DNA of 64,000 nt from IMG/VR virus record IMGVR_UViG_3300037420_002497, one strand, 5' to 3'. The position numbers and the translations under genes were made by a program. The notes below the pieces were generated by a model. That model was not told the DNA's origin, searched no databases, and was given only the letters and a program-made list of their open reading frames with translations. The first letter of the stretch is position 1. Every line of letters starts with the position of its first letter. This stretch comes from a virus. Below are positions 1-64,000 of the stretch, one piece after another.

Positions 1-454
1 TCCGTTCCCTCGGCGCGCCAAAGGCGCGACCCCCCTCCCGCCCCCTCTGGAGCGGCGCAGCTGGCGCGGCGCATCGCACCAGGGCGCAGGGCACAGGGGC
101 GCGGCGCAGCTGGGCCCCCTCATGCGGCGCACCAGGGGCGCAGGACACAGGCACCAGGGCGCACGCCAAGGGATGCGCCGCAGCTGGTGCGAGCTGCACC
201 GGGGCACAGGCACCAGGGACGCAGGGCGCAGGACCAGGGCACAGGGGCGCACCAGGGACAGGACCAGGGGCGCGGCGCAGCTGGGCCCAGAGCTGCACCA
301 GGGCGCGCCAGCTGTGCACCAGGGACGCAGGGCACCAGGGGCGCGGATGTCACGCACCAGGGGCCCAGAGGGGGCACCAGGGCGCGCCAGCTGGGCCCAG
401 AGCTGCACAGGCACCAGGGCACCAGAGCTGCGCGCCAGAGCTGCCCGGTTTACT

Positions 455-514
455 CCAGGGTGAACGGACCATTAACGCAGGGCGCAGCTTCCGTTAATGA
501 ATCGTTCACCCTGG
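455..514. repeat. imperfect 60-bp inverted repeat (long hairpin) inside the repeat array
   Basis: arms CCAGGGTGAACGgacCATTAACG and CGTTAATGaatCGTTCACCCTGG; the element is AT-richer than its flanks. Confidence 0.5.
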
Positions 515-1265
515 AGCAAAGCGACGGCGCAGGGGCACTAGGGCGCAGGACCAGGGCACCAGGGGCGCAGGGATGCGCCGCAGGGCACCAGGGCGCGGCG
601 CAGCTGGCCCCAGAGCTGCACAGGCACCAGGGACCAGGGACGCGCGCCAGCTGGGCCCATTCGTGCGCCGCAGGGCACCAGGGCACAGGACCAGGGCGCA
701 TGGCACCAGAGCTGCGGCGCAGGACCAGAGCAGGGCGCACCAGGGGCGCAGGGCACAGGGATGCGCCGCAGGGCACCAGGGGCCCGGGTTCACTAGGTGA
801 GCTGCACCAGGGCACCAGAGCTGCACAGCTGGGCCCGCTGCCTGGTGCAAGTAACATCCAGTAAGCGAAAGGCGCCCAGAGCAGGGCAACCCATGGCATC
901 CCCAGAGTGGAAAGCCACTGTGCACCCAGTTACATGGTCCCTTCGCGAGCAGGGCGCAGGGACTCAAAACGTGCACCTAGTGCACAGTGCGCAAGGCACC
1001 AGGGGCGCGCGTCAGCTGGGCCCAGAGCTGCGCACCAGGGACCAGGGCGCACCAGGGCGCAGGGATGCGCCGCAGGGCACCAGCTGCACCAGAGCTGCAC
1101 CAGGGCGCGCCAGCTGGGCCCAGAGCTGCGCGCAGGCACCAGGGGCCCGGGTTCACTAGGTGAGCTGCGGCGCAGGGCACCAGGGGCGCAGCTGGTGCGC
1201 CATGGGAGCGGCGCAGCTGGTGCGAGCTGCACCAGGGGCACAAAAGCAAAAAGGCCCGGTTTCCC

Positions 1266-1294
1266 GGGCCCCCTCATGCGGCGCAGCTGGTGCG
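1266..1294. repeat. direct repeat copy A (GGGCCCCTCATGCGGCGCAGCTGGTGCG)
   Basis: near-identical 27-28 bp copy at 3518-3545; partial copy at about 107-131. Confidence 0.5.
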
Positions 1295-1301
1295 GGTTGA
1301 A

Positions 1302-1607
1302 TCAATAGCGTGGCATCTTGAATTCATCGGGTGAGCAGCTGCGCACAAGCTCATGCCCACCGTAATAGTCCTGCTCCAGAGTATTGAAAACATCAACCCA
1401 GAATCCCTTTTTGCCCAGCTGCGCCGCGAGCTGCGCGCCACGCATCCAGCTAGCACGGTGGAAAATGTTCACAGGGCGCAGCTTTTCCGCACTGTCATAC
1501 ACCATGCACAAAAACGGATTTTCAAGCTCATATGCCGTGACGTGGCTGTCATGTTCGCTTGCAGCTTCAAAGGCGATAAGGGTGAGCAGGGTTTGCATTT
1601 TCAACAC
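1302..1607 (-). CDS. hypothetical protein (101 aa), lower-GC island
   Basis: ORF lies in a lower-GC segment and has a protein-like composition; last gene of a 4-gene minus-strand operon. Confidence 0.5.
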   Translation of the reverse strand: MLKMQTLLTLIAFEAASEHDSHVTAYELENPFLCMVYDSAEKLRPVNIFHRASWMRGAQLAAQLGKKGFWVDVFNTLEQDYYGGHELVRSCSPDEFKMPRY

Positions 1608-1638
1608 TCCAGAATTGCGGGTTGATTGATTCGGCGCT

Positions 1639-2028
1639 TTAGATTATCCAAACCCCTGATGTTTCCTTGCCTTCGGGCGCATGGGTTCGGGCAAGGTCAA
1701 TCAAGCTCTGCAACTGCGCCCATTCGCTAGGCAAGGCGCGCGCGGATTCGGATTGAATTTGATATTCCAGCGAATACAGCAGCGCCAGCGCATAAGCGGC
1801 AGCTTCGGGCGAATAGTCAATATCCGGGTATGCCTGCCTTTCCTGCTCATACACAGCAGCGAATCCGCGCAGGGGTTCGGGCGCGCAGTTATAGGCGTGC
1901 GCCATGGTGTGATTGTTCAAGCGGCGCAGCTGCTGTGCCAGCTTCGCAGGGTTGTTTGTATAGGTGCGGGCATGGGCCCATGCGGCAATGGCTGCGATAT
2001 GACGGACAGAGCAAAGGACGCTAGACAT
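1639..2028 (-). CDS. hypothetical protein (129 aa), lower-GC island
   Basis: ORF collinear with its neighbours; protein-like composition. Confidence 0.5.
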   Translation of the reverse strand: MSSVLCSVRHIAAIAAWAHARTYTNNPAKLAQQLRRLNNHTMAHAYNCAPEPLRGFAAVYEQERQAYPDIDYSPEAAAYALALLYSLEYQIQSESARALPSEWAQLQSLIDLARTHAPEGKETSGVWII

Positions 2029-2158
2029 GATGGAAACTCCAGAGGGTCAAAACATCAGGTGGACCAGGGCGCGCACCATATCGGCGAGCTGCGCGCCAGT
2101 CAGGGAAAGCGCTGCAGAACGGACAACGGCAAGAATCGTCGTTTTCATGCTGTGCCCC

Positions 2159-3001
2159 TCATGCTGCGATCGCGAGGGGGACAACCCGACGGGGCGCGTC
2201 CACAACGAATCCGCTCATGTCCGTTCGTGCCTTGCCTTTTGCGTAAAGCGCCACCACCACCCCCGGGGGGTCATAAGGGCGCAAATCCGAATTATCCCCA
2301 GGGACGCAGGGCAAACCCAGGAAAGTATTCGGGATGTCCTGTTCATTGCGGAAAACAACGGCAATGCGCATGCCCTGCGCAATTGCCTGTTGCACGTACT
2401 TTTGATAAGCAGGCAAGCCAGAGTATGAAAATGTCAAATCGTAGTTTTTGGGGATGCTGCGCCGGTTCGGGAGCTTGGTGTAATCGTAGAAAATCACACC
2501 AGGAAAAACCGCCATGATATTGACGTATTCACCAGGGGCGCAGCCGATTTTCTTGGCCATGTTTTGATCTACAAACACAGGGACAAGCTCCCAGCGAATG
2601 TCACTTGTCCCATTCAAGCGAACCATGAAAACGAATCCTTTGCGCTGGGCATAACGCAGTCGGCGCGCAATCTCCAGTGCCAGCGCTTGCATGAATTCCC
2701 GGCGGAATCGAATGAAAAGCTGGGTCTTGTTCATGCGGGCATCATTGATGCCGCTCATATGTTCGGCGCGCCCTGCGGTAAACAAACAGGGCTCCAGACA
2801 ACCCGCAATTGCCGCCATGGCGCACAGGTTTTGCCCGGACAGGTTACCGGGCGCAAGGTACAGAATGGCCGTTTGCACCTGCTCGGTTTCACCCTTTTTG
2901 GTTTTCGCATTCTCTGTGCCCAGCAAATCCGAAGGCACGTACAAACCAGCTGCCGCAGCCTTTTGAGCGAAAGCCTTTGCGCAATAATTGAAGTTTTCCA
3001 T
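2159..3001 (-). CDS. hypothetical protein with Cys cluster (C-x7-C-x3-C), 280 aa
   Basis: longest ORF of the low-GC island; motif LCAMAAIAGCLEPC; family not recognised. Confidence 0.55.
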   Translation of the reverse strand: MENFNYCAKAFAQKAAAAGLYVPSDLLGTENAKTKKGETEQVQTAILYLAPGNLSGQNLCAMAAIAGCLEPCLFTAGRAEHMSGINDARMNKTQLFIRFRREFMQALALEIARRLRYAQRKGFVFMVRLNGTSDIRWELVPVFVDQNMAKKIGCAPGEYVNIMAVFPGVIFYDYTKLPNRRSIPKNYDLTFSYSGLPAYQKYVQQAIAQGMRIAVVFRNEQDIPNTFLGLPCVPGDNSDLRPYDPPGVVVALYAKGKARTDMSGFVVDAPRRVVPLAIAA

Positions 3002-3014
3002 TTTCGCCCCCTGG

Positions 3015-3212
3015 TTAGATACTGCGAATGCGCTGGATGTCCGCGCGGATAATGGCGCGGATAGAAATACGCTGCGAAATATCGGCGCAATTGCGCGCGT
3101 GAATCAATATCCGAAGGGCCGATTCAATATGGATTCGGTTCATTTTCTTCCCATTCCACAGGTAAACAGCTGCGGTCCCTGTCGCATCCCGCACTGCGCG
3201 GGGCGAAGCCAC
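3015..3212 (-). CDS. small hypothetical protein (65 aa)
   Basis: lies 13 nt upstream of the 280-aa gene on the same strand; purine-rich stretch precedes the ATG. Confidence 0.35.
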   Translation of the reverse strand: MASPRAVRDATGTAAVYLWNGKKMNRIHIESALRILIHARNCADISQRISIRAIIRADIQRIRSI

Positions 3213-3278
3213 ACCCTATAGGCGCCGCGCCTGCTCTGGAATACGTCAAGCCCCCGCGTTTGAGGGGGTCACACAGAT

Positions 3279-3660
3279 TTAGGGGGGTGGACAGGGGGGG
3301 CGCGCCCAGTGCGAGCGTGCGAGCTGCGCCCGATTGCCTGCGACACAGGACCAGGGCGCACCAGGGCACCAGGGGCACAGCTGCACAGCTGGGCCCCTGG
3401 GCGCGCGCGCCACTCCACTAGTGACACAGGGCACAGGGCATGAGCTGCACCAGGGCACCAGCTGCACAGGACCAGGGGCACAGCTGCACAGCTGGGCCCC
3501 TGGGCGCGCGCCAGCTGGGCCCCTCATGCGGCGCAGCTGGTGCGACAGGGCGCGGCGCAGCTGGCGCGAGCTGCACCAGGGCACCAGAGCTGCGCCGCAG
3601 CTGGTGCACCAGGGCGCAGGACCAGGGCGCGCGGCGCACCAGGGGCGCAGCTGGGCCCAG
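3279..3660. repeat. second GC-rich degenerate repeat array (same module family as 60-1295)
   Basis: reiterated GCACCAGGG and CAGCTGGGCCC modules; six-frame ORFs. Confidence 0.6.
3518..3545. repeat. direct repeat copy B (GGGCCCCTCATGCGGCGCAGCTGGTGCG)
   Basis: matches 1266-1294. Confidence 0.5.
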
Positions 3661-3785
3661 GGCAAAAAAGCACGACCGATCGTTTCTGAAACCGATTTCA
3701 GGCGATTTTTTCGGGATCGAGCCCTGGGGGCCCGGTCGAGCCGGGCGCCTGGGCAACGGCCCGGCGCTGGAAACGGAAAACGCCG

Positions 3786-3911
3786 ACCCCTTCCGGGGGA
3801 ATCACGGGCGAAAACGGCCCCGCCAGTTTTTCCCAGGTCGAGCCCGGCCCTGCCGGCCGCACCCCTTCCGTGGGAATCACGGACGGCGCACCCCTTCCGT
3901 GGGAATGAAGG
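3786..3911. repeat. three copies of the ACCCCTTCCGKGGGAATCACGG motif
   Basis: copies at 3786-3807, 3861-3882 and 3890-3911; the same motif recurs at 17777 after a stop codon. Confidence 0.6.
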
Positions 3912-3949
3912 GCCGAAGCGCCGACCCCCATGAACGAGGGTTACTGTAC

Positions 3950-3980
3950 TTGCATCCATAGGCGCGCCGCCTATATGATC
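3950..3980 (+). promoter_or_regulatory. promoter-operator copy 1 (TTGCAT -35, palindrome ATAGGCGCGCCGCCTAT, TATGAT -10)
   Basis: 17-bp palindrome at 3958-3974 sits between the -35-like and -10-like hexamers; the element is repeated 6 times in the window. Confidence 0.6.
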
Positions 3981-4009
3981 AAGGCTCGCACCGACCACCA
4001 GACAACGCA

Positions 4010-4480
4010 ATGACCACCAAGCCCACCACCAGCCAGCAGCGCCAGCTGATCCTGGACTTCGTGCAGACGGCGCAAAGTCTGGGCGCCACCGGCATCGCCG
4101 TGCGGCTGCCCTCCAGCGACCGGCTCATCGCCTCGCGCGCGGCGCGCCAGATCCGGGGCGATCGCGCCCTGGCCGACTACCACGATGAGCTGGGCAACCG
4201 GGTGAGCCTGGACATGGACGGCGTGGTGCGCCAGTACCTGAAGGGCGAGAAGCCCAGGGCTGCCGCCCCTTCCCCGGCTGTGTCGGTCGTGCTGCGCACC
4301 TGGGACAACGAGCTGGGCGGCTGGCAGCGCCAGTCCATCACCGACTGCGTGGTGGACGGACTGGACGCCGAGCAGCTGCGCAACGCCGCCACGCTGGAGG
4401 AGATCGCCGAGGCCTACGTGCTGGCGCGTCACCCGACCCTGCGCCTGGGCGATTACGGCATCGACATCCGCCTGGGCTGA
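4010..4480 (+). CDS. hypothetical protein (156 aa)
   Basis: first ORF after promoter copy 1. Confidence 0.6.
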   Translation: MTTKPTTSQQRQLILDFVQTAQSLGATGIAVRLPSSDRLIASRAARQIRGDRALADYHDELGNRVSLDMDGVVRQYLKGEKPRAAAPSPAVSVVLRTWDNELGGWQRQSITDCVVDGLDAEQLRNAATLEEIAEAYVLARHPTLRLGDYGIDIRLG

Positions 4481-4510
4481 GCCCCTTCCCCTCCTCCCCG
4501 GAGCCACCGC

Positions 4511-4744
4511 ATGAACGTCCGCACCGCCATCCGCATCGCCCGCGAGTTGCGCCCCGCGATCGGCGCCCATACGCGCCTGATCGGCAACAGCAACGCCACG
4601 CAGGAGCAGTACGAGGCAGCCGAGCTGGCCAGCTCCGAGGCTGTGTCCCTGGCGAAGTACCTGATCTGCCACCTGGACGATCGCCACGCCGCTGTGGTGT
4701 TCGCCCGTGCCGTGGGCATGCCCGGCTACATCAACCTGCGCTGA
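4511..4744 (+). CDS. hypothetical protein (77 aa)
   Basis: GGAGCCACCGCATG start context. Confidence 0.5.
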   Translation: MNVRTAIRIARELRPAIGAHTRLIGNSNATQEQYEAAELASSEAVSLAKYLICHLDDRHAAVVFARAVGMPGYINLR

Positions 4745-4782
4745 CCGGCAGCGCCGACCACCCCCACCCTCCAGGAGCCACC

Positions 4783-5178
4783 ATGACCACCACCAAGCAC
4801 CTGACCGAGAAGCGCGCCGCCGACCGCAAGCGCATGGCAGACCAGCTGCAGCAGCTGGTGCTGAGGCTGGGCGGCACCGTCGAGCGCAGCCAGCTCACGC
4901 CGCGCTGCGAGATGCTGGACATCACCGGTGCGCAGGGTCTGCACGTCTACATCGACCTCGACGGCGAAAGCTGCCAGCCCGACGTGCATGTGATCCCCTG
5001 GCACATCACCTCCCCCTCCGAGGCCAAGCTGGCGCCCAGCTTCGGGGACGTGAACCCGCACCACTTCCGCAAGGCCACGCACGTTGTGTATGGCTTCGCC
5101 GCGCTGCACGCCGAGATCGAGCGCGGCCTGAGCGCAGCCAAGGACGGCAGCGCCTTCCAGCGCCAGCACGGCGCCTGA
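4783..5178 (+). CDS. hypothetical protein (131 aa)
   Basis: CAGGAGCCACCATG start context. Confidence 0.6.
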   Translation: MTTTKHLTEKRAADRKRMADQLQQLVLRLGGTVERSQLTPRCEMLDITGAQGLHVYIDLDGESCQPDVHVIPWHITSPSEAKLAPSFGDVNPHHFRKATHVVYGFAALHAEIERGLSAAKDGSAFQRQHGA

Positions 5179-5215
5179 CCCTTCCACCACTCGACAGATT
5201 CGACAGGAGCACACC

Positions 5216-5731
5216 ATGGGCTGGACCTTCCCCTACTGCACCAACACCCGCGCGCAACTGGTTGAGCACCTGCGCCGCCCCGAGCGCTTCGGCGATCGCA
5301 CCGAACTGCTGGCCGCCTGCACGCGCGGCAACCATCACTGGTATCTGGCGCGCAACAAGGACACCGGCGTGGTGTGGATCGGCCTGGACCTGATGCAGGG
5401 CGGCACGCGCCGCGAGCCGGGCTGGGGCTACAAGGACATGGACGAGTCCATGGGCCCGTATGCCAGCGACTGCCCGCTGAGCTACCTGGACCGGGCCACC
5501 GAGCCCTGCAACGAACACAGCCGCGACTGGCGCGACGGGGTGCGCAAGTACCACGCCCAGCGCAAGGAACGCCCCGAGCCGCGCGCCGGGCTGCGCGTGA
5601 CCTACTGCGGCCACACCTACGAACTGGTGCGCCCCGCCGGCCCGCGCCGGGGCTGGGAAGTGCGCAACACCAGCGGGACCACGTACCGCATGAACGCGCG
5701 CCAGCTGGCCAGCGCCCAGCCGGTTGCCTGA
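5216..5731 (+). CDS. hypothetical Cys/His-rich protein (171 aa)
   Basis: ACAGGAGCACACCATG start context; TGACCCTTCC motif follows the upstream stop codon. Confidence 0.6.
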   Translation: MGWTFPYCTNTRAQLVEHLRRPERFGDRTELLAACTRGNHHWYLARNKDTGVVWIGLDLMQGGTRREPGWGYKDMDESMGPYASDCPLSYLDRATEPCNEHSRDWRDGVRKYHAQRKERPEPRAGLRVTYCGHTYELVRPAGPRRGWEVRNTSGTTYRMNARQLASAQPVA

Positions 5732-5761
5732 GCCCTTCCCCATCACTACAGGAGCTGCACC

Positions 5762-6169
5762 ATGCACACCCTCTACCGGGTCCACGCCAACGGCACCACG
5801 TTCGGGGACTACCTTGCCGACGACACCCAGGGCGCGCGCAACGCTTGCGCCATGGATGCCGGCTATGCGAGCGAGGCCGACATGGAGCGCCAGCTGGAGC
5901 GCCCCAGCGGACTGGTTGCCGAGCCCATCCCCTGCGTCATCACGCTGAGCTGCGAGGTCGCCAAGGTGCAGGCCGGCGGCTTCGTGTACTACGCAGAGTT
6001 CTACGTGGAGCCCGGCGCCGGCTTCGATGCCGACCTGTACGCCCAGACCTTCGACCTGAACCGTGCCGAGATGGATGCGGACAGCGTGAAGGCGGCGCAG
6101 GACGCGGCGGCGCGGCTGGGCGCCGACGAGGTGCTGATGGTGGGCCGCGTCATCCAGCCGAAGATGTGA
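5762..6169 (+). CDS. hypothetical protein (135 aa)
   Basis: CAGGAGCTGCACCATG start context. Confidence 0.6.
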   Translation: MHTLYRVHANGTTFGDYLADDTQGARNACAMDAGYASEADMERQLERPSGLVAEPIPCVITLSCEVAKVQAGGFVYYAEFYVEPGAGFDADLYAQTFDLNRAEMDADSVKAAQDAAARLGADEVLMVGRVIQPKM

Positions 6170-6255
6170 CCACCGTTGAAGTCGCCACAAGGTTGCGAGC
6201 CACCCTCCAGCGCCAGCCGGCGCCCGATCATCTGCACCCCCACCAGGAGCACCCC

Positions 6256-6519
6256 ATGACCACCAGCACCGCGAACATCGTTGAGATCCTGATCTGGGCC
6301 CCGCAGGTCTGCGGGGAGGACCACACCGGCGCCACGGTCGCCGAAGCGGTGGCCTATGCCGCCAGCCTGGGCGGCCACGCCCAGATCCTGGGCGCCGACT
6401 GGGAGCTGTCCTGGTTCGCGGACTCCACCGACCCCTGGAACTGGATCAAGGCCCGGGGCCCGGTGCCGGCGCACCATGCCCAGGAGCTGGAGCGGGCGCT
6501 GCGCGCGCTGGCCACCTGA
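6256..6519 (+). CDS. hypothetical protein (87 aa)
   Basis: internal start chosen at CAGGAGCACCCCATG; an intrinsic terminator follows. Confidence 0.5.
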   Translation: MTTSTANIVEILIWAPQVCGEDHTGATVAEAVAYAASLGGHAQILGADWELSWFADSTDPWNWIKARGPVPAHHAQELERALRALAT

Positions 6520-6540
6520 GCACCGAGCCCTGCGGCGCCA

Positions 6541-6565
6541 GCCCGGCCCAGCCGGGCTTTTTTTC
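6541..6565 (+). terminator. rho-independent terminator
   Basis: stem GCCCGGCCCAGCCGGGC followed by TTTTTTT. Confidence 0.7.
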
Positions 6566-6597
6566 GCCTGCGGCCCCTCGTTTGCATGGGAAGATGC

Positions 6598-6628
6598 TTG
6601 CGTTGATAGGCGCGCCGCCTATATGATC
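6598..6628 (+). promoter_or_regulatory. promoter-operator copy 2
   Basis: TTGCGT, then the palindrome at 6606-6622, then TATGAT; conserved leader GGCTCGCTCAACGCACCGGAGA. Confidence 0.6.
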
Positions 6629-6657
6629 GAGGCTCGCTCAACGCACCGGAGACCGAG

Positions 6658-7029
6658 ATGCCCAACTGGATTCGCCGCCCGCAGCTGATGGTCGAGACCC
6701 ACCACGAGCTGGTGTATGCGTCCCTGACGCACGCGGGCACCGAGTACCGCTTCACCTGCAACGAGAAGGGCGAAGTGGACCCGGCTGGGCAGACCGAAGC
6801 GCGGCAGCTGGCGCTGGCGCGCTGCGTCGCGGGCCTGGGCACCGCATACGCCCAGCCGCGTCTGGTCTCGCGCGAGCACAGCTGGTTCGACTCTGGCGCC
6901 ATCCGCTGCCACTGCGGCGCGCGCCACGAGCTGGAGCGCCACGACAGCACCTGCGACAGCTGCGGCCAGGACTACAACGGCTTCGGCCAGGAGCTGCGCC
7001 CGCAGTCGCAGTGGGAGGAGGACTACTGA
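6658..7029 (+). CDS. zinc-ribbon-like protein (123 aa)
   Basis: CHCG...C..C motif near the C-terminus; first ORF after the promoter. Confidence 0.6.
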   Translation: MPNWIRRPQLMVETHHELVYASLTHAGTEYRFTCNEKGEVDPAGQTEARQLALARCVAGLGTAYAQPRLVSREHSWFDSGAIRCHCGARHELERHDSTCDSCGQDYNGFGQELRPQSQWEEDY

Positions 7030-7078
7030 GTCCGCCACCCCTTCCACGCCTACCCGCAACCATCCCAGGAGCCACACC

Positions 7079-7750
7079 ATGAAGCCCACCAAAGCCGCCA
7101 CCAGCAACGCACGCAAGGCCCGCGCACAGCGCGCCGACGAGATCATCTGCACCGTTCCCCGCGAGGGAGACGGCGGCTGGTATCTGGATCTTTACTGGCT
7201 TTATTCCAATGGCCGCTATGGCGTCAGCGACACCGATGGGAACCACACCAGCTGCTACGCCCGCGAGCTGCCCAACGCCCGCGAGGAGGCGCAGGCGTGG
7301 CTGGACTATTCCCTGCACGTCGAGAGCACCGGCACCGATCCCCTGGGCGAGTTCAACATCAAGGCGGTGGAGCGCATCAACGAGCTGTGGCACTTCAGGG
7401 TCGAGCCGGATGCGCAAGGCAAGACCCGCGTCCTGGCCGCGCGCCACCACAACGACGCCGAGACCCCGCTGGACGCGCTGCCCGAGCACGTCACCGACTA
7501 CCTGCACCTGATCCCAGGCACGAACGTGTCCGATGACGACTGGACGGCAGTGGCCGACTTCCACGGGGTCAAGCCGGGCGACTGGCTGCAGGACACGGTG
7601 GAGTCCATCACACGCCGCCCGGACGGCGTGGTGCGCGCCGAGCTGATCGAGGCCGCCCGCGCCAGCGTGGAGCGCCAGCGCACGGCGCTGGAGTGGCTGC
7701 CTGCCCGCAAGCGGCGCACGAAGGCCACCCCCGCCCCAGCGCAACCCTGA
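7079..7750 (+). CDS. hypothetical protein (223 aa)
   Basis: CAGGAGCCACACCATG start context. Confidence 0.6.
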   Translation: MKPTKAATSNARKARAQRADEIICTVPREGDGGWYLDLYWLYSNGRYGVSDTDGNHTSCYARELPNAREEAQAWLDYSLHVESTGTDPLGEFNIKAVERINELWHFRVEPDAQGKTRVLAARHHNDAETPLDALPEHVTDYLHLIPGTNVSDDDWTAVADFHGVKPGDWLQDTVESITRRPDGVVRAELIEAARASVERQRTALEWLPARKRRTKATPAPAQP

Positions 7751-7765
7751 ACAGGAGCCACCACC

Positions 7766-7999
7766 ATGACCACGACCCAAGCACCAGCAGCCGAGTTGCG
7801 CCGCGCATGGCTTGTGCCAACGCCCGCCTGGACCCATCCCGCGTGGGTTGTCTGCGCACCCAGACCCATCACCGAGGATGACGCACGGCTGTCCGTCTTT
7901 GGCCCGGTGCCCGCCGGCTTCCCAACCGCGACGCACTTCTTCCCGGCCAACAGCGAGCAGGCCGGCAAGGAGCTGGTGGCGAGCCTGTTGGAGATATAG
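7766..7999 (+). CDS. hypothetical protein (77 aa)
   Basis: CAGGAGCCACCACCATG start context. Confidence 0.5.
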   Translation: MTTTQAPAAELRRAWLVPTPAWTHPAWVVCAPRPITEDDARLSVFGPVPAGFPTATHFFPANSEQAGKELVASLLEI

Positions 8000-8010
8000 G
8001 CGCGCCGCCC
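7996..8010 (+). promoter_or_regulatory. partial (half) copy of the operator palindrome
   Basis: ATAGGCGCGCCGCCC lacks the right arm; lies 30 nt upstream of full copy 3. Confidence 0.4.
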
Positions 8011-8031
8011 CTCGTTTGAGTGGTGATTCTC

Positions 8032-8062
8032 TTGATCGCATAGGCGCGCCGCCTATATGATC
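8032..8062 (+). promoter_or_regulatory. promoter-operator copy 3
   Basis: TTGATC, then the palindrome at 8040-8056, then TATGAT; same conserved leader as copy 2. Confidence 0.6.
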
Positions 8063-8092
8063 TGGGCTCGCTCAACGCAAACGGAGATCGAC

Positions 8093-9061
8093 ATGCAAGC
8101 CACCACCACCCGCACCGGCACCGCCTTCGACGACATGGACAGCGACCTGGGCGCGCTGGCCGGCGAGACCGCCGTCTACGTCCCGGGCGAAGGCCGCAAC
8201 CGTCGCGAGCCGCGCGAGGAGCTGGTGGCGCTGCACGAGGAGAAGTGCCCGAAGTGCCAGGGCTCGGGCCGCTTCCGGGGATTCACGGGCCGCCTGCTGG
8301 GCCAATGCTTCACTTGCCAGGGCGGCGGCAAGGTGTTCTTCAAGACCAGCGCCGTGCAGCGCGCCAAGTGCCGCGAGCAGGCCAAGGCGCGCGAGGAGCG
8401 CAAGCAGCAGGAGGCGCACAGCGCCTTCGCGGCCGAGCACCCGACCGAGTGGGCGTGGATGCGGGAGCGCGCCCTGCGCTGGGACTTCGCCCGCTCCATG
8501 GTCGAGGCGGTGGCCAAGTGGGGCCGCCTGACGGACGGCCAGCTGGCCGCCGTGCGCAAGTGCATCGCCAAGGATGCCGAGCGCGCCCAGCTGCGCGCCG
8601 CCGAGCAGCAGCAGCGCGCCGAGCTGGAGCGCACCGCCCAGGCGGTGAACATCGCCGCCGTCGAGGAAGCCTTCCAGCGCGCCAAGGACCGGCAGGTGAA
8701 TCGCCCGAAGCTGCGCCTTGCCGCCGATGCGGTGGAAGGCGCCGATGCGGCCGAGTACGTGTTCAGCCCGGCCGGCGAGAACAGCCGCAACGCCGGGTCC
8801 GTGTACGTCACCACCCGCCCGGAGCGCGGCGAGGAAGGGGTCTACCTGGGCAAGATCATGGGCGGCAAGTTCCTGAAGGTGCGCGACTGCAGCGCCGCCC
8901 AGGAAGCGCAGATCGTCGCCGTCGCATCCAACCCGGGCGAGGCCGCCAAGGCCTACGGGCAGCGCATCGGCGCCTGCAGCGTGTGCGGTCGCACCCTGAC
9001 GGACGGCACCAGCATCGACCTGGGCATCGGGCCGATTTGCGCAGAGCGCTACGGGTTCTAA
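8093..9061 (+). CDS. zinc-ribbon protein (322 aa) with C-terminal CxxCGRxLTDGTSIDLGIGPICA motif
   Basis: start placed by analogy with the other cassettes; motifs CPKCQGSG, CFTCQGGG and CSVCGR are present. Confidence 0.6.
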   Translation: MQATTTRTGTAFDDMDSDLGALAGETAVYVPGEGRNRREPREELVALHEEKCPKCQGSGRFRGFTGRLLGQCFTCQGGGKVFFKTSAVQRAKCREQAKAREERKQQEAHSAFAAEHPTEWAWMRERALRWDFARSMVEAVAKWGRLTDGQLAAVRKCIAKDAERAQLRAAEQQQRAELERTAQAVNIAAVEEAFQRAKDRQVNRPKLRLAADAVEGADAAEYVFSPAGENSRNAGSVYVTTRPERGEEGVYLGKIMGGKFLKVRDCSAAQEAQIVAVASNPGEAAKAYGQRIGACSVCGRTLTDGTSIDLGIGPICAERYGF

Positions 9062-9096
9062 TCCTTCCTGGCCCGGCCACCACGCCGGGCCCCTTC

Positions 9097-9160
9097 CGGC
9101 GGCTTCGGCCGCCACCACCCCAGCCGGCGAGGAGCCGGCCAGATCGAGGAGATCGCCATG
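9097..9160 (+). repeat. 64-bp direct repeat copy 1 (5'UTR and RBS region)
   Basis: about 97% identical to 9423-9486. Confidence 0.6.
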
Positions 9161-9415
9161 CTGATCAACATCAACACCACCGCCGCGCAGGTGGCAAAGC
9201 AGTTCGGTCCTGAGCTGAACATGGGCATCCTGTCCGAGAGGGACGGCATGGCCGCCCTGCTCTGGCTGGGGAGCCACGCCTACAGCAACACGGATCACGC
9301 CGCCCCGGAGTTCAGCAAGATCAGGGATGCCATCCGCGCCGATCGCGAGTACATGAAACACCTGCGCGAACTGGACGCCGCCGAGAACGCCGCCCGCGCC
9401 GCGCGCCGCGCCTGA
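9158..9415 (+). CDS. hypothetical protein (85 aa)
   Basis: flanked by the duplicated 64-bp sequence. Confidence 0.5.
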   Translation: MLININTTAAQVAKQFGPELNMGILSERDGMAALLWLGSHAYSNTDHAAPEFSKIRDAIRADREYMKHLRELDAAENAARAARRA

Positions 9416-9422
9416 CCCGTTT

Positions 9423-9486
9423 CGGCGGCTTCGTCCGCCACCACCCCAGCCGGCGAGGAGCCGGCCAGATCGAGGAGATCACCATG
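9423..9486 (+). repeat. 64-bp direct repeat copy 2
   Basis: matches 9097-9160. Confidence 0.6.
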
Positions 9487-10077
9487 ACCCGCACCGTTTC
9501 CCTGGTGGCCACCACCGAAGCCATCCAGCGCCACTTCCCGGGCTCGCGCGAGCCGTCCGGCAACTGCCGGCCCGGCATCATGTCCGCGCGCTTTGAGGTG
9601 GACCCCGAGAAGTGCACCAGCAAGTTCGGCCGGTGGCTGGCCGAGCGCGTCACCACCACCCGCTTCGACGACGACCGCGCCACGCTGAGCGTGACCCTGC
9701 GCGCCACCGAGGAGGATCTGCATGTGCGCGAGCTGGCGCAGCGCATCAGCTCCACGAGCGTGCGCGACGCGGACGACGCAGAGCGCCTGCACCAGCTGCT
9801 GCTCAAGTGGGTCGAGAAGCGCCGGGGCGTCATCGCCTGCTTCGGCGAGCATTGCTTCACGCCGCGCACCATCGACTTCGCATGGCCCGTGTACGGGTCG
9901 GCCATGGCCGAGCACCTGGACACCGTGGAGGCTTACTTCGACCTGTGCGCCAAGCGCATCCGGGGCCTGCGCCCGGCGCGCGTGCGCCTGTGGAACGGCG
10001 AGGAGCCGCCCGAGGCGCTGCAGGTGACGCAGAACCACCCCGTGGCCGCACCCGACATCCCGGCGCTGGGCGCCTGA
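9484..10077 (+). CDS. hypothetical protein (197 aa)
   Basis: ORF with GAGGAGATCACCATG start context. Confidence 0.6.
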   Translation: MTRTVSLVATTEAIQRHFPGSREPSGNCRPGIMSARFEVDPEKCTSKFGRWLAERVTTTRFDDDRATLSVTLRATEEDLHVRELAQRISSTSVRDADDAERLHQLLLKWVEKRRGVIACFGEHCFTPRTIDFAWPVYGSAMAEHLDTVEAYFDLCAKRIRGLRPARVRLWNGEEPPEALQVTQNHPVAAPDIPALGA

Positions 10078-10090
10078 GCAGGAGCATACC

Positions 10091-10375
10091 ATGACCCATC
10101 CGTCCTATGGCGCGAGCGGCCCCGCCATCCTGGCCAAGAGCTACCGCACGCCGACCGCTGCCGAGCGCCGCAAGATCCGCAGCAAGCTGCGCGGCATCGA
10201 CGCCGACCTGCAGCTGATCGTGCGCAAGGCGCCAGCCCCAGACGAGCCGCACTGCTGGGTTGAGGCGCCGGCCCGCTTCAACTCCTTCACGCACTACAGC
10301 CGCCGAGGCAAGGCCCAGCTCGCCTTCCGCGAAGTCATGGGCTGCACCATGGGCCAGGACAAGCCCCAAAGCTGA
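10091..10375 (+). CDS. hypothetical protein (94 aa)
   Basis: AGGAGCATACCATG start context; a terminator follows. Confidence 0.5.
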   Translation: MTHPSYGASGPAILAKSYRTPTAAERRKIRSKLRGIDADLQLIVRKAPAPDEPHCWVEAPARFNSFTHYSRRGKAQLAFREVMGCTMGQDKPQS

Positions 10376-10395
10376 CCGCTGAAGCTCCCGCCCAG

Positions 10396-10419
10396 CCCGG
10401 CCGCCGCCGGGCTTTTTTT
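10396..10419 (+). terminator. rho-independent terminator
   Basis: stem CCCGGCCGCCGCCGGG followed by TTTTTTT. Confidence 0.7.
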
Positions 10420-10454
10420 CGCCTGGGTCACCCCGCGAACGCGTGGCGAAGCGC

Positions 10455-10485
10455 TTGCCTTGATAGGCGCGCCGCCTATATGATC
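10455..10485 (+). promoter_or_regulatory. promoter-operator copy 4
   Basis: TTGCCT, then the palindrome at 10463-10479, then TATGAT; conserved leader. Confidence 0.6.
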
Positions 10486-10515
10486 AAGGCTCGCAACGAC
10501 GCACCGGAGAACACG

Positions 10516-10905
10516 ATGCCCTTCGTCATCTGCCCGACCTGCCGCAACAACGCATACGCCCGCAAGGGGGTCGCCGAGGCGACCTGCTTCCTGGACCACA
10601 CCTTCCCCGTGGCCGGCAACGAGCAGCCCAAGACCACCAGCGACCTGCTGCGCGATGAGGTCGAGGCGATCGCGGCCGAGTTCCCCGACCTGGGCCTGTC
10701 GTTCGGCTACATCGGCAATTGGGAGCGCGACTTCGATGGCCGCAGCTTCCGCGTGTTCACGAACCGCCAGGACGAGCACTTCCGCAGCTACTCGATGCAC
10801 CTGGGTGGCGCCGACTCCCTGGAGCGCGCCCTGGAGAGCTTCAAGGCCGGCGCGCTGCGCGCCTTCTGCGAGCGAGCCATGCAGCAGCAGCGCCGCTACT
10901 ACTGA
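10516..10905 (+). CDS. hypothetical protein with N-terminal CPTC zinc-knuckle-like motif (129 aa)
   Basis: start placed by analogy with the other cassettes (leader ...GGAGAACACGATG). Confidence 0.55.
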   Translation: MPFVICPTCRNNAYARKGVAEATCFLDHTFPVAGNEQPKTTSDLLRDEVEAIAAEFPDLGLSFGYIGNWERDFDGRSFRVFTNRQDEHFRSYSMHLGGADSLERALESFKAGALRAFCERAMQQQRRYY

Positions 10906-10946
10906 CCCCTTCCCCGCCTACCCGCACAACCACCAGGAGCCACACC

Positions 10947-11489
10947 ATGGAAACCATCACCAACTTGCACGCCGCGATCGAAGCCCACAAGCCGGCGCTG
11001 GCCGCCAGCTTCACCAGCCGCGTCGAGTCCATGTTCGGCTACCTCGTGTCCAAGTTCGGCGTGCGGATGGACGGCATCTACAACACCACCAGCGCCAAGG
11101 TGTGGCGTGAAACGCTGAGCCCGTTGTGCTCCCACACCCGGGCCAACGACCTGCGCCGCAGCGCCGAGTACCACCTCAACCCGGAGAAGGTGGCCAAGGC
11201 CGCCGCCGAGTACGCCAACCAGACCACCGCAGCCTGGGAAGCCAAGATCCAGGCCAAGCTGGGAGAGCTGGACAGCGCCACGGTGCACTGCCTGGAAGGC
11301 GTGCGCTTCCGCATCACCGGCACGCGCGCCGGCCGCGCCGTCGAGATCCAGCAGGACATGATCCTGAACGTGTCGGCCAAGGGAACGGTGTTCAACCAGT
11401 TCCCGGCGCGCATATACATCGACCGCAAGTTCACCAGCGAGACCGCCTACAAGCGGCTGTTCGCCCCCCAGCAAGCGCAGACCATCTGA
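10947..11489 (+). CDS. hypothetical protein (180 aa)
   Basis: CAGGAGCCACACCATG start context. Confidence 0.6.
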   Translation: METITNLHAAIEAHKPALAASFTSRVESMFGYLVSKFGVRMDGIYNTTSAKVWRETLSPLCSHTRANDLRRSAEYHLNPEKVAKAAAEYANQTTAAWEAKIQAKLGELDSATVHCLEGVRFRITGTRAGRAVEIQQDMILNVSAKGTVFNQFPARIYIDRKFTSETAYKRLFAPQQAQTI

Positions 11490-11548
11490 CCCCTGACCGA
11501 CCCGCCCGGCCGCCGCGCTGGGCCCTCCAGCACCGCCAGGAGACCGCC

Positions 11549-11737
11549 ATGAACGAACTGGTTGCCGCCCTCAACGCCGCCTTCGCCGGCACCCTCTATG
11601 CCGTCGAGGAGGACTACGGTGAACTGCTGTTCTCCCACCTGGACGAGCCCATCGACTTCGGCGAGCTGCCCGAGGAGCTGCAGCACGCCGCCAACGAGCT
11701 GCTGGCAGGCCCCTTCATCCACCTGCACCACGCCTGA
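11549..11737 (+). CDS. small acidic hypothetical protein (62 aa)
   Basis: CAGGAGACCGCCATG start context. Confidence 0.45.
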   Translation: MNELVAALNAAFAGTLYAVEEDYGELLFSHLDEPIDFGELPEELQHAANELLAGPFIHLHHA

Positions 11738-11744
11738 GCTGGCC

Positions 11745-11761
11745 CGTTGGACCGTCCAACA
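11745..11761. promoter_or_regulatory. dispersed palindrome site 1 (cGTTGGACCGTCCAACa), intergenic
   Basis: member of the 7-copy TGTTGGACNGTCCAACA family. Confidence 0.5.
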
Positions 11762-11795
11762 GCCGCCCCGTCCCCACCTACCGAGGAGCAAGACC

Positions 11796-12290
11796 ATGAG
11801 CACCACCTGGACCCCCATCGGCGGCCTAACGGAGAACCCCGGCGCGTGGAGCGACAACAACGGCGGGTTCATCTTCGTCGCCCGAAACGACGATGGCGTG
11901 ATCCGCCGGCAGTTCCGTCCCCACCCCTACCAGGGCGAGCCCTACACGCTCTACACCGGCGACCCCAAGGACCAGGGCGGGCCCAATGTGCCCGATGGCG
12001 CGGTCGCATTCCGGTCGCCGGAAAAGGCCGCCGCCCACCGCCGCAAGCTGGAGGAACAGGAAGCGCTCAAGGGTGTGACTTGGACGGCATCCGGGACGGT
12101 CAGGACAAAGGCCGCGAGCGTTGACGCCGCCATTCAAGCGGCGGCCGAGCATCTGCGCTATCGGCTTGATGGCGGCAGCGCCAGCGTGCGCGTCGATGGC
12201 GTGCTGGCCGCAGACATCGAGTGCTCTTACGCCACCGGCTGGGCCTTCAGGGTCGAGCGTCACAGCCAATGGGCCAAGAAGCGCGCCTGA
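11796..12290 (+). CDS. hypothetical protein (164 aa)
   Basis: GAGGAGCAAGACCATG start context. Confidence 0.55.
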   Translation: MSTTWTPIGGLTENPGAWSDNNGGFIFVARNDDGVIRRQFRPHPYQGEPYTLYTGDPKDQGGPNVPDGAVAFRSPEKAAAHRRKLEEQEALKGVTWTASGTVRTKAASVDAAIQAAAEHLRYRLDGGSASVRVDGVLAADIECSYATGWAFRVERHSQWAKKRA

Positions 12291-12320
12291 CCCCTTCCGC
12301 CGCTGCCCAGGAGCCACGCC

Positions 12321-12704
12321 ATGAGCAAGCCACGCCACGAGCACCGGCTGCACGAGCTGGTACGAAACGTCACCCAGGCGCAGGCCGACGCCTGGGCCAA
12401 GCGCTGCGACCGCAGCTTCGCGTTCTGCATTGAGCTGCTGGGCCTGTCCGTGGAGCGCCACGGGCTGGACTTCTGCGAAGCCTGGGCCGCTCGCCTGGAG
12501 GAGCGCTTCCAGGAGCTGGACGATGCCGCGTGGCGCGAATACTGCGCCGCCGATGACGCGTTCTGGGCCCAGCAGGAGCACACCATGCCCAGCTATCAGG
12601 ACTGGCTGCGCGACCAGGAGCCCGACCGACCCATCAGGGTGGACAGCTGGGCATTCGACCGGCACATGGAGCTGCAGCGCGAGCGCCTGGACGGCTACCG
12701 CTAA
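12321..12704 (+). CDS. hypothetical protein (127 aa)
   Basis: CAGGAGCCACGCCATG start context. Confidence 0.55.
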   Translation: MSKPRHEHRLHELVRNVTQAQADAWAKRCDRSFAFCIELLGLSVERHGLDFCEAWAARLEERFQELDDAAWREYCAADDAFWAQQEHTMPSYQDWLRDQEPDRPIRVDSWAFDRHMELQRERLDGYR

Positions 12705-12750
12705 ACCCACCCCTTCCCCGCTCACCCACAACACCCACAGGAGCCACCCC

Positions 12751-13185
12751 ATGGAAACCGTCACCCGCGACACCATCACCACCCAGACCCTGAGCGCCGA
12801 CGCCCTGCGCGAGCTGGTGCTGCTGGGCCTGAAGGCCAAACGCCCCAACGACCCCGTCATCGAGCTGCTGGAGATCAAGCCGGGCGAGCGCAACACCTAC
12901 GAGCTGACCCTGCGCCGCGCCCCGCAGGACGCCGACTTCGTGCGCGCGGTGCTGCACTTCCAGCCCGAGCACGTCGCGCAGGCACTCAACCAGCTGACCC
13001 AGGCGGGCCGGCTCTGGCTGGGCTTCACCAAGGCCGACATGGCGCGCGAGTACCGGCGCGCCTGCGCCCACACGCCGGGGCTGCTGCCCACCGGGGTGGC
13101 CGAGCGGCTGCGCCGGCTGGATCTGCAGCAGCTGGCGCAGTGCGCCCAAGCCTGCGAAGACGGCACCCCCTGGACCGGCGCCTGA
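12751..13185 (+). CDS. hypothetical protein (144 aa)
   Basis: CAGGAGCCACCCCATG start context. Confidence 0.55.
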   Translation: METVTRDTITTQTLSADALRELVLLGLKAKRPNDPVIELLEIKPGERNTYELTLRRAPQDADFVRAVLHFQPEHVAQALNQLTQAGRLWLGFTKADMAREYRRACAHTPGLLPTGVAERLRRLDLQQLAQCAQACEDGTPWTGA

Positions 13186-13201
13186 GCCCGAGGAGAGCAG
13201 C

Positions 13202-13468
13202 ATGCTGATCGGTTTTCTGGGGTGGTACGCCGAGGCGTGCCACAGCGCCAACTTCGCCGACCGGGGCACCCGCTACAACGTGCTCCACATCCTGGTGCCC
13301 AGGCTGGCGCGCGAACGGCGCGAGCTGCTGCAGGGGCTGGCCCAGCAGCGCAAGCACAGCCGCCCGCTGCCGCCCGAGTACCGGCGGCTGGTGCTGGAGG
13401 ACGTGGCCGACTGCCGCCGCGCCATCCAGGCCGCCCGGCGCCGCGCCCGGGAGCACGGCCATGGGTGA
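13202..13468 (+). CDS. hypothetical protein (88 aa)
   Basis: GAGGAGAGCAGCATG start context. Confidence 0.45.
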   Translation: MLIGFLGWYAEACHSANFADRGTRYNVLHILVPRLARERRELLQGLAQQRKHSRPLPPEYRRLVLEDVADCRRAIQAARRRAREHGHG

Positions 13469-13658
13469 GCTGGACGCCGCCCGCGAGCGGCTGCGGCGCG
13501 AGGCCCGGCTGCGCTGCGCCGAAGCCCTGCTGCGCCTGGGCGACCAGGGCAACGGCCCCGTGACGGTGCTGCTGTACGAGCTGCAGCGCATCCAGCGCAT
13601 GGCGCCGCACGAGCTGCTGGCGCAGCGCGCCCCCGAGCCCGAGCCGCAGCTCCTCTGA
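13461..13658 (+). CDS. hypothetical protein (65 aa)
   Basis: overlaps the upstream gene by 8 nt; a terminator follows. Confidence 0.4.
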   Translation: MGELDAARERLRREARLRCAEALLRLGDQGNGPVTVLLYELQRIQRMAPHELLAQRAPEPEPQLL

Positions 13659-13676
13659 CCCCTCCCGCCCCGCCCG

Positions 13677-13700
13677 CCCGGCCGACGCCGGGCTTTTTTT
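13677..13700 (+). terminator. rho-independent terminator
   Basis: stem CCCGGCCGACGCCGGG followed by TTTTTTT. Confidence 0.7.
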
Positions 13701-13737
13701 CGTCCGCGCGCGACCCCCTTGAATGCGGGGACAAATA

Positions 13738-13768
13738 CTTGCGCAGATAGGCGCGCCGCCTATATGAT
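13738..13768 (+). promoter_or_regulatory. promoter-operator copy 5
   Basis: TTGCGC, then the palindrome at about 13746-13762, then TATGAT. Confidence 0.55.
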
Positions 13769-13845
13769 GTGTCCATCGCAGCAAACAAAGCAGCGACGCC
13801 GAAACAGCCTCCCGGCGCCAGGAGGCAGATCCCAGGAGCCACACC

Positions 13846-14763
13846 ATGTACGAAGCCATCACCCCCGCCGCCCGTTTTGGTCGCGACGCCACGGTGATCC
13901 GCAAGGACCGCGCCCTGACAACCGATGAGCTGCGCGCCGTGGTCCCGTCCCTGTTCGCCCCAGGCGCTCACGAAAGCCGCTCGCAGCGCTACACCTACAT
14001 CCCCACCATTGATGTCCTGAACGAGCTGCGCAAGGAGGGCTTCATGCCCTTCAAGGCGATGCAGTCCAAGTGCCGCGACGTGTCTAAGCGCGAGTACACC
14101 AAGCACGCGCTGTGGCTGCGCCACACCTCGCAGTACGACCGGGGCCAGCTCAAGCAGGTGGGCGATTCGGTGCACGAGATCGTGCTGCTCAACAGCCATG
14201 ACGGCACCAGCGCCTACCAGATGAAGGCCGGCGTGTTCCGCTTGATCTGCACCAACGGCATGGTGGTCAGCGACGGCGCGGTGCAGGACATCCGCGTGCC
14301 GCACAAGGGGGACGTGGGGCATGAGGTGATGCGCGGCGCTTTCGAGGTGCTGGACGGCTTCACCCGCGTGGTGGGCCCCAAGGTCGAAGACATGCGTCGC
14401 ATCACGCTCAGCGAGGAGGAGCAGACCATCATGGCCGACGCCGCCCTGATGCTGCGCTTCGATGACCCGAGCCGGCCGGCGCCCGTCACCGCCAACGACA
14501 TCAACGTGCCGCGCCGCTGGGAGGATCGGGGCAACAGCCTGTGGCTGACTGCCAACCGCTTTCAGGAGAACCTGACCAAAGGCGGGCTGGATGGCCGCAA
14601 CGCGCGCGGCAAGCAGATGAAGACCCGCCCGGTGCAGGGCCTGGATCGCGACGTGGGCCTGCAGTCGGCGCTGTGGCAGCTCACCGAGCGCATGCGTGCC
14701 CTCAAGAACGGCGAGCCCATCCCCGAGATGGCGCGCCCGGCTGAGGATCTGGTCGCCGCCTAA
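13846..14763 (+). CDS. DUF932-family protein (305 aa), a family typical of plasmids and ICEs
   Basis: motifs YTYIPT, WLRHTSQ and LLNSHDGTSAY...RLICTNGMV recognised from memory of the DUF932 family. Confidence 0.65.
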   Translation: MYEAITPAARFGRDATVIRKDRALTTDELRAVVPSLFAPGAHESRSQRYTYIPTIDVLNELRKEGFMPFKAMQSKCRDVSKREYTKHALWLRHTSQYDRGQLKQVGDSVHEIVLLNSHDGTSAYQMKAGVFRLICTNGMVVSDGAVQDIRVPHKGDVGHEVMRGAFEVLDGFTRVVGPKVEDMRRITLSEEEQTIMADAALMLRFDDPSRPAPVTANDINVPRRWEDRGNSLWLTANRFQENLTKGGLDGRNARGKQMKTRPVQGLDRDVGLQSALWQLTERMRALKNGEPIPEMARPAEDLVAA

Positions 14764-14818
14764 GCAGTCCGGCCCGGCCGCCGCGCCGGGCCCTTCCATC
14801 ACCACCCCGGAGAGCGCC

Positions 14819-15103
14819 GTGAGCACGATCAAATTTTTGACCCTGGAACACCTGCGCGTGATCCTTGGCACCGCCGCCGCGATCGCAAAGAGCCCGTCGC
14901 GGCGTGGCGCCGGGTGGCTGCCCGCAGCCATCACCAGCAGCGTGCCGCGCCGCACCGGCGGCGAGGTGGGGCGCTGGGACGACAACGCCGAGGCGCGCCG
15001 CCTGGACACGGACGCCCGGCGCGCCCTGGACGCTGGCGACCGCCTTGGCGCCGCCAGCATCCTGAGCAAGCTGCTTGAGCTGCAGCGCGGCGCAGGACGA
15101 TGA
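14819..15103 (+). CDS. hypothetical protein (94 aa), GTG start
   Basis: GGAGAG sits 5 nt upstream of the GTG; a GC hairpin plus the CCCTTCC motif lie upstream. Confidence 0.4.
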   Translation: MSTIKFLTLEHLRVILGTAAAIAKSPSRRGAGWLPAAITSSVPRRTGGEVGRWDDNAEARRLDTDARRALDAGDRLGAASILSKLLELQRGAGR

Positions 15104-15447
15104 GCAAGCCGCCCCGCAAGCAGCTGGTGACGTACCGAGAAGGCCGCAAGGCCCGGTGCCAGCACAAGAGCCCCTGCAGCGACTGCCCCTGGAGCCGCAA
15201 GGCGCTACCGGGATGGCTGGGCGGCGAGCGCGCCCAGGAGTGGCTGCGCATCGCGCACGGCGAGGACACGGTGGAGTGCCACACGCTGCACGGCGCGCAG
15301 TGCGCCGGCATGGCGATCTACCGGCGAAACGTGGTCAAGAACCCGCGCAACCCCGAGGCGCTGCGACTGGAGGCTGACCGCGAGACCGTGTTCGCCACAC
15401 CGATCGAGTTTCTGGACCACCACACGCTGACAAAGCAAGGAGATTGA
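15100..15447 (+). CDS. Cys-rich hypothetical protein (115 aa)
   Basis: ATGA stop-start overlap with the upstream gene; CSDCPW motif. Confidence 0.5.
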   Translation: MSKPPRKQLVTYREGRKARCQHKSPCSDCPWSRKALPGWLGGERAQEWLRIAHGEDTVECHTLHGAQCAGMAIYRRNVVKNPRNPEALRLEADRETVFATPIEFLDHHTLTKQGD

Positions 15448-15448
15448 C

Positions 15449-16036
15449 ATGGCAACTTGGCTTGGCTCTCGCGCATGGCACTGCGGCAACCCCGAGTGCC
15501 CCGAAGGCGGCTGGCACAAGGCGAGCTACGAGCACGACACCGCCACCGACACCTTCACGGTGGACGAATACTCGGACGGCAAGACCGAGGAGATAGATGA
15601 GGGTGAGGTGCCCGGCCAGCTGGCGCTGGATGCCTCGTGGATGGCGTACAGCATCGACGTGGCCCGCACCGGCGCCGACCCGCTGCACGCCTTCCCGGTG
15701 CCCCGCACCAACCCCACCGCCGAGTGGTGGGAAATCTGCGTGCAGCCGGCCCCCAACGGCATGGCCAACCTCCTGGGCGCGCGCCCGTTCGGCGCCCAGA
15801 CAGCCACGGCACCGCTGCCGCTGTGCGTTGCCGAGAGCCTGGGCGTGATCCCGGACACCGGCACGCTGCGCACGCCCTGGGCCCAGCTGCAGGTCGCCGG
15901 GCCGCCGCTGGTCGCCAACCAGTGGCACCTCGTCCAGCTGATGGTGCAGCGCGATCGCCCGGCCGAGCAGGTGGAGCACGAGCTGAAGCTGGCCGCCTGC
16001 GACTTCATCGCCCAGCGGCGCAACGCCAAAGCCTGA
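15449..16036 (+). CDS. hypothetical protein (195 aa)
   Basis: starts immediately after the previous stop codon. Confidence 0.55.
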   Translation: MATWLGSRAWHCGNPECPEGGWHKASYEHDTATDTFTVDEYSDGKTEEIDEGEVPGQLALDASWMAYSIDVARTGADPLHAFPVPRTNPTAEWWEICVQPAPNGMANLLGARPFGAQTATAPLPLCVAESLGVIPDTGTLRTPWAQLQVAGPPLVANQWHLVQLMVQRDRPAEQVEHELKLAACDFIAQRRNAKA

Positions 16037-16064
16037 CCCCTTCCGCCGCTGCCAGGAGAACAGC

Positions 16065-16283
16065 ATGCATATCGAGAACCCCACCCCCGAGCAGCAGCGC
16101 CTGCTGCAGCACGCCCAGGAATGGCGTGACTACGCCGCCACCGCCAGCCCGGAGGGCTTGGCCCGCACCTGCCTGGACGCCGCCAAGGCGCTGGAGATGC
16201 AGGCGCAGGACGGCATCGCCCGCTGCAGCTGCTGCTTCAAGCCCCGCTCGCGCGGCATGTGGGACGGCCACTTCGACCGTTGA
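16065..16283 (+). CDS. hypothetical protein (72 aa)
   Basis: CAGGAGAACAGCATG start context. Confidence 0.45.
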   Translation: MHIENPTPEQQRLLQHAQEWRDYAATASPEGLARTCLDAAKALEMQAQDGIARCSCCFKPRSRGMWDGHFDR

Positions 16284-16297
16284 CCTGGAGACCACCC

Positions 16298-16462
16298 GTG
16301 AAGATGAAATGCGCATGGTGCGGCCTGGAGCTGGAGACCACCCGCAAGAACCGCCCGAAGCAGCACCGCAACGGCACCACGACCTGCGTGGGCAGCGGGC
16401 AGGAGCGCGCGATCCACGAGCGGCTGCGCGCCGCCGCTGCAGCAGCACACAAGCAGAAGTAA
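16298..16462 (+). CDS. small zinc-ribbon protein (about 54 aa)
   Basis: CAWCG...C motif; GGAGA lies 6 nt upstream of the GTG (an alternative ATG is at 16304). Confidence 0.4.
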   Translation: MKMKCAWCGLELETTRKNRPKQHRNGTTTCVGSGQERAIHERLRAAAAAAHKQK

Positions 16463-16482
16463 GCCACCCCAGGAGATCCCCT

Positions 16483-16776
16483 ATGAACACGCAAGCCACC
16501 CAACCCAACCGCAAGCCGCTGGCTCCCACCTGGGGCGGCATCGTGCACCTGCTGGCCGAGGTGTCCGTCACGGCCGAAAGCATCGAGGCCCGCCGGCAGG
16601 CCAGGACCGAGCTGCAGCGGCTGGCGCGCATCGCCGACGCGCTGGCGCCTGCCCTGGCTGAAGCACTGCAGGGCTTCCTGGACCAGTACGAGGGCACCGA
16701 TGCCGAGTTCCCCGCCCTGACCCAAGGCCGGGCCGCCATGAAGCTGTTCAACGAGATCCGCAAGCCCAAGGACTGA
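16483..16776 (+). CDS. hypothetical protein (97 aa)
   Basis: CAGGAGATCCCCTATG start context. Confidence 0.5.
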   Translation: MNTQATQPNRKPLAPTWGGIVHLLAEVSVTAESIEARRQARTELQRLARIADALAPALAEALQGFLDQYEGTDAEFPALTQGRAAMKLFNEIRKPKD

Positions 16777-16832
16777 CCCCTTCCCCGGTTGGCGCTGCCA
16801 ACCCTTCCCCCGCCACCAACAGGAGCCACACC

Positions 16833-17447
16833 ATGAGCCAGAAATCCGTCAGCGTCGCCATCAGCAACGGCCAGATGCGCGTGCAGTGCCCGTTCAATGA
16901 GCTGTTCATCGGCAGCGCCCACAAGAGCACGGGAACCTGGGATCGCATCAGCAAGTGCTGGGTGTTTGACGCGCGCAACGAGGTGCCGGTGCGCAAGTTG
17001 CTCGCCAAATACTTCGGCACCGATGGCGACTCCATTCCCGACGTGGTTTCGCTGCGCGTGCGGTACGCAGCCGGCGAAGGCGTGACACGCGGCCCCATCA
17101 CCCTGTTCGGCCGCATCATCGCCCGCGCCGAGGACCGCGACGGCGGCGCCGAAGTGGGCTCGGGCGTGCTGGTGGAGAGTGGAGGCTTCACCAGCGGCGG
17201 CAGTCGCGCGAACTGGTGCACCGAAGCCGATCGCCAGGGCGCCGTGGTGGTGCTGCACGACTTCCCGCGCAAGCGTGCGCTGCAGCTGGTGGAGTCGGAC
17301 CCCAAGAGCTACGAGATCGTGAAGCCCGAGCAGCCCACCATCGACGTGGAAGGGCTGACCGCCGAGCGCCAGCGGCTGGCCGCACGCATCGCCGAGATCG
17401 ACGCCGCCCTGGCCACCGCCAGCATCGTCAAGAAAGCCTCAGCCTGA
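16833..17447 (+). CDS. hypothetical protein (204 aa)
   Basis: CAGGAGCCACACCATG start context. Confidence 0.6.
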   Translation: MSQKSVSVAISNGQMRVQCPFNELFIGSAHKSTGTWDRISKCWVFDARNEVPVRKLLAKYFGTDGDSIPDVVSLRVRYAAGEGVTRGPITLFGRIIARAEDRDGGAEVGSGVLVESGGFTSGGSRANWCTEADRQGAVVVLHDFPRKRALQLVESDPKSYEIVKPEQPTIDVEGLTAERQRLAARIAEIDAALATASIVKKASA

Positions 17448-17458
17448 AGGAGCCAGCC

Positions 17459-17776
17459 ATGGAATCCGACCTGCTACTGGTGGCCGACCACGCCCTGACG
17501 CCCGACGAGCGCAAGCTGTTCCTGGACCGCTTCACTGCCGTCAACCGCCACTATCGCGGCGCCCATGTGGCGGACGTGCTGGAAGTGCTGTACGACACCG
17601 ACGCCTATTGCGGCCACGTCGAGCAGTTCCTGCAGGAGCACCCGGAAGTGCCCGGCGAGGTCGGGGCCCTGGCCCTGCTGTGCGCGATCCTCCTCTACAA
17701 CGGCCCCGGCGAGCCCACCGACGCCCAGGCGCTGGCGCTGGCCGATCGCATCACCAAGGCCGCCGCCCGCGACTGA
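17459..17776 (+). CDS. hypothetical protein (105 aa)
   Basis: GAAGGAGCCAGCCATG start context. Confidence 0.5.
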   Translation: MESDLLLVADHALTPDERKLFLDRFTAVNRHYRGAHVADVLEVLYDTDAYCGHVEQFLQEHPEVPGEVGALALLCAILLYNGPGEPTDAQALALADRITKAAARD

Positions 17777-17835
17777 CCCCTTCCGGGGGAATCGGCCGCC
17801 TATCCCCCGAGGCAGGTGGGGGCACGGCGGGCTCT

Positions 17836-17856
17836 TAGGCGCGGCGCCTATACTGC
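17836..17856 (+). promoter_or_regulatory. promoter-operator copy 6 (variant: palindrome TAGGCGC-G-GCGCCTA, -10 TATACT)
   Basis: has a 1-nt spacer instead of 3, but the same half-sites. Confidence 0.5.
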
Positions 17857-17886
17857 GCCCGAAGACCACAGCACCAGGAGCACACC

Positions 17887-18165
17887 ATGGCAGGCCCCCA
17901 CCGCCATCGCGGCCCACACACCGTGGAGCTGGGCGAAGGCTGGCAGGAGTTCATGACCCCGCAGCAGGCCCCGCAGGGCTGGCAGATGCTGGGCACGATC
18001 CACCGGGTGGAGGCCGGCAAGGGCGCCCTGGTGCTGTCCCCCAAGGGCGAGTATTTCTGCGGCAAGGGCATCACCCTGGAGCCGCTGATTCATCGCAAGG
18101 TCGAGGGCGCGCTGCGCGCCGCCGGCCACATGCCACCCAGGAAGGACAGGAGCGTCACCCCATGA
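17887..18165 (+). CDS. hypothetical protein (92 aa)
   Basis: CAGGAGCACACCATG start context. Confidence 0.5.
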   Translation: MAGPHRHRGPHTVELGEGWQEFMTPQQAPQGWQMLGTIHRVEAGKGALVLSPKGEYFCGKGITLEPLIHRKVEGALRAAGHMPPRKDRSVTP

Positions 18166-18524
18166 GCACCGCCACCATCGAACAGCCGAAGGCCGCCAGC
18201 CGGCCCAAGCGCCGCCTCAACCGCATCCAGGTGCCGTACCTGCCGACGCCCGAGCCCGAGCGCGTGCGCGCGCTGCGCCTGGAGCTGGGCCTGACCCACA
18301 AGCAAATGGCCAAGCTGCTGCACCTGTACGACGCCCAGGCCGCCACCCGCTACGAGCGCACGGACGAGGCCGGCGAGTCGGGCTACTCGCTGCACCCCTG
18401 CGCCTGGGACTTGCTGAACCTGTATCACGGCACCAACCCGAAGTTCGTGCTGGTCAACCGCGAGGTGGCCGAAGCCCTTGGCCTGCCGAAGCGGCCGAAG
18501 CTCGACAGCGCGCTGGAGAGCTGA
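18162..18524 (+). CDS. putative HTH DNA-binding protein (120 aa)
   Basis: ATGA overlap with the upstream gene; segment LRLELGLTHKQMAKLL resembles an XRE-type HTH. Confidence 0.45.
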   Translation: MSTATIEQPKAASRPKRRLNRIQVPYLPTPEPERVRALRLELGLTHKQMAKLLHLYDAQAATRYERTDEAGESGYSLHPCAWDLLNLYHGTNPKFVLVNREVAEALGLPKRPKLDSALES

Positions 18525-18527
18525 GCC

Positions 18528-18872
18528 ATGGACATCAAGGATCTGAACAAGGCCACCCTGGCCGGGCCGGCGGAAGTGTTGGCGTTCAAGCGGGGCGAGA
18601 GCGAGCTGGAGGGCGTGACCGTCACGGTGCCGATGCGCGGCCCCGCCCGCCCCCAGCCGAACACCCGCGAGATTCGCGAAAAGCTCGGGTTGACGCCGCA
18701 GGAGTTCTCGACCCGCTTCGGCCTTCCCCTGGCTCAGCTGGAGCTGTGGGAGGACGGACGGGGCATCCCCGCACCCCTGGCGCTGCTGCTGCGGCTGATC
18801 GAGCGCTTCCCCGAGCAGGTCGCCGAGGAGGTGGCCAGGGTCGCCGCCGAGGATGGCAACGAGGACGACTGA
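18528..18872 (+). CDS. XRE-family HTH protein, HigA/antitoxin-like (114 aa)
   Basis: IREKLGLTPQEFSTRFGLPLAQLELWEDGRGIPAPLALLLRLI matches the HTH_XRE antitoxin pattern. Confidence 0.6.
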   Translation: MDIKDLNKATLAGPAEVLAFKRGESELEGVTVTVPMRGPARPQPNTREIREKLGLTPQEFSTRFGLPLAQLELWEDGRGIPAPLALLLRLIERFPEQVAEEVARVAAEDGNEDD

Positions 18873-18875
18873 GCC

Positions 18876-19148
18876 ATGGACCGACGCCAGCGGTTTGAAG
18901 CCTGGGCCCGCGAACAGGGCTGGAGCCTGACGCGCGTCACCGGCAGCGACGACTACGCCTGGGCGCCGGCCCGGGCCGCCTGGGCAGCGTGGCAGGAGCT
19001 GGCGCCGGACGCCGAGCGCTGGCGCTGGGCGCTCAAGCGCAACCGGCCCACGCTGCTGGCCATCGCCTACAGCTCCCGCGCCGCGTGCGCCTACGGTCTC
19101 GACGAGGTGGAGGACGCCTACGCCGCCGCGATGCGCGAGGCGCCCTGA
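18876..19148 (+). CDS. hypothetical protein (90 aa)
   Basis: ORF ending just before the bidirectional terminator. Confidence 0.5.
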   Translation: MDRRQRFEAWAREQGWSLTRVTGSDDYAWAPARAAWAAWQELAPDAERWRWALKRNRPTLLAIAYSSRAACAYGLDEVEDAYAAAMREAP

Positions 19149-19173
19149 CCCCTTCCCCGGCTGCGCGGGACAG

Positions 19174-19211
19174 AAAAAAGCCCCGGGGTTTGCCGTGCCC
19201 CGGGGCTTTTC
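19174..19211. terminator. bidirectional rho-independent terminator
   Basis: AAAAAAGCCCCGGGG...CCCCGGGGCTTTT, at a convergent junction. Confidence 0.7.
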
Positions 19212-19408
19212 CATTTCTGCAGAAACTCGGTGAGGACCAGACCAGCCGCCGCCGGTTGTGCGCCGCCTGCGAGGCCAGTTCCCTATTCGCGGCGCTGCGA
19301 TTCGGGGCCGTGTCCAGCGCGTGCTCCCTGCACGCTCGGCTGGAACCTCACCATGTGGCCGCAACTATAACCACTGATATTAACCACAGGGTAACAAAGC
19401 CCCCGGAT

Positions 19409-19612
19409 CTACCGGCCGCCGCGCCAGCGCCACACCGTCCAGGGCCACAGCACCACCAGCACGAGCGCCCAGTGCAGCGGCGCCGCGTCGATCCGGCGCC
19501 ACAGGGTCTGTTCGTAGTCGTCCACCCACGCCAGCACGGTGCAGCCCAGCGAGAACCAGCACAGGGCCAGCAGCGCCAGCACGACCAGGGTCTGCAGCGG
19601 CCCTGCCGTCAC
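19409..19612 (-). CDS. small membrane protein (67 aa), GTG start
   Basis: GTGA overlap with the upstream stop codon; hydrophobic sequence LVVLALLALCWF...LVLVVLWPW. Confidence 0.4.
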   Translation of the reverse strand: MTAGPLQTLVVLALLALCWFSLGCTVLAWVDDYEQTLWRRIDAAPLHWALVLVVLWPWTVWRWRGGR

Positions 19613-19968
19613 AGCGCCGGCACGCCAGCCATGAACGCGCGCGCGCTGGCCAGCGAGCGGTTGAAGTCGTCCGGCATCAGGAAGTGCTTGCCGCGCCCCA
19701 GGGCGAAGTCCGCCTCCTTGTGCGGGTGCGGCAGGTCCAGCGGCACCACCTCCCGGGAGACCTTCCAGGCGTCGCGCCGGCCGTCCCAGGAGTGCACATG
19801 CTTCACGCTCCACAGCTCGCCGCTGGCGTCCCAGCGCTCCGACACCACCACCGTGGCGCCGGGCGTGCCCGGGTGGTCGATCACCCGGCGGCGGAAGATG
19901 GGGAAGGCCACCTTGACCTCGGCGGTCTCGCGGCGGGTCTCCACCACGCGCAGTGTTTGCATCGTCAT
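19609..19968 (-). CDS. hypothetical protein (119 aa)
   Basis: ORF inside the minus-strand operon. Confidence 0.55.
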   Translation of the reverse strand: MTMQTLRVVETRRETAEVKVAFPIFRRRVIDHPGTPGATVVVSERWDASGELWSVKHVHSWDGRRDAWKVSREVVPLDLPHPHKEADFALGRGKHFLMPDDFNRSLASARAFMAGVPAL

Positions 19969-19975
19969 CGTGTTG

Positions 19976-20860
19976 TCACCTCTGGGCGAGGAAGCGCTTC
20001 ATCTGCTGCTTCACCTCGTTGACCTTGTTGTCGATCTCGCTGAGCAGGTGCGCCACGAAAGCGCGCTCGGCGTCCGTCTTGCCGATGGAGTAGCGGGCCT
20101 TGCCGGTGCCGTGGCAGGCGGTGCACTTGAGCTGCGGCCCGCCATGGCGGCCGATGAACGCCCGGCCGGCGCACTTGTGGCAGTCCCCGAGCAGGTACGC
20201 CTGGAGGACGCGGCCAGCGATGGCCAGCACGTCCTTGTCGGTGCCGACGTTGTTCTCCAGCGCCGCCTGGACCACCCGGCGGTGGTGGCGCTCGCACGCG
20301 GCGCGGTGCTGCTGCAGCTGCTCGGCGCTGGCCTTGGGGCCCGGGGCGCGCGGCTCGGGCGGCAGCCCGCGCAGCGGGAACTTCGACGCCTGCGCCAGCA
20401 CCCAGGCGCCGAACGCTTCCTTGGCGCCGGCCAGCGTCTTCAGGTTCTCCACCACCGTCAGGGCGTCGTGGGCACGCTGGTGCTCCAGCTGCTTCTCCAG
20501 CTTCTCGATCTTGGTGGCGATCTCCTCCTTGTCGGCATTGCGCCGCTTGGACTTGATCTTCCAGCCCGCGATCTGGTCCTGCAGCTGGCGCTGGTAGCCC
20601 TCGGCGGCCAGCACCAGCCCCCGGGCCGCGTCGTACTCGCCGCGCAGCCGGAACAGGTACAACCCCACCGCGTCCGTCACCCAGCCGGCAGCGATCAGCA
20701 GGTCCAGCGTGCACGGCGCTTCCAGGTTCAGCGCCAGCTTCTTGGAGCTGACCGCCGCGAGGTAGCGCTCCTCCATCTCGGCGGGCGTGTCGGCGCCGAC
20801 GATCTCGCCCTCGCCGACCTCGATGTGCGAGCCGTTGGCGTGGTGGATCTTCGCGCTCAA
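19976..20860 (-). CDS. protein with DnaJ-type zinc finger (two CxxCxGxG motifs), 294 aa
   Basis: CHKCAGRAFIGRHGGPQLKCTACHGTG; the TTG start overlaps the upstream stop codon (TTGA). Confidence 0.5.
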   Translation of the reverse strand: MSAKIHHANGSHIEVGEGEIVGADTPAEMEERYLAAVSSKKLALNLEAPCTLDLLIAAGWVTDAVGLYLFRLRGEYDAARGLVLAAEGYQRQLQDQIAGWKIKSKRRNADKEEIATKIEKLEKQLEHQRAHDALTVVENLKTLAGAKEAFGAWVLAQASKFPLRGLPPEPRAPGPKASAEQLQQHRAACERHHRRVVQAALENNVGTDKDVLAIAGRVLQAYLLGDCHKCAGRAFIGRHGGPQLKCTACHGTGKARYSIGKTDAERAFVAHLLSEIDNKVNEVKQQMKRFLAQR

Positions 20861-21099
20861 GTGCGCTTCTCCCCGAAGATGCCGTCGAAGATGTCGTCGA
20901 AGGCGCCACCGAACGCCCCGGGCTGGTCGCCGCCGGCCCCGGCAGGCTGGACCTGGGGCGGCTCCTGGCGCGTGCGCTGCATCCGGCGGATCAGGTCCAC
21001 CAGCAGCAGCACGTCCCTGGCCACACGCTCGCGGTTGGCCTTGGACATGCCATCGAGCACGTCCCTGGAGCGCTTCTCGATCTCGTCCAGCTGGTTCAT
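20857..21099 (-). CDS. hypothetical protein (80 aa)
   Basis: start-stop overlap with the HAD-like gene. Confidence 0.45.
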   Translation of the reverse strand: MNQLDEIEKRSRDVLDGMSKANRERVARDVLLLVDLIRRMQRTRQEPPQVQPAGAGGDQPGAFGGAFDDIFDGIFGEKRT

Positions 21100-21593
21100 C
21101 ACCGCTCCCAGGCCAGTTTCTCGCTCACCCACCCCGGGTGCCGGGACTCGCCGGCATACGGGCTCTCGCCGAACAGCTCGCACAGGTCGCTGAACTTCGC
21201 CCAGGTCAGCCCCTCGCGCGGGTCCACCTGGATGAAGCGCGAGAGCTGCCCGTCCAGCATCTCTGGCGCGTCGTCCAGGATGGCGTACTGCTCCGCCTCG
21301 GGGTGCTGCGCCAGCCAGTGCGCGATCTCCAGCCCCCGGTTCCCGAGCTGCGGCGTGGCGTCGATGATCGGCAGGCCGAACGCCTGCGCCGCGTCCTGCC
21401 AGCGATGGTCCTGGCGCCACGCCGAGGACCACACGATGGAGATGCCGGCCGACTCGCACAGCCGCCGCAGCAGCGCGATGGCCACCTGATCGAACATGCC
21501 CTGGTGGTGGAGCTTCGACGGGTAGCCGCCGAAGGCGAGGAAGGTGCGCGTGCTGTTGAGCACTCCGTCTACGTCGAGAAATAGCGCCTTCAA
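21099..21593 (-). CDS. HAD-superfamily phosphatase-like protein (164 aa)
   Basis: N-terminal FLDVDGVLN, the HAD motif I (DxD); TTG start. Confidence 0.55.
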   Translation of the reverse strand: MKALFLDVDGVLNSTRTFLAFGGYPSKLHHQGMFDQVAIALLRRLCESAGISIVWSSAWRQDHRWQDAAQAFGLPIIDATPQLGNRGLEIAHWLAQHPEAEQYAILDDAPEMLDGQLSRFIQVDPREGLTWAKFSDLCELFGESPYAGESRHPGWVSEKLAWER

Positions 21594-21832
21594 GACTTGT
21601 CCTCCCCGGTGCCGACCACAAAGGGGAGCAGATCCCCGTGGCGCTCGATTTCTTCATGACCGCCACGCATCGCCATGTGCCTGGACATGAACTCCCTGGC
21701 GTCCGCCATGGAGGCGTGCGAGTTGGTGATGCTCCCGTTCAGCCCGCACTGCCTCCAGAACGGCGCCCACCAGCGCCGCCACTGGACCTCAAAGCCGAGG
21801 TATCCGTCCCGGACGATTCGGTACTGCACCAT
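21590..21832 (-). CDS. hypothetical protein (80 aa)
   Basis: ATG overlaps the upstream stop codon; an alternative GTG lies at 21844. Confidence 0.45.
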   Translation of the reverse strand: MVQYRIVRDGYLGFEVQWRRWWAPFWRQCGLNGSITNSHASMADAREFMSRHMAMRGGHEEIERHGDLLPFVVGTGEDKS

Positions 21833-22107
21833 CACATCCCCCACGTCCTGGCCTTGATGGCCTGCGCGATGCCGCGCGCCTCACGCGATTGCGCGCGCAA
21901 CTGCTCAAACTCGGGCGTGCCGAACTTTTGGTCCTCCCACGCCTGCTGCAGCAGCACCGGACGGCGGGCCTCGGCGATCTTGGCGCACTCCTGGCGCTCA
22001 AACGCCGCCACCAGCCGCACGAGGTTGCGCAGCGTCTTGATGTTGGGACGCAGCGGCCGGGCGAAGCCGGCGAGATCCATCAGCTTGAAGAACTCCGCGT
22101 CGTTCAT
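21832..22107 (-). CDS. hypothetical protein (91 aa)
   Basis: ATGA overlap with the upstream gene. Confidence 0.5.
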   Translation of the reverse strand: MNDAEFFKLMDLAGFARPLRPNIKTLRNLVRLVAAFERQECAKIAEARRPVLLQQAWEDQKFGTPEFEQLRAQSREARGIAQAIKARTWGM

Positions 22108-22304
22108 GCCGGCTCACCCCCTTCGCTGTCGGTGATGCCATCGGGCACGGGCATCCTCGCCTCGTACTCCAGGCGCGTCACGGGCTCGGGCGTGCGCTTG
22201 CACACCGGCGCGCCGCGCACGGAGCGCGCATGGGCGTAGGTGTCGCCATAGCGCACCACCAGGACGCCGCCGCAATGCAGGCAGACCTTGTTCTGCAGGA
22301 TCAT
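22104..22304 (-). CDS. small zinc-ribbon-like protein (66 aa)
   Basis: AGGAG lies 10 nt upstream of the ATG; CLHCGG...C motif. Confidence 0.45.
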   Translation of the reverse strand: MILQNKVCLHCGGVLVVRYGDTYAHARSVRGAPVCKRTPEPVTRLEYEARMPVPDGITDSEGGEPA

Positions 22305-22311
22305 GCCGGCC

Positions 22312-22674
22312 TCACTCCTGGATGCCGTAGAAGGCAATGAGGATCAACTTACGGACAAAGGAATGGGCCGCCTTCGGATCGAATCCGGTGACCAGCAGAT
22401 CCCCGAACTCGTCCAGCTCGCCCGCGATGAAGCCCGCCTTGACCAGCGGCTTATAGACCTCGTACTCCCAGCCGCTGTTGCCGAACGGGTATCTGGCATT
22501 GAAGCTGTCGCCTTCCTTCCACAGTCGCATCAGCAGCTCGCACAGGTAGTCCCGCACCGTCAGCTGGTCGCCCGCGTCGCTGTCGAAGCGAACCTCCAGC
22601 GCAGCCTCCAGCCCCTTGTCGGTCGGCACGTCGGGCATGGGGACGTACCGTGCCCCGTCGATCAAAACTTCCAC
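22312..22674 (-). CDS. hypothetical protein (120 aa), GTG start
   Basis: AGGGAG lies 9 nt upstream of the GTG; a longer upstream extension of the ORF is an R/S/W-rich artefact. Confidence 0.5.
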   Translation of the reverse strand: MEVLIDGARYVPMPDVPTDKGLEAALEVRFDSDAGDQLTVRDYLCELLMRLWKEGDSFNARYPFGNSGWEYEVYKPLVKAGFIAGELDEFGDLLVTGFDPKAAHSFVRKLILIAFYGIQE

Positions 22675-22678
22675 GATC

Positions 22679-23389
22679 TCAGGCTCCCTGTTCGGCCGCC
22701 TCGCGGGCGACCATCCACAGTTGACGAATACGACGATCAAAACGGCCCCAGGCCTCAGGGTCGTTGTCCAGGTCGGCGCGCGAGCGGATCTCGCACACCA
22801 GACGCAGGGTTTCGGCGGCCAGGGCGGCGCCCGGGTCGCCCGTGACTTTCCTGCCGGCCAGCCGCGCGCGGGCCAGCGCGGTGGTCTTGACGAAGCGCTG
22901 CTCCAGCCAGAGCTGGAACGCATCCTCGGCACACCAGCGGGCGGCCAGCGCGCCGCGCACGCCCCCCTTCCCGCGCTCGGGCTCGGGCGGCTGGCGCTGC
23001 TGCTCGCGCTCCAGCTGGTGGTCGCTCTTGAGCGCGGCCACCACCAGTTCCTTGCCCGGCTCCTTGAACCAGCGGTCGCGCACCAGCTGCGCATCGCAGG
23101 GCTCGACGTAGCCATAGAGGCGCACGTTGCCGCTGTCCAGGGTCTCGACCGAGGCGCTGGTGGCGCGCACCGCCTCCTCGCCAGGGCTGCCCAGCGGCAG
23201 CAGCGCCATCGCGGTGCCGCGCGTCTTGAACCACAGGAAGGTGGCGTCGGCGTGCACCCCCTTCTCGATCTTCAGCACGAACTTCAGCGAGTCGTCGGCC
23301 GAGGTCCAGGAGCGCCCGGACTTGGCTTCGATCAGGCTGTCGCCGACCAGCTGCCCGTCCTGGCCCACCTCGACCCCGGCCTGCATCAC
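22679..23389 (-). CDS. hypothetical protein (236 aa)
   Basis: ORF with protein-like composition. Confidence 0.55.
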   Translation of the reverse strand: MMQAGVEVGQDGQLVGDSLIEAKSGRSWTSADDSLKFVLKIEKGVHADATFLWFKTRGTAMALLPLGSPGEEAVRATSASVETLDSGNVRLYGYVEPCDAQLVRDRWFKEPGKELVVAALKSDHQLEREQQRQPPEPERGKGGVRGALAARWCAEDAFQLWLEQRFVKTTALARARLAGRKVTGDPGAALAAETLRLVCEIRSRADLDNDPEAWGRFDRRIRQLWMVAREAAEQGA

Positions 23390-23745
23390 GCCTCCCGCTT
23401 GCCGGCGCAGCTGGCGCAGTCGCCGCCGCAGCCGTCCTTGGACGGGCTGGCTTCCACGTAGATCACGCGCTCACCCAGGTTGCGGATCGGCATGCCGCCC
23501 ACCTCGCGCACGTCGCCCGGCAGGATGGCGGTGGGCGGCGGACGCGTGGGCCTGGGCGGCGCAGGCGGGTAGTGCGACGCCGGCCGGTTGCGCAGGCGCC
23601 CCTGGTGCTCGGCCCAGGCGTCGGCATTGCGGTTGTGGGCCCACTCGCTGGCGAGATAGAACACCACCAGCGCGACCATGGCCGCCAGGAACGGAAACCA
23701 GGGCGAGGTCCGCGCCCACTCGACGATCGGGTGCAGCCAGTCCAT
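23386..23745 (-). CDS. NfeD-like membrane protein with Cys-rich C-terminal tail (119 aa)
   Basis: N-terminal transmembrane segment; start overlaps the SPFH gene stop codon; pairing with SPFH is typical. Confidence 0.45.
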   Translation of the reverse strand: MDWLHPIVEWARTSPWFPFLAAMVALVVFYLASEWAHNRNADAWAEHQGRLRNRPASHYPPAPPRPTRPPPTAILPGDVREVGGMPIRNLGERVIYVEASPSKDGCGGDCASCAGKREA

Positions 23746-24665
23746 CAGCGCCCCACAGGCACACCCATGAACGGGATCGGCGCGCCGGCATACATCGACT
23801 GCGGCAGCGCGCCATCCCAGCGCTCGGCCTTCACCTTCTCGACCTCGATCTTGCGCAGTTCCAGCACGTCCTGGCTCTGGCGCAGCGCCTCGTTCTGGAT
23901 GCGCAGGGCATCGGCCTGGGCCTTGGCTGCCGTCATCACCGCATAGGCCGCACCGTCCGCCGTCCTGCGCGCCGCCTCGGCTTCGGCCTCGGCCACGGCG
24001 ACCTTCTCCTTCTGCTCGGCCTGCACGCGCAGCACCTTGTTCTCGGCCGCCTGCCGCAGCTCCTCCTCAGTCACCTTGCGGTTGATCGCCTCCATGTACT
24101 TCTCGTTGAAGGCGAAGTCCGTCATGTCGTTGCTGATGATGTGAGCACCGAACACGGCCACCTTGGCACCCAGGCGCTGCTTCACGTCCACCGACACCTC
24201 CTCGCGCCGCGTCACCAGCTCGGGCGCGGTGAAGCCGGCCGTGGCCGCCTTGAAGGCTTCCTGCGTCGCGGTGGCGACATAGGGGTCCAGGTCGCCGTCC
24301 TTGGAGAAGCGCTCATAGACCATCACCTCCTGGCCCGGCGTGATGGCGTAGCGAGGGACCATGCTGACCGTCACCGGCTGGCGGTCAGCAGTCGCACCCT
24401 GCGCGCCCTTCACCTCCACCGAGTTGGCGCGCATGTTCATCAGGTGCATCTGCTCCCAGGGGAACAGCAGCATGAAGCCCTCGTGATGAACGGCGGTGGT
24501 CTTGCCGCCGATGGTGATGATGGCGCGATGCCCGCTGGGCACCGAGCGCAACGGCCAGTAGGCCATGACGACGATCAGCGCCAGAAAGACGGCGAAGGCG
24601 CAAACCGATGCCTGGACAACCTTCAGCTGGCCGCGCTCGGTGAAGAAGACGTTCTTGATGTTCAT
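23745..24665 (-). CDS. SPFH/band-7 (prohibitin/HflKC-like) membrane protein (306 aa)
   Basis: N-terminal transmembrane segment, then a PHB-like domain, then an A/E/K-rich coiled-coil tail. Confidence 0.7.
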   Translation of the reverse strand: MNIKNVFFTERGQLKVVQASVCAFAVFLALIVVMAYWPLRSVPSGHRAIITIGGKTTAVHHEGFMLLFPWEQMHLMNMRANSVEVKGAQGATADRQPVTVSMVPRYAITPGQEVMVYERFSKDGDLDPYVATATQEAFKAATAGFTAPELVTRREEVSVDVKQRLGAKVAVFGAHIISNDMTDFAFNEKYMEAINRKVTEEELRQAAENKVLRVQAEQKEKVAVAEAEAEAARRTADGAAYAVMTAAKAQADALRIQNEALRQSQDVLELRKIEVEKVKAERWDGALPQSMYAGAPIPFMGVPVGR

Positions 24666-24688
24666 GGGGAGGACGGTTCTCCTGGAGA

Positions 24689-25091
24689 TCAGGCGCCCTG
24701 TTCGGGCGCGGGGGCATCCGGCAGCTCGGCCGCCGGCTGTTCGTTGGCGGCCTGGGCCTGGGCCTGGGCCGCAGCCTGCTGCTCCAGCACGTACTGCACG
24801 CCGTCGCGGAAGCCCGCGAGGTGCGCCTCGGTGAAGACCCAGGCGCCCCAGAGCGGCGCCACCTCGGTCTTGCCGTCCGGGAGGTGGCTCACGTAGTCGC
24901 CGCCGCGCGCCGTCTGAGCAGCGGAGTAGCCGATGGCAGCCTGCAAGTCGGGCGGCATCTTGGGCGTCTTGCTCTGGTCGCCGCCGGCCGCGATCAGCTG
25001 CTGCTTGTAGGCCGCCATCGCGTGCGAATAAAACGGGCGCGGGTCGCCGTTCTGGTGGACCTCGGTCCAGGGACGGGGGGTGATGTTCATG
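24689..25091 (-). CDS. hypothetical protein (134 aa)
   Basis: internal ATG chosen; upstream part of the ORF is a compositional artefact. Confidence 0.45.
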
Positions 25092-25140
25092 CTCAAAAAT
25101 CCAAACGCTCGGTTGTTAGCTCGTTCCCGCGCTGCGGGAT

Positions 25141-25740
25141 TCAGGTCAGCTCGCTGAAGGCGTAATCGGCGATCAGCAGGGCGTCCGCTTGGTTGTGCGC
25201 CTTCACCGGTTGCAGCTGATGAGCCAAACCGGGGAAGCGCTCGGCGGCCTTGTCGCGGCTGGCGTTCTTGTCCGCCTTGCCGCCGTTGGCCGCCTTCTGC
25301 TCTTTGGTCTCGGTGAGCTTGAAGTGCTCCTTCCACGCCTGCGGGCGGATGGCCCGGGTCTCGTGGCCGAACACATCCAGGACGCCCTCGACCACGCCGC
25401 GCGAGTGCATCAGGCTGCCCTGCGACTGGATCGAGTTGCCGTGCGCGCCGCCGTTGCCCTGCGGGCGCGCCTGCACGTCCTCGTAGACGATCAGCGCCGC
25501 CTCGCCCGGGGGCACCAGCTGGCGCAGCAGGGCCAGCAGCTGGTCGCCGCAGATGCGCACGGCCTGCTTGACGCGGGTCTTGGCCTTCTTGCCGGGTACG
25601 GGCGCCTTCTTGCTTCTGACCTTGACCACCTTGGCCTCACCCACCTTGCGCAGCGGCAGGTCGTGCACCTCGGCGCCGCCGTTGTGGTCAACCTTGGCCA
25701 CGGCGCCCGTTTTCCCGATGTCAATGCCGATGACAACCAT
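25141..25740 (-). CDS. RuvC-like Holliday junction resolvase (199 aa)
   Basis: N-terminal VIGIDIGKTGAVA, and then LIVYED and ADALLIADY motifs, as in RuvC/YqgF-fold nucleases. Confidence 0.6.
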   Translation of the reverse strand: MVVIGIDIGKTGAVAKVDHNGGAEVHDLPLRKVGEAKVVKVRSKKAPVPGKKAKTRVKQAVRICGDQLLALLRQLVPPGEAALIVYEDVQARPQGNGGAHGNSIQSQGSLMHSRGVVEGVLDVFGHETRAIRPQAWKEHFKLTETKEQKAANGGKADKNASRDKAAERFPGLAHQLQPVKAHNQADALLIADYAFSELT

Positions 25741-25988
25741 TACCACTTGCTCTTTTGGAATTGACGAAACCACGGCTTGTTCTTCGGCGCCTGCAGCGGC
25801 TTGGGCCGGTCGCACAGCTCGGTCTGGGGCCACAGCCGGCCATCGGTACGCAGCACCATCCCGCTCGGGCCCACGCTGACCACCACCAGCCGCTGGCTGC
25901 CGTTCACGATCACGTCGCCGACCTCATAGGCCACGGCAGCGAAGCGCGTCACGTTGGACGCTTGCGCGAACGCCACACCGAACTTCAC
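25740..25988 (-). CDS. hypothetical protein (82 aa), GTG start
   Basis: GTGA overlap with the upstream gene and TAATG overlap with the downstream gene. Confidence 0.4.
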   Translation of the reverse strand: MKFGVAFAQASNVTRFAAVAYEVGDVIVNGSQRLVVVSVGPSGMVLRTDGRLWPQTELCDRPKPLQAPKNKPWFRQFQKSKW

Positions 25989-26221
25989 GCCGCGCCCCTG
26001 AACCACGTTGCCCAGACGGCCCAGGCCGCCAGCGAGGGCAGCGCCCAGCCGATGGCGAAGAAGAAGGCGATGAACAGCGGGCTCGTGTCGCAGCCAAAGG
26101 CGCCGCCAGCGCCATCGAACAGGCCGCCCAACCAGCACAGCAACGTCATGCCGACGAACAGCACGATGGTGAGCGCGATCAGCGCCATCGCGCCGATCGA
26201 CAGGGAGAAGGTGAAGATCAC
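25985..26221 (-). CDS. small membrane protein, two transmembrane segments (78 aa)
   Basis: GGGAGG lies 9 nt upstream of the GTG; hydrophobic sequence IALTIVLFVGMTLLCWL...FIAFFFAIGWAL. Confidence 0.4.
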   Translation of the reverse strand: MIFTFSLSIGAMALIALTIVLFVGMTLLCWLGGLFDGAGGAFGCDTSPLFIAFFFAIGWALPSLAAWAVWATWFRGAA

Positions 26222-26544
26222 GATGCCGCGCCTCCCTCGGCTTGCCGCGCCCTGGCCAGCTCCTCGCGCACGATCTGGCGCACGTCCTCCTTCGTCAGCA
26301 TCTGCAGCGGCTCGCACTTCGGCAGCGACGGATCGGGGTTGGCGATGGGGATCGGCAGGCCGCGCGCAGGCACCGAAGGCAGCCAGTTCGGGCGCGGCCG
26401 GGAGCGGAACTCCTCGGCGCGCTGGCGCTGCTGGGCGCAGCCGTTGACCATGCACTCGGGGCTGGAGCACAAGCAGGCGATGCCGACGCTCACGCCAGCC
26501 CCCTGGCCTGCCAGCGCAGCGCGCTGCCCCACAGATCCACCCAA
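26218..26544 (-). CDS. hypothetical protein (start uncertain: TTG 26544, GTG 26532 or ATG 26451)
   Basis: its stop codon overlaps the downstream GTG start (GTGA). Confidence 0.3.
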   Translation of the reverse strand: MGGSVGQRAALAGQGAGVSVGIACLCSSPECMVNGCAQQRQRAEEFRSRPRPNWLPSVPARGLPIPIANPDPSLPKCEPLQMLTKEDVRQIVREELARARQAEGGAAS

Positions 26545-26590
26545 GTGCGCTCAAAGGCGCCCATCAGCCAGTTGACGATCAGCTTCCAGA

Positions 26591-26971
26591 TCACGCGGTC
26601 TCCATCTCGGGTTGGGCTTGTTCGGCCGGTTGCTCACCCTGCTGCTCGGCCATGGCGATGGACAGCAGGTACTTGATCTCGATGTCGCGGGCCGCGCCGC
26701 GCACGATCGCGGGGCCCGCGCGTTCGCCGGCCAGGATCAGGCACTCCAGCAGCGACTCGACGTTGACCAGCTCGTTCTCGACCTCCTCGGTCAACGGGCC
26801 GGCGCGCCGCACGGCGGCATGGATGACGCGCAGCGCCTTGGCCGCGCCGAGCTTGGCCACCCGCATGTCGGCGAGCTGCGGCTCGGGCTTCACGCCGGAC
26901 AGCGGCGCCAGCAGCTTCTGCATCGTCGGCGACGGTTGCGCGCGCGACGGAATGTTGGCCTTGCGCTTCAT
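26591..26971 (-). CDS. hypothetical protein (126 aa)
   Basis: GGAGG lies 4 nt upstream of the ATG. Confidence 0.5.
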   Translation of the reverse strand: MKRKANIPSRAQPSPTMQKLLAPLSGVKPEPQLADMRVAKLGAAKALRVIHAAVRRAGPLTEEVENELVNVESLLECLILAGERAGPAIVRGAARDIEIKYLLSIAMAEQQGEQPAEQAQPEMETA

Positions 26972-27534
26972 TGCGCCTCCAGCACGTTGCCCTGGTCGCG
27001 GCGCCAGCTGAATTCCTGCAGCGCCCACAGCAGCAGGGCTTGGTTGAAGTCCTCATGGTCCAGTTGCTGCTCGTGCAGCTCCACCACGTCGGTGAGCACC
27101 ACCAGCTCCGGGCCGCTGCCGACCCAGGGGATCGGCCGCTCATCGACGGCCTCGCCGCGCGCTCGCCGCTCCTCGCGCTCGCGCTCCCGGCGCGTCACGC
27201 GCGCCTTGATGCTCAGCAGCGCCTCCTGGGCCTGCCGGGTCAGCGGCTTGTATTCCGCCCCCAGCCCGCGCTCGCAGAACAGCATCGACAGGTTGGCCAC
27301 CTCGGTGAGCACGCCCGCGTGGTCCTCGCAGCCCTCGCCCAGGCGCAGCGCGTCGATCGCCGTGCGCGCCCACATGCACAGGTCCAGCAGCTGCTCGCGC
27401 CCCAGGCCCCGGCCGAGGTTGCTCAGGTCGTCGGGCAGGTACACCGCGCAGGGGTTGGGCACCGGGCCCACCACCGCCTGGACGGCGGCAGCGACCGCGC
27501 GCAGCGGGACGTGCGCCGGGGGCTGGATGAACAT
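26968..27534 (-). CDS. hypothetical protein (188 aa)
   Basis: internal ATG chosen; the upstream extension of the ORF is not credible. Confidence 0.5.
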   Translation of the reverse strand: MFIQPPAHVPLRAVAAAVQAVVGPVPNPCAVYLPDDLSNLGRGLGREQLLDLCMWARTAIDALRLGEGCEDHAGVLTEVANLSMLFCERGLGAEYKPLTRQAQEALLSIKARVTRREREREERRARGEAVDERPIPWVGSGPELVVLTDVVELHEQQLDHEDFNQALLLWALQEFSWRRDQGNVLEAQ

Positions 27535-27539
27535 GCCGA

Positions 27540-28463
27540 TCACGCTGCAGCTCCCGCCAGCCGGAAGATGGAGGACTGCGGCACCGGCATGCGCGGCGGC
27601 GGCTCCCGCCAGCGCCGGCCGCTGACGATGTCGCGCACCGTGACCGGCCCCAGCCCCGTGCGGGCCACGATCTCGGGGGCGGCCACGCCTTGCGCCTTGA
27701 GCAGGCGCACCTCGCGCGCCAGCTCCATGGTGCAGAAGCTGCGTTGGCGGCGCATCGTGTCGGCCCGCTTGGCGTTGGTCTCGGGGCGGCCCATGACGCC
27801 CTGCTGGTGCAGCCAGCTCATGTGCTCCGAGCGCGTCATCGCCTTGAGGTGGCGCAGGCACAGGCGGTTGCCGCAGGCCGGCGCGATCGTGAAGCCATCG
27901 GGGCTGCGCCCGTACATCTCGCGGTACACGCGGTTGCGCACGTCGATGTGCCCCTGCACCGGGCGGCCCCACTTGTTGGTCTCGCGCGTCCACAGCAGGC
28001 AGCGCCCGACGTGCCGGGCCAGCGTGGTGGGCGAGCTGTCGGAGCGCTCCACGCGCTCCCGCAGCCACACCTCCAGCCACTCGCGGCGCGCCTGGACGTG
28101 CGCGTCCTGCAGCGGCTCAAGCAGCGAATCCAGCCACTTCTGGCGCTTGGCGCGCTGCCCCGGGGTCTGCAGATCCAGCGCGGTGATGAGGCGCGGCTTG
28201 GCCTTGCTCTCGACCCGGGCCTGCTCGATCACCTCGGCCGCCTCGATGGCGGCGCTGAGGGCGGTCTTGGGCGTGGCCGGCTTGGCGGCGGCCGGGGCGG
28301 CGCAGCCCGGGCAGTGCCACCACGTCTTGTCCACGCGCTTCCAGCCGGGCCCTTCCAGGCGGGGCTGGTGGCACTTGTCGCACAGCCGGGTGAACAGCTG
28401 CGCGGGCGCGGAAAACGCGATCCGGCGCTCCGGGGCGCCTGTGGCGGATTCGTAGTTTCTCAT
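27540..28463 (-). CDS. HNH endonuclease-domain protein with N-terminal zinc finger and C-terminal HTH (307 aa)
   Basis: CGNRLCLRHL is an HNH_3-like motif; CDKCH...WHCPGC is a zinc finger. Confidence 0.55.
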   Translation of the reverse strand: MRNYESATGAPERRIAFSAPAQLFTRLCDKCHQPRLEGPGWKRVDKTWWHCPGCAAPAAAKPATPKTALSAAIEAAEVIEQARVESKAKPRLITALDLQTPGQRAKRQKWLDSLLEPLQDAHVQARREWLEVWLRERVERSDSSPTTLARHVGRCLLWTRETNKWGRPVQGHIDVRNRVYREMYGRSPDGFTIAPACGNRLCLRHLKAMTRSEHMSWLHQQGVMGRPETNAKRADTMRRQRSFCTMELAREVRLLKAQGVAAPEIVARTGLGPVTVRDIVSGRRWREPPPRMPVPQSSIFRLAGAAA

Positions 28464-29251
28464 CGGGTCTGGGGAGTCTTGGACCGGGCCTCGCGCAGCT
28501 CGCGCGCCTTGGCCGCCGCCTCGGCGCGCTGCTGGGGCGTCATCTCGTCGGCACGCAGGTACTGCTGGGTCCGGTCGGCATCACGGGAGGGGACGGTGGG
28601 GGCCGGGCCGGCGGGCAGCGAGCCCTGGTGCAGACCCTTGGCTTGCAGGGCGGCTTCTTCGCGCCGCTTGGTCACGATGGCCAGGGCGTAGGCAAAGCCC
28701 CGGCGGCGCTCGGCCGCCTCGCGGGCGGCGCCGACGAACTCCTCTTGCGTGGCGCCGGACTGCAGCAGCATCAGCAGCCCGGCATGCCCGGGGTTCACGT
28801 CCTGGCAGCCCACCTGCCGCATGGCCCGGCACACCAGACCGGCCTGGGTCGGCACCACGCGCTGGTCGCCCGTGACGGGGCTGTTGGACGGTCCAACAGG
28901 CGCGTCCGCCTCGGGCAGGCGGTGCTCGTCGAAGCGCGGGATGACGACGCCGCCACCGTCCGCGCGCAGCCAGTCAATGGCCACCAGCGCCTCGGCAAAC
29001 CCGGGGATGCCCGTCTTGCGGTCGATCTGGCGTGCCGGCAGATTCGGCAGCTGGCCCTGGCGCCCGTGCCGGCTCACCGCCGCCCAGAGCCAGTAGAGCC
29101 CGCCGATGACGTGCGCCTCGGCACAACCCGTGACCTCGCACAGGGCGGCCACGCGGGGGTCATCCCACAGGTTCGCGCGCATGAAGATCCCCGGGCCGCT
29201 CACGCCGACCCCCGCGCACGAAAGACCCGCTGCATGGAAAATTTCCCGCAA
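28460..29251 (-). CDS. hypothetical protein, possibly replication-associated (263 aa)
   Basis: second gene of the early operon after the Cro-like gene; basic C-terminal tail; contains one copy of the 17-bp palindrome. Confidence 0.4.
   Translation of the reverse strand: MREIFHAAGLSCAGVGVSGPGIFMRANLWDDPRVAALCEVTGCAEAHVIGGLYWLWAAVSRHGRQGQLPNLPARQIDRKTGIPGFAEALVAIDWLRADGGGVVIPRFDEHRLPEADAPVGPSNSPVTGDQRVVPTQAGLVCRAMRQVGCQDVNPGHAGLLMLLQSGATQEEFVGAAREAAERRRGFAYALAIVTKRREEAALQAKGLHQGSLPAGPAPTVPSRDADRTQQYLRADEMTPQQRAEAAAKARELREARSKTPQTR
28882..28898. promoter_or_regulatory. dispersed palindrome site 2 (TGTTGGACGGTCCAACA), inside a CDS
   Basis: perfect 8-1-8 palindrome. Confidence 0.5.
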
Positions 29252-29333
29252 GAACGTGTGACAAATTCACGACAAATGCGGCTTGCCCCTATTGCAGGGA
29301 GGGGTCGCCCAACGGGGCGATTGCGCGAAGCGA

Positions 29334-29347
29334 ACCAATGGCTAAAC
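29334..29347. promoter_or_regulatory. operator-like site O1 (ACCAATGGCTAAAC)
   Basis: related to O2, O3 and O4. Confidence 0.4.
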
Positions 29348-29383
29348 ATCAGGCTCATGGATGCAGGCACGCCGTTCGCTCCG

Positions 29384-29674
29384 TCACGCCGTTTGCGCGG
29401 TCTCCGCAGGGAGGCCGGGCGCCCCAGGACTGCCGATCAGCTCAGGCCAATGGATCGGCCAGTCGAGCGGGCGCAGCTTCCAGCGCGGCACCTGCCCGTT
29501 GGTTGCGCGCTCCACCTCGGCGCAGCGATACAGGGGAACGGCCTTCCACCCCTTTTCGTCGCGCTGCTTCTTCCACCGACTCACGACCACCGGGCTCACC
29601 CCCAGCTCGCGCGCAAGACGGGCTGCAAGGCCGCGCTCGGGCTGCATGAGGTACTGCCGGATGTCCATTTCCAT
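29384..29674 (-). CDS. YdaS/Cro-like HTH regulator (about 96 aa; a GTG at 29716 would give 110 aa)
   Basis: LARELGVSPVVVSRWKK...VPLYRCAEVERATNGQV...LRPLDW resembles YdaS/Cro-family proteins. Confidence 0.55.
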   Translation of the reverse strand: MEMDIRQYLMQPERGLAARLARELGVSPVVVSRWKKQRDEKGWKAVPLYRCAEVERATNGQVPRWKLRPLDWPIHWPELIGSPGAPGLPAETAQTA

Positions 29675-29685
29675 GGGCCAAAAGT

Positions 29686-29701
29686 TTAGCCGTTGGCTTA
29701 A
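29686..29701. promoter_or_regulatory. operator-like site O2 (TTAGCCGTTGGCTTAA)
   Basis: imperfect palindrome 12 nt upstream of the cro-like ATG. Confidence 0.45.
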
Positions 29702-29774
29702 CTTCCCCGAAGCCACGGGATTCGCTTCCCCGGCCCGTCAGCGATCCACTGGATACAAGTCCACTTGAATCAAG

Positions 29775-29787
29775 TAGCCAATGGCTA
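29775..29787. promoter_or_regulatory. operator-like site O3 (TAGCCAATGGCTA, perfect 13-bp palindrome)
   Basis: in the divergent intergenic region, 14 nt upstream of the repressor-like gene. Confidence 0.5.
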
Positions 29788-29800
29788 TCAAAATCGCGCC

Positions 29801-30316
29801 ATGAAAACTAGCGAAGAAATAAGGGTTGTTCGGCTCAAGCAGCTGATAGAGGAGTGCGGAGGTTCCGTGCAGGCGGTAGCCCACGCCATGGGACGGCCGA
29901 CCTCCCAAATCTGCAGCCTGCGCGACATGACCGTGCGGAAGGTGGGCTCCAAGGCCAAGGGAACCGAGAAGGAGCTGCCGCGTGTCATAGGGCCGGATCT
30001 GGCCCGCGAGTTTGAGGTACGGTTCGGCAAGCCCCGAGGCTGGATGGACAACGATCCCAGGCTCGTAGCGGGCGTCAACGACGAGCACACGGAAATCTGG
30101 CGCCAGATCGCGATGAAGCTGGCCAAGAAGTGCCGCGCCGAAGGCATCCTGGTGGATGCATCCAACTTCCTCGGGCTCGTGGACGACCTGACCGCCAAGC
30201 TGGAGGTCAGCGACGACGCCGCCGAGAAGGCCGCCGCCCTGTACGAGGAGTTCATGGGCATCTTCGCCCGGCGGCTGCTGCAGCCGAGCAACGGAGACGC
30301 TTCCGTTCTGCGGTAA
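29801..30316 (+). CDS. HTH repressor-like protein (171 aa)
   Basis: N-terminal HTH (SVQAVAHAMGRPTSQICSL); divergent from the cro-like gene; ATG chosen over an upstream TTG. Confidence 0.5.
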   Translation: MKTSEEIRVVRLKQLIEECGGSVQAVAHAMGRPTSQICSLRDMTVRKVGSKAKGTEKELPRVIGPDLAREFEVRFGKPRGWMDNDPRLVAGVNDEHTEIWRQIAMKLAKKCRAEGILVDASNFLGLVDDLTAKLEVSDDAAEKAAALYEEFMGIFARRLLQPSNGDASVLR

Positions 30317-30351
30317 AAGCTACCGGATTCTGTATTATCCGAAGGTAACCG

Positions 30352-30657
30352 GTGCTTAACGTTCGGCGCCGGACATCGGCCGATGGCCGTCACCGAAGGA
30401 TCACCGTGGGCGAGACGAAGAAGCAGCTGCGAGCCGAGGACATCGGCTCCAAGGTCGATCAACTCCTGGAGGGCATCGACCTCCGAGAGCTGCAAGGCGG
30501 GGGCGGCGACCCGGGCGGCGACTACCGCAGGGCGCCCGTCTTCGTCATCGTCGGGGACAACAACACGATCAATGTGCCCAGCGCCTGCGCCGGCTGCGCC
30601 AAGGCGCCCCGGGTCGTCGAGGTTCCGACCATCCAAGGGGTTGGACTGTCCAGCTAG
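30352..30657 (+). CDS. hypothetical protein (GTG 30352, or GTG 30409 with a GAAGGA RBS)
   Basis: TATTAT -10-like hexamer upstream; a terminator lies downstream. Confidence 0.3.
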   Translation: MLNVRRRTSADGRHRRITVGETKKQLRAEDIGSKVDQLLEGIDLRELQGGGGDPGGDYRRAPVFVIVGDNNTINVPSACAGCAKAPRVVEVPTIQGVGLSS

Positions 30658-30702
30658 GCAACCCCGCAACTGCGGGTCGCGGCCCTCCAGCCCCCCCCCA
30701 AA

Positions 30703-30727
30703 GGCCCGCTTCGGCGGGCTTTTTTGC
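30703..30727 (+). terminator. rho-independent terminator
   Basis: stem GCCCGCTTCGGCGGGC followed by TTTTTT. Confidence 0.65.
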
Positions 30728-30771
30728 GCCCCCCATGAATCCAAGGGATCGACATAAACCCCTGGATATGA

Positions 30772-30811
30772 ACCGTTGGCTATTGACACGGTTAATCCCA
30801 CAGCTACCATG
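30772..30811 (+). promoter_or_regulatory. operator-like site O4 (ACCGTTGGCTAT) overlapping a TTGACA -35 box
   Basis: TTGACA at 30783-30788, then about 17 nt, then TACCAT. Confidence 0.4.
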
Positions 30812-30840
30812 CGATCCCACAGCGTCAGCCATGACGCAGC

Positions 30841-31395
30841 ATGGAGGCACTGGTGGCAGACAGGGCGGAATTCCTCATCCAACGCGCCGAGGCGGCCGGG
30901 CAAGCTGCCCACGCGGCCGAGACCCGGCGCAGCGGAGGCAACAGCGCCCTGGCCGCACTGGCTCGCGCCTGGGCCGTCATCAACGCGCTGAAGGCCGCGC
31001 TGCGGCAGGTGTTCCTCGACCACGGCAGCCCGCACACGGCCTTCGCGCCCACGCAACCCGCCGAGCCGGCGCCCACCAGCCACGTCATCGACTCGACCAT
31101 GGGCGTCGGCGGCACGCCGGTGCGCATCGAGTACGACATCGACCGCGAGGGCGTCCCGTGCATCCTGGCGATCTGGTTCAACGACCAGCCGCCGTACCTC
31201 GGCGACCTGGAGGAAGCCTTCTCGGGCTGGCAGGTGCGCACCTGGAACGCCCAGGTCGAGATCGACGCGATGTGCCAGCTCCAGGCCCACGCCCAGGACG
31301 AGACGGCGCGCCCGGCCAAGAACCGCACGCACGTCACCCACAACCGGTTCCTGGATCGTCCCTACAGCAACGATCGGATCAAAGGGGGCGCGTGA
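30841..31395 (+). CDS. hypothetical protein (184 aa)
   Basis: ORF coupled (TGATG) to the next gene. Confidence 0.5.
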   Translation: MEALVADRAEFLIQRAEAAGQAAHAAETRRSGGNSALAALARAWAVINALKAALRQVFLDHGSPHTAFAPTQPAEPAPTSHVIDSTMGVGGTPVRIEYDIDREGVPCILAIWFNDQPPYLGDLEEAFSGWQVRTWNAQVEIDAMCQLQAHAQDETARPAKNRTHVTHNRFLDRPYSNDRIKGGA

Positions 31396-31724
31396 TGGCG
31401 GCCAATGCCTACCTGAGCTGCGTGGAGCTGCAGTCGGCGCTGCGGATCGTGCACCGCCGCCGTGACCCGTCGAACGAGCGGCTGCTCGACGCCATGGAGC
31501 GCACTTGCTTCGCGCTGGCGCAGCCGGGCGAGGGCTGCGACCGGGCCGAGGACTGCAAGCGCAGCGCCGAGTGCGCCGCGCTGCGCACCCCGCCCGAGGC
31601 GCCCGAGATCGCCCGCGTCGTGCTCACGCACATGCTGCCGCTGCGCTCCCGCCCGTCCATGCGCGACGGCATCCACCGCAACATCGCCGTGATCCGCCGC
31701 GAGAGCCAAGGGAACCCCCAATGA
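31395..31724 (+). CDS. hypothetical protein (109 aa)
   Basis: AAAGGGGG RBS; GTGATG start overlaps the upstream stop codon. Confidence 0.5.
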   Translation: MAANAYLSCVELQSALRIVHRRRDPSNERLLDAMERTCFALAQPGEGCDRAEDCKRSAECAALRTPPEAPEIARVVLTHMLPLRSRPSMRDGIHRNIAVIRRESQGNPQ

Positions 31725-31921
31725 GCGCCCTGCTGCGCTTCCTGCGCACCGCCCCCAGCGAGTTCCCCAACCCCGACCTGATGAACCACGAGGTCGAGCA
31801 CGAGCTGGCGCCGCGCCTGGACGACGCGGCCGGCAAGGGCGGCAGCTGGCTGGTGGCGCTGGTCGTCGCGCTGTCCACCGTGGCCGTCATCGCGCTGTCC
31901 GCCGCGACCCTGCCCGCCTGA
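31721..31921 (+). CDS. small membrane protein (66 aa)
   Basis: ATGA overlap with the upstream gene; C-terminal transmembrane segment WLVALVVALSTVAVIAL. Confidence 0.4.
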   Translation: MSALLRFLRTAPSEFPNPDLMNHEVEHELAPRLDDAAGKGGSWLVALVVALSTVAVIALSAATLPA

Positions 31922-31976
31922 ACCCATTCGCGGGGGAGCCGGCAGCCCGCCTTTTCTGCCGGCAGTTGAAAGACAA

Positions 31977-32618
31977 ATGATGACCGCAATCACCGCCGCC
32001 CAGCTGGGTGAGTTCGACTACAAGTTCCTGATCGACGCCTCCTTCTCCCAGGGAACGAAGGACTGTGCCGGCGGCAAGAAATCGCGCTGGGACTTCATGC
32101 AGGAAACCCTGCTGTCCACCTTCGCCGACATCGAGAAGTTCGACAGCGATGGCGTGGAAGTGCTCATCTACCAAGGCTCCCATGTGCATGAGCACAAGGG
32201 CGTGACCAGCGCGACCCTGCCGGGCATCCTGGCCAAGTACGAGCCTCGCAACAGCACGCCCACCGCCGAGGCACTGCGCAAGGTGCTGCCCGTGACCGCC
32301 GGCAGCAACGGCAAGAAGCTGTTCATCCAGTGCTGGACGGATGGCGTGCCCAACAGCAAGGAAGGCGTCGAGGACATCCTGATCGCCCAGGCCAGCGCCC
32401 AGAAGAACGACGAAGACTGCACGGTGCAGTTTGTCCAGGTGGGCTTCGATGAGGAGGCCGGCGACTGGCTGCTCAACGAGCTGGACAACGGCCTCAAGGC
32501 CAAGGCCAAGGCGCTGGGCTACGGGGAAATCTTCGACATCGTGGACGTGCGCACGATGAAGGATCTGGAAGCCTTCGCCAACCCGGTGGACATGATCGTC
32601 GCCGGCATCAACGACTGA
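31977..32618 (+). CDS. von Willebrand factor A (vWA) domain protein (213 aa)
   Basis: MIDAS-like DASFS and TDG motifs in a Rossmann-like arrangement. Confidence 0.65.
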   Translation: MMTAITAAQLGEFDYKFLIDASFSQGTKDCAGGKKSRWDFMQETLLSTFADIEKFDSDGVEVLIYQGSHVHEHKGVTSATLPGILAKYEPRNSTPTAEALRKVLPVTAGSNGKKLFIQCWTDGVPNSKEGVEDILIAQASAQKNDEDCTVQFVQVGFDEEAGDWLLNELDNGLKAKAKALGYGEIFDIVDVRTMKDLEAFANPVDMIVAGIND

Positions 32619-32673
32619 TCCCGAGCCTGCACTGAAACCGGGCGGCTTGCCGCCGCCCTTTCCCGAGACACCC

Positions 32674-32799
32674 ATGATCGGCGACTTCCTCCTCCTCGTC
32701 CTGGCCTTTGCCGGCGGCGCGCACCTGGGCCACAAGTACGGCGGCCCGCTGGCGCTGTGGGCCAAGGCAAAGGCCTTGCTGCAGAGCCTCAAGGGCTGA
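32674..32799 (+). CDS. tiny membrane protein (41 aa)
   Basis: hydrophobic sequence IGDFLLLVLAFAGGAHL; weak RBS. Confidence 0.25.
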   Translation: MIGDFLLLVLAFAGGAHLGHKYGGPLALWAKAKALLQSLKG

Positions 32800-32832
32800 C
32801 GCCCTTTTTCTGTCCCACAGCCAGGAGTTCCC

Positions 32833-34032
32833 ATGAGCAGCTTCCCCCTCGGTCCCGTCGTCGGCAACCCCCTCGCCGCGTCGCGGCAGCACCAGCACAA
32901 GCCCCGCCTGCTGGCCGCGCTGCAGCCGCCGGCCGCGCGCGTCACGGCGCTGGGCACCGTAAGCCAGGACGCCAGCGGGAAGCTGCAGTTCGTGCCGAAC
33001 TACGCCAAGCAGGAAAGCAAGCCAGCCCCGGCCAAGCCCGCCCCCGCCACCCGCTTCAAGGCCGGCGAGCGCGTGCGCATCCAAGCCAGCGCAGCCCAGC
33101 TCCACGGGTACGGCATCACCTACGAATCCGCCGTCTGGATGTCGGCGCAACCCTCGCTGCTGGTGGACGGCGCCCACGAGCAGAGCGACGACGCCGCCTA
33201 CTCGCTCAAGGACCAGCACGGGTACAGCTGGGCGGTGCCTGGGCGGTTTGTTGCCGCCCCCACACCCGAGCCGCAGACGCCGGCTGCGCACCAGACCGCC
33301 CTCCAGGCCGGCGCCGACCACTATGCGTGGCTGCAAGGCATGGCCCGCAGCCTGGAGCCGGTGCAGGTGCATGCACCCAACTGGGCCGAGCACGGCCTGC
33401 TCGGTTACATCTCGCGGGTGGACGTGGCCGTCACCTCGGGCCACCACAACGAGGTGCGAGTCGCTGTCCACCTGCAGAACAACAGCACGCTGGAGCTGTC
33501 CGGCGACGAGGCCGTGCAGGTGCTGCGCAAGGCCGCCAAGCAACCCCGGCAGGAGCCGGCCGAGCTGCCGCGCTTCAATTGCTTCCACGACATGGCCACC
33601 TACACCGGCGACGTGCAGGTCCACCTCCCCGGGCACCCCAAGCACGGCCTGCGCGGGCGCATCGACCGCATGAACACGCTTTTTGATGGCGACGCGCTCA
33701 GGGTGACCGCCTATGCCCTGCTGGAGGACGGCACGGCGCTGGCGCTGGTCGGGGACAAGGCACTGGACGGATTCCGCCGCGCCTTCGATCCGCTCAAGGA
33801 GCCGCTGGCGATGGGCGACCAAGCCGAGGTTGACTGCCCTGGGATGGATGCCCACGGCAAGCGCGGCGTCATCAGCCAGATCACCCGGGACAGCCGCTGC
33901 CCGGAAGACGCCACCTACGAGCTGACCCTGGAGGGTGTCCCGGCCAGGATGATCCAGTTCCACAGCCGCCGCCTGCTCAAGCTGCTGCGCAAGGCCGGCA
34001 GCGTCACGCTGGCGCTGGAGGGGCAGCGCTGA
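32833..34032 (+). CDS. hypothetical protein (399 aa)
   Basis: CAGGAGTTCCCATG start context. Confidence 0.6.
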   Translation: MSSFPLGPVVGNPLAASRQHQHKPRLLAALQPPAARVTALGTVSQDASGKLQFVPNYAKQESKPAPAKPAPATRFKAGERVRIQASAAQLHGYGITYESAVWMSAQPSLLVDGAHEQSDDAAYSLKDQHGYSWAVPGRFVAAPTPEPQTPAAHQTALQAGADHYAWLQGMARSLEPVQVHAPNWAEHGLLGYISRVDVAVTSGHHNEVRVAVHLQNNSTLELSGDEAVQVLRKAAKQPRQEPAELPRFNCFHDMATYTGDVQVHLPGHPKHGLRGRIDRMNTLFDGDALRVTAYALLEDGTALALVGDKALDGFRRAFDPLKEPLAMGDQAEVDCPGMDAHGKRGVISQITRDSRCPEDATYELTLEGVPARMIQFHSRRLLKLLRKAGSVTLALEGQR

Positions 34033-34163
34033 TGTTCAACGTCCAGCAACTGCTGGCCAAGGGCTCGATCGAGGGCCCTTGCCGGCCCCGTCGCCCCTCG
34101 CTGCGCGTGCTGCTGACGCTGGCCGCGCGCGCGCTGCTGCAGCGCCTGGAGGGCCGCCGGTGA
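34031..34163 (+). CDS. tiny basic protein (43 aa) bridging two genes
   Basis: TGATG overlap upstream and GTGA overlap downstream. Confidence 0.25.
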
Positions 34164-35260
34164 GCCTGTTCCAGCGGGCCGAGAACGCCCAGGCCTACGC
34201 CAAGATCGGCATCCTGGGCTTCACCGGCGACGGCAAGACGCACACCGCCTGCGTGATCGCGATCGGTCTGGTGCAGCTGCTGCGCGAGCGCAACATCGCC
34301 GCCGGCAGCCGCCCGGTGCTGTTCATCGACACCGAGCGCGGCAGCGACTGGATGAAGCCGCTGTTCGATGACGCCGGCATCGAGCTGTGGGTGTCGCGCA
34401 CGCGCAGCTTCGTTGACCTGCTCACCGCGATCGAGGAAGCCGTCAAGGCCGGCGCGGTGCTCATCATCGACAGCATCACGCACTTCTGGCGCGTGCTGTG
34501 CGACGAGTACATGCTGCGGCGCAACCGCCGCAACGGACTGGAGATCAGCGACTGGTCCTGGCTCAAGGCCAAGTGGGGCGAGTTCACCCGCGCGTTCCTC
34601 AATGCCGAGTGCCACATCATCATCTGCGGGCGCGCGGGCTACATCTACGACCGCTCGGAAGATGCCGATGGCCGCCAGCAGGTGCGCAAGACCGGCGTGC
34701 AGCTCAAAGCCGAGGGCGAGACCGGGCACGAGCCCAGCCTGCTGGTCCTGATGGAGCGCCAGGAGGGCCCGCCCGAGGAGTGGGGCGGCAAGCCGCGCAT
34801 CTGGCGCACCGCGACCATCCTGAAGGACCGCAGCCGCCAGATCGACGGCAAGACCTTCGACGACCCGGGCTTCGACGCCTTCCGCGCGCACATCGAGTGC
34901 CTGAACCTGGGCGGCACGGACGAGGGCATCGACTTCAGCCGCAACAACAGCGCCCTGTTCTCCGAGGACGGCACGCCGACGTGGCAGCGCGAGCGCCAGT
35001 GGAAAGACGTGGCCCTGGACGAGATCGACGCGTGCCTCGCCAAGCACTTCCCCGGCCAGGGCGCCGAGGCCAAGGCCAAGCGCATGGAGTTCCTGGAGAA
35101 GGCGCTGGACACCCGCAGCTGGGAGCGCGCCAAGACCCTGCCCTGGCTCGACATCGAGCGCGGGCGCAACTTTTTGTGGATCACGCTGGAGGGCAAGCCC
35201 TACAGCGTGGCTCCGGTGGTGCACCAGACGAATGAGGAGTTCGGCGACGTGCCCATGTGA
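34160..35260 (+). CDS. P-loop ATPase, AAA_24/Sak4-like core plus C-terminal extension (366 aa)
   Basis: Walker A GFTGDGKTHT; FIDTERG; Walker B VLIIDSITHF. Confidence 0.6.
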   Translation: MSLFQRAENAQAYAKIGILGFTGDGKTHTACVIAIGLVQLLRERNIAAGSRPVLFIDTERGSDWMKPLFDDAGIELWVSRTRSFVDLLTAIEEAVKAGAVLIIDSITHFWRVLCDEYMLRRNRRNGLEISDWSWLKAKWGEFTRAFLNAECHIIICGRAGYIYDRSEDADGRQQVRKTGVQLKAEGETGHEPSLLVLMERQEGPPEEWGGKPRIWRTATILKDRSRQIDGKTFDDPGFDAFRAHIECLNLGGTDEGIDFSRNNSALFSEDGTPTWQRERQWKDVALDEIDACLAKHFPGQGAEAKAKRMEFLEKALDTRSWERAKTLPWLDIERGRNFLWITLEGKPYSVAPVVHQTNEEFGDVPM

Positions 35261-35340
35261 CGTTTTCAAGGGCGACCAGCGGTGTGGGGTTCGCCATCCC
35301 TCCTGATCGAGGTTGTCACTGGCCTCGGTCCTTCCCACAC

Positions 35341-35371
35341 CGCGCCCCTCGGGGCCGCCCTTTCTTTTTTC
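35341..35371 (+). terminator. putative rho-independent terminator
   Basis: stem GCCCCTCGGGGC followed by CGCCCTTTCTTTTTTC. Confidence 0.5.
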
Positions 35372-35529
35372 GGGTGCCGCGCGTGCCGGGGGTCTTTTCC
35401 TCATCCCTCCCTCGTTGCCCGGCGCGCCTCATGCAAATGAGCACCCTTTTTTCATACGTGGCAACTGCGTAGTCCAGGGGTGGCGAGCCCGGCCGATAGA
35501 GCCGGGCCGCTACCCCACCCCACAACACC

Positions 35530-35886
35530 ATGAACACGCTCAAGATCGTTGACGACCTCCACGTTGCCCAGGCGTGGATCTACCTCGGCGCCAAGAACGC
35601 CGCCGAGTACGCCCGCAGCAAGGCCGACGAGCACGGGGTCGTGGGCATGAACGTGCTGGCCGACCTGCTGGAGGCGGATCTTCGTGCGCAGGGCGCCGAG
35701 CTGAGCCTGCGCAACATCGGGGTGGCCACCGAGCACGGTTTCAAGGCGTCCGCCGACAGGCTCAAGATCCGCACCGGCAAGGATGGCGTGTGGCTGGAAT
35801 GGGAGCCGCTGGACGACGCCGCGACGCCGGCCCAGCAGCTGGGCGCGGGCGCCGATGGCGATGCGGGCGTGGTGGGGGTGGCGTGA
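35530..35886 (+). CDS. hypothetical protein (118 aa)
   Basis: first ORF after the terminator. Confidence 0.5.
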   Translation: MNTLKIVDDLHVAQAWIYLGAKNAAEYARSKADEHGVVGMNVLADLLEADLRAQGAELSLRNIGVATEHGFKASADRLKIRTGKDGVWLEWEPLDDAATPAQQLGAGADGDAGVVGVA

Positions 35887-36071
35887 TGGTCCCTTTCACC
35901 AGCATCGAAGTCATCAAGACCACCGTGCGCAAGCTGCTGAGCGTCGAGCCCGGACAGACCACGCGCGAGGCGACCGCCGCTGCCGTCGAGCGGGCCGCCG
36001 AGGAGCTGAGCCTCACGCCCGAGATCGTGCGTCGCGCCTTTGAAGGCCGGCGCGACGAGACCCCCGCCTGA
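35886..36071 (+). CDS. hypothetical protein (61 aa)
   Basis: GTGATG start overlaps the upstream stop codon. Confidence 0.4.
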   Translation: MVPFTSIEVIKTTVRKLLSVEPGQTTREATAAAVERAAEELSLTPEIVRRAFEGRRDETPA

Positions 36072-36747
36072 ACCCGCCCTGATCGAGCCCGCCGTGCTGT
36101 CCTCCAGCCCGTTCGCGCAGCTGCTGCGCATCGCCGAGAACCCCAAGAAGCTCAGGAAGCTCAGCGGGCCGAAGCAGCGCCCGCTGCAGGCGGGGCGCCA
36201 GCGCAATCCGCTGCTGCCGCCGAAGGAGCTGCCGGCGATCGAGCCCGTCCGCGTGCAGGACCACGGCTCGCACGTCGCGGCGCTGCTGCACCTGCTGGAG
36301 ACGCGGGGGCCGCTGTGGGCCACCCAGCTGCGTGACGCGACGGGGCTGGACCTGCAGCAGATCCGCTGGGCGCTGGCGCAGCCCTACCACCAGGGCCGCA
36401 TCGCCTCGGCGGGGGTGCGCGGCAACCCGCAGCGGATCTGGATCGTCGAGGGCCCGATCAGGCCGCGACGACACCACCGAACCTGCCTGGATGGCCTGCA
36501 GCCGCTGGACCTGCCGCGTATCGAGCCGGTGCGCCTGGAGGACTTCCCGTCCCGAGCCGAGGCCCTGGTGCAGCTGCTGGCCACGCACGGCCCGCTGTGG
36601 GCGCCGCAGCTGGCCGAGGCCACCGGGCTGACCGTGCGCGACGTGCGCAACGCGCTGATCCACCGCATCGAGAAGGGCGAGGTCAAGACCAAGCGCCGCG
36701 CGCCGTGCCCGCTGCTCTACAGCCTCAACCGCAAGGCCGCCGCATGA
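36040..36747 (+). CDS. protein with two tandem winged-helix-like repeats (235 aa; TTG start, start uncertain)
   Basis: internal repeat LL.LLETRGPLWATQLRDATGL and LVQLLATHGPLWAPQLAEATGL. Confidence 0.45.
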   Translation: MKAGATRPPPEPALIEPAVLSSSPFAQLLRIAENPKKLRKLSGPKQRPLQAGRQRNPLLPPKELPAIEPVRVQDHGSHVAALLHLLETRGPLWATQLRDATGLDLQQIRWALAQPYHQGRIASAGVRGNPQRIWIVEGPIRPRRHHRTCLDGLQPLDLPRIEPVRLEDFPSRAEALVQLLATHGPLWAPQLAEATGLTVRDVRNALIHRIEKGEVKTKRRAPCPLLYSLNRKAAA

Positions 36748-37094
36748 CCGCCGACAACCCCTTCGCGCAACTGGTCCGGGTGTGCCTGCGCGGTCACGCC
36801 GGGCGCGCCCCGGAGGCCCGGGTGGAGCGGGACAACACGCCGATTCCGCCGCTCGATCCCAAGCCCCGCAAGGGAACGATCGGCCCGGCCATGGTGCGGC
36901 TGCTGGAGCAGTACCACCACCGCGAGCTGAGCACCGAGCAGCTGGCCGCCGCCGTGGGACTGGCCAGCCTCGCCGATGTCTGGGGGCTGCTCAAGCAGGC
37001 CCGCAAGACCGGCCGCGTCGTGGTCGCGCGCGGCCTGTGGCGCATCAACCCCGACTGGACCAACAACACGAAAGCCCGCCATGACGACGAATGA
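36744..37094 (+). CDS. winged-helix-like protein, paralog of the upstream gene (116 aa)
   Basis: shares the N-terminal NPFAQL(V/L)R motif and an HTH-like segment; ATGA overlap with the upstream gene. Confidence 0.5.
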   Translation: MTADNPFAQLVRVCLRGHAGRAPEARVERDNTPIPPLDPKPRKGTIGPAMVRLLEQYHHRELSTEQLAAAVGLASLADVWGLLKQARKTGRVVVARGLWRINPDWTNNTKARHDDE

Positions 37095-37548
37095 CCCCCA
37101 GGCCCAGGCCATCACCGAGGAGTGCTGGTCGCACGACGGCGAGACCTTCGACTGCCAGTCGCTGGGCGAGCTGCTGGACAACCATGGCGACGAGCTGGCG
37201 CCCGGCGACACGGTGTATGTGGGCACCGCCCACCGCCCGCCGCTGGAGAAGCTGATCTACGTGGACGACGTGCTGGAGCCCATGGGCGAGCGCGCCTACG
37301 AGATCGTGGGCGAGCACGCCGAGGACTATCCCGAGGTGTCGCAGGAGGCCAAGGGCGAGCTGCTGGCGCTGCTGCTGGGCTGGGCCCGCAAGCACGCCAT
37401 GCCGAATTTCTGGACCGTGCGCGGTGTGCGCGAGTACGTGCTCAGCGAGGAGGATCTGGCTGTTGGACCGTCCAACAGCGAGCTGCCGCCCGAGCTGTAC
37501 GCCCAGTCCCCGCTGGATGCGGTGGACGCCGCGCTGGGGGCCGAGTGA
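37081..37548 (+). CDS. hypothetical acidic protein (155 aa)
   Basis: 14-nt overlap with the upstream gene; contains one palindrome site. Confidence 0.5.
   Translation: MTTNDPQAQAITEECWSHDGETFDCQSLGELLDNHGDELAPGDTVYVGTAHRPPLEKLIYVDDVLEPMGERAYEIVGEHAEDYPEVSQEAKGELLALLLGWARKHAMPNFWTVRGVREYVLSEEDLAVGPSNSELPPELYAQSPLDAVDAALGAE
37461..37477. promoter_or_regulatory. dispersed palindrome site 3 (TGTTGGACCGTCCAACA), inside a CDS
   Basis: perfect palindrome. Confidence 0.5.
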
Positions 37549-37549
37549 C

Positions 37550-38161
37550 ATGAGCCGTCCGATCCTCCAAGAAGGCCCGAACGGCGAGTGCCTGTATTGC
37601 GGCATCGTGCGCGACGAGCCGTGCAGCCGCTTCTGCTCGCAGGAGAAGGCCGCCATGAGCTGCAGCACCTGGAAGCAGAAGGCCGCCTCGCCGGGGCTGG
37701 ACGACAACGCTTGGGTGCACGAGCCGGGCCCGCGCCGCGCCTACGTGCCGCGCGAGTGGCTGGCGTTCGCGCACGAGGTCATCGGCTGCTGCGAGGCGGT
37801 GGCGGGGCCCATCGGCGAGCTGGCCAAGAAGGCACGGGAACTGGTGGCCACCACGCAGCCCACCCCGCGCCGGATGCAGGCCATCAAGGACATCCCGAAC
37901 CTGATGGCCAAGGGCAGCTTCTGGGTCGAGATCCGGCCCAACGTGTTCCGTCCGGCAATACACCCCGAGGGCGACGCCGGGCTGGACTTCAACTACCTGG
38001 GAGCATGCGGCTACCCGGTGGAGAAATACCTCGCGCCGGTGACGCCGCGCGCACCTGCCGGCAAGAGCGCCTGCGGGGAATGCGGGCGCGTGTGCGAGCC
38101 GTGCTCGGACTACTGCGGCAACACGCAAGTGCCTGTCGCGCGGCGAGAAATCCGGGGCTGA
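37550..38161 (+). CDS. Cys-rich hypothetical protein (203 aa)
   Basis: several CxxC-like pairs; start lies 2 nt after the upstream stop codon. Confidence 0.5.
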   Translation: MSRPILQEGPNGECLYCGIVRDEPCSRFCSQEKAAMSCSTWKQKAASPGLDDNAWVHEPGPRRAYVPREWLAFAHEVIGCCEAVAGPIGELAKKARELVATTQPTPRRMQAIKDIPNLMAKGSFWVEIRPNVFRPAIHPEGDAGLDFNYLGACGYPVEKYLAPVTPRAPAGKSACGECGRVCEPCSDYCGNTQVPVARREIRG

Positions 38162-38239
38162 GCTGGCACAGGCCGAGAAGCCACTGATTTTTGATGCCCA
38201 AGATTATCGGACGTAATCTGAACTAGAAGTTAACGAAGC

Positions 38240-38533
38240 ATGGACCGCAAGACCCTCAACCGCCTCGCCCTGGAGGCTGGCTTCCCGCCCGGCGTGCTGG
38301 CGCCGCATGGCGTGAGCGCGAGCTACGACTTGCCGCTGCTGGATCGCCTGGAGCTGTTTGCCAAGCTGGTGCTGCAGGAGCGTGACGGCTCGCGCGAGCA
38401 CTGGCGCCGCACCTTTGCCGCCGCCGCGCTGCCCGCCTACTTGGGCAAGAACGGCTACGGCGCCGCCGAGGCCCTGGACATCGCCATCGAGACGGCCAAT
38501 GTGATGACGCAGCGCCTTTTCCCCAACGAGTAA
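38240..38533 (+). CDS. hypothetical protein (97 aa)
   Basis: lower-GC promoter-like region upstream. Confidence 0.5.
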   Translation: MDRKTLNRLALEAGFPPGVLAPHGVSASYDLPLLDRLELFAKLVLQERDGSREHWRRTFAAAALPAYLGKNGYGAAEALDIAIETANVMTQRLFPNE

Positions 38534-38934
38534 TGGAAGCAATGGACGCAAATATCCCGACGACCGAAGCCATCCGCGAGGCCGGCAACGTGCTGGTGCT
38601 CGCCTGCCACGGCGCTTCCAGACGCGGCGGCTGGTGGCATGACCTGCACACCGGCGAGCCGCTGAAGCGCAACGTTGGCGAGCTGCTGTGCCTTGTCCAC
38701 AGCGAAGTCAGCGAGGCCATGGAAGGCCATCGCAAGAACCTCATGGACGACAAGCTGCCCCATCGACCGATGATCGAAGTCGAGCTGGCCGACGCCGTGA
38801 TCCGCATCAGCGACATGGCCGGCGGCCTGGGCTTGGACCTGGGCGGCGCCATCGCGGAAAAGATGGCGTTCAACGCCTCCCGTGCGGATCACAAGCCCGA
38901 GGCCCGCAAAGCCCCCGGCGGCAAGGCGTACTGA
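38533..38934 (+). CDS. mazG: MazG-like nucleotide pyrophosphohydrolase (133 aa)
   Basis: LLCLVHSEVSEAMEG and ELADAVIRISDMA match the MazG EExxE and helix pattern. Confidence 0.65.
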   Translation: MEAMDANIPTTEAIREAGNVLVLACHGASRRGGWWHDLHTGEPLKRNVGELLCLVHSEVSEAMEGHRKNLMDDKLPHRPMIEVELADAVIRISDMAGGLGLDLGGAIAEKMAFNASRADHKPEARKAPGGKAY

Positions 38935-39251
38935 TGAAAGCCCTCTACCAGTTCTATTGGGACTGCAAGCGCAGTGGCGATGTCACAGGCCTGTTCGTCG
39001 CCCACAAGACCGAGGTCGAGGCCGCCATTGGTCGCAATGTCAACTTCGGCGAGATCCTGGGCAAGCACTCCGAAATCTGCGGCGTGCTGGAAACCGACGA
39101 CTTGACCATCAAGAGCGAGGACCAGGAGTTCATCGCCAAGCTGGTGGACGTGATCGGCCGCAACACGATCAGCGGCTACAACCCGCTGGAGTACCTGGGC
39201 GAGGACGAGCCGGACGACGAGGACGAGGACGAGGACGGTGAAGATGACTGA
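38934..39251 (+). CDS. hypothetical protein with poly-acidic C-terminus (105 aa)
   Basis: ATGA overlap with the upstream gene; EDEPDDEDEDEDGEDD tail. Confidence 0.5.
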   Translation: MKALYQFYWDCKRSGDVTGLFVAHKTEVEAAIGRNVNFGEILGKHSEICGVLETDDLTIKSEDQEFIAKLVDVIGRNTISGYNPLEYLGEDEPDDEDEDEDGEDD

Positions 39252-40002
39252 CTTCACCTACCACCGCAAGCCCGCCACGATCGAGGCCGTGCAATGGAAT
39301 GGCACGAAGCTGGACGCCGTGCCGCAGTGGCTCAACGATGCCATCAAGCGCGGCCCCATGCGCCGCAACGGCGTTGCCCGGGTCTTCAATGACATCGACG
39401 TGTGGAGCGCCATCGGCAGTGTCAGCACCGCCAAGCCCGGCGACTGGCTGACCTGGGAAAACGGCAGCCTGGGTACGTGCAAGGACGCCATCTTCACCAC
39501 GCTGTACGACGCGCAGCCGGATCTGCGCGCGCCCGTCGTGCGGATGGCGCATGACCAGCTGGCGCTGGAGATCGAGCGCCTGCGCCGCGACTGCGGCGAG
39601 GCCTACCAAGTCATCGGCGCCGGCATGTTCCTCGACCCCGTGGCCTACACGCAGGACGACGTGGAGCGCGCGATGGACAACCTGAATGCGGCAGCCAACG
39701 GCGCGCCCCGTCCGCACGACGACCTGCTGCCCTGGCCCAAGCCGGCCCAGGCGCTGCAGCTGTCCGCCGAGGGCTGCACGAAACCCGGCTGCTGCCCGAA
39801 CCCGGGCGCCTGCGAGGCCGAGGCCGGCGAGCAGGGCGTTGCGCAGGAGCTGGTGGAGCACTGCCGCCAGTTCATCCGCGACCAGGGCATCCATGGCCCC
39901 GAGACCATCTACCAGTGCGATGGCGTGGTCCTGAACGCCCTGGAGTTCGTCCAGGGCGTGTGCGACATCGTGGGCTACGAGCCCATCCCCAACGAAACCT
40001 GA
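39238..40002 (+). CDS. hypothetical protein (about 252 aa)
   Basis: overlaps the upstream gene; Cys pairs near the C-terminus. Confidence 0.5.
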   Translation: MKMTDFTYHRKPATIEAVQWNGTKLDAVPQWLNDAIKRGPMRRNGVARVFNDIDVWSAIGSVSTAKPGDWLTWENGSLGTCKDAIFTTLYDAQPDLRAPVVRMAHDQLALEIERLRRDCGEAYQVIGAGMFLDPVAYTQDDVERAMDNLNAAANGAPRPHDDLLPWPKPAQALQLSAEGCTKPGCCPNPGACEAEAGEQGVAQELVEHCRQFIRDQGIHGPETIYQCDGVVLNALEFVQGVCDIVGYEPIPNET

Positions 40003-40021
40003 CCCAACAAGGAACGACGAA

Positions 40022-40441
40022 ATGATGCACATCGGAAGCGGTATCCGCGACAAGTGGACCTTCGCCTACACGGCCGCCGAGGTGGCCGCTGGCGCCAAGC
40101 GCCAACAGGAATACCGCCAGTCCCGCGTGAACTGGTGGGCCGAGAAGAAGGCACAGGTGCTCAACGACATCAAGGCGCGCGGTCTGGAGGTGATCGAGAG
40201 CATCGCCGACGCCAACTACGTGCAGACGGTCTCGGCCATGAGCGGCGCGCGCGGCAATGCGCCCCGCATCGCCATCCCCTCGGACCTGCAAGAGAAGCTG
40301 CAGGAGTGCACCCAGCGCATCAGCCACCACACCAACGCCGTGCACGAGTACGCCGCCTGGGTGCAGTTCCTGGAGGCCAAGCCCGAGGAACAGCTGCAGC
40401 TCACGCAGTCCGACTGGCTGTTTTTCTTCCGCACCGCCTGA
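40022..40441 (+). CDS. hypothetical protein (139 aa)
   Basis: ORF inside the gene run. Confidence 0.5.
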   Translation: MMHIGSGIRDKWTFAYTAAEVAAGAKRQQEYRQSRVNWWAEKKAQVLNDIKARGLEVIESIADANYVQTVSAMSGARGNAPRIAIPSDLQEKLQECTQRISHHTNAVHEYAAWVQFLEAKPEEQLQLTQSDWLFFFRTA

Positions 40442-40444
40442 GCC

Positions 40445-40756
40445 ATGTTCGCGATCTTCGGCCCCGTGAAGCCCACGCCGCTGCCTCAGTGGCAAGCCCC
40501 GGCGGCGCGCCGGCCCGGCCGCCCGCCCGTGAAAACCGACTGGTTCAGCTGGCGCACCGAGCCGGCCAAGCTGGGCGTGTTTGAGCACGACGTTGCGGAC
40601 GGCAAACCCTTCTCGTGGTGGAGCGGCGTGGGCTGGTGCCTGCGCGCGAGTACGCCCGAGGAGGCCGAGCAGAACAAGTGGCTCCCGTACACCCGCCCGC
40701 AGCGCACGAGCTGGCGCGGCCTGAAGAACAAGCCCAAGGCTCGCGCCAGGAGCTGA
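40445..40756 (+). CDS. hypothetical protein (103 aa)
   Basis: ORF inside the gene run. Confidence 0.45.
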   Translation: MFAIFGPVKPTPLPQWQAPAARRPGRPPVKTDWFSWRTEPAKLGVFEHDVADGKPFSWWSGVGWCLRASTPEEAEQNKWLPYTRPQRTSWRGLKNKPKARARS

Positions 40757-40760
40757 CGCC

Positions 40761-41003
40761 GTGGCACGCAAGCTGGTTGCGCCGCACATCAAGGCCAAGG
40801 TCAGGACCGAGGCAGGGGGCTTTGAGATCGCCGGCCCCTTCCCCGGCACCCTGGTCTACCTGCTGTCCGGCGTGGCCAAGCGCTCCGAGCGCGAGCGCGT
40901 GCTGCGCGAGATGCGGGAGACCCACCAGCGCCTGTGCGAGGCCGAGGACCAGCGGCTGCGCGAGCAGATGCCCATCAACGACCTGTTTCCCGAGACCAAA
41001 TGA
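40761..41003 (+). CDS. hypothetical protein (80 aa), GTG start
   Basis: ORF inside the gene run. Confidence 0.4.
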   Translation: MARKLVAPHIKAKVRTEAGGFEIAGPFPGTLVYLLSGVAKRSERERVLREMRETHQRLCEAEDQRLREQMPINDLFPETK

Positions 41004-41500
41004 CCATTGCCCTTTCCCTTGACCGCGACGCCCTGGAGGCGCTGTTCCCCGAAGGCTCCGAGGTGCGGCTGCAGCTGCGCGGCGCCGTGCTCGATCAGGC
41101 GGTCAAGCGCTACGCCGCCAAGGACTGGCCCGAGATCCAGCAGCAGGTGAAGCGCATCACCGACAGCGCCTTCCGCGAGGCGCTGGCCACGCAGGGGCTG
41201 CGCGTGACCTACGGCAACACGGTGCAGCTGTCCGAGGAGATCAAGACCGCCATGCGGCAGCAGGCCAAGGAGCTGATCCAGCAGCACATGGCCGAGGAGC
41301 TGGACCTGTCGCCCGAGCGGCTGCGCCTTCTGCGCGACGACCTGATGCAGGTCTTGGGCCTGCGCATCACGCAGGAGCTGAGTGGCCCCTTGTTCCAGCA
41401 GATCACCCAGCTGGTCGTGGACACCATGAAGAAGTTCCTGACGGTGCAGTTCAACCCCGCGTGGCTCCAGGCGGCGGATCAACAGGGGACGCAAGGGTGA
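41000..41500 (+). CDS. hypothetical protein (166 aa)
   Basis: ATGA overlap with the upstream gene. Confidence 0.5.
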   Translation: MTIALSLDRDALEALFPEGSEVRLQLRGAVLDQAVKRYAAKDWPEIQQQVKRITDSAFREALATQGLRVTYGNTVQLSEEIKTAMRQQAKELIQQHMAEELDLSPERLRLLRDDLMQVLGLRITQELSGPLFQQITQLVVDTMKKFLTVQFNPAWLQAADQQGTQG

Positions 41501-41679
41501 AGTCCAGCAACTTTGAAGCCCTGGCCTTCCTGGGCGCCGCCCTGATCGGCTTCCTGCTTGGCGGCGTGTGCGGCCTCGCGTTCCAGGACCACTTCTTCCC
41601 CGGCGCCTGGGTCGGGCTGGCCATCGCCCTGGGCGTGTGCGTCTGTGGGCACTGGCTGGACAACTGCGACTTGAGCTGA
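41497..41679 (+). CDS. small membrane protein (60 aa), GTG start
   Basis: GTGA overlap with the upstream gene; two hydrophobic segments. Confidence 0.4.
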   Translation: MKSSNFEALAFLGAALIGFLLGGVCGLAFQDHFFPGAWVGLAIALGVCVCGHWLDNCDLS

Positions 41680-41684
41680 GCGCC

Positions 41685-42167
41685 ATGAGCGACGAAAAGA
41701 TCCCGTACAACCCGGTGGCCATCTGGTACATGCGCAACGACCGCACCTCGCTGCAGCTGCCGCTCAATGTCGAGCGGGCGTTGGAGCTGCTGCGCATCGA
41801 GCGCGAGAAGGGTCACTCGCATGGAATGCTGTGCTCGCAACACCCCGAGCTGCGCGGCAGCATCATCCAGGCCCGAGGCGTGGAGTGCTGGCAGGAATTT
41901 GAAGCGCTGGCAGACGAATGGCTGGCGCGCGCCGTGATGCTGGGCGCGCAGGCCGAGGCGCAGCTCAACAGCACGGCGCACCTGGAGCTGCTGGACCAGC
42001 TGGCCATGCATTCCGGCATCGACGCCGACTTCGCCCTGCGCATCTGGGGCGGCGACCAGCGCGCGCTCGCCACCGACGCCGAGGCACTGGACGGCTTCCT
42101 GGCGACCTGGGCCATGCTGGAGTACCGCAAGGCCCGCGTGCGGCTCCAGGTGAGGTCCGCGCAATGA
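41685..42167 (+). CDS. hypothetical protein (160 aa)
   Basis: ORF inside the gene run. Confidence 0.5.
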   Translation: MSDEKIPYNPVAIWYMRNDRTSLQLPLNVERALELLRIEREKGHSHGMLCSQHPELRGSIIQARGVECWQEFEALADEWLARAVMLGAQAEAQLNSTAHLELLDQLAMHSGIDADFALRIWGGDQRALATDAEALDGFLATWAMLEYRKARVRLQVRSAQ

Positions 42168-42427
42168 GCCCCGCCCTGGACCACGCCGCGAAGGCGCTGG
42201 ACATCGTGCGCCGCGCCATCGGCGAGATCCTGGGCATGCCGCCCGAGGACGTGAAGCCCGAGCAGCGGCTGCGCGCCGACCTGGACTGCGACGAGGTGGA
42301 CCTGATCGAGACGGTCTACCTGATCGAGCTGGAGGCCGACATCGAGCTGGCCGACATGGACCTGATGGAAATCCAGACCGTGGGCCGACTCATCGAGCTG
42401 ACGGTGCTGGCGCTGGAGACTGTGTGA
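42164..42427 (+). CDS. acyl-carrier-protein-like small acidic protein with Glu at the phosphopantetheinyl-Ser position (87 aa)
   Basis: LRADLDCDEVDLIETVYLIELEADIEL aligns with the ACP motif [23 protein letters not shown]. Confidence 0.4.
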   Translation: MSPALDHAAKALDIVRRAIGEILGMPPEDVKPEQRLRADLDCDEVDLIETVYLIELEADIELADMDLMEIQTVGRLIELTVLALETV

Positions 42428-42822
42428 TGGTGATCTACCCCCGCCTCGCGATCGACAAGGTGCGCGAGCTGTTCCTGGCCAACGGCTTCACGGTCAAGCC
42501 CGGCAACGAAGACCTGAAGGGCTACGTGTACGACGCCGCGCGCAGCCTGGAGCGCGAGGTGCACAAGGTGGCGCAGGAGACCGACGCCGCGCTGCTGCAG
42601 CAGGCGCTGGAGGCGCTGCTCGATGGCCCGGACCCGAACACCGGCGCTTTCACGCCCGAGTACGCCGCCGCGATCGCGGCACTGGAGGAGCGGCTGGCGC
42701 CTGCGGTGCAGGTGATGTGCTGGTGCGGCGACATCTTCAGCGGCGCCGATGTCATCGACCCGGCCGGCAAGTGCCGGGTGTGCGGCGAGGGCGAGTTCCG
42801 GCAGGAGGCGGCCACGGCATGA
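42424..42822 (+). CDS. hypothetical protein with C-terminal Cys motif (132 aa)
   Basis: GTGATG start overlaps the upstream stop codon; CWCG...CRVCG motif. Confidence 0.5.
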   Translation: MMVIYPRLAIDKVRELFLANGFTVKPGNEDLKGYVYDAARSLEREVHKVAQETDAALLQQALEALLDGPDPNTGAFTPEYAAAIAALEERLAPAVQVMCWCGDIFSGADVIDPAGKCRVCGEGEFRQEAATA

Positions 42823-43151
42823 AGATCGAGCCGATCGAGTTGCAGGGCTTCGTCATCAAGGACGCGCCCAGCCTGGACCCCATTACCGTGATCACGCGCG
42901 ACTTCGCCCCTGGCAAGGGACAGCTGCTGGTCGAGTGCTATGGCGAGGCTTGGAGCGCGTGGTGGGGCTCCATGGGCCCGGAGAACGACGTGCGCCGCTT
43001 TGTGCTGCAGGCGGACGCCGACTACGTCGCCACCAAGCTGGTGAGTAGCCAGCGCAAATTCGCCTACGTGAAGCGCATCGTGCAGGCCATCCAGGGCGCG
43101 CTGCGCCAGCTGGCCGAGCCCGTCACCTCCACCGCCGAGGCCACCGCATGA
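42819..43151 (+). CDS. hypothetical protein (110 aa)
   Basis: ATGA overlap with the upstream gene. Confidence 0.5.
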   Translation: MKIEPIELQGFVIKDAPSLDPITVITRDFAPGKGQLLVECYGEAWSAWWGSMGPENDVRRFVLQADADYVATKLVSSQRKFAYVKRIVQAIQGALRQLAEPVTSTAEATA

Positions 43152-43609
43152 GCACCGAGTCCCCCATGTACGACTGCATCCCCTTTTGGGCCGATGCGCC
43201 ACCCTGGGCCACGCACCTGATGCGCCGCACCCCGACGCCCAGCTCTGTCCAATACTGCTTCGCGCGCAAAGAGGGCAGCCGCTTCCTCACGACACCCGAA
43301 GGCGCCTGCACCGAGGTCTCAGTCATTACCGAGGCGAGCGCCCTCGGGCTGGCGCCCTGGGAGGTGCTGGAGGAGCGGCTGGCAGCGCCCGCCAAGCCGG
43401 TCCTGGGCCCCGGCGCGCAGCTGGACCAGCGCGTCAAGGATCTGGCGACGTTGCTGACCCGGATGGTCTACGCCAACGAAAAGCGCAATCGCCTCTACTT
43501 GGCGGCCGACGCCTTGGATGTGATCGGGGGCATGGCCAGGGAGTATCTGGCCAGGAACCAGCTGCTGCTGCCGGAAAAACTGCTCGACGACGCGAGGGAG
43601 GCCGCATGA
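43148..43609 (+). CDS. hypothetical protein (153 aa)
   Basis: ATGA overlap with the upstream gene. Confidence 0.5.
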   Translation: MSTESPMYDCIPFWADAPPWATHLMRRTPTPSSVQYCFARKEGSRFLTTPEGACTEVSVITEASALGLAPWEVLEERLAAPAKPVLGPGAQLDQRVKDLATLLTRMVYANEKRNRLYLAADALDVIGGMAREYLARNQLLLPEKLLDDAREAA

Positions 43610-43848
43610 GCGACAACCCGCTGGTGATCGAGTTCACGTTTGAGCAGCAGTTGCACATGCAGTCGATCTTCTCCTCCATGCCGACCGGCTCCACGGTGAT
43701 CGCCCAGGTGTACGGCAACGGCATCCGCATGAAGGTGCTCACGCCTGAGCAGAGCGTGGCCGTGTCCGATGTCCTTGGCGGCGACCACACCCGCGCCCAC
43801 AACTGCGTGCACGAGGCTGCCGCGCAACCCAAGAGGCTGCTGTCTTGA
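43606..43848 (+). CDS. hypothetical protein (80 aa)
   Basis: ATGA overlap with the upstream gene. Confidence 0.45.
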   Translation: MSDNPLVIEFTFEQQLHMQSIFSSMPTGSTVIAQVYGNGIRMKVLTPEQSVAVSDVLGGDHTRAHNCVHEAAAQPKRLLS

Positions 43849-44225
43849 GAGACGAAAACCACAAGCCGCTGCCCAACGCCGTCGAGGCCATCAAGAACGC
43901 CGTGGCGGCCCTGCGCGCCGCACCCAAGCACCTGACGTTGGCACAGAGCCGCGCCCTGCTGGAGCTGGAGCATGTGCTGGCGCAGCGCGCCCTGCCTGAG
44001 TTCCACTGGCTCGGCGACTCGCTGGACCAGCTCAGCGGCACCGCCCGTTGGACCACCAAGGACGGCTACGGCGTGGCCGTGCGCTTCCCCACGTTCCAGG
44101 CCGCCTGGGACGTGAGCAACGCGGTCACCACGGCCTATCAGCTGGGCGAGCGCGCCGGCATGGCACGGCTGATGGCCGAGATCCAGCCCGCGCTGGACAA
44201 GTGGAAAGGCCTGCACCGCCTATGA
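43845..44225 (+). CDS. hypothetical protein (126 aa), TTG start
   Basis: TTGA overlap with the upstream gene. Confidence 0.4.
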   Translation: MRDENHKPLPNAVEAIKNAVAALRAAPKHLTLAQSRALLELEHVLAQRALPEFHWLGDSLDQLSGTARWTTKDGYGVAVRFPTFQAAWDVSNAVTTAYQLGERAGMARLMAEIQPALDKWKGLHRL

Positions 44226-44734
44226 AGATCGTCATCGTCGCCGCCGTGGCCAGCAACGGCGTGATCGGCCGCCAGGGGAAGCTGCCCTGGCACCTACCGG
44301 AAGACCTGCGCCACTTCCGCAAGCTCACCGAGGGCGCTGCCGTACTCATGGGCCGCGCCACCTGGGACAGCCTGCCGGCGGCCTACAAGCCGCTGCCGGG
44401 GCGGCGCAACGTGGTGCTGTCGCGAGCCGGCGAGTGGGCCGAGGGAGCCGAGGTGGCCAACAGCCTGGAGCTGGCGCTGACGCTGCTGGCGCGCGAGCCC
44501 GTGGTCTACGTCATCGGCGGCGCGCAGCTCTTTGCCCAGCTGCTGCGGCAGGCCGACGAGGTGGTGCTCACGCAGATCGACCGCGCCTTCGACGGCGACA
44601 CGCACTTTCCGATGGTGCAGCTGGAGGCCGAGCTGAAGCACCGCTTCGACGGCCTGCGGATGCAGACCTTCATGGCCGAGAAGCCCAACGACTTCACCTT
44701 CTCCATCACCACGTACCGCCTCAAGCCGGCATGA
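44222..44734 (+). CDS. folA: dihydrofolate reductase (170 aa)
   Basis: MKIVIVAAVASNGVIGRQGKLPWHLPEDLRHFRKLT, VLMGRATWDSLP and VIGGAQLF are canonical DHFR motifs. Confidence 0.8.
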   Translation: MKIVIVAAVASNGVIGRQGKLPWHLPEDLRHFRKLTEGAAVLMGRATWDSLPAAYKPLPGRRNVVLSRAGEWAEGAEVANSLELALTLLAREPVVYVIGGAQLFAQLLRQADEVVLTQIDRAFDGDTHFPMVQLEAELKHRFDGLRMQTFMAEKPNDFTFSITTYRLKPA

Positions 44735-45333
44735 AGAACCTCAAGGACGATCGCAAGATGGCGGTGGACAAGAGCCACCCGAGCATGCAGCTCATGTGCG
44801 CTACCTGCCGGCACGAGAAGCTGGCCGGCGACGTGTACCCGTGCAACTGCTGCTGGAACCCGTCCGGCGACATGTACCAAGCCAAGCCGCCGGCACCCCC
44901 GCCGCCCGTGGCGCCGCCGCCGGGCTACGTGACGCTGCAGGAGCACATGACCAAGGTGCGCCAAGACCCGGCCAAGGCCGCCGCGATCGACCGTGCGCGC
45001 GTCCGGCTGGCCGCCGCCTGGGCCCGCAGCGACGACGAGCTGATCGCGGCAGCCGAGCAGCACGCGGACCTGTTCAGCGACCAGCCCGAGCCGCTGCAGC
45101 GCGCCGACCTGATGAACGCGGTGTTCGTCGGTGCGCGCTGGCAGCGCAAGAAGATGATGCCGCGCGCCGGTGACGTGCGGCTGCTGTTCGACATGATCGG
45201 CGACTACTTCGACATCGGCGTGACCGAAGGCAAGGAAGGCCGCAGCCACGACACGGTGGACGGCGCCGCGCAGCGCAAGTGGCGCGAGATCCAGGAGGTG
45301 GTGTTCCGGCTGGCAGCGGGGCGTGCCGCATGA
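44731..45333 (+). CDS. hypothetical protein with N-terminal Cys cluster and proline-rich stretch (200 aa)
   Basis: ATGA overlap with the upstream gene; CATCRHEKLAGDVYPCNCCW motif. Confidence 0.5.
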   Translation: MKNLKDDRKMAVDKSHPSMQLMCATCRHEKLAGDVYPCNCCWNPSGDMYQAKPPAPPPPVAPPPGYVTLQEHMTKVRQDPAKAAAIDRARVRLAAAWARSDDELIAAAEQHADLFSDQPEPLQRADLMNAVFVGARWQRKKMMPRAGDVRLLFDMIGDYFDIGVTEGKEGRSHDTVDGAAQRKWREIQEVVFRLAAGRAA

Positions 45334-45551
45334 AGTGCACGCCAGTCTTTGGGCTCAACGCCACCGAGATCATCGGCATCGACCCGGCCGAGGGCAAGGA
45401 CCAGTGCTTCATGCTGCTGGTGCACATCGAGGCCGGGAAGCTGCGCCATGGCGACGTGATCGACCTGAGCAAGCCGCCCGAGCCGATGCGCCAGTCCCTC
45501 AAGGACACGGACTGCGTCGGCGTGCTGCACGAGCTGAAGGAGCCGCATTGA
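45330..45551 (+). CDS. hypothetical protein (73 aa)
   Basis: ATGA overlap with the upstream gene. Confidence 0.45.
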   Translation: MKCTPVFGLNATEIIGIDPAEGKDQCFMLLVHIEAGKLRHGDVIDLSKPPEPMRQSLKDTDCVGVLHELKEPH

Positions 45552-45811
45552 ACCGCACCAAGACGCCCTGCTACTGCCGCGCGTGCGACATCCAGGCCGC
45601 CCGCGAGGAGGTGGCCACGCTGGAGGCTGCCGGCGTGGAGGTGACGGAGACCACGCGGCTTTTCATGCGCGTGTCGTGGCTGCGCATCAACCAGTGCGGC
45701 CTGTGCGGGCACAAGCGCTGCGCCAAGGCGACGTACCACGGCAACGAGTGCCACCACAGCAACCTGCCCGGCCAACCAGGGAGCGACTACGCATGCAGCG
45801 CGACGCCCTGA
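45548..45811 (+). CDS. Cys-rich small protein (87 aa; TTG start, start uncertain)
   Basis: CYCRAC...CGLCGHKRC...ECHH motifs. Confidence 0.35.
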   Translation: MNRTKTPCYCRACDIQAAREEVATLEAAGVEVTETTRLFMRVSWLRINQCGLCGHKRCAKATYHGNECHHSNLPGQPGSDYACSATP

Positions 45812-46098
45812 CCGGCGCCATGCGCGACACCCTGGTGGCACTGGTGGAACACGGCCCCCTGATGGATGGCGACGTGCCCAGCAAGCAAGCGCGCGACATG
45901 CTCATCAGCGGCGGACTGGCCGTGCGCGTGGTCGTGCTGGGCATGGACGGATTCACGGCGGCCACCTACCAGGGCCGCGATGTCTACAAGCTGGTGTTCG
46001 GCACGAGCCTGGGCGGCAGGGCCGACACCATCACCGAGGCGTGGGCCAACCGCCTCGCCGAGCAGGCGGTGAAGGCCGCCCAGAAGAAAGAAGCCTGA
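45793..46098 (+). CDS. hypothetical protein (101 aa)
   Basis: ORF overlaps the upstream gene by 19 nt. Confidence 0.45.
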   Translation: MQRDALTGAMRDTLVALVEHGPLMDGDVPSKQARDMLISGGLAVRVVVLGMDGFTAATYQGRDVYKLVFGTSLGGRADTITEAWANRLAEQAVKAAQKKEA

Positions 46099-46508
46099 TG
46101 ACCGAGAAGTTCGATCTCGTGCGCGAGCTGCGCGAGGGGCTGGAAGACGCCGACCACTTCAACGACACCTGGATCGACGGCGTGATGCATGAGGTGGAGA
46201 AGCTGCAAGCCGACGCCGAGCGCTTCCGCGCGCTGCGCGACATGCCGTGCGTTGCGCTGCACCTCAGCCGCAACGACCACGCCACCAGCTACCAGAGCGC
46301 CGAGGAACGCATCAAGGACGGCGAGAACGACCTCGCCGACTACTTCCGAGGCACCGACCCGGCCGAGCTGCAGCGCATGAAGGACACCAACACCATCTGG
46401 ACGCTGCACTGGTATCCCGACACGCCCATCGGCTTCTGCACGAGCCATGGCGCGACGCTGGAGGCCGCCATCGACGCCGTGAAGGGGAGCACCGAATGCT
46501 CGGTCTGA
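46098..46508 (+). CDS. hypothetical protein (136 aa)
   Basis: ATGA overlap with the upstream gene. Confidence 0.5.
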   Translation: MTEKFDLVRELREGLEDADHFNDTWIDGVMHEVEKLQADAERFRALRDMPCVALHLSRNDHATSYQSAEERIKDGENDLADYFRGTDPAELQRMKDTNTIWTLHWYPDTPIGFCTSHGATLEAAIDAVKGSTECSV

Positions 46509-46762
46509 TCCCCGGCACCACGCTCTTTGGCATGCGCGTGTTCGTGAGCCGTGACCACCCGCGCATGCAGCTGCCGACCGACCTGCCCCTGCCCGACGCC
46601 TTCCGCGCCGAATTCAACGCGTGGATGGCGGACTTCTTCGGCTGGGACAACGTGGTGCCGGACGGCAAGGCCTACCAGATCGGCGACACCGTGCACATGA
46701 ACCCTCGCACCTTCGTCGAGCTGCGCAAGGCGGCCGACATCCACACCTGCCCCGTCCGATGA
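46496..46762 (+). CDS. hypothetical protein (88 aa)
   Basis: ORF inside the gene run. Confidence 0.45.
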   Translation: MLGLIPGTTLFGMRVFVSRDHPRMQLPTDLPLPDAFRAEFNAWMADFFGWDNVVPDGKAYQIGDTVHMNPRTFVELRKAADIHTCPVR

Positions 46763-47034
46763 TCCACGTCACTACCGAAGACGCCCAGGCCCAGGTGGAC
46801 CTGTGCCGCATCGGCAACTTCACCGCCGAGGGCGCGCACCGGCAGCTGGTGGAGTGCGCCGCCATGATCCAGGCCCTCGCCAGCGAGCGAAACGCCCTCA
46901 TGAGTGCGATGCGCAACCTGTGCGAGAGCCCCTGCAACGACCCGAACCGGGGCCGCAGCAACGAAGGGCGCTGGCTGGCGCTGACGGTGCGCGCGCACCA
47001 CGCGCACGAAGCCGTGGCGCTGCTCAAGCCATGA
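46759..47034 (+). CDS. hypothetical protein (91 aa)
   Basis: ATGA overlap with the upstream gene. Confidence 0.45.
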   Translation: MIHVTTEDAQAQVDLCRIGNFTAEGAHRQLVECAAMIQALASERNALMSAMRNLCESPCNDPNRGRSNEGRWLALTVRAHHAHEAVALLKP

Positions 47035-47579
47035 CGCCCGAGCGCTTCAAGAGCCTGCTGGCCGGCATGACCGCCGTGGCCGCCAAGGTGCTCGGCGCCG
47101 TGCCGATCGCCGAGAGCTGGACCTCGGCCGAGATCATCGCGGAGCTGGTCCGCCAGGGGCAGACGATCCGGGACCGCGTGGTGGTCGAGGGCTGCCTGGG
47201 CAAGCTGCGCGAAGCCGGCCTCGTGCGCGAAGCCGAGCCACAGAAATTTCGCCGCGTGAAGGTGCGCGAGCGCGCGACCGTGAAGAAGGAGGCGCCCGAG
47301 GTGGCGCCGAAGGAGCAAGAGCAGATGATTCCCGCGACCATCGTCCCCGGGTCGGCCGAGACGCTGTCCCACGCCCTGAGCCCCAGGAAGCCCGGCCACC
47401 TGGAGCGCCTGGGCGCGATTTCCGCCGACCTGCGCCAGCGGGCCCAGAGCCTGATCCAGCTGGCCGACAGCATCGACGCCGCCGCGCTCGCCACCGAGGA
47501 CGAGATCGCCGCGCTGGGCGCCGACAGCCGCAAGCTGCGCCAGCTGCAGGCCCTGCTCACCGGCGCCGCCACCGTCTGA
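47031..47579 (+). CDS. hypothetical protein (182 aa)
   Basis: ATGA overlap with the upstream gene. Confidence 0.5.
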   Translation: MTPERFKSLLAGMTAVAAKVLGAVPIAESWTSAEIIAELVRQGQTIRDRVVVEGCLGKLREAGLVREAEPQKFRRVKVRERATVKKEAPEVAPKEQEQMIPATIVPGSAETLSHALSPRKPGHLERLGAISADLRQRAQSLIQLADSIDAAALATEDEIAALGADSRKLRQLQALLTGAATV

Positions 47580-47598
47580 CCACACCAAGGAGCCACCC

Positions 47599-48828
<1,230 letters not shown>

Positions 48829-48830
48829 CG

Positions 48831-49295
48831 ATGGACCTGTTCGGCATCGGCAACGCCGTGAGCTGCATGCTCAACATCTACCGCACCTCGGCGCGGCGCA
48901 CCGGCCGCACGACCATGATGCTGGAGAGCCTGAAGGACGGCGACCGGATCATCTGCGCCAGGATCGAGCACAAGCGCGACCTGGAGCACAAGCTGCGCGA
49001 GCGCGGGCTGAAGGTCGAGGTGCGGGTGATTCCGCCGCAAAGCACCCATGAGCTGCGCGAGCTGGGCACCCCCCAGGGCCGGACGGTGTTTGAGCACGCC
49101 TGGGTCGAGGAGTCGTATGAGGACGCCCTGAAGTGCCACGCGGACTACATCGACCATTACCAGCAGCGCCTGAGCGGGTTCGGCGACGCCCACCGGCAGA
49201 CCCAGCGCGCCGCGATGATGGCTCGCGCCTTCGATCCCAGAACCCCGATCGCCGAGGTCGCGCGGCTGACGCGCGAGCTGGGCTTGGACAAGTAA
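48831..49295 (+). CDS. hypothetical protein (154 aa)
   Basis: starts 2 nt after the rtcB stop codon. Confidence 0.5.
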   Translation: MDLFGIGNAVSCMLNIYRTSARRTGRTTMMLESLKDGDRIICARIEHKRDLEHKLRERGLKVEVRVIPPQSTHELRELGTPQGRTVFEHAWVEESYEDALKCHADYIDHYQQRLSGFGDAHRQTQRAAMMARAFDPRTPIAEVARLTRELGLDK

Positions 49296-49304
49296 GGCGA
49301 GACC

Positions 49305-49523
49305 ATGGCACGCCAACGCCTCGGACTCAAGAAAACGCTGCGCCTGCGCCAGCAGACCGGGCTCCCGGTTGTGCGGGTGCTGGTGCGCGGCGGCACCAAC
49401 CACAGCCGCGACCTGCTCCTGAGCACGGGTCACATCGTCATGCTGTCCCGCGACGGCAGCATGGAGCTGGACCGGGTGTGCACCTGGAATGTGCCGCCCC
49501 TGCTGACCTACACGCCGAGCTGA
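49305..49523 (+). CDS. hypothetical basic protein (72 aa)
   Basis: short ORF with weak RBS. Confidence 0.35.
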   Translation: MARQRLGLKKTLRLRQQTGLPVVRVLVRGGTNHSRDLLLSTGHIVMLSRDGSMELDRVCTWNVPPLLTYTPS

Positions 49524-49525
49524 CT

Positions 49526-49804
49526 ATGGCCACGACCTACCCCGACACCGACGCCGAGCGCGTGCAGTGGCTGCTGGCGCTGCAGGCCAGCCGCACCGGC
49601 CCGCACATGCACCTGCAGCCCGGCGACCGCTGCTGCACCGGCTACTCCAAGCGGTTGACGACGCACACGGTTGTCGAGCGCCTGGAGAACCAGCAGTCCC
49701 AGACGCGCGTGATGTACGTGGTCAAGCCGCCGGTGCCCGGCAGCAGCGGCGGCCCGATCGACGCCAGCTGGTTTAGCGTGGCGAGCCAGGGGTGGCGCGG
49801 GTGA
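49526..49804 (+). CDS. hypothetical protein (92 aa)
   Basis: ORF inside the gene run. Confidence 0.45.
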   Translation: MATTYPDTDAERVQWLLALQASRTGPHMHLQPGDRCCTGYSKRLTTHTVVERLENQQSQTRVMYVVKPPVPGSSGGPIDASWFSVASQGWRG

Positions 49805-50061
49805 ACGGCGCGCAACCACTCAAGATCGGCGATCAGGTGATCGGCTGGATTCAGGACGAACACGCCGCCGCCCTGGCGCGGTTCGCCCGCGATCAGGAAC
49901 CGGGCTGGCCGGTGCCAATCCACTTCAGGGTGGACGGCCCGCCGGTGTGCGTGACCATGGACCGGCGAGGCATCCAGACACTCCAGAGGGAGCTGACCAC
50001 GCACGAGCTGACGTTCACCATCGTGCTCACCGAGGGCCGCACCGTGAGGACCGAGCCGTGA
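49792..50061 (+). CDS. hypothetical protein (89 aa; an alternative GTG at 49801 overlaps the upstream stop codon)
   Basis: ORF inside the gene run. Confidence 0.4.
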   Translation: MARVNGAQPLKIGDQVIGWIQDEHAAALARFARDQEPGWPVPIHFRVDGPPVCVTMDRRGIQTLQRELTTHELTFTIVLTEGRTVRTEP

Positions 50062-50435
50062 ACATCGTGCTCTACACCGACGACTTTGAGCCCATCACCA
50101 TCCTGGACCTGCCGCTGCGCACGATCGAGATCGGCCGCAAGAGCCGGATGGTGCATGTGCCCGTGCGGCGGCGCCTCGTGGTGGGCGACCTGCACCCCGA
50201 TGCGCCGATCCGCTCCCGCCAGAACATCTGCACGATCGAGTTCCAGCCGCTGATCTGGCGACGCGGCGAGGAGCCGAAGTGGGTGATGACGACGCGCGAT
50301 GAGGAGCTGGCGCTGCTGCTGCGCCCGGGTTGGCTCCCGGGCCAGCAAGGCGCGATCAACCAGCTGGAGGAGCGTGCCAAGCTCAACGCGGACTTCGTGG
50401 CGGCGCTGGTGCGCACGCTGGGAGGCGATCGGTGA
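50058..50435 (+). CDS. hypothetical protein (125 aa), GTG start
   Basis: GTGA overlap with the upstream gene. Confidence 0.45.
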   Translation: MNIVLYTDDFEPITILDLPLRTIEIGRKSRMVHVPVRRRLVVGDLHPDAPIRSRQNICTIEFQPLIWRRGEEPKWVMTTRDEELALLLRPGWLPGQQGAINQLEERAKLNADFVAALVRTLGGDR

Positions 50436-51019
50436 AGCTGCGCCAGCTCAAGCGCCGGCACATCAGCCGCCTACGGCTGCGCCTGGAGTTCCGCCGCATC
50501 CGCGCCTCGATCAATGCGGACTGCGATCGCCTGGGGCTGCCCAGGCTGGATGCGCGCCCGCTGGACGAGGTGCTGCCCGAGCTGCTGCGGTCGGTCGATC
50601 CCGAGGAGCTGGCCAAGGGCCGCGCCTGGGTCCAGGAGTGGGCCGCCGAGGGCTACCCGGGCATGGAGGTGGTGGACATCACGGACTGGATCGCGCCGGG
50701 CGCGACGACCGAGCAGCTGAACGCCGTCGCCGCTTGTCCCGGGGCGGAAATGCCCCCGTGCAGGGGTAGGATTACGGGGTACGAGATCACCGGCACCCTG
50801 GCCACGGTCTCGATGGATGCCCCTGGCGGGCCCGTGGAGGGCCCGTCCACGCTTTGGGACAGCTGTCGGGACCGAGGGGCCCGTGGCCTCGGCAAGAGGG
50901 CTCTGGACCATCACCGCGAGCGGGCTTATAGCCAACAGGCGAAGCCCACGGATAAACTTGCGACCCCTGGCTTCGACGACAGCCAGGACGAGGGCTCAGA
51001 GCGGAAGCTGGCGGACTAG
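50432..51019 (+). CDS. hypothetical protein (195 aa), GTG start
   Basis: GTGA overlap with the upstream gene; last gene before an approximately 200-bp gap. Confidence 0.45.
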   Translation: MKLRQLKRRHISRLRLRLEFRRIRASINADCDRLGLPRLDARPLDEVLPELLRSVDPEELAKGRAWVQEWAAEGYPGMEVVDITDWIAPGATTEQLNAVAACPGAEMPPCRGRITGYEITGTLATVSMDAPGGPVEGPSTLWDSCRDRGARGLGKRALDHHRERAYSQQAKPTDKLATPGFDDSQDEGSERKLAD

Positions 51020-51222
51020 CCATCCGCCCGAAACAACCCCAACCTCGAAAGGAATGGGACCACCCAGCAAAAGCTGAGCGACAAAGAAAAAAGCCCTTGG
51101 GGGCCAACCCAAGAGCTTCTTCCGTATTGCTGACTTCCCCAGCGGAGCCACCCACATCGGAAATCCAGGAACCACCAAACAGCCTGGATTGTAGGGGTCT
51201 CGGGGAAGTGTGCAAGACGTAG

Positions 51223-52107
51223 TTGCGCACGTCCCTACGATCCATGAAGCTGCGCCCCCCCGCAGACCCGGGCCGCGACGAGTTTTCGCCGCTGCCGCCC
51301 CCCATCCAGGACGCCATACAGATCGGCCTGTTCGACAGCGCCACCACCCTGGACGCCCTGACCCACAACGAGACGCTGGCCCTGGCCGCCGTGCTGCGCG
51401 CGGTGGACTCCGACAAGCCCGGCGAGCCCTTCCGGGTGCTGGTGACCACGCTGATGGAGCGGCTTCACCGCAGCCGCCCGACCGTCACCCGCTACCTCAA
51501 AGCCCTTGTGGACAAAGGGTGGGTGACGCGCTGGCAGGTGAAAGCCAACAGCCGGCGCTGGGGCTTTCGCTGCGCCTGGATGCAGCTCACCGACGACGCC
51601 TTGGCCCACCTGTTCCAGCGTGCATCACTTTCGATCAACAGTTCTAAGCCTTCTCCTTCGGACAAGGGCAAGCGCTGGGTGCGGGTCCAAAAGAGGATTC
51701 CCAAAGACCTCAAGGCCCTGGAGAGCGTGATGACGCCGGCCAGGATCGTGTGGCTGATGGCCGAGGCCAAGGCCGCCGGGGTGCGGCTGCAGACCATCCT
51801 GGCGACGCACCTGGAGGACGTTCTCACCGCGCGCAAGCCCGCCGCGCGCCTCGCGCACCTCGTGTGGACCTGGAACAAGCCCAGCAACCGCCCGGCGTAC
51901 CAGCGGCGCCAGCAGGCCCAGGCCCGCAGCGGCTACACGGTGGAGGGCTCGATCACGAGCGCCAGCACCGTCGCCGAGCACCGCCAGAGCGAGGAGCTGC
52001 AGCAAAAGCTCAAGACCGACCAGCAGACCAAGAAGGCTCCCCCGGCGAACCTGCGCGAGCGCATGCGTCAGGCGGTGGCCGAGAACATGCTCCGCAAGGC
52101 CGCTTGA
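51223..52107 (+). CDS. winged-helix protein, putative plasmid-type replication initiator (Rep)-like (294 aa; an alternative ATG lies at 51241)
   Basis: TVTRYLKALVDKGWVTRW resembles a winged-helix motif; immediately followed by four phased GTTC repeats; parAB lies downstream. Confidence 0.45.
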   Translation: MRTSLRSMKLRPPADPGRDEFSPLPPPIQDAIQIGLFDSATTLDALTHNETLALAAVLRAVDSDKPGEPFRVLVTTLMERLHRSRPTVTRYLKALVDKGWVTRWQVKANSRRWGFRCAWMQLTDDALAHLFQRASLSINSSKPSPSDKGKRWVRVQKRIPKDLKALESVMTPARIVWLMAEAKAAGVRLQTILATHLEDVLTARKPAARLAHLVWTWNKPSNRPAYQRRQQAQARSGYTVEGSITSASTVAEHRQSEELQQKLKTDQQTKKAPPANLRERMRQAVAENMLRKAA

Positions 52108-52115
52108 TTACACAT

Positions 52116-52155
52116 TGTTCACACTATGTTCATGCGATGTTCTATACTTGGTTCC
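52116..52155 (+). repeat. iteron-like cluster A: four GTTC repeats at exact 11-bp spacing ending in TGTTCTATACT
   Basis: GTTCAC at 52117, GTTCAT at 52128, GTTCTA at 52139 and GTTCCG at 52150. Confidence 0.65.
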
Positions 52156-52189
52156 GCGTTGGTGATGCCACCGACAACTGGAGCGACAC

Positions 52190-52603
52190 ATGACGGACGA
52201 GCAGTGGACCGAGATTGAGCAGCGCAAGGCCGAGGTGTTGAAGGCGCTGGCGCCGCTGGGCTTTTCGGACCTGGACGATGGCGAGTTGCCCGGCGGGATC
52301 TACATCAGCGGCCACGCCCTGCTCCGCAAGCCCGGGATGCCCAGTCTCACCATCGACGTTGCGCGCTATGGATCGGTGGAGGCGCTGCTGAAGGAGGTGC
52401 TGGCCCTGGTGGCCAATCACGCCTTCCAGCTCGGCCACTCGGATATGCAATTCAGATTCCGCCAACTCATGAACGTGGCCGCGCCCGCGCCACGGGTGAC
52501 GCACTGGCAGATTGAGCAAGCCGAGGAGCAGGAGCGGCGCGCTCAGCAGCGGCTGGAGGAGCGCATGCGCCAGATCGCTCGTGAAGAAGTTCGCAGGAGC
52601 TGA
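52190..52603 (+). CDS. hypothetical protein (137 aa)
   Basis: GGAGCGACACATG start context, immediately downstream of iteron cluster A. Confidence 0.5.
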   Translation: MTDEQWTEIEQRKAEVLKALAPLGFSDLDDGELPGGIYISGHALLRKPGMPSLTIDVARYGSVEALLKEVLALVANHAFQLGHSDMQFRFRQLMNVAAPAPRVTHWQIEQAEEQERRAQQRLEERMRQIAREEVRRS

Positions 52604-52606
52604 GCC

Positions 52607-52801
52607 ATGGTGGCCCTACTTCGCGCGCCGGAACCCGGCACCACCCCCGCCGATCAACTGACGCCGCTGGATGCGCTGGCGCAGCTGGTCAAGGCCTTGA
52701 ACCACCCGGCGGACATGCCGGTGTGGCAGGTCAAGGAAAACCTCGCCAAGGCCGAGCGCGACGCGCAGCAGGTACTGGCCCAACACAAGCGAGACCACTG
52801 A
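52607..52801 (+). CDS. hypothetical protein (64 aa)
   Basis: GGAGCTGAGCCATG start context. Confidence 0.4.
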   Translation: MVALLRAPEPGTTPADQLTPLDALAQLVKALNHPADMPVWQVKENLAKAERDAQQVLAQHKRDH

Positions 52802-53226
52802 TGGAATTCAATCTGACCACGGGAGAATGGCACCAGGGCGTGGAGTTCGTGGTGCTGCCGCCGGGCACTTACGTCTGCGTGCTGAACCCCGAAAACGGAG
52901 CAGCCAACGTGATGGCGATCTGCGGCGCGGTGGTGGACGACGATGCCGAGCAGACCATCGCCAACGCCCGCGCCATGGCCGCCGCCAAGGACATGCTGGG
53001 CCTGCTGCCCAGCGCGCGACAGTTGCTGCTGCAATCCTTTGTTGGCGAGGCCAGCAAGCTGGAGCAGGCCGAGCTGCGGCGCGTGATCGACGCGATCGAC
53101 AGCGCTATCGCCAAGGGCACCGGCAAGCCGGTGGAATTGGTGCAGGCCGAGCTGGACATTGCCTACACCGAGATGGCCGCCGAGATCGCCGAGCGCGCGC
53201 GCATCGAAGCGGAGAGCAGGCCATGA
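52801..53226 (+). CDS. hypothetical protein (141 aa)
   Basis: TGATG overlap with the upstream gene. Confidence 0.5.
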   Translation: MEFNLTTGEWHQGVEFVVLPPGTYVCVLNPENGAANVMAICGAVVDDDAEQTIANARAMAAAKDMLGLLPSARQLLLQSFVGEASKLEQAELRRVIDAIDSAIAKGTGKPVELVQAELDIAYTEMAAEIAERARIEAESRP

Positions 53227-53516
53227 GCGACATCAAACCCTACAGCGCACGCCCCTGGCGGCTGGACGGCGACAAGGTGCTCGCCGCCGATGGCGAGATT
53301 GTCGTAGACCTCGTGGGGGTGCGCCCAGGCGATGCCCAGGTGCTTGCGCTGGCGCTGGACCTGCTCGATGCGGTGGAGCCGTTCGCCCAGCTGGCCAAAC
53401 ATCAGGGCAAGGTGGTGCAGATGAGCGGCGCCCTGCCGGCGACGCACCGCCCATTGTTCCTGGACGCCTTCCAGAAGGCCCTGGAAGCCCATCAAGCCGC
53501 AACCAAGGAGATGTGA
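53223..53516 (+). CDS. hypothetical protein (97 aa)
   Basis: ATGA overlap with the upstream gene. Confidence 0.45.
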   Translation: MSDIKPYSARPWRLDGDKVLAADGEIVVDLVGVRPGDAQVLALALDLLDAVEPFAQLAKHQGKVVQMSGALPATHRPLFLDAFQKALEAHQAATKEM

Positions 53517-53962
53517 TGCTCACCACGAATGTCGAAACCTTGACCCCCGAGATGCTGGCCGCGCTGCTGGACGGCAACCAGTACCGCAACGAGATGACCC
53601 CCATGGAGGAAGCCAACGCCAAGGCTTCCGGTTTGGTGGTGGTGTTCGGCGGCTCCGACGACCTGATCGAGTTCCGTGGCGCCATCGACGACGAGCAGGG
53701 CGCAGGCCAGGGCACCGAGATCCTGGTGGACGCCCGGGGCCTGCTACCAGACCGGGACAACATCGAGGACGACGACGAGCTGCAGGACTACTTCGCGCGC
53801 AAGCCCTGGGCCCGAACCATCACGACCGTGTGGGCCCAAGGCGACCATGCATGGCAGTACAGAACCGACATCCCGCACGCGACCTTTGAGGTCATGGACG
53901 ACGGCGAGAAGTATTGCAAGGGCATCGTGTTCCGCCTCGCCGACGCCGCCACGAGGCCGTGA
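53516..53962 (+). CDS. hypothetical acidic protein (148 aa)
   Basis: TGATG overlap with the upstream gene. Confidence 0.5.
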   Translation: MLTTNVETLTPEMLAALLDGNQYRNEMTPMEEANAKASGLVVVFGGSDDLIEFRGAIDDEQGAGQGTEILVDARGLLPDRDNIEDDDELQDYFARKPWARTITTVWAQGDHAWQYRTDIPHATFEVMDDGEKYCKGIVFRLADAATRP

Positions 53963-54216
53963 TGCAGTTGCTGGGCTACGCCGTTGTGTTCATCTGGCTT
54001 GCGCTGACGTTTTTCGTCCTGGCCATGTCCTTCATCCGCCTGTTCGGCTTTTTCCATGTCCAGCGCGGCCTGCAATTGGGTGCTGCATCCGTGACGAACC
54101 TCCTGGTGGCCCAGCATGCGCGCGAGCTGCCCTGGCTGATGTACGGCGTGTGCTTCCTCCTCCTTTACCTCGCATGGGAAGAAGCCATGCACCTTCTCTT
54201 GAGATCGAAACCATGA
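53962..54216 (+). CDS. small membrane protein (84 aa)
   Basis: two hydrophobic segments: VVFIWLALTFFVLAMSFI and WLMYGVCFLLLYLAW. Confidence 0.4.
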   Translation: MQLLGYAVVFIWLALTFFVLAMSFIRLFGFFHVQRGLQLGAASVTNLLVAQHARELPWLMYGVCFLLLYLAWEEAMHLLLRSKP

Positions 54217-55193
54217 CCGAACGGCGAGTGTTCTGGACCCCGGCACAGTGGTCCGAGGTGACCCATCGCGCTGCCGAGCTGATCGTGCACAGCGGGTACA
54301 AAGAGCTGCAGGCGCTGCGCCAAGCAGCCGATGAAATGCCGGAAGGGCTGCAGCGCCACTTCCATCAGCTCAGCAAGGCGCCCGAGTTCCTGAAGCGCCT
54401 GCCGGCCGAGCTGGCGTCGCAACGGCACCTCCTGGAGCACAACCTGCAGCACGCGGTCCAGGCACCGCCACCGCCGGCCGAGGCGCCGCCGCCGGCACCG
54501 GCGCCGACCCCAGGGCCCGAACCCACTCCGGCGGCCGAGCTGGCACCAGAACCCGAGCCCGCACCAGCCCCCGCACCTGAGCAGGAGCCGGAACCCGAGC
54601 CCGCACCTGCGCCGGTGAAGCGCGCCCGCAAACGGCGAGCGCCAGCACCCTTCCATGGGCTGATGCCAGAACCCGAGCCCGCACCGGCCCCAGCTGTGCC
54701 AGCCATCGACCCGCTGGCCGACTCGCTGTTTGGAGGGCTGAAGGCGCTGATGCTGCAGGTGCTGCAGTCGCCAGAGGGGCAGGCTGCGATCGCCACAGCC
54801 ATCGCCTCCCAGCGTCAGGCCCAAGCGGCTGCGCCCGCCCAGGCGACAGTCACCGTGAGCTATGCGGCCGAGAAGAAGCCTCGCGTGCTGATCGTTGGCG
54901 CCTTGCCCGTGCAGGCCGCCTCCATCCATCAGCAGTTCTCGGACAAGGCGCGGCTGGAGTTCCTGCGCTCCAGCGAGGCCAGCGAGCGCATGAAGGCCCA
55001 CGCCAAAAGCGCCGACTACACCTTCAGCCTGCGCAGCTACATCAGCGCCACCGCCGACAAGCTGCTGCTCAAGTACAGCAAGCGCTACGAGCGCATCAGC
55101 GGGGCCGGCGACATGCTGAGCACTGCCTTGACCCGGATGCTCAATCTGCGCGAGGTCGATCGCGCCAAACCGGAGAACTACCGTGACCAGTGA
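54213..55193 (+). CDS. protein with a P/E/A low-complexity linker (PEPEPAPAPA repeats), 326 aa
   Basis: DNA-level tandem repeats GAACCCGAGCCCGCACC lie within the ORF. Confidence 0.5.
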   Translation: MTERRVFWTPAQWSEVTHRAAELIVHSGYKELQALRQAADEMPEGLQRHFHQLSKAPEFLKRLPAELASQRHLLEHNLQHAVQAPPPPAEAPPPAPAPTPGPEPTPAAELAPEPEPAPAPAPEQEPEPEPAPAPVKRARKRRAPAPFHGLMPEPEPAPAPAVPAIDPLADSLFGGLKALMLQVLQSPEGQAAIATAIASQRQAQAAAPAQATVTVSYAAEKKPRVLIVGALPVQAASIHQQFSDKARLEFLRSSEASERMKAHAKSADYTFSLRSYISATADKLLLKYSKRYERISGAGDMLSTALTRMLNLREVDRAKPENYRDQ

Positions 55194-55371
55194 ACTGAAG
55201 AAGTGCATTGCACGGAACGAGCCGTGCATCAACCCGGGCCGCTGCGTAATGCTCCGGGCCTGCCTGCAGCGGCAAGTGAGCCCGGCCATCGTGCCGCAGC
55301 CAAAGGCTGACCGCGAGCCGTTCAAGTCCGCCCGCCATTGCCCACTGGACCACGACAGCGAGGAGATGTGA
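55183..55371 (+). CDS. small Cys-rich protein (62 aa), GTG start
   Basis: CxxxxxCxNPGRC motif. Confidence 0.35.
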   Translation: MTSELKKCIARNEPCINPGRCVMLRACLQRQVSPAIVPQPKADREPFKSARHCPLDHDSEEM

Positions 55372-55372
55372 G

Positions 55373-55882
55373 GTGGACATCCATGCCATCCTGACTCGTG
55401 CGCCGATCAACAAGCTGGCGGCCAGCGTGATAGCCCGGCGCCGCGAATCCGGGCCCGAGGCGCCGCTGACCAGAGAGGAGCTGAGCTACCTGATGCAGCA
55501 TGCGGCGCGCAAGCAGCAACTGCTGAAGCGGGTGCTTGGCATCCACAACGACCGGCAGCACAAGAACGTCACCTACCGTGCGGCCAAGGGCATGAAGCAG
55601 TTCCGCGCCCAATCCCCCGCCCTGGCCGAGTACCTAGCGCTGGGTCAGACGATCCACAGGTTCACGCTTGAGCTGAGCGAGCTGCGCAAGCAGCGGCGCC
55701 AAGAGGCGCAACTCACTCCAGAGGAGCAGGCGCTGGCGAAACAGCGCCGCCGCGAGCGGATATTCAGGCGCGGGCAGGCGTTTATTGATGTCGCCAAGGA
55801 ACGACTACCCGAGGAGCAGTTCAGGAGCTTCATGGAAGAAGCCATGAGGCGAGCAGACCCCGAAGAAGGACCGGCAGCATGA
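55373..55882 (+). CDS. hypothetical basic protein (169 aa), GTG start
   Basis: ORF inside the gene run. Confidence 0.45.
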   Translation: MDIHAILTRAPINKLAASVIARRRESGPEAPLTREELSYLMQHAARKQQLLKRVLGIHNDRQHKNVTYRAAKGMKQFRAQSPALAEYLALGQTIHRFTLELSELRKQRRQEAQLTPEEQALAKQRRRERIFRRGQAFIDVAKERLPEEQFRSFMEEAMRRADPEEGPAA

Positions 55883-56277
55883 CCAAAGCCAAGACCGAGC
55901 CCAAGCGCAAGAGCTTTGAGATGCGCAAGCTCAAGTACGCCGACTGGATCGCCGAGGGCGAGCAGCGCTTCGGCGCCGACAGGATGCAGTGGCGCTTCGT
56001 GTGCCCGATCTGTCGCCATGTCGCCACCGTTAAGGATTGGAAGGATGCCGGCGCCCCGGAAGGGTCTGTTGCATTCGCCTGCGTGGGTCGCTGGACTGGC
56101 ACTCGTGAAGCCCCCGCCAGGGACGCCTTTGGCGGCAAGGGCAAGGGCCCCTGCAACTACACCGGCGGCGGCTTGTTTGCGCTCAACCCGGTGCAGGTCG
56201 AGCTGGAGGACGGCAAGACGGCCGGGGCCTTTGAGTTCGACGGCGCCCAGCCGGAAGCCCAGGCCGCCCAGGAGTGA
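55879..56277 (+). CDS. Cys-containing hypothetical protein (132 aa)
   Basis: ATGA overlap with the upstream gene; CPICRH...C motif. Confidence 0.5.
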   Translation: MTKAKTEPKRKSFEMRKLKYADWIAEGEQRFGADRMQWRFVCPICRHVATVKDWKDAGAPEGSVAFACVGRWTGTREAPARDAFGGKGKGPCNYTGGGLFALNPVQVELEDGKTAGAFEFDGAQPEAQAAQE

Positions 56278-56280
56278 ACG

Positions 56281-56430
56281 ATGAAGACAAGCAACCAGCA
56301 GCCGGTCACGCGCAAGGACAATAGGCCCTGCCCGAATCGGCCCAAGGGCGAGCGCTGCCCGGTGTGCGGCGGCAGCTACGTCTGCCTCCACTCCTGGCGG
56401 CCAAAGAAACTCACCGGGAAGAAGGCCTGA
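56281..56430 (+). CDS. tiny zinc-ribbon protein (49 aa)
   Basis: AGGAG lies 7 nt upstream of the ATG; CPNRPKGERCPVCGGSYVC motif. Confidence 0.35.
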   Translation: MKTSNQQPVTRKDNRPCPNRPKGERCPVCGGSYVCLHSWRPKKLTGKKA

Positions 56431-56433
56431 GCC

Positions 56434-56655
56434 ATGGAAAGGTACGCCGGCAACCAGATTCTGGGGGCCCCCGAGGGCTACTACTGGCACCCGTGGGACG
56501 GCGAGGTCGAGCTGGTGGAGTTGAAGCACCGCGAGAGATTTCGCGACACCAATGTGCGCCGATTCGGTGAAACCCATGGCCGCTGGGCCTACGGTTTCTC
56601 GCAAGAGTTCGTGCTGGTCGGCCCAATCCTTCCCCCTGACGAAGCGAGGTCGTGA
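56434..56655 (+). CDS. hypothetical protein (73 aa)
   Basis: ORF inside the gene run. Confidence 0.45.
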   Translation: MERYAGNQILGAPEGYYWHPWDGEVELVELKHRERFRDTNVRRFGETHGRWAYGFSQEFVLVGPILPPDEARS

Positions 56656-56906
56656 TGGCAGAGAAGATCCGTCCGTGCATGGGTGGCATCGTTCGCCACT
56701 CCTGGTACTTCATCCGCAACGTCGAGCAAGTTGAGCTGGGCCCCAGCAGCGGCAGCTTCAAGCTCAGGGGGCGCTACGGCTGCCGCAACCCCGGCTGCGC
56801 CGCCCGCAAGTATGGCCCGCCACAGACGACGAAAGAGCCCGGCGACACCTCTCCACTGCTCGATGTGATTGAGCGGCTGAGCGGCCAATCTGGCGGCAAA
56901 GAGTAG
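56652..56906 (+). CDS. hypothetical protein (84 aa)
   Basis: overlaps the upstream gene. Confidence 0.4.
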   Translation: MMAEKIRPCMGGIVRHSWYFIRNVEQVELGPSSGSFKLRGRYGCRNPGCAARKYGPPQTTKEPGDTSPLLDVIERLSGQSGGKE

Positions 56907-56928
56907 GCAACATTATCTGGAGTACCAC

Positions 56929-57561
56929 ATGACTGATGCTCAGCTTGAGCAGTACCTGCCCGTGGCTAGGTCCACCGGCAAACCCCAGGTGTGGCTGTCC
57001 AAGGCCGACGCCATCCAGGCGATCCGCGCAGCCCTGGCTGCTGCAGAGGACGAATTCGTGACGTTCAACCTGGGAGGCGGCGCCGGCTGCATCAAGGTCG
57101 CTGATGTGGACGTGCCCACCTTGGCGAATTGCCTGCGAGCCCTGGCCGGCGCCCCGCAGGCGCAGCCGGATGCAGTGACCATCCCTCGCGCCACTGCGGA
57201 GAGCTTGTTGGGTTTCGCGGATTCGATGCTGACGCTCACCCGGCAGCCGGCGTCCGTGCAAATCCTGCGCGATGCCCTGGCCGCCCCGCAGGCGCAGCCG
57301 CAAGTGACGGAAGCCATGGTTGATGCGGCTGAAGGATTCTTCACGGCCTACAACGCCCGCGACTTGGCGCGCCGGACGCTGGAAGCCGCCCTGGCCGCCA
57401 CCCCGCAGGCGCAGCCGCAGAAACGGCACAAGCGCCCCCTCACGCGCTGCGCAGCCAACAGGGATGGAGACTGCTGCCACCCGGACTGCCCCCAGGTGCG
57501 CGATGGCGAGCCAAAAAAGTCGGGGCGGGACTGCCCGCTGGACTACCCCCGCGAATATTGA
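56929..57561 (+). CDS. protein with three A(P/T)PQAQPQ repeats and a C-terminal Cys cluster (210 aa)
   Basis: GGAGTACCACATG start context. Confidence 0.5.
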   Translation: MTDAQLEQYLPVARSTGKPQVWLSKADAIQAIRAALAAAEDEFVTFNLGGGAGCIKVADVDVPTLANCLRALAGAPQAQPDAVTIPRATAESLLGFADSMLTLTRQPASVQILRDALAAPQAQPQVTEAMVDAAEGFFTAYNARDLARRTLEAALAATPQAQPQKRHKRPLTRCAANRDGDCCHPDCPQVRDGEPKKSGRDCPLDYPREY

Positions 57562-57577
57562 CCTTGGATTAGCCCAC
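57562..57577 (+). promoter_or_regulatory. upstream motif CCTTGGATTAGCCCAC (copy 1) overlapping a TTGACC -35-like box
   Basis: near-identical motif at 58206-58222. Confidence 0.4.
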
Positions 57578-57596
57578 CTGTTATTTAGGGGTGAAT

Positions 57597-58199
57597 ATGA
57601 AGATGAGACAGCGAAAGGCGCGGTACTGGCGCCGCCTGTTTGCCCGTCTGGACAACTGCGAGGTCTGCAAAGGCTGGCGCGGCGGCGTGCGCGGCAATGA
57701 GAACCGGGTCGATGGCGTCGTGATGTGTGACGCCTGCACCTCGGACCACCAGCGGCCGGGCTTGGTCGCCACGGCAGGCGAGTTCCTGGGGTGCGAGGCC
57801 CCCCTGCCCGACTGCATGAACCCGGACCTGTGCGCCACGCTGGGCGCGTGCATCGGCATGTCGCGCAGCGCGATTGCGGAGCGGGAACTGGCCGCGAGCT
57901 TGGCGAAGGGTCTGCGTGAGGTTGGAGAGCACGCCGAGGGCAAGCTGGCCCTGAAAGAAACGATGGTGCAGGGGCCGCACGTCGAGGGCGACAAGAGCAT
58001 TGCCGTCTGCCATGAATGCCGCGAGGTCGTGGATACCACGCTCAAGCGCCGCGACGTGCCTTTCAGTGACGGGAGCGGCGTGGTGCGCGACATCCTGGCC
58101 GCCGTGTGCGACGTGTGCGGCAGCGTGGTTGCGATCCCGGCGTGCTCGGCACCCACCATCAAGGCGGCCCGGGAGGCCCAGGCAAAGCCCGCCTCGTGA
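57597..58199 (+). CDS. zinc-ribbon protein (two CxxC pairs at each end), about 200 aa
   Basis: AGGGGTG RBS; CEVCKG...CDAC and CHEC...CDVCG motifs. Confidence 0.5.
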   Translation: MKMRQRKARYWRRLFARLDNCEVCKGWRGGVRGNENRVDGVVMCDACTSDHQRPGLVATAGEFLGCEAPLPDCMNPDLCATLGACIGMSRSAIAERELAASLAKGLREVGEHAEGKLALKETMVQGPHVEGDKSIAVCHECREVVDTTLKRRDVPFSDGSGVVRDILAAVCDVCGSVVAIPACSAPTIKAAREAQAKPAS

Positions 58200-58205
58200 A
58201 TCCAG

Positions 58206-58222
58206 CCTTGGAATTAGCCCAC
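58206..58222 (+). promoter_or_regulatory. upstream motif CCTTGGAATTAGCCCAC (copy 2)
   Basis: matches 57562-57577. Confidence 0.4.
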
Positions 58223-58242
58223 ATATCAAAGAGGAAACCGAC

Positions 58243-58488
58243 ATGGAACATGAGTTCAGCCTGCTGTTCAGGCTTCCCCCCGGGGCCGACGACATGCGCA
58301 AGATCATGGACGCACTGCTGAAGGCCGAGTGCACGGACGCCCTGGTTGGCTTTGGCAACATCGACAAAGCCGAGCTGTCGCTTGACTTCATCCGCGAGGG
58401 CGAGTCACCCGAGGCAGCCCGCAAAAGCGCCATCAATGACGTGCTGCGAGCACTGCCTGGGGCGCAGCTACTGGAGGAGCACCGTTGA
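58243..58488 (+). CDS. hypothetical protein (81 aa)
   Basis: AGAGGA RBS. Confidence 0.45.
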   Translation: MEHEFSLLFRLPPGADDMRKIMDALLKAECTDALVGFGNIDKAELSLDFIREGESPEAARKSAINDVLRALPGAQLLEEHR

Positions 58489-58982
58489 GCAAGCTCACCG
58501 AACTGGAGAAAGAGATCGTCCGCATCGCCGAGGAGATCAACAGGGTTGGCGACCTGTGCCACCTCGTTGACTACGACCCGGACATTGGCCAAGTACCTGA
58601 GCACTTCAGGCCCAATGCCGAAGTGCTGGCGCTGGTCAAGCAGTTGCTGGCCGACACCAAGACCAACGCCGCGACCGTCATCAAGGCGGTCGCCGAGTAC
58701 GGCAAGCGCTTCGACAACCCGAACGGCCTGCCCACCCCGTTCAGCGCCGGCTTCTCGCTGGCGTGCGAGGAGATCGAGGTCCGGCTGCTTGGCGAGCGCA
58801 CCGACCTGCCGCCTTTCCCGCGCATGACGCCTGAGCAGGTGCAGCAGTGCATCCAGGAGGCGGACAAGACCAGTGGCGCCTATCAGCGCACGCCCTGGGC
58901 CACCTTGCTGGTCTACATCGTTGAGGACGCACTCGCCAAGGCATGGGGCATCACGCTACCGACCACGGAGACCAAAGCATGA
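58485..58982 (+). CDS. hypothetical protein (165 aa), TTG start
   Basis: GGAGGAG lies 5 nt upstream of the TTG. Confidence 0.5.
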   Translation: MSKLTELEKEIVRIAEEINRVGDLCHLVDYDPDIGQVPEHFRPNAEVLALVKQLLADTKTNAATVIKAVAEYGKRFDNPNGLPTPFSAGFSLACEEIEVRLLGERTDLPPFPRMTPEQVQQCIQEADKTSGAYQRTPWATLLVYIVEDALAKAWGITLPTTETKA

Positions 58983-59233
58983 GAGCCAAGCTGATCGGTG
59001 GCCCACTACACGGACAGAGCGTGTTCGTTCATGCCTTGAAGCAGGGGCAGCTGCAGAGCCAGCATGCGTTCTATCGGTACGACGGCACGTTGTACGTACA
59101 CCGAATGTGGATCGACCCCGAAGGGCGCTACGTCCTGGTGCTGGTGGACGCCAGCCTGGATCTGGGCGAAGCCTCCGAAAAGATCCGGCAGGCGATGGAG
59201 CCGAACGCCACGCAGCTTCGGCGGGTGGCTTGA
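58979..59233 (+). CDS. hypothetical protein (84 aa)
   Basis: ATGA overlap with the upstream gene. Confidence 0.45.
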   Translation: MRAKLIGGPLHGQSVFVHALKQGQLQSQHAFYRYDGTLYVHRMWIDPEGRYVLVLVDASLDLGEASEKIRQAMEPNATQLRRVA

Positions 59234-59246
59234 CCCGGGGGCCATG

Positions 59247-59290
59247 GTTCACATTTAGTTCACTCTCGGTTCATTCTGTGTTCTATACTA
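59247..59290 (+). repeat. iteron-like cluster B: four GTTC repeats at 11-bp spacing ending in TGTTCTATACT
   Basis: GTTCAC at 59247, GTTCAC at 59258, GTTCAT at 59269 and GTTCTA at 59280; last 20 nt nearly identical to cluster A. Confidence 0.65.
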
Positions 59291-59333
59291 GGTGCGACGG
59301 CAGCACGGGGCTGCCTCCACCGGAGAACCGCAG

Positions 59334-59588
59334 ATGGATACGGAACTGGAGCAGCTGCGCCGCACACTGGATGCCATCCGGCACCGCGCGCAGTGCACCG
59401 ACACCGGCATGGGCGCGGACATCCTCAAGATCCTCGCCGACGCGCCTGTTGGATCGTCCAACAAGGCGCTGACGCCCGAGGAGCAGGCGGCGCTCAAGTG
59501 GGCGCTGGAGCAGCAGTTCCAGTCGGTCTCGGCGCGCTATGCCCGAACGCTGGCGAAGCTCGTGCAGCACCTCTACCCGCAGCCATGA
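59334..59588 (+). CDS. hypothetical protein (84 aa)
   Basis: GGAGAA RBS; contains a palindrome site. Confidence 0.45.
   Translation: MDTELEQLRRTLDAIRHRAQCTDTGMGADILKILADAPVGSSNKALTPEEQAALKWALEQQFQSVSARYARTLAKLVQHLYPQP
59447..59463. promoter_or_regulatory. dispersed palindrome site 4 (TGTTGGATCGTCCAACA), inside a CDS
   Basis: one mismatched arm position. Confidence 0.45.
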
Positions 59589-59620
59589 ACTACCAACAAA
59601 GGGAGATCCCCATGCCCCGG

Positions 59621-60019
59621 AGCAAAGCGCTCCTCACCCAAGAGCAGTTCGATGCCGCCATCCGCCAGGGTGGCGTCATGAAGGACCACAACATCGAGCT
59701 GGCGCGCCAGATCCTGGTGCTGGGCGTGCCGAACAACGCTGCGGCCAAGGCGGCCGACGTGCTGCCATCCCAGGCCAGCACGATCGTCAAGCGGGTGCTG
59801 CAGTACCACCAGACCGCCCTGACCCTGAAGAAGACCGCCGCGCAGTTCATGGCCGAGAAGCCGCCGCGTGAGCAGGTGATCGAGGCGCTGCGCCCCGAGC
59901 TGCTGAAGCTGCACAAGGCCAAGTACACGGTCGAGCAGCTGATCGAGTTCCTGGCGGCCAATGACGTGCACGCGAACCGCAAGGAAGTCCTCGCGATCAT
60001 CGAAGGGAGCAACCCGTGA
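59621..60019 (+). CDS. hypothetical protein upstream of parA (132 aa; an alternative ATG lies at 59585)
   Basis: AAGGGAG RBS lies 6 nt upstream. Confidence 0.45.
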   Translation, partial: SKALLTQEQFDAAIRQGGVMKDHNIELARQILVLGVPNNAAAKAADVLPSQASTIVKRVLQYHQTALTLKKTAAQFMAEKPPREQVIEALRPELLKLHKAKYTVEQLIEFLAANDVHANRKEVLAIIEGSNP

Positions 60020-60846
60020 GCAAGACCCTCAAGAGCCTGATGCTGGTCGCCCAGAAGGGTGGCGTGGGCAAGACCGCGATCGCCACGCTGCTGGCGCACT
60101 ACCTCGCCCTGCTGCGCGGCAAGCGCGTGCTGGTGATCAACCTGGACCACCAGAAGAACCTCGTGCGCCCGCTGTCGCAATCCGGCAAGGTCACGATGTC
60201 GGCCATCACCAGCGACAAGCTGCTGACCGACCCGGCCGCCGATGTCGAGGCCGCGCCCTACGTGCTGGTGCCCGGCGACAAGGACGCACTGGAGAGCCTG
60301 GAGCGCCAGCCCGACCGGCACAACGCCTTCGCCGGCAACTTCCGTGCGTTCCTCAAGCGCATGGAAGGCCGCTTCGACGTGGTGATCGTGGACACCAACC
60401 CGAACCCGGACATCCGCGTCCTGGCCGCGATGGTCAGCATCGACTACGTGCTGGCGCCGATCCAGCTCAACCAGGAGAGCATCGACGGCATCGCCGACCT
60501 GTTCAACGGCAAGCGCGTGGGGATCGGCCGCATCCGCGCCACGCTCAACAAGCAGCTCAAGTTCCTGGGCATGCTGCCCAACCTCGTGAAGCCGGTGCCG
60601 TTCCAGCGCACGAACCTGGAGAAGCTGCTGGCCGTGCCCGAGTACCGGGCGCAACTGATGTCGATGGTCGATGACCCGACCGAGATCAGCCAGCTGGCCC
60701 GCATCCCCGACCGCACCGTGATCGCCGAGATCCAGGCCAGCGGCAAGGTGCTGTGGGAGGTGAAGGACAAGACCGCCGCGCGCGACGCCTGGGCCGAGAT
60801 CAAGCCGGTCATGGACCGCATCGCGCATCTCATGGGCGTGCAGTGA
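60016..60846 (+). CDS. parA: ParA/MinD-family partition ATPase (276 aa)
   Basis: deviant Walker A AQKGGVGKTAIA; GTGA overlap with the upstream gene. Confidence 0.75.
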   Translation: MSKTLKSLMLVAQKGGVGKTAIATLLAHYLALLRGKRVLVINLDHQKNLVRPLSQSGKVTMSAITSDKLLTDPAADVEAAPYVLVPGDKDALESLERQPDRHNAFAGNFRAFLKRMEGRFDVVIVDTNPNPDIRVLAAMVSIDYVLAPIQLNQESIDGIADLFNGKRVGIGRIRATLNKQLKFLGMLPNLVKPVPFQRTNLEKLLAVPEYRAQLMSMVDDPTEISQLARIPDRTVIAEIQASGKVLWEVKDKTAARDAWAEIKPVMDRIAHLMGVQ

Positions 60847-60884
60847 TTCGCCACCACTGACGCCCCCACCGACAGGAGCCACAC

Positions 60885-61916
60885 ATGAGCATCGACCTTT
60901 CGCAATCCCTGGACCTGGGCGACCTGAGCGCCACCGCCGCCACCGGCGAGCCGCTGAAGCTGTGGGCCGCCACCATCCGGCCCAGCCGCTGGGCCAACCG
61001 CCACGAGCTGAGCTTCCTGAGCCCGGAGTTCAACGCCCTGAAGGAGGAGATCAAGAACGCGGGCGGCAACGTCCAGCCGATCAAGGTGCGCCCGCTGGCG
61101 CAGCCCGAGGACGGCGTGGAGTACGAGGTGGTGTTCGGCCACCGCCGCCACCGCGCCTGCCTGGAGCTGGGCATCGAGGTGGCCGCCGTGGTCGAGGCCG
61201 TGGACGACCAGCATCTGTGGGCGCAGATGGAGCGCGAGAACCGCGCCCGCGAGCCGCTGTCGGCCTACGAGCAGGGGACGATGTACCAGCGCGCGATGGA
61301 CGAAGGGCTGTTCCCGTCCATCCAGGCGCTGGCCAAGGCGATCGGCCGCAGCGCGGGCGACATCAGCAAGGCCATCTCCATCGCCCGGCTCCCGCCCGAG
61401 GTGGTGCAGGCCTTCGGCTCACCCCAGGACATCGGGTTCCGCGACGCCAAGCCGCTGAAGGACGCGGTGGAGGCGGCGCCCGAGGCGGTGGCCCAGGCCG
61501 CCCGCGCGCTGGCCGCCGTGCCCCAGGCGCTGCCGCCGAAGGTGGTGGTGCAGCGGCTCGCCGCCGCCGCCGGCATGGCCGATGACGACCAGAACGAAGC
61601 CGAGGAGGAGCCGGCCGAGGCGGCTGTTGGACGGTCCAACAAGGCCAAGGCAGCGCCCGCGCCGAGCCCGGCAGCGCCAGCTGTTGGGCCGTCCAACAAG
61701 CCCGCGCCGGCCCCGAAGGCGGCCCCGGTTGCGCACCTGCGGGTGGTGGTCGAGGTCGGCGAGGAGCTGATGGAGCTGGTCACCGACTGCCGCCCGAAGC
61801 GGGGCCTGATCCCGGTGCGGCCAGTGGCCAGCGATGAGGCGCCGCAGTACCTGCCGGCGGGCAAGGTGCGCATCGTCCGTGCCGAGGCCCAGGCGCCCCG
61901 CACGTTTACGGGTTAA
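60885..61916 (+). CDS. parB: ParB-like partition protein (343 aa)
   Basis: N-terminal ParB/Srx-like motif VVFGHRRHRACLELG; follows parA; CAGGAGCCACACATG start context. Confidence 0.65.
   Translation: MSIDLSQSLDLGDLSATAATGEPLKLWAATIRPSRWANRHELSFLSPEFNALKEEIKNAGGNVQPIKVRPLAQPEDGVEYEVVFGHRRHRACLELGIEVAAVVEAVDDQHLWAQMERENRAREPLSAYEQGTMYQRAMDEGLFPSIQALAKAIGRSAGDISKAISIARLPPEVVQAFGSPQDIGFRDAKPLKDAVEAAPEAVAQAARALAAVPQALPPKVVVQRLAAAAGMADDDQNEAEEEPAEAAVGRSNKAKAAPAPSPAAPAVGPSNKPAPAPKAAPVAHLRVVVEVGEELMELVTDCRPKRGLIPVRPVASDEAPQYLPAGKVRIVRAEAQAPRTFTG
61625..61641. promoter_or_regulatory. dispersed palindrome site 5 (TGTTGGACGGTCCAACA), inside the parB 3' region
   Basis: perfect palindrome. Confidence 0.5.
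61682..61698. promoter_or_regulatory. dispersed palindrome site 6 (TGTTGGGCCGTCCAACA), inside the parB 3' region
   Basis: one mismatch. Confidence 0.45.
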
Positions 61917-62049
61917 CCCGGGAAGTGAGCGCACGCCCCGGGAAAACTCCGGGTAACTCCTACCGTTCAAGGGCGGCATCCTTGCTCGCGATGATTCCGT
62001 TGCCGTTTAGCGGCAACAATGCCCACCGCGAAAGAAGAAAGGATGTCGC

Positions 62050-62382
62050 GTGAGACTGAAGCCAGAAGAAATCTTGAAGTGCCTGGGGCTGGTCGTGCCG
62101 GCCGAGGGGTTGGAGATCGACGCCAAGGAGGCGCCTATCCACATTGCGGCGTTGACGCTGCTGGGGCGCACGCTGCGCATGCGGGCGATTCCCGACCGTG
62201 AGCTGATGGGGCTGTCGGTTGGGATCGCCGTGCTGTACGACAAGTGGTGTGGCCGCCCGGTCGAGGAGCTGACCCGGGACGTGGACCTGTTGCGGACCAG
62301 CATCGAAAAACTACTGATCGACAACTACTTCCTGGGGCCCGAAGCCATCCGGCGACCGATCCAGGAGCAGCCGCAGGGGTAG
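62050..62382 (+). CDS. hypothetical protein (110 aa), GTG start
   Basis: AAAGAAAGGA RBS; a terminator follows. Confidence 0.45.
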   Translation: MRLKPEEILKCLGLVVPAEGLEIDAKEAPIHIAALTLLGRTLRMRAIPDRELMGLSVGIAVLYDKWCGRPVEELTRDVDLLRTSIEKLLIDNYFLGPEAIRRPIQEQPQG

Positions 62383-62412
62383 GGCCCTGACGCGGCATCT
62401 TCCGCAAACCAG

Positions 62413-62433
62413 CCGCCCCGAAGGCGGCTTTTT
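62413..62433 (+). terminator. rho-independent terminator
   Basis: stem GCCGCCCCGAAGGCGGC followed by TTTTT. Confidence 0.65.
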
Positions 62434-62450
62434 CACGCCTGCCGGGCGGC

Positions 62451-62467
62451 TGTTGGACGGTCCAACA
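62451..62467. promoter_or_regulatory. dispersed palindrome site 7 (TGTTGGACGGTCCAACA), intergenic after the terminator
   Basis: identical, including flanks, to site 5. Confidence 0.5.
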
Positions 62468-62612
62468 AGCCCGCACCCCGTCCTTCTGATCGCGGTATTC
62501 CCGCCGTGCAGACACGCGTGCGAGAAGGAATGGACGTTAGCCAATGGTTAAGGCAGGATAGGCTTCCCGCCGGTTGATGTATTTCAGCTGGCGCGAACCC
62601 CAGGAGCCACAC

Positions 62613-62939
62613 ATGCAAGTCACCATCAACATCCCCGATGCCGTCCTGCGGGAAGCCATCGAAGCCCAAGTCGGCGCTGCCGTCGCCAAGATCACCAGCG
62701 AGGTGATCCACGCCAAGGCCAACGAGATCATCGACAAGAAGATGGAGCGCTTCGACCCGGAGGCGATCGCCAGGGCCTTCGTCACTTCCCAGATGACCGA
62801 AACGGTGCGAGCCCAGATGTCCACCGAGCTGCTGGCCCTGCTCGGCCCGCAGGGCTACCAGCGCCGCCAAAAGGTGGAGGAGCTGGTGATGCAGGTCGCG
62901 AAGCAGCTCCTGCGCGGCGAGGTCGGAGGCAAGGCATGA
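62613..62939 (+). CDS. hypothetical protein (108 aa)
   Basis: CAGGAGCCACACATG start context. Confidence 0.5.
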   Translation: MQVTINIPDAVLREAIEAQVGAAVAKITSEVIHAKANEIIDKKMERFDPEAIARAFVTSQMTETVRAQMSTELLALLGPQGYQRRQKVEELVMQVAKQLLRGEVGGKA

Positions 62940-63364
62940 GCACCACCCCCTTCCAGCCCCCGGCCCCGCTTCCCGCACCGGTGGCCAAGTACGTCCTGTC
63001 CATCCATGCCGACAGCGGCTACCGATCCACCACCGATGGCCGGTGCACGGTGGGCCAGTACAGCGCCGCCATGGCCGCGCTGCATGGCAACCCGACCCCG
63101 ACTGAGCGGCAGCTGCTTTCCGTGCTGCGAGAAGCCCGTGAGGCGCTGGCCACAGCAGTCCGCACGAATGTGGATGTGGAGGGCTTCGACGTGTCGCAGC
63201 ACTTCATGATCCAGAAGATGGACGCGGCCCTGGCCGGCACCAGCCATGAGCCGAGCCTGAGCGACGAGGAGAAGCGAGCGCTGGAATGGGCGAAGGCGCA
63301 GTCGTTCCCGGAGGCCATCACGCTGGTGACACTGGCGCAGCGTCTGGGGGCCACGAATGGTTGA
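62936..63364 (+). CDS. hypothetical protein (142 aa)
   Basis: ATGA overlap with the upstream gene. Confidence 0.5.
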   Translation: MSTTPFQPPAPLPAPVAKYVLSIHADSGYRSTTDGRCTVGQYSAAMAALHGNPTPTERQLLSVLREAREALATAVRTNVDVEGFDVSQHFMIQKMDAALAGTSHEPSLSDEEKRALEWAKAQSFPEAITLVTLAQRLGATNG

Positions 63365-63629
63365 GATCCTTGCCACCGAGCGCCGCATCAAGTCCACCGG
63401 GCGCGGCGCCGAACACTTCGGCAGCTGCGAGCGGTGCGGAAGGCACTGCAGCGAGCACTACGTCCAGCAGTGGCGCCGGCAGTACCGCATCACGAGCGGG
63501 ACGCGCGTCGGCCATGTCGGCTGGACCTTCTGGGATTCTGCCGGCTACGGACATGTGGAGTGCCTGCGCGGCGGCGCCTATGCCGATGTTCCCGTGGTCG
63601 AGTACGGAGCCGCCGAGGAGGCCGCATGA
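63357..63629 (+). CDS. Cys/His-rich small protein (90 aa)
   Basis: CERCGRHC...HVEC motif. Confidence 0.4.
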   Translation: MVEILATERRIKSTGRGAEHFGSCERCGRHCSEHYVQQWRRQYRITSGTRVGHVGWTFWDSAGYGHVECLRGGAYADVPVVEYGAAEEAA

Positions 63630-63880
63630 GCTTCCACTCCACTCCGACGAAGCACACCGCGCGCAAGTGCCACCGCTGCGACTGGTGTGGCGAACTGGTC
63701 CAGGCTGGAGAGCGTTACAGCCGCTACTTCTGGGCCAATGGCGACGACGCGGGCGCCGTGAAGCTGCACCCGGAATGCTTGGTGGCGATGCTGGCAGAGG
63801 CGTCCGCCTGGGGCGCCGGCTACGAGTTCACCCCCTACAGCAACGAGCGGCCCTCGGCCGCAGAAATGGAAGCAGCATGA
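63626..63880 (+). CDS. zinc-ribbon-like protein (84 aa)
   Basis: ATGA overlap with the upstream gene; CHRCDWCG...HPEC motif. Confidence 0.45.
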   Translation: MSFHSTPTKHTARKCHRCDWCGELVQAGERYSRYFWANGDDAGAVKLHPECLVAMLAEASAWGAGYEFTPYSNERPSAAEMEAA

Positions 63881-64000
63881 ACACCGTGAAGCCCGGCAAA
63901 CCCAATTTGGATGATCTGTGGCGCGCCCACGTCGAGGCCCTGGGCACTGGCGTCGGGTCCGGCAAATGGATCAAGTGCGCCCAATTCCTCATGGAGAGCT
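63877..64000 (+). CDS. hypothetical protein, 5' fragment (continues beyond the window)
   Basis: ATGA overlap with the upstream gene. Confidence 0.3.
   Translation, partial: MNTVKPGKPNLDDLWRAHVEALGTGVGSGKWIKCAQFLMES

Follow-up and report, generated by a model that had tools for sequence, protein, structure and literature searches.

Why should a gene island of low GC content stand between two GC-rich, non-coding arrays of short repeats in the genome of a phage, and what might such arrays do? The locus that raises the question occupies the first 3,660 nt of a 64,000-nt stretch of viral DNA (IMGVR_UViG_3300037420_002497), the whole of which is called the window here.

The locus and its setting

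The replicon that bears the window is a phage, as TerL, portal and ClpP protease genes adjoin the locus: an uncultivated, high-GC tailed phage with a genome of ~123 kb and 68% GC. The array-bearing phage is represented by two strains only, that of the window and a sister strain (contigs L001 and L026). The locus itself is a non-coding junction, with an HNH/terminase/portal operon on one side and an early operon on the other. Minus-strand genes upstream of the window encode an HNH endonuclease and then TerL, portal and ClpP protease (Pfam; L001, L026, L030). Both strains keep a 36-nt block (GAGAGCCGGTGGTTCCGTTCCCTCGGCGCGCCAAAG) whose end occupies positions 1-23, and an independent 7.5-kb contig (L031) stops 2 nt short of window position 1. 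Between the arrays, A1 and A2, lies an island of ~1.9 kb and 55% GC, with five minus-strand ORFs and its own terminator at the end (GC of A1 0.72, island 0.548, A2 0.751, remaining window 0.684). The features are as follows.

1-46, no strand: left boundary of the locus, from alignment with L001
47-1245, plus: array A1, a non-coding, strand-polar, aperiodic mosaic of short modules
107-131, plus: partial third copy of the 28-nt repeat (GGGCCCCCTCATGCGGCGCA...), without a full-length match within 3 mismatches
446-523, no strand: 78-nt hairpin in A1, with 32-nt arms 84% complementary
830-990, no strand: non-repeat insert in A1, with a diverged homologue at L001 9340-9520
1247-1276, minus: intrinsic terminator of the island transcription unit, a 13-pair stem and T-run
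1267-1294, plus: first copy of the 28-nt direct repeat, with the terminator on one side and the last island gene's stop codon on the other
1302-1607, minus: ORF of 101 aa (98 aa from ATG), an ORFan matching only itself among 1.84 billion representatives
1639-2028, minus: ORF of 129 aa, found by profile and homologue searches to be an ORFan of the two strains only (77% identical)
2047-2148, minus: hydrophobic ORF of 33 aa (MKTTILAVVRSAALSLTGAQLADMVRALVHLMF), called by the JGI pipeline
2159-3001, minus: GP88-family protein of 280 aa (Pfam PF17338)
3015-3212, minus: ORF of 65 aa (42 aa from an internal ATG at 3143), first gene of the island unit
3213-3299, minus: upstream control region of the island
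3300-3660 (start approximate), plus: array A2, with modules and polarity as in A1, from repeat and module searches
3517-3544, plus: 28-nt direct repeat, copy 2, inside A2

Composition of the arrays

Together A1 and A2 span 1.56 kb of T-poor, non-coding DNA built from modules of 7-20 nt, which in A1 include GCACCAGGG, GCGCAGGG, CACAGGG, GACCAGGG, CAGCTGGGCCCAGAGCTGC and GGATGCGCCGCAGG. Module counts are far above chance: for GCACCAGGG, 1.7 copies are expected in the window and 36 occur, with 31 within 76-1237 and 3358-3644 and every one of those on the plus strand, whilst CAGCTGGGCCCAGAGCTGC has five copies in A1 against 0 expected. Base composition is equally skewed (A 0.18-0.20, C 0.33-0.36, G 0.39-0.42, T 0.05-0.08), and nearly all Ts sit within AGCTG. 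Tandem Repeats Finder returns only short, conflicting periods (7-37 nt) and a repeat-family search gives 20 overlapping, degenerate families, so that the arrays have no fixed period. Open frames occur because T is rare; they lie in several frames and differ between the two strains, and the A2 indels are of 7, 1 and 1 nt, which rejects a gene for a low-complexity protein. A search of 185,579 species genomes and a metagenome collection found none of the modules, and no Rfam family matches the arrays.

An initial annotation made from the sequence alone had recognised both arrays and the low-GC island, and had described the arrays as mosaics of common modules without fixed period, not protein-like, not CRISPR and lacking an obvious known counterpart. 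All of this holds, and only the limits it gave (60-1295 and 3279-3660) need revision, as the repeat part of A1 is 47-1245 and A2 proper starts at ~3300. It also placed a 27-28 bp repeat at three sites: two are full copies (1267-1294 and 3517-3544), at positions both kept in L001, and that at 107-131 is only partial. A 60-bp hairpin that it put at 455-514 is present, with arms at 446-477 and 492-523 and a full length of 78 nt (DNA fold -29.8 kcal/mol, z = -6.98). This hairpin has no counterpart in L001 and no second copy in the window, and is a strain-specific insert in A1; the arrays are polar, and it is their only inverted repeat. The 830-990 insert aligns with L001 9340-9520 at 72% mean column identity in a flank-inclusive alignment (backbone 94-98%) and holds a terminator-like minus-strand hairpin at 986-970; its RNA structure test was not significant.

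The island and its GP88 protein

The island ends in a terminator with the sequence GGGGGCCCGGGAAACCGGGCC then TTTTTGCTTTTG. At its other end, the control region holds TTGACG, CCTATAGGCGCCGCGCC and a GCCCCC/GGGGGT hairpin, and the CCTATAGGCGCCGCGCC motif is related to a palindrome at the early promoter (3957-3978). The island promoter probably lies in this region, 3213-3299, where a sigma-70 scan found no consensus promoter. The first gene is kept in L001 in its 42-aa form.

The largest island protein, and the sole one with homologues elsewhere, is GP88. It matches PF17338 with E 7.7e-34 (118 bits against a cut-off of 24.4) over profile positions 5-229 of 230, and phrog_1617 with E 2.5e-60; more than 6,400 homologues are found at E < 1e-20. 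A C-x7-C-x3-C cluster, picked out in the initial annotation, corresponds to C60, C68 and C72, invariant in 31 homologues. Structure prediction gives it a partial TIM barrel, with radical SAM enzymes as the closest, though weak, likeness. Such enzymes have a CX3CX2C cluster-binding motif, or an accepted variant, where a partial (beta/alpha)6 barrel begins, and they cleave SAM with a [4Fe-4S] cluster. GP88 is possibly an early, candidate SAM/Fe-S-dependent, anti-host enzyme. Beyond the phage lineage (P0002; P0003 at 86%), identity to the closest GP88 relatives falls to 58%, and both of those inspected at contig level (L137, L139) sit in contigs of lower GC. Together with the island GC of 0.55 against 0.68, this supports a foreign island, probably acquired horizontally, as had been proposed.

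The initial reading is supported as to a foreign island in a repeat locus without described counterpart; the defence or modification module that it thought possible is unsupported. Its four genes of lower GC on the minus strand are five once the 33-aa ORF is added, and the profile searches it suggested identified the 280-aa protein as GP88 and the 129-aa and 101-aa proteins as ORFans. None of the seven island proteins of both strains matches PADLOC at E <= 0.01, no island protein matches NCBIfam, and the replicon is itself a phage. In other phages GP88 is typically among the first early genes or adjoins the terminase, and an early role, or one directed against the host, is accordingly more plausible than defence of the host. 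Neither the island nor its immediate neighbourhood contains a recombinase or integrase.

Turnover between strains

Against a backbone identity of 94-98%, the sister strain is 89% identical in the island core, 95.6% in A2 and 91-94% in the right part of A1 (~290 nt, 1018-1310). The left part of A1 (~970 nt) is rebuilt from other modules, with 96 of ~750 distinct 12-mers in common. Genes at the array edges differ too: a 40%-identical 123-aa homologue replaces the A1-adjoining gene (1302-1607), and beside A2 the sister strain has an added 950 nt with two further ORFs, the first of which (188 aa) is bounded by a 22-nt direct-repeat leader. Within A2, a 7-nt module indel and a clustered conversion of CCCCTGG to CACCAGG modules show module-wise turnover. 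Such turnover is not fast, since at least three assemblies, obtained from different samples, agree exactly over the arrays. 'Hypervariable', the term first applied to the locus, therefore fits the left ~1 kb of A1 and not A2 or the arrays as sampled across those assemblies. The comparison of strains that had also been suggested thus found cassette genes replaced or added beside the arrays; neither an empty-site allele (a fused array without island) nor a circular intermediate was found in the two strains.

Recurrence around GP88

A GC-rich array, a low-GC GP88 island and a second GC-rich array also occur in this order in four other, unrelated lineages of high-GC phages (L211, L137, L243/244 and L251), a point absent from the initial annotation. 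Island and flank GC are 0.48-0.55 against 0.62-0.66 in L211, 0.38-0.46 against 0.58-0.66 in L137 and 0.51-0.57 against 0.68 in L243/244. Array modules in these lineages are unrelated in sequence to those of A1 and A2; the two flanking arrays of L137 have no modules in common, and in its relative L243 the flanks are conserved and the arrays wholly different. Polarity relative to GP88 is inconsistent across L211, L137, L243 and L251. Non-coding arrays adjoin GP88 in 5 of 14 loci with GC >= 0.58, against two marginal matches among 42 terminase-flank controls (Fisher p = 0.008), an association ascertained via GP88 and with controls from one narrow terminase clade. The recurring layout points to what may be an undescribed cassette-plus-array arrangement.

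The GP88 gene is highly mobile, given that in 31 of 91 loci its GC departs from that of its flanks, upwards or downwards, by more than 5 points. Its transfer does not depend on arrays, because most GP88 loci (e.g. L139, L226) lack them, nor can arrays supply homology for transfer between lineages, because their module sequences differ.

What the arrays may do

The best explanation, which we hold at somewhat below even confidence, is a mobile early-gene cassette within resident satellite-like DNA that acts as a recombination substrate. It takes as its starting point the observed foreign GC of the island, strain differences at array edges, module indels and conversion, and recurrence of the layout. 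The island would be a self-contained, acquired transcription unit that runs from its control region (~3213-3299) through the five minus-strand ORFs to the terminator (1276-1247), and A1 and A2 the resident satellite-like DNA around it. Slippage, unequal exchange and gene conversion among 7-20-nt modules would turn the arrays over, and on this substrate cassette genes would be gained, lost and replaced. The arrays suit this role because they are directly oriented and have modules in common, including the exact 28-nt repeat bounding the cassette, and we infer that recombination within the arrays is what moves it. A bolder extension is that GP88-led cassettes form an unrecognised class of mobile phage element whose gain, loss or exchange uses or generates flanking polar, aperiodic arrays. 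This is unlikely; if true, it would provide a prokaryotic-virus counterpart of switch-region-type recombination, and make the arrays a new cis element rather than a by-product.

Should the arrays instead be a cis-acting protein-binding platform, their many degenerate sites would bind a protein of the phage or of its host and work as an insulator or boundary round the low-GC unit, a regulator sponge, or an injection or packaging signal, as in T5 first-step-transfer (FST) DNA. They do start just outside the transcription unit, one beyond its terminator and the other upstream of the control region, and the downstream array of L251 likewise begins directly past the GP88 terminator. In L211, the module CGCTCCTGGCGTGCC resembles an element, GCTCCTGGCAGTCGTGCC, with one copy upstream of GP88, a second in the gap before the following ORF and a third beyond that ORF; in the window, however, no module copy precedes the island genes. 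Polarity and T-poor composition persist while sequence turns over, but no candidate for the bound protein can be given, the 4 sigma-54-like matches in the arrays are close to the chance rate for the whole window (12 observed against 8.4 expected), GGA motifs are scarcer than a CsrA/RsmA sponge would need, and the partition centromere appears to lie elsewhere. The precedent is T5, whose leading DNA has untranslated repeat regions of 0.2-1.2 kb, one pair of them split by insertion of an HNH gene (10.1101/866236). As here, a phage of ~122 kb carries kilobase-scale, untranslated, repeat-rich DNA beside early genes near a genome end, in one case divided in two by an inserted gene; in T5, however, the regions are highly conserved among relatives, with their order kept, inverted repeats and palindromes abound and paired DnaA boxes are present (10.1101/866236). 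A1 and A2 are polar, turn over between strains and lack DnaA boxes (TTWTNCACA occurs 0 times in 1-4000 on either strand); with the left part of A1 not conserved, a T5-type FST repeat region or injection stop signal was rejected. The binding platform as a whole seems quite unlikely.

A low probability also attaches to the arrays being a dense, oriented cluster of Chi-like sites near a genome end, attenuating entering RecBCD and stimulating recombination. Phages LLS and MD8 provide the precedent, with 23 and 32 Chi sites grouped in active orientation at the right end (PMC12315714), and the arrays would be a denser form of such terminal clusters, confined to non-coding DNA. The arrays are strictly polar, and the 1,560 nt of their minus strand hold 38 copies of CTGGTGC, where the 60-kb backbone holds 16. 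The core of this motif, CTGGTG, the commonest in the arrays, is that of E. coli Chi GCTGGTGG, yet the exact GCTGGTGG occurs 0 times. The Pseudomonas-type Chi GCTGGCGC, an octamer that may not be the host's (2 plus and 5 minus copies in the arrays), is ~6-fold denser on the array minus strand (5 in 1.56 kb) than in the backbone (31 in 60 kb). RecBCD arriving from the terminase/HNH side would find the minus strand active, and the analogy of HK97-type phages leads one to expect cos there; the orientation is correct only if cos does lie on that HNH/TerS side. G-rich GCTGG-type octamers on the plus strand are in the inactive orientation. TerL relatives are phages of Pseudomonas and enterics, and judged from their hosts that of the array phage likely has RecBCD; Chi outside enterics is mostly undefined (PMC8022716). 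A further point against this account is that the phage encodes a Sak4-like annealing protein. LLS and MD8 share with this locus an oriented, short, G/T-containing motif in a single orientation near one genome end, here on the strand that would be correct for entry from the nearest presumed end. Theirs, however, are 23-32 exact host octamers toward the right end of an ordinary gene-dense genome, whereas here ~40 degenerate copies are packed in non-coding arrays and, unlike Chi in LLS and MD8, the motif is not enriched elsewhere in the genome. The arrays of L211, L137, L243 and L251 moreover have other motifs and the inconsistent polarity described above (polarity relative to packaging genes is known for the window phage and L137/L243 only).

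Neutral satellite DNA is a further candidate: slippage-prone, GC-rich sequence expanded without function in a dispensable intergenic region, where the cassette landed because insertions are tolerated. The lack of sequence conservation between lineages, the rebuilt left part of A1, the lack of arrays at most GP88 loci and the absence of any structure, RNA family or coding signal found are all consistent with it. It appears improbable nonetheless, as the two-sided layout recurs in independent lineages and is enriched over controls, A2 and the right part of A1 keep backbone-level identity, strict strand polarity is maintained, and 1.56 kb of dispensable DNA would sit in a size-limited capsid.

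Very improbable, finally, is that the arrays are footprints of repeated GP88-cassette insertion and excision, or of cis DNA damage by cassette products, with microhomology-mediated or templated repair piling short local duplications on both sides. Array GC is resident (backbone-like or higher) while the cassette keeps its own, GP88 is very mobile, the arrays are lineage-specific in sequence yet flank GP88 cassettes in at least five lineages, and aperiodic mosaics of very short units are what serial templated insertions predict; but no nuclease or transposase function is demonstrated for cassette proteins, the predicted GP88 fold is nearer radical-SAM-like enzymes than nucleases, many mobile GP88 copies lack arrays, and strict polarity over 1.2 kb is not obviously produced by random repair.

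Comparison with known repeat systems

A recombining array around a mobile cassette has partial parallels. PeSLs, reportedly described by Arbiol et al. in 2010, are mobile regulatory cassettes in hyperplastic regions of T4-type phages, a PeSL being a single defined unit of ~50-70 nt with an early promoter and a stem-loop. In both systems small ORFs, variable and often foreign, lie between short non-coding repeats, gene content at the repeats differs between close relatives, and direct repeats bound single cassettes (here the 28-nt repeat at the island and the 22-nt leader at the extra L001 gene). By analogy, the function of the cassette and arrays may thus resemble that of such repeated promoter/stem-loop cassettes, although the flanks here are polar arrays of 0.4-1.2 kb with 7-20-nt modules, no fixed unit and no detected promoter consensus. 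In immunoglobulin class-switch regions, which are eukaryotic and AID- and transcription-dependent, recombination between two regions loops out the intervening DNA segment. The likeness is one of analogy only: two kilobase-scale, directly oriented, G-rich regions of degenerate short repeats flank a DNA segment, and AGCT/GAGCT is also present in switch regions. No homology or common machinery links the two, and A1-A2 deletion was not observed in the two strains.

CRISPR arrays, integron attC sites and REP/BIME elements share with A1 and A2 clustered short non-coding repeats beside variable content. A CRISPR array has near-identical, fixed-length direct repeats and unique spacers of similar length; here there is no constant repeat-spacer unit, periods are short and conflicting and families overlap and are degenerate, and this class was rejected. 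Integron arrays have an IntI integrase, attI and imperfect inverted attC repeats bounding each cassette, whereas no integrase occurs among island or neighbour genes and the modules are polar, not palindromic units of the attC or REP/BIME type; an integron array was likewise rejected. Partition centromeres (parS/sopC-like) are repeated palindromic ParB sites, usually beside parAB. The phage encodes ParA and ParB, but the arrays were rejected as their centromere: array modules are absent at parB, and a better candidate is TGTTGGACGGTCCAACA, with three copies within and just after that gene (61625, 61682 and 62451).

The repeat arrays and the enclosed cassette

Two mosaics of short modules, termed A1 and A2, flank a low-GC island, as the initial annotation had observed; the island holds five minus-strand ORFs. 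GC content is 0.72 in A1 and 0.75 in A2, compared with 0.684 in the backbone and 0.548 in the island; with neither an Rfam family nor an array match found, the description of a foreign cassette in a repeat locus lacking a known counterpart was right. The locus and its surroundings are as follows:

Left of position 1, minus strand: HNH endonuclease, three small ORFs, TerL, portal, ClpP-type prohead protease
47-1245: A1, short-module mosaic in a single orientation
1276-1247: strong intrinsic terminator at the island end, overlapping the left copy of a 28-nt repeat
2159-3001, minus strand: 280-aa protein, full-length member of the Pfam family GP88
~3300-3660: A2, short-module mosaic in a single orientation
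From 4010 rightwards, plus strand: dozens of small genes
Beyond these: DUF932, DUF6011, Sak4-like ATPase, RtcB, ParA/ParB

Within the arrays T accounts for 5-8% of bases, nearly all of it in AGCTG, and CAG is spaced at 6-13 nt with no consistent period. The modules are confined to the arrays within the window, and the same arrays are absent from 185,579 species genomes and from the metagenome collection. Scans for a three-module pattern in genome contigs and in metagenome contigs gave 23 loci each, all of them single chance or coding matches or an unrelated 62-nt tandem repeat, and the 24-nt repeat had no match in metagenome contigs. Stop codons are rare, so long ORFs occur in several array frames; these are unlike one another between strains, whose indels measure 7, 1 and 1 nt, and the arrays are thus non-coding. 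The JGI pipeline nevertheless called ‘proteins’ of 128 to 349 aa within A1 and A2 (L026 4852-5901 in the sister strain; L030 9270-9656 in a contig of the window type): these are spurious genes, and the arrays break assemblies. One non-module segment, GGCCCGGGTTCACTAGGTGAGCTGC, occurs exactly twice in A1 (781-805 and 1144-1168) and has CACTAGGT in common with GCACTAGGTACGTGCCCAGGGCGAGGCAC, present three times in the unrelated array of another phage, L243 (~3690-3720, 3870-3900), a similarity that may be due to chance.

Close homologues of GP88 number more than 6,400, nearly all in phage contigs. The three cysteines of its Cx7Cx3C cluster, picked out in the initial annotation, are invariant; the cluster differs from the canonical motif, and the protein is possibly an Fe-S/SAM enzyme by prediction. 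In other phages GP88 is typically one of the first early genes (Autographiviridae, pelagiphages) or a direct neighbour of the terminase genes, and this position suggests an early, host-directed function. The 129-aa and 101-aa island proteins are ORFans. No island protein matched defence-system or NCBIfam models, leaving the proposed defence module unsupported.

Genomic setting

From 1 to 8988 the window matches the end of L030, a 122,796-bp JGI metagenome contig, at 100% identity, and a sister strain is represented by a 123,000-bp contig, L026 (also seen as L001/L002), from a related sample. Given the packaging genes to the left and the downstream gene set to the right, the replicon is a tailed phage of ~123 kb, possibly with a plasmid-like prophage state, and the cassette-array locus lies at the divergent junction of its packaging and early modules. 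No close relative was found among deposited phages or plasmids: megablast returned no match to phages, and to plasmids, 43 of them from Xanthomonas, only short matches of 77-81% confined to the DUF932 gene at ~14 kb, with none at the locus itself. TerL shares 60-73% identity with its counterparts in prophages of ~40 kb and in Pseudomonas and enterobacterial phages.

In HK97-type phages, cos is expected between HNH and TerS. Upstream of the window (L030 3864-4935 and 5762-5992), a non-coding gap of 1.07 kb separates the HNH gene from the small ORFs before TerL and, by this analogy, is predicted to be the likely cos region. Contig ends gather near the left edge of A1, which may mark a true terminus or be produced by assembly. 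Position 1 may itself be a physical genome end: contig L031 stops 2 nt before it and the window begins there too, but L034 stops ~230 nt earlier and the HK97 analogy places cos elsewhere. Models of IscB and Cas9d matched the HNH endonuclease adjoining the arrays (L030 4935-5762, minus strand) weakly in their HNH region and below threshold (28 bits against a cut-off of 175; E 9e-7), which most likely reflects the common HNH motif only.

Divergence between sister strains

Identity between the window type and the sister strain (L026/L001), by segment
Backbone: 94-98%
36-nt left boundary: conserved
A1, left ~1 kb: modules partly different and differently ordered, with 96 of ~750 distinct 12-mers in common
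Non-repeat insert in A1: 72% mean column identity when aligned together with its flanks, a divergence far above that of the backbone
A1, right 290 nt: 91-94%
A1-adjacent gene: swapped for a 40%-identical homologue
Island core: 89%
A2: 95.6%
A2-adjacent: ~950 nt extra in the sister strain, encoding two additional ORFs; a 22-nt direct-repeat leader bounds the first, of 188 aa

Differences in A2 comprise a 7-nt indel of one module and a clustered change of CCCCTGG to the canonical CACCAGG module. As judged from these two strains, the arrays change through slippage and conversion of modules and through replacement of segments, but not on the time scale of phase variation, since at least three assemblies of different samples carry the window-type arrays in identical form.

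The same layout around GP88 in unrelated phages

Among GP88 loci taken from IMG/VR and other collections, the cassette-between-arrays layout recurs in unrelated high-GC phages, with unrelated module sequences in each lineage (L211, L137, L243/L244 and L251). In L211, a prophage of an isolate genome, arrays at 4101-4650 and 6201-6950, built of GCTCGAGGCCTGGCA, CGCTCCTGGCGTGCC and GCGTGTGTGCC, enclose an island of GC 0.48-0.55 against 0.62-0.66. L137 carries, in order, TerS, an array built from (GGTGC)n plus GCGCACAGGTGG with an assembly gap, GP88 with five further ORFs, and an array of 23-nt units; its cassette has a GC of 0.38-0.46 compared with 0.58-0.66 in the backbone. Its relatives L243 and L244 share the same conserved flank with entirely different arrays. 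L251 has mosaics of GGCA/GGCAGAGCC upstream and a 480-nt mosaic of GGCGAC/GGCCAC/GGCGCA straight after the GP88 terminator, and smaller, one-sided arrays lie beside GP88 in five other loci (L154, L234, L205, L250, L275). When the comparison was restricted to loci of GC >= 0.58, non-coding arrays were present in 5/14 GP88 loci versus 2/42 terminase-flank controls, the latter being marginal matches (p = 0.008, or p = 0.023 with L243 and L244 counted once). Most GP88 loci, tightly packed ones included, have no arrays.

In 31 of 91 loci the GC of GP88 departs from that of its flanks, upwards in some and downwards in others, and the gene is therefore unusually mobile. Array GC, unlike cassette GC, follows or exceeds that of the resident genome. 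Array polarity relative to GP88 varies, and relative to packaging genes it is known for this phage and L137/L243 only. No homology was found among the small cassette ORFs of different phages.

Several further observations concern individual loci. In L223-L230 (GP88 at ~5001-5672), a GP88 gene of GC ~0.60 is packed tightly among genes, free of arrays, in phages of GC ~0.41-0.44, showing that the gene crosses large GC distances in both directions. In L137 a run of N (5540-5640) falls exactly within the GP88-adjacent array. L211 contains two copies, 89% identical, of a 65-nt imperfect-palindrome element (5697-5761 and 6196-6260), one behind GP88 and one behind the ORF that follows it, each leading into GCTCCTGGC(A/G)NT(C/T)GTGCC and an RBS. 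Together these have the appearance of a terminator and leader that delimit cassettes of a single gene, and the L211 array modules resemble the second part of this unit.

Possible roles of the arrays

Phage genomes are mosaics, but to our knowledge the cis-elements that allow small genes of early or anti-host function to pass from one phage to an unrelated one have been described in few model groups only. The layout described here is a new variant of cassette-flanking repeats: a very mobile gene with more than 6,000 homologues repeatedly forms a GC-discordant island between polar, period-less arrays in high-GC phages. The best-supported reading, at somewhat short of even confidence, is of a self-contained mobile early-gene cassette embedded in resident satellite-like DNA, in which the directly oriented, module-sharing array halves would be the substrate through which cassette genes are acquired, lost and replaced. 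Neither a recombinase in or beside the island nor an allele with an empty site was found. Such a locus would be functionally akin to the PeSL cassettes of T4-type hyperplastic regions, whilst differing in its kilobase-long, aperiodic and polar arrays from the single defined units of PeSL.

An attractive but unlikely alternative is that the arrays are Chi-like oriented clusters, with CCTGGTGC and GCTGGCGC the octamers of interest. Terminal oriented Chi clusters are documented in phages LLS and MD8 (PMC12315714), and the prevailing core on the minus strand, CTGGTGC with 38 copies, has CTGGTG in common with E. coli Chi and lies on the strand expected to be active; however, exact Chi is missing from the arrays, G-rich GCTGG-type octamers run in the opposite orientation, other lineages carry different motifs, and Chi sequences beyond the enterics are for the most part undefined (PMC8022716). 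No other octamer of the window is as frequent as GCTGGCGC, which has been reported as the Pseudomonas Chi: it occurs 54 times on the plus strand and 37 times on the minus, a frequency that codon usage may explain. Protein-binding, insulator or injection-signal elements, for which the T5 repeat regions (10.1101/866236) offer a comparison, are given a similarly low probability. Should the arrays be the substrate of recombination, or act as signals of the Chi-like or protein-binding kind, they would provide a new marker by which cassette hot spots could be recognised computationally, and a handle on GP88 function. It is improbable that they are neutral satellite DNA, though even as junk they would explain why assemblies of these phages break and carry spurious gene calls. 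That they are repair footprints of cassette mobility appears slightly less likely still.

Other candidates were rejected: a terminase-clade feature (arrays in 0/78 TerL-related loci); a CsrA/RsmA sponge (GGA only 3-9 times per array segment); a sigma-54 promoter array (GGCAC-N6-TGC four times in the arrays, with the window total at chance level); G-quadruplex or KOPS function (G-runs are plentiful here and absent from the L211 and L243 arrays); a universal CAG core (CAG/CTG asymmetry fails to set GP88 loci apart from controls); a structured RNA (folding of the 820-1000 insert is no more stable than that of shuffled sequences, and no Rfam family was matched at the gathering threshold, with chance miRNA matches only at E <= 1); a coding repeat; CRISPR; and an integron.

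Partition and regulatory motifs

A centromere role for the arrays was likewise rejected. A 17-nt palindrome, TGTTGGACGGTCCAACA, occurs in three perfect or near-perfect copies (61625-61641, 61682-61698, 62451-62467) within and just past the ParB gene (60885-61916), and is instead the likely candidate for the parS centromere of the phage ParA/ParB system. Upstream of the first early gene, three 25-nt direct repeats of the CCGACCCCTTCCGGGGGAATCACGG type (3783-3911) are followed at 3950-3985 by TTGCAT ... TATATGAT, within which lies the palindrome ATAGGCGCGCCGCCTAT. A motif akin to the latter, CCTATAGGCGCCGCGCC (3215-3232), lies upstream of the island, and from their sequence the two look like a putative operator common to both divergent units.

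Follow-up and report, generated by a model that had tools for sequence, protein, structure and literature searches.

The window, a 64,000-nucleotide stretch of viral DNA analysed at its full length, contains an array of about 15 kb (15.2 kb) in which gene calling placed 34 small ORFs, g3 to g36 (Table 1); g11 (30 aa) is a doubtful ORF, and the true start of g16 lies at 10516. Among the array proteins Pfam recognised DUF6011, DUF932 and two HTH proteins only, and NCBIfam, PADLOC and PDB sequence searches returned nothing beyond these, in agreement with the original prediction that the proteins mostly belong to no recognisable family; a role of the array genes in host takeover or anti-defence may be envisaged. 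Because an HK97-type head and packaging module lies directly upstream in a close relative and PHROG matches are spread over the window, we identify the source element as a phage rather than a conjugative element, so that the conjugation invoked earlier does not apply. It is best explained as a large phage with a genome of >100 kb (~123 kb), an HK97-type head and a GC-rich host, and is probably temperate.

Table 1. Features of the early-type gene array and its borders (positions in the window).
Feature	Coordinates	Strand	Details
Degenerate leftward cassette remnant	3218..3270	-	palindrome ATAGGCGCCGCGCCTGC at 3218-3234
Cassette P1	3925..4009	+	C-run/G-run quasi-palindrome 3925-3940; -35 TTGCAT 3950-3955; palindrome 3958-3974; -10 TATGAT 3974-3979; leader to g3 ATG at 4010
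Unit 1, g3-g8	4010..6519	+	small, without Pfam family; g3 4010-4480, g4 4511-4744, g5 4783-5178, g6 5216-5731 (phrog_21047), g7 5762-6169, g8 6256-6519
Terminator and cassette P2	6540..6657	+	stem-loop 6540-6558, T7 run; C/G element 6574-6590; -35 TTGCGT 6598-6603; palindrome 6606-6622; -10 6622-6627; ATG 6658
Unit 2, g9 and g10	6658..7999	+	g9 6658-7029, g10 7079-7750; 7751-7995 decayed, containing a doubtful ORF of 30 aa; no terminator after the unit
Partial palindrome ATAGGCGCGCCGCCCCT	7996..8012	+	joined directly to the cassette-3 C/G element; copy 3 follows 44 nt downstream
Cassette P3 (internal promoter)	8008..8092	+	C/G element 8008-8023; -35 TTGATC 8032-8037; palindrome 8040-8056; -10 8056-8061; conserved leader to ATG 8093
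Unit 3, g12-g15	8093..10375	+	g12 (8093-9061; DUF6011, phrog_4046), g13, g14, g15
Terminator and cassette P4	10394..10515	+	stem-loop 10394-10413, T7 run; C/G element 10431-10446; -35 TTGCCT 10455-10460; palindrome 10463-10479; -10 10479-10484; leader to g16 ATG 10516
Unit 4, g16-g23	10516..13658	+	none with a recognisable family
Terminator and cassette P5	13676..13845	+	stem-loop 13676-13693, T7 run; C/G element 13714-13730; -35 TTGCGC 13739-13744; palindrome 13747-13763; -10 13763-13768; ATG 13846
Unit 5, g24-g32	13846..17776	+	g24 (13846-14763) is DUF932
Cassette P6 (class B)	17777..17886	+	CCCCTTCCGGGGGAAT motif at 17777; C/G hairpin 17804-17822; variant palindrome TTAGGCGCGGCGCCTAT 17835-17851; -10 TATACT 17849-17854; poor -35
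g33	17887..18165	+	92 aa; conserved partner of g34
g34	18162..18524	+	120 aa; XRE-type HTH
g35	18528..18872	+	HigA-2/MqsA-like HTH
g36	18876..19148	+	
Bidirectional terminator AAAAAAGCCCCGGGG...CCCCGGGGCTTTT	19175..19215		terminator at ~19178-19210; sequence read directly

The repeated palindrome reported for this region is real: the exact 17-mer ATAGGCGCGCCGCCTAT, with a 7-3-7 layout over 17 bp, occurs five times (in P1 to P5), and none was expected by chance in 100 dinucleotide-preserving shuffles. The exact 17-mer was absent from the remainder of the 64 kb, and no further copy of any kind was present within 20-64 kb of the window. The fifth copy starts at 13747, one position from the 13746 first given, and the sixth, described as 1 nt shorter, has the same 7-3-7 length and differs by two substitutions, one at position 1 and the other in the central part. 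Every exact copy is framed by CTTGnnnnn on its 5' side and ATGAT directly on its 3' side, the latter forming a TATGAT -10 at a constant 18-nt spacing from the -35 hexamer (TTGnnn-18-TATGAT). The palindrome thus sits in the -35/-10 spacer of all five exact copies, as predicted, and overlaps the -10; the prediction that the cassettes are sigma-70-type promoters is supported, and they would be active early. In copy 6, ACT follows instead and yields a TATACT -10 shifted two nucleotides upstream. Promoter-like sites in the block were found at the cassettes only, and the cassettes were confined to the block.

A full cassette runs, in order, through an optional intrinsic terminator, a C-run/G-run element, a sigma-70 -35, the palindrome, the -10 and a leader with a Shine-Dalgarno sequence. 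The leader said to be shared by copies 2 to 4 (GGCTCGCTCAACGCACCGGAGA in P2) is indeed common to them and partly to copy 1, and that of P5 is longer and unlike the others. Canonical terminators were seen where they had been placed, upstream of copies 2, 4 and 5 only. Because copies 3 and 6 have no terminator upstream and are both internal promoters, the array comprises four terminated blocks and not the six independently terminated units first proposed. Likewise, the stretch from P5 to g33 contains no canonical terminator, and transcription started at P5 should therefore continue into g33-g36; the array ends at the bidirectional terminator, which separates it from a convergent leftward operon.

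To what extent the palindrome is constrained was apparent from 15 copies taken from the window, a relative and L072. Only position 1 and the central triplet (CGC, TGC, CGG or ACG) showed substitutions, the arms TAGGCG/CGCCTA were invariant in 15/15 copies with no compensatory stem changes, and information content was highest on CTTG and the 22-mer, with divergent flanks. The invariance of the arms favours protein recognition and is compatible with the single dimeric regulator envisaged originally, although part of it could stem from gene conversion or a recent spread of the cassette, since the genomes found to carry cassettes are all closely related and fall into three lineages. That the palindrome is a host element, either a REP-like repeat or a co-opted operator of a global regulator, is very improbable: 62 single matches turned up in 185,579 species genomes (596 Gb), approximately the chance level and therefore not the pattern of a host REP, none of them with the ATGAT flank and no contig with more than one copy, while a metagenome scan gave one unrelated match and within the window every copy occupies a promoter position inside a single 15-kb block. 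The most likely reading is that the palindrome is bound by a small repressor of the phage, whose gene stands at the block's end.

Comparison of the window with the relative revealed 9 indels or replacements in the 15.2-kb array and 1 in the adjoining 8 kb, with array breakpoints (7996, 10387, 17793-17836 and linkers) that coincided with cassettes or with stereotyped linkers. Because one of these breakpoints falls at 7996, the partial palindrome there is probably a recombination scar. Cassettes and linkers thus appear to be the sites at which a hyperplastic region recombines, in the manner of the promoter-early stem-loops (PeSLs) of T4-type phages, a point absent from the original prediction. 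The PeSL cassette is the closest known architecture (Arbiol et al. 2010, PMC2839356; Comeau et al. 2014, PMC4122927): it too is small and repeated, combines a sigma-70-like early promoter with terminator function and a Shine-Dalgarno sequence, has a GC-rich stem-loop mostly between the -35 and -10, stands upstream of ORFans in hyperplastic regions and bounds the indels and replacements between close relatives, and its spacer stem-loop is not necessarily an operator (PMC2839356).

By analogy, the palindrome might be only the structural stem-loop of a mobile promoter cassette, with no dedicated protein reader, that attenuates read-through and serves as a recombination patch, its identity stemming from recent spread or gene conversion. 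The hyperplasticity of the array and the origin of all known copies from closely related genomes agree with such an element, but we consider it unlikely. The hairpin is weak (-10.6 kcal/mol as RNA with flanks, z = -1.05), has no U tract and is absent from the MFE structures of copies 2 and 6; termination is already served by the separate canonical terminators; conservation ends sharply at the edges of the 22-mer, whereas neighbouring cassette parts diverge; changes fall at position 1 or in the centre only, and no compensatory ones are seen in the stem; and the palindrome has decayed in a solo g33 copy without g34. The array further differs from PeSL regions in the HK97-type head module and 68% GC of its phage, in the lack of an AT-rich upstream tract, in a spacer stem-loop of constant sequence whose only variation lies outside the arms, a pattern indicative of protein recognition, in the HTH gene linked behind a variant cassette, and in the promoter-less linkers TGACCCCTTCC ... 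CCAGGAGCCACACCATG that also serve as junctions.

A protein bound at the palindrome could also activate, a dimer in the over-long, GC-rich spacer reshaping the promoter MerR-fashion or recruiting RNA polymerase, so that the block would be on only when the activator is present. The suboptimal 18-nt spacer (optimum, 17 nt), -35 hexamers matching at 3-4 of 6 positions and class-B copies lacking a -35 entirely are compatible with this. MerR-type promoters, however, have spacers of 19-20 nt, and those of class B measure 16-17 nt; no MerR-family domain was found in the 135 window proteins; and the palindrome overlaps the -10, a position at which sites are usually repressing. Activation is thus improbable.

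The 22-nt element could alternatively be an extruded-hairpin promoter for a phage-encoded or virion RNA polymerase, rather than a sigma-70 promoter. Its 7-bp stem, 3-nt loop and GC-rich centre, and the repetition of about 22 invariant nucleotides at early-unit starts near a genome end, resemble the N4 early promoters, in which positions -17 to +1 are conserved and inverted repeats flank a GC-rich heptamer with its centre at -11 (PMC4496689). We regard this as very improbable: CTTG is kept exactly at the -35 in all class-A copies, both classes have good -10 hexamers at a 2-nt offset relative to the palindrome, the template strand carries a C at the loop centre, where the N4 enzyme requires a purine, the window proteins include no RNA polymerase domain, and the head module is HK97-type and not schitovirus-like.

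For the favoured repressor, g34 is the best candidate. The pair g33-g34 stands behind the class-B cassette in three lineages, that of the window and two others, and this arrangement is kept even in a lineage in which g34 identity falls to 59%; LHLYDAQAA(T/S)RYER, presumptively the recognition-helix segment, is invariant in all three, and the solo g33 homologue without g34 has a decayed palindrome. Weak HTH_31/HTH_3 matches were obtained for 5 of 6 members of the g34 family, and g34 matched a PHROG 'transcriptional regulator' (8.8e-7); alone against Pfam it scored 19 bits, under the gathering score of 27, and its AlphaFold model was poor (pLDDT 44). The best PDB match of the family profile was Aca3 (E = 2.4e-4), a generic HTH-level similarity. 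For g33, neither a family nor a PDB fold match was found. Among the four HTH candidates named earlier, the one at 18162 (g34) is favoured, whereas g35 (18528) is disfavoured because it is missing from a relative that carries identical operators, and the Cro/CI-like pair (29384 and its neighbour) has its own, different operators, TAGCCAATGGCTA. Alternatively, the gene for the regulator may lie in the part of the phage genome beyond the window, or in the host.

These elements can be joined in one model, to which we give about an even chance, of a hyperplastic early block of cassettes whose six promoters are repressed by g34, possibly with g33, as a dimer. Six copies of one mobile regulatory cassette would be interspersed among gene cassettes joined by stereotyped linkers. 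On entry of naked phage DNA into the cell, host RNA polymerase would fire P1-P5, and transcription from P5 would continue for ~4.4 kb into g33-g34. The putative g34 dimer would then bind the palindrome, filling the spacer and overlapping the -10, and shut off all six promoters, its own weak P6 included, although autoregulated expression from P6 is uncertain because this copy has no recognisable -35 in the window. The outcome would be a single pulse of some 34 small proteins, ended by delayed feedback, with silence thereafter or in a lysogen, and the conserved cassettes and linkers would double as homology patches for gene shuffling.

The block resembles known early-gene circuits of phages and plasmids and does not appear to be a new kind of system. 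Its closest known logic is the anti-CRISPR-associated (Aca) autorepressor circuit of acr-aca operons, in which autorepression by the HTH protein from the operon end has been demonstrated (PMC9410906; PMC6765145), a published precedent for repression at an inverted repeat in a strong early core promoter (PMC9410906). This correspondence, which the original prediction lacked, extends to small unknown genes first and a small HTH gene at the 3' end, to Aca3 as the best solved relative of the g34 family, and to the second, upstream inverted repeat likewise common in Aca promoters. In contrast to one short operon, however, one operator here serves six promoters and ~34 genes over 15 kb; no upstream gene matches a known Acr or anti-restriction family; and the similarity to Aca3 is weak and limited to the HTH, g34 binding being putative. 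A known conjugative-plasmid system similarly has conserved promoter-proximal repeats before establishment and anti-restriction genes, all bound by one element-encoded, autoregulating repressor as we propose here, but the present element is a phage, the sequences are unrelated, and no ArdK-like protein was recognised in the window. The host-takeover module of the Bacillus phage SPO1, a terminal block of ~12 kb with ~26 small early genes (Stewart et al. 1998, described in PMC6873191), also comprises several operons, every one of them equipped with ribosome-binding sites and strong promoters of the host type (PMC6873191), but SPO1, a myovirus, is lytic and infects a low-GC host, and a shared embedded operator is not reported for its promoters.

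The leftward cassette remnant at 3218 also contains, on the minus strand, a CCCCC..GGGGG hairpin and TTGACG, and lies upstream of a small ORF and a GP88 gene (2159-3001, minus strand); at the same site the relative has perfect arms, ATAGGCGACGCGCCTAG.

The exact 17-mer ATAGGCGCGCCGCCTAT, a 7-3-7 inverted repeat, occurred five times in the window, with none expected from 100 dinucleotide-preserving shuffles, and two further sites, TTAGGCGCGGCGCCTAT and the partial copy ATAGGCGCGCCGCCCCT, appeared when up to two mismatches were allowed. A scan for TAGGCG-N3-CGCCTA added one degenerate site and returned nothing in 20-64 kb of the window, six copies lying within 15 kb and none in the remaining 49 kb. 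Every exact copy was directly followed by ATGAT, giving a TATGAT that begins at the last T of the palindrome, and 18 nt before it stood TTGCAT, TTGCGT, TTGATC, TTGCCT or TTGCGC. The five class-A copies (cassettes P1-P5) thus read TTGnnn-18-TATGAT, the sigma-70-like -35 and -10 boxes of predicted promoters, and the palindrome covers the spacer and overlaps the -10 box; just one other sigma-70-like site was found in the other 40 kb scanned. The sixth copy (class B, cassette P6), which the original prediction had taken to be 1 nt shorter, has the same 7-3-7 layout and is followed by ACT, placing a TATACT two bases further upstream, with no good -35.

When all copies were aligned on the palindrome, information content was highest on CTTG and on the 22-nt ATAGGCGCGCCGCCTATATGAT, and the copies diverged in their upstream sequence, in the three variable bases of the -35 and in the two bases just ahead of the palindrome. 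Each of the six copies has a C-run/G-run quasi-palindrome of variable centre (e.g. CCCCTCGTTTGCATGGG) at a constant 33 nt ahead of the main palindrome, about -45 to -62 relative to the predicted start site; this element may act as a small hairpin or offer another binding site. The leader GGCTCGC..CAACGCACCGGAGA..ATG was common to copies 2-4 and in part to copy 1. Intrinsic terminators (GCCCGGCC..GCCGGGC plus T7) punctuate the array, which a bidirectional terminator closes, and because none precedes copies 3 and 6 the block consists of four terminated stretches with two internal promoters rather than the six independently terminated units first proposed. The repeated cassette itself was confirmed, the length of the sixth copy and the number of terminated units being small corrections to it. 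Linkers between most of the other genes follow a set pattern as well: TGACCCCTTCC immediately after stop codons (10 matches versus 0.98 expected) and CCAGGAGCCACACCATG at start codons (11 versus 0.35) were nearly confined to spacers on the plus strand of the array (4481-17886). Copies of the terminator stem in which CCTTCC replaces the T run were noted in three linkers and may be decayed terminators or attenuators within units. A leftward, degenerate cassette remnant (hairpin, TTGACG and palindrome, with no usable -10) lies upstream of a possible 43-aa ORF and a GP88-family gene; at the matching site of the relative the arms are perfect.

Positions of promoter, boundary and gene features in the window
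Feature	Position	Strand	Remark
Exact palindrome, copies 1-5	3958, 6606, 8040, 10463, 13747		class A
Sixth palindrome	17835		class B
Partial palindrome	7996
Degenerate site	3218
C-run/G-run element, P1-P3	3925-3940, 6574-6590, 8008-8023
C-run/G-run element, P4-P6	10431-10446, 13714-13730, 17804-17822
Intrinsic terminators	6540, 10394, 13676
Bidirectional terminator	about 19178-19210		closes block
T-less terminator stems (GCCCGGCC..GCCGGGC)	9071, 11504, 14772		in linkers
Cassette remnant	3218-3270	minus
Possible 43-aa ORF	~3015-3145	minus
GP88-family gene	2159-3001	minus
Repeat-rich non-coding DNA	1-1300, 3300-3680
Breakpoint	7996		partial palindrome
Breakpoint	10387		terminator of cassette 4
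Breakpoint	17793-17836		start of palindrome 6
Breakpoint			just past the relative's extra class-B cassette
Breakpoints	4477-4499, 7066-7102, 16037/16777		duplicated linker sequences
g10	7079-7750
g27	15449-16036
g33	17887-18165
g34	18162-18524
g35	18528-18872
g36	18876-19148
HAD_SAK_2 protein	21099-21593
Replication initiator g58			adjoins Cro/CI-like switch; Pfam/PHROGs
Cro-like g59	29384-29674	minus	Pfam/PHROGs
Divergent Cro/CI-like switch	29675-29866		operators at 29687 (TAGCCGTTGGCT) and 29775 (TAGCCAATGGCTA)
CI-like g61	29867-30316		Pfam/PHROGs
Dihydrofolate reductase	44222-44734		Pfam/PHROGs
RtcB RNA ligase	47599-48828		Pfam/PHROGs
MarR-like winged-helix protein	51244-52107
ParB/SopB	60885-61916		Pfam/PHROGs
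RuvC-type resolvase			Pfam/PHROGs
Sak4-like annealing protein			Pfam/PHROGs
MazG-type pyrophosphatase			Pfam/PHROGs

Variation was compared across 15 copies: the six of the window, eight of the relative IMGVR_UViG_3300037423_002669 (among them the leftward site and a further class-B copy that lies upstream of the g27 orthologue), together with one of the distant contig L072. Substitutions were confined to position 1 and the central triplet (CGC, TGC, CGG, ACG), the arms TAGGCG and CGCCTA were constant in 15 of 15, and no compensatory stem changes occurred among these copies. The 7-bp stem and 3-nt loop fill the spacer, and the RNA folded with its flanks gave -10.6 kcal/mol (z = -1.05), which is unremarkable for a hairpin; it lacks a U tract, and the minimum-energy folds of copies 2 and 6 do not use it. 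As read from this alignment, the constraint is sequence-specific and falls on two arms of 6-7 nt whose centres lie some 10 bp from each other within 17 bp, which is the geometry of a dimeric HTH operator. The operators of phage lambda are likewise 17 bp.

The strongest rival to an operator is a purely structural, recombinational stem-loop like the promoter-early stem-loops (PeSLs) of T4-type phages. Both have sigma-70-like promoter boxes (here TATGAT in five copies and TATACT in the sixth), both carry a stem-loop within or beside the promoter, which here fills the spacer and in T4-type phages most often lies between -35 and -10 (PMC2839356; PMC4122927), and in both the copies cluster in a hyperplastic region upstream of ORFans and bound indels between close relatives. 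The stem-loop of a PeSL also serves as a terminator or attenuator, as the hairpin here may. The structural rival loses ground through the low stability of this hairpin, the terminators that precede three copies separately from the palindrome, and an invariance that is arm-specific and sharply bounded. The AT-rich tract found upstream of the -35 in PeSLs is replaced by GC-rich sequence in all copies, and the carrier has an HK97-type head module rather than being a T4-type myovirus.

Two other kinds of promoter element were weighed against the operator reading. The 18-nt, GC-rich spacer and the lack of a -35 in the class-B cassette leave room for an activator site, but none of the 135 window proteins is of MerR type. 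For an N4-type hairpin promoter, which depends on a virion RNA polymerase, the fit is limited to stem and loop geometry (PMC4496689): a stem of 5-7 bp, a loop of 3 nt and some 18 conserved nt ending at +1 are to be set beside the 7-bp stem, 3-nt loop and 22-nt invariant block found here; the loop centre of the template strand is a purine in N4-type promoters and the pyrimidine C in every copy here, the TTG of the -35 is conserved, the -10 is shifted in class B, and no RNAP domain was found among the window proteins. A host REP-like element, the generic genome-wide repeat that the original prediction had named as a refuting outcome and that would be scattered in many copies without a tie to gene starts, or a host operator is not supported. 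In 185,579 genomes (one per species, 596 Gb) the 17-mer gave 62 single matches, about chance level and none with the ATGAT flank; a 20-mer scan of metagenome contigs returned one unrelated 48%-GC contig; and all window copies sit at promoter positions within one block. Across the viral, genome and metagenome collections scanned for the 17-mer, every match outside the relative was attributable to chance.

Codon-usage-based gene calling gave 135 tightly packed, mostly small genes, and Pfam and PHROGs matches to phage functions were spread across the window. The only true relative in any collection is part of the 123,000-bp JGI contig Ga0395907_0000104, and its DNA just left of the window start encodes a capsid protein, prohead protease, portal, both terminase subunits (large and small) and an HNH endonuclease; these genes read leftward and form an HK97-type head module, and no T4 core genes were seen. 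The array therefore adjoins the packaging module of a large tailed phage, with the GP88-family gene and some 3.7 kb of non-coding, repeat-rich DNA in between, and the carrier is not the conjugative element that the mention of conjugation in the original prediction implied. The CUP/ArdK regulon of plasmids resembles the mechanism proposed below (PMC6289460), but it belongs to the leading region of a conjugative IncN plasmid with ArdK, and none of the 135 window proteins fell into a relaxase, T4SS or ArdK-like family. The Cro/CI-like switch with its own palindromes, the replication initiator, ParB/SopB and the MarR-like protein suggest a temperate or plasmid-prophage lifestyle.

Where they align, window and relative share 94-98% identity, and nine insertions, deletions or replacements fell within the 15.2-kb array versus a single one in the neighbouring 8 kb, part of the leftward operon, with breakpoints on palindromes, a terminator and duplicated linkers (see table). 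Recognisable array genes were limited to DUF6011 (g12), DUF932 (g24) and two HTH proteins, and several others belong to PHROG families to which no function is assigned. NCBIfam, PADLOC, Pfam and PDB sequences revealed no anti-CRISPR, anti-restriction or defence family in the array, the Rfam (gathering threshold) and tRNA scans of the window returned nothing, and megablast of the block against phages gave no match. A host-takeover or anti-defence role is plausible for these genes by position and architecture, and in gene content they resemble SPO1's host-takeover module (PMC6873191). The paralogues g10 and g27 (29% identity over 134 aa, E = 6e-13) lie in different units. Megablast matches to Xanthomonas plasmids fell within the DUF932 coding sequence and not on the cassette. 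An integron-like reading was set aside, with no integrase or attC-like sites recognised. A prophage 'moron' or defence-island reading was also considered; it had no PADLOC support, although expression in a lysogen is possible.

The last unit of the array has the order P6-g33-g34-(g35)-g36, and in three lineages g34 follows g33 with an ATGA overlap behind a P6-type cassette. The pair and its class-B cassette (CTAGGCGCGCCGCCTAT plus ACT and the C/G hairpin) are kept together in the relative and also in L072, where g34 is just 59% identical; the segment LHLYDAQAA(T/S)RYER of g34 is invariant in all three. Where a g33 homologue stands alone, lacking g34 and in unrelated surroundings, the palindrome has decayed to TCAGGCGTTTCGCCTAT. 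The g34 family is tiny (seven matches among 1.84 billion representative proteins) and gives weak HTH_31/HTH_3 matches in five of six members; g34 itself matches a PHROG 'transcriptional regulator' (8.8e-7) and is annotated by JGI as an XRE-family regulator, and the best solved relative of the six-member profile is Aca3 (9vt3; E = 2.4e-4, over the HTH only). With a pLDDT of 44 the AlphaFold model of g34 was unusable; that of g33 (pLDDT 77) could be used and had no fold match in the PDB. A locus search with the g34 alignment returned only the one relative, and the contexts of the distant homologues P0004 and P0008 held no comparable operator. The g35 product, HigA-2/MqsA-like, is unlikely to be the regulator because its gene is missing from the relative, although the operators there are identical, and the Cro/CI-like pair has operators of its own. 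From these comparisons g34 is the favoured candidate regulator of the palindrome, with g35 and the Cro/CI-like pair disfavoured. Of the HTH genes nominated at the outset, then, the one at 18162 is favoured, the one at 18528 is disfavoured by its absence from the relative and the one at 29384 by its different operators; the promoter-operator reading is sharpened and partly upheld, in its geometry and constant arms but not in its unit count or its candidate g35. The solo g33 homologue (contig L084, 9900-10255; Logan SRR33780561; 72% identity) sits among DUF499-like and PLD-like genes behind a leader resembling that of cassette 5, which suggests a cassette-borne gene moved to another context.

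We infer promoter activity, timing, binding and sign of regulation as follows. On phage entry, host RNA polymerase would fire P1-P5; since no canonical terminator lies between P5 and g33, g34 would be made after a delay of about 4.4 kb of transcription, and it would then occupy the palindrome in all promoters, its own included, ending the burst and holding the block silent afterwards. Such a circuit recalls the anti-CRISPR-associated (Aca) autorepressors, in which an HTH protein from the operon end represses a strong early core promoter via an inverted repeat inside it (PMC9410906). The inverted repeat within the core promoter is shared, and so is a small HTH gene closing the operon at its 3' end. 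The g34 product may belong to a described Aca family, its match to Aca3 covering the HTH only. In Aca operons the upstream genes encode anti-CRISPR or other anti-defence proteins, as the array genes may, their family matches being DUF932, DUF6011 and the HTHs. The description that fits the block best is that of a PeSL-like array, made up of mobile early-promoter cassettes and governed by a putative Aca-like feedback repressor, a variant of known designs in an uncultured large phage. The fuller claim, that g34 is a rare XRE-type repressor whose operator has been copied onto every cassette of a shuffling 15-kb array, so that one master switch or pulse timer governs about 34 orphan early proteins at the first-entering phage end, an Aca-type circuit scaled to an anti-defence or host-takeover regulon, is offered tentatively and seems to us rather unlikely; if it is true, the operator could be used as a tag for new anti-defence genes.

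Should g34 bind, the array would be a clean single-input regulon in which one operator marks every early unit of an uncultured large phage, and its roughly 34 orphan proteins would be a list of candidates for roles in anti-defence or host takeover. The idea behind PeSLs, that gene shuffling is driven by mobile promoter cassettes, would then reach beyond T4-type phages to a GC-rich phage with an HK97 head, and the Aca design would have been scaled from one operon to a 15-kb array. Should g34 not bind, the block would be a tidy but ordinary case of cassette-mediated mosaicism.

Short, degenerate and strand-asymmetric repeats fill the non-coding DNA between packaging module and promoter array, in the relative as well, with ACCAGGG (40 times) and GCACCAG (38 times) on the plus strand versus about 1-3 on the minus. 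The region also holds six copies of GGCGCAGCTGGTGCGAGCTG, which contains GCTGGTGC, a 7/8 match to E. coli Chi. A Chi-like anti-RecBCD array is one possibility for this region; terminase or cos sites and a centromere-like site are others. Elsewhere in the window, RtcB, dihydrofolate reductase and a protein with the HAD_SAK_2 ('Swiss army knife' RNA-repair) domain hint at RNA repair by the phage, perhaps to counter defences that cleave tRNA.
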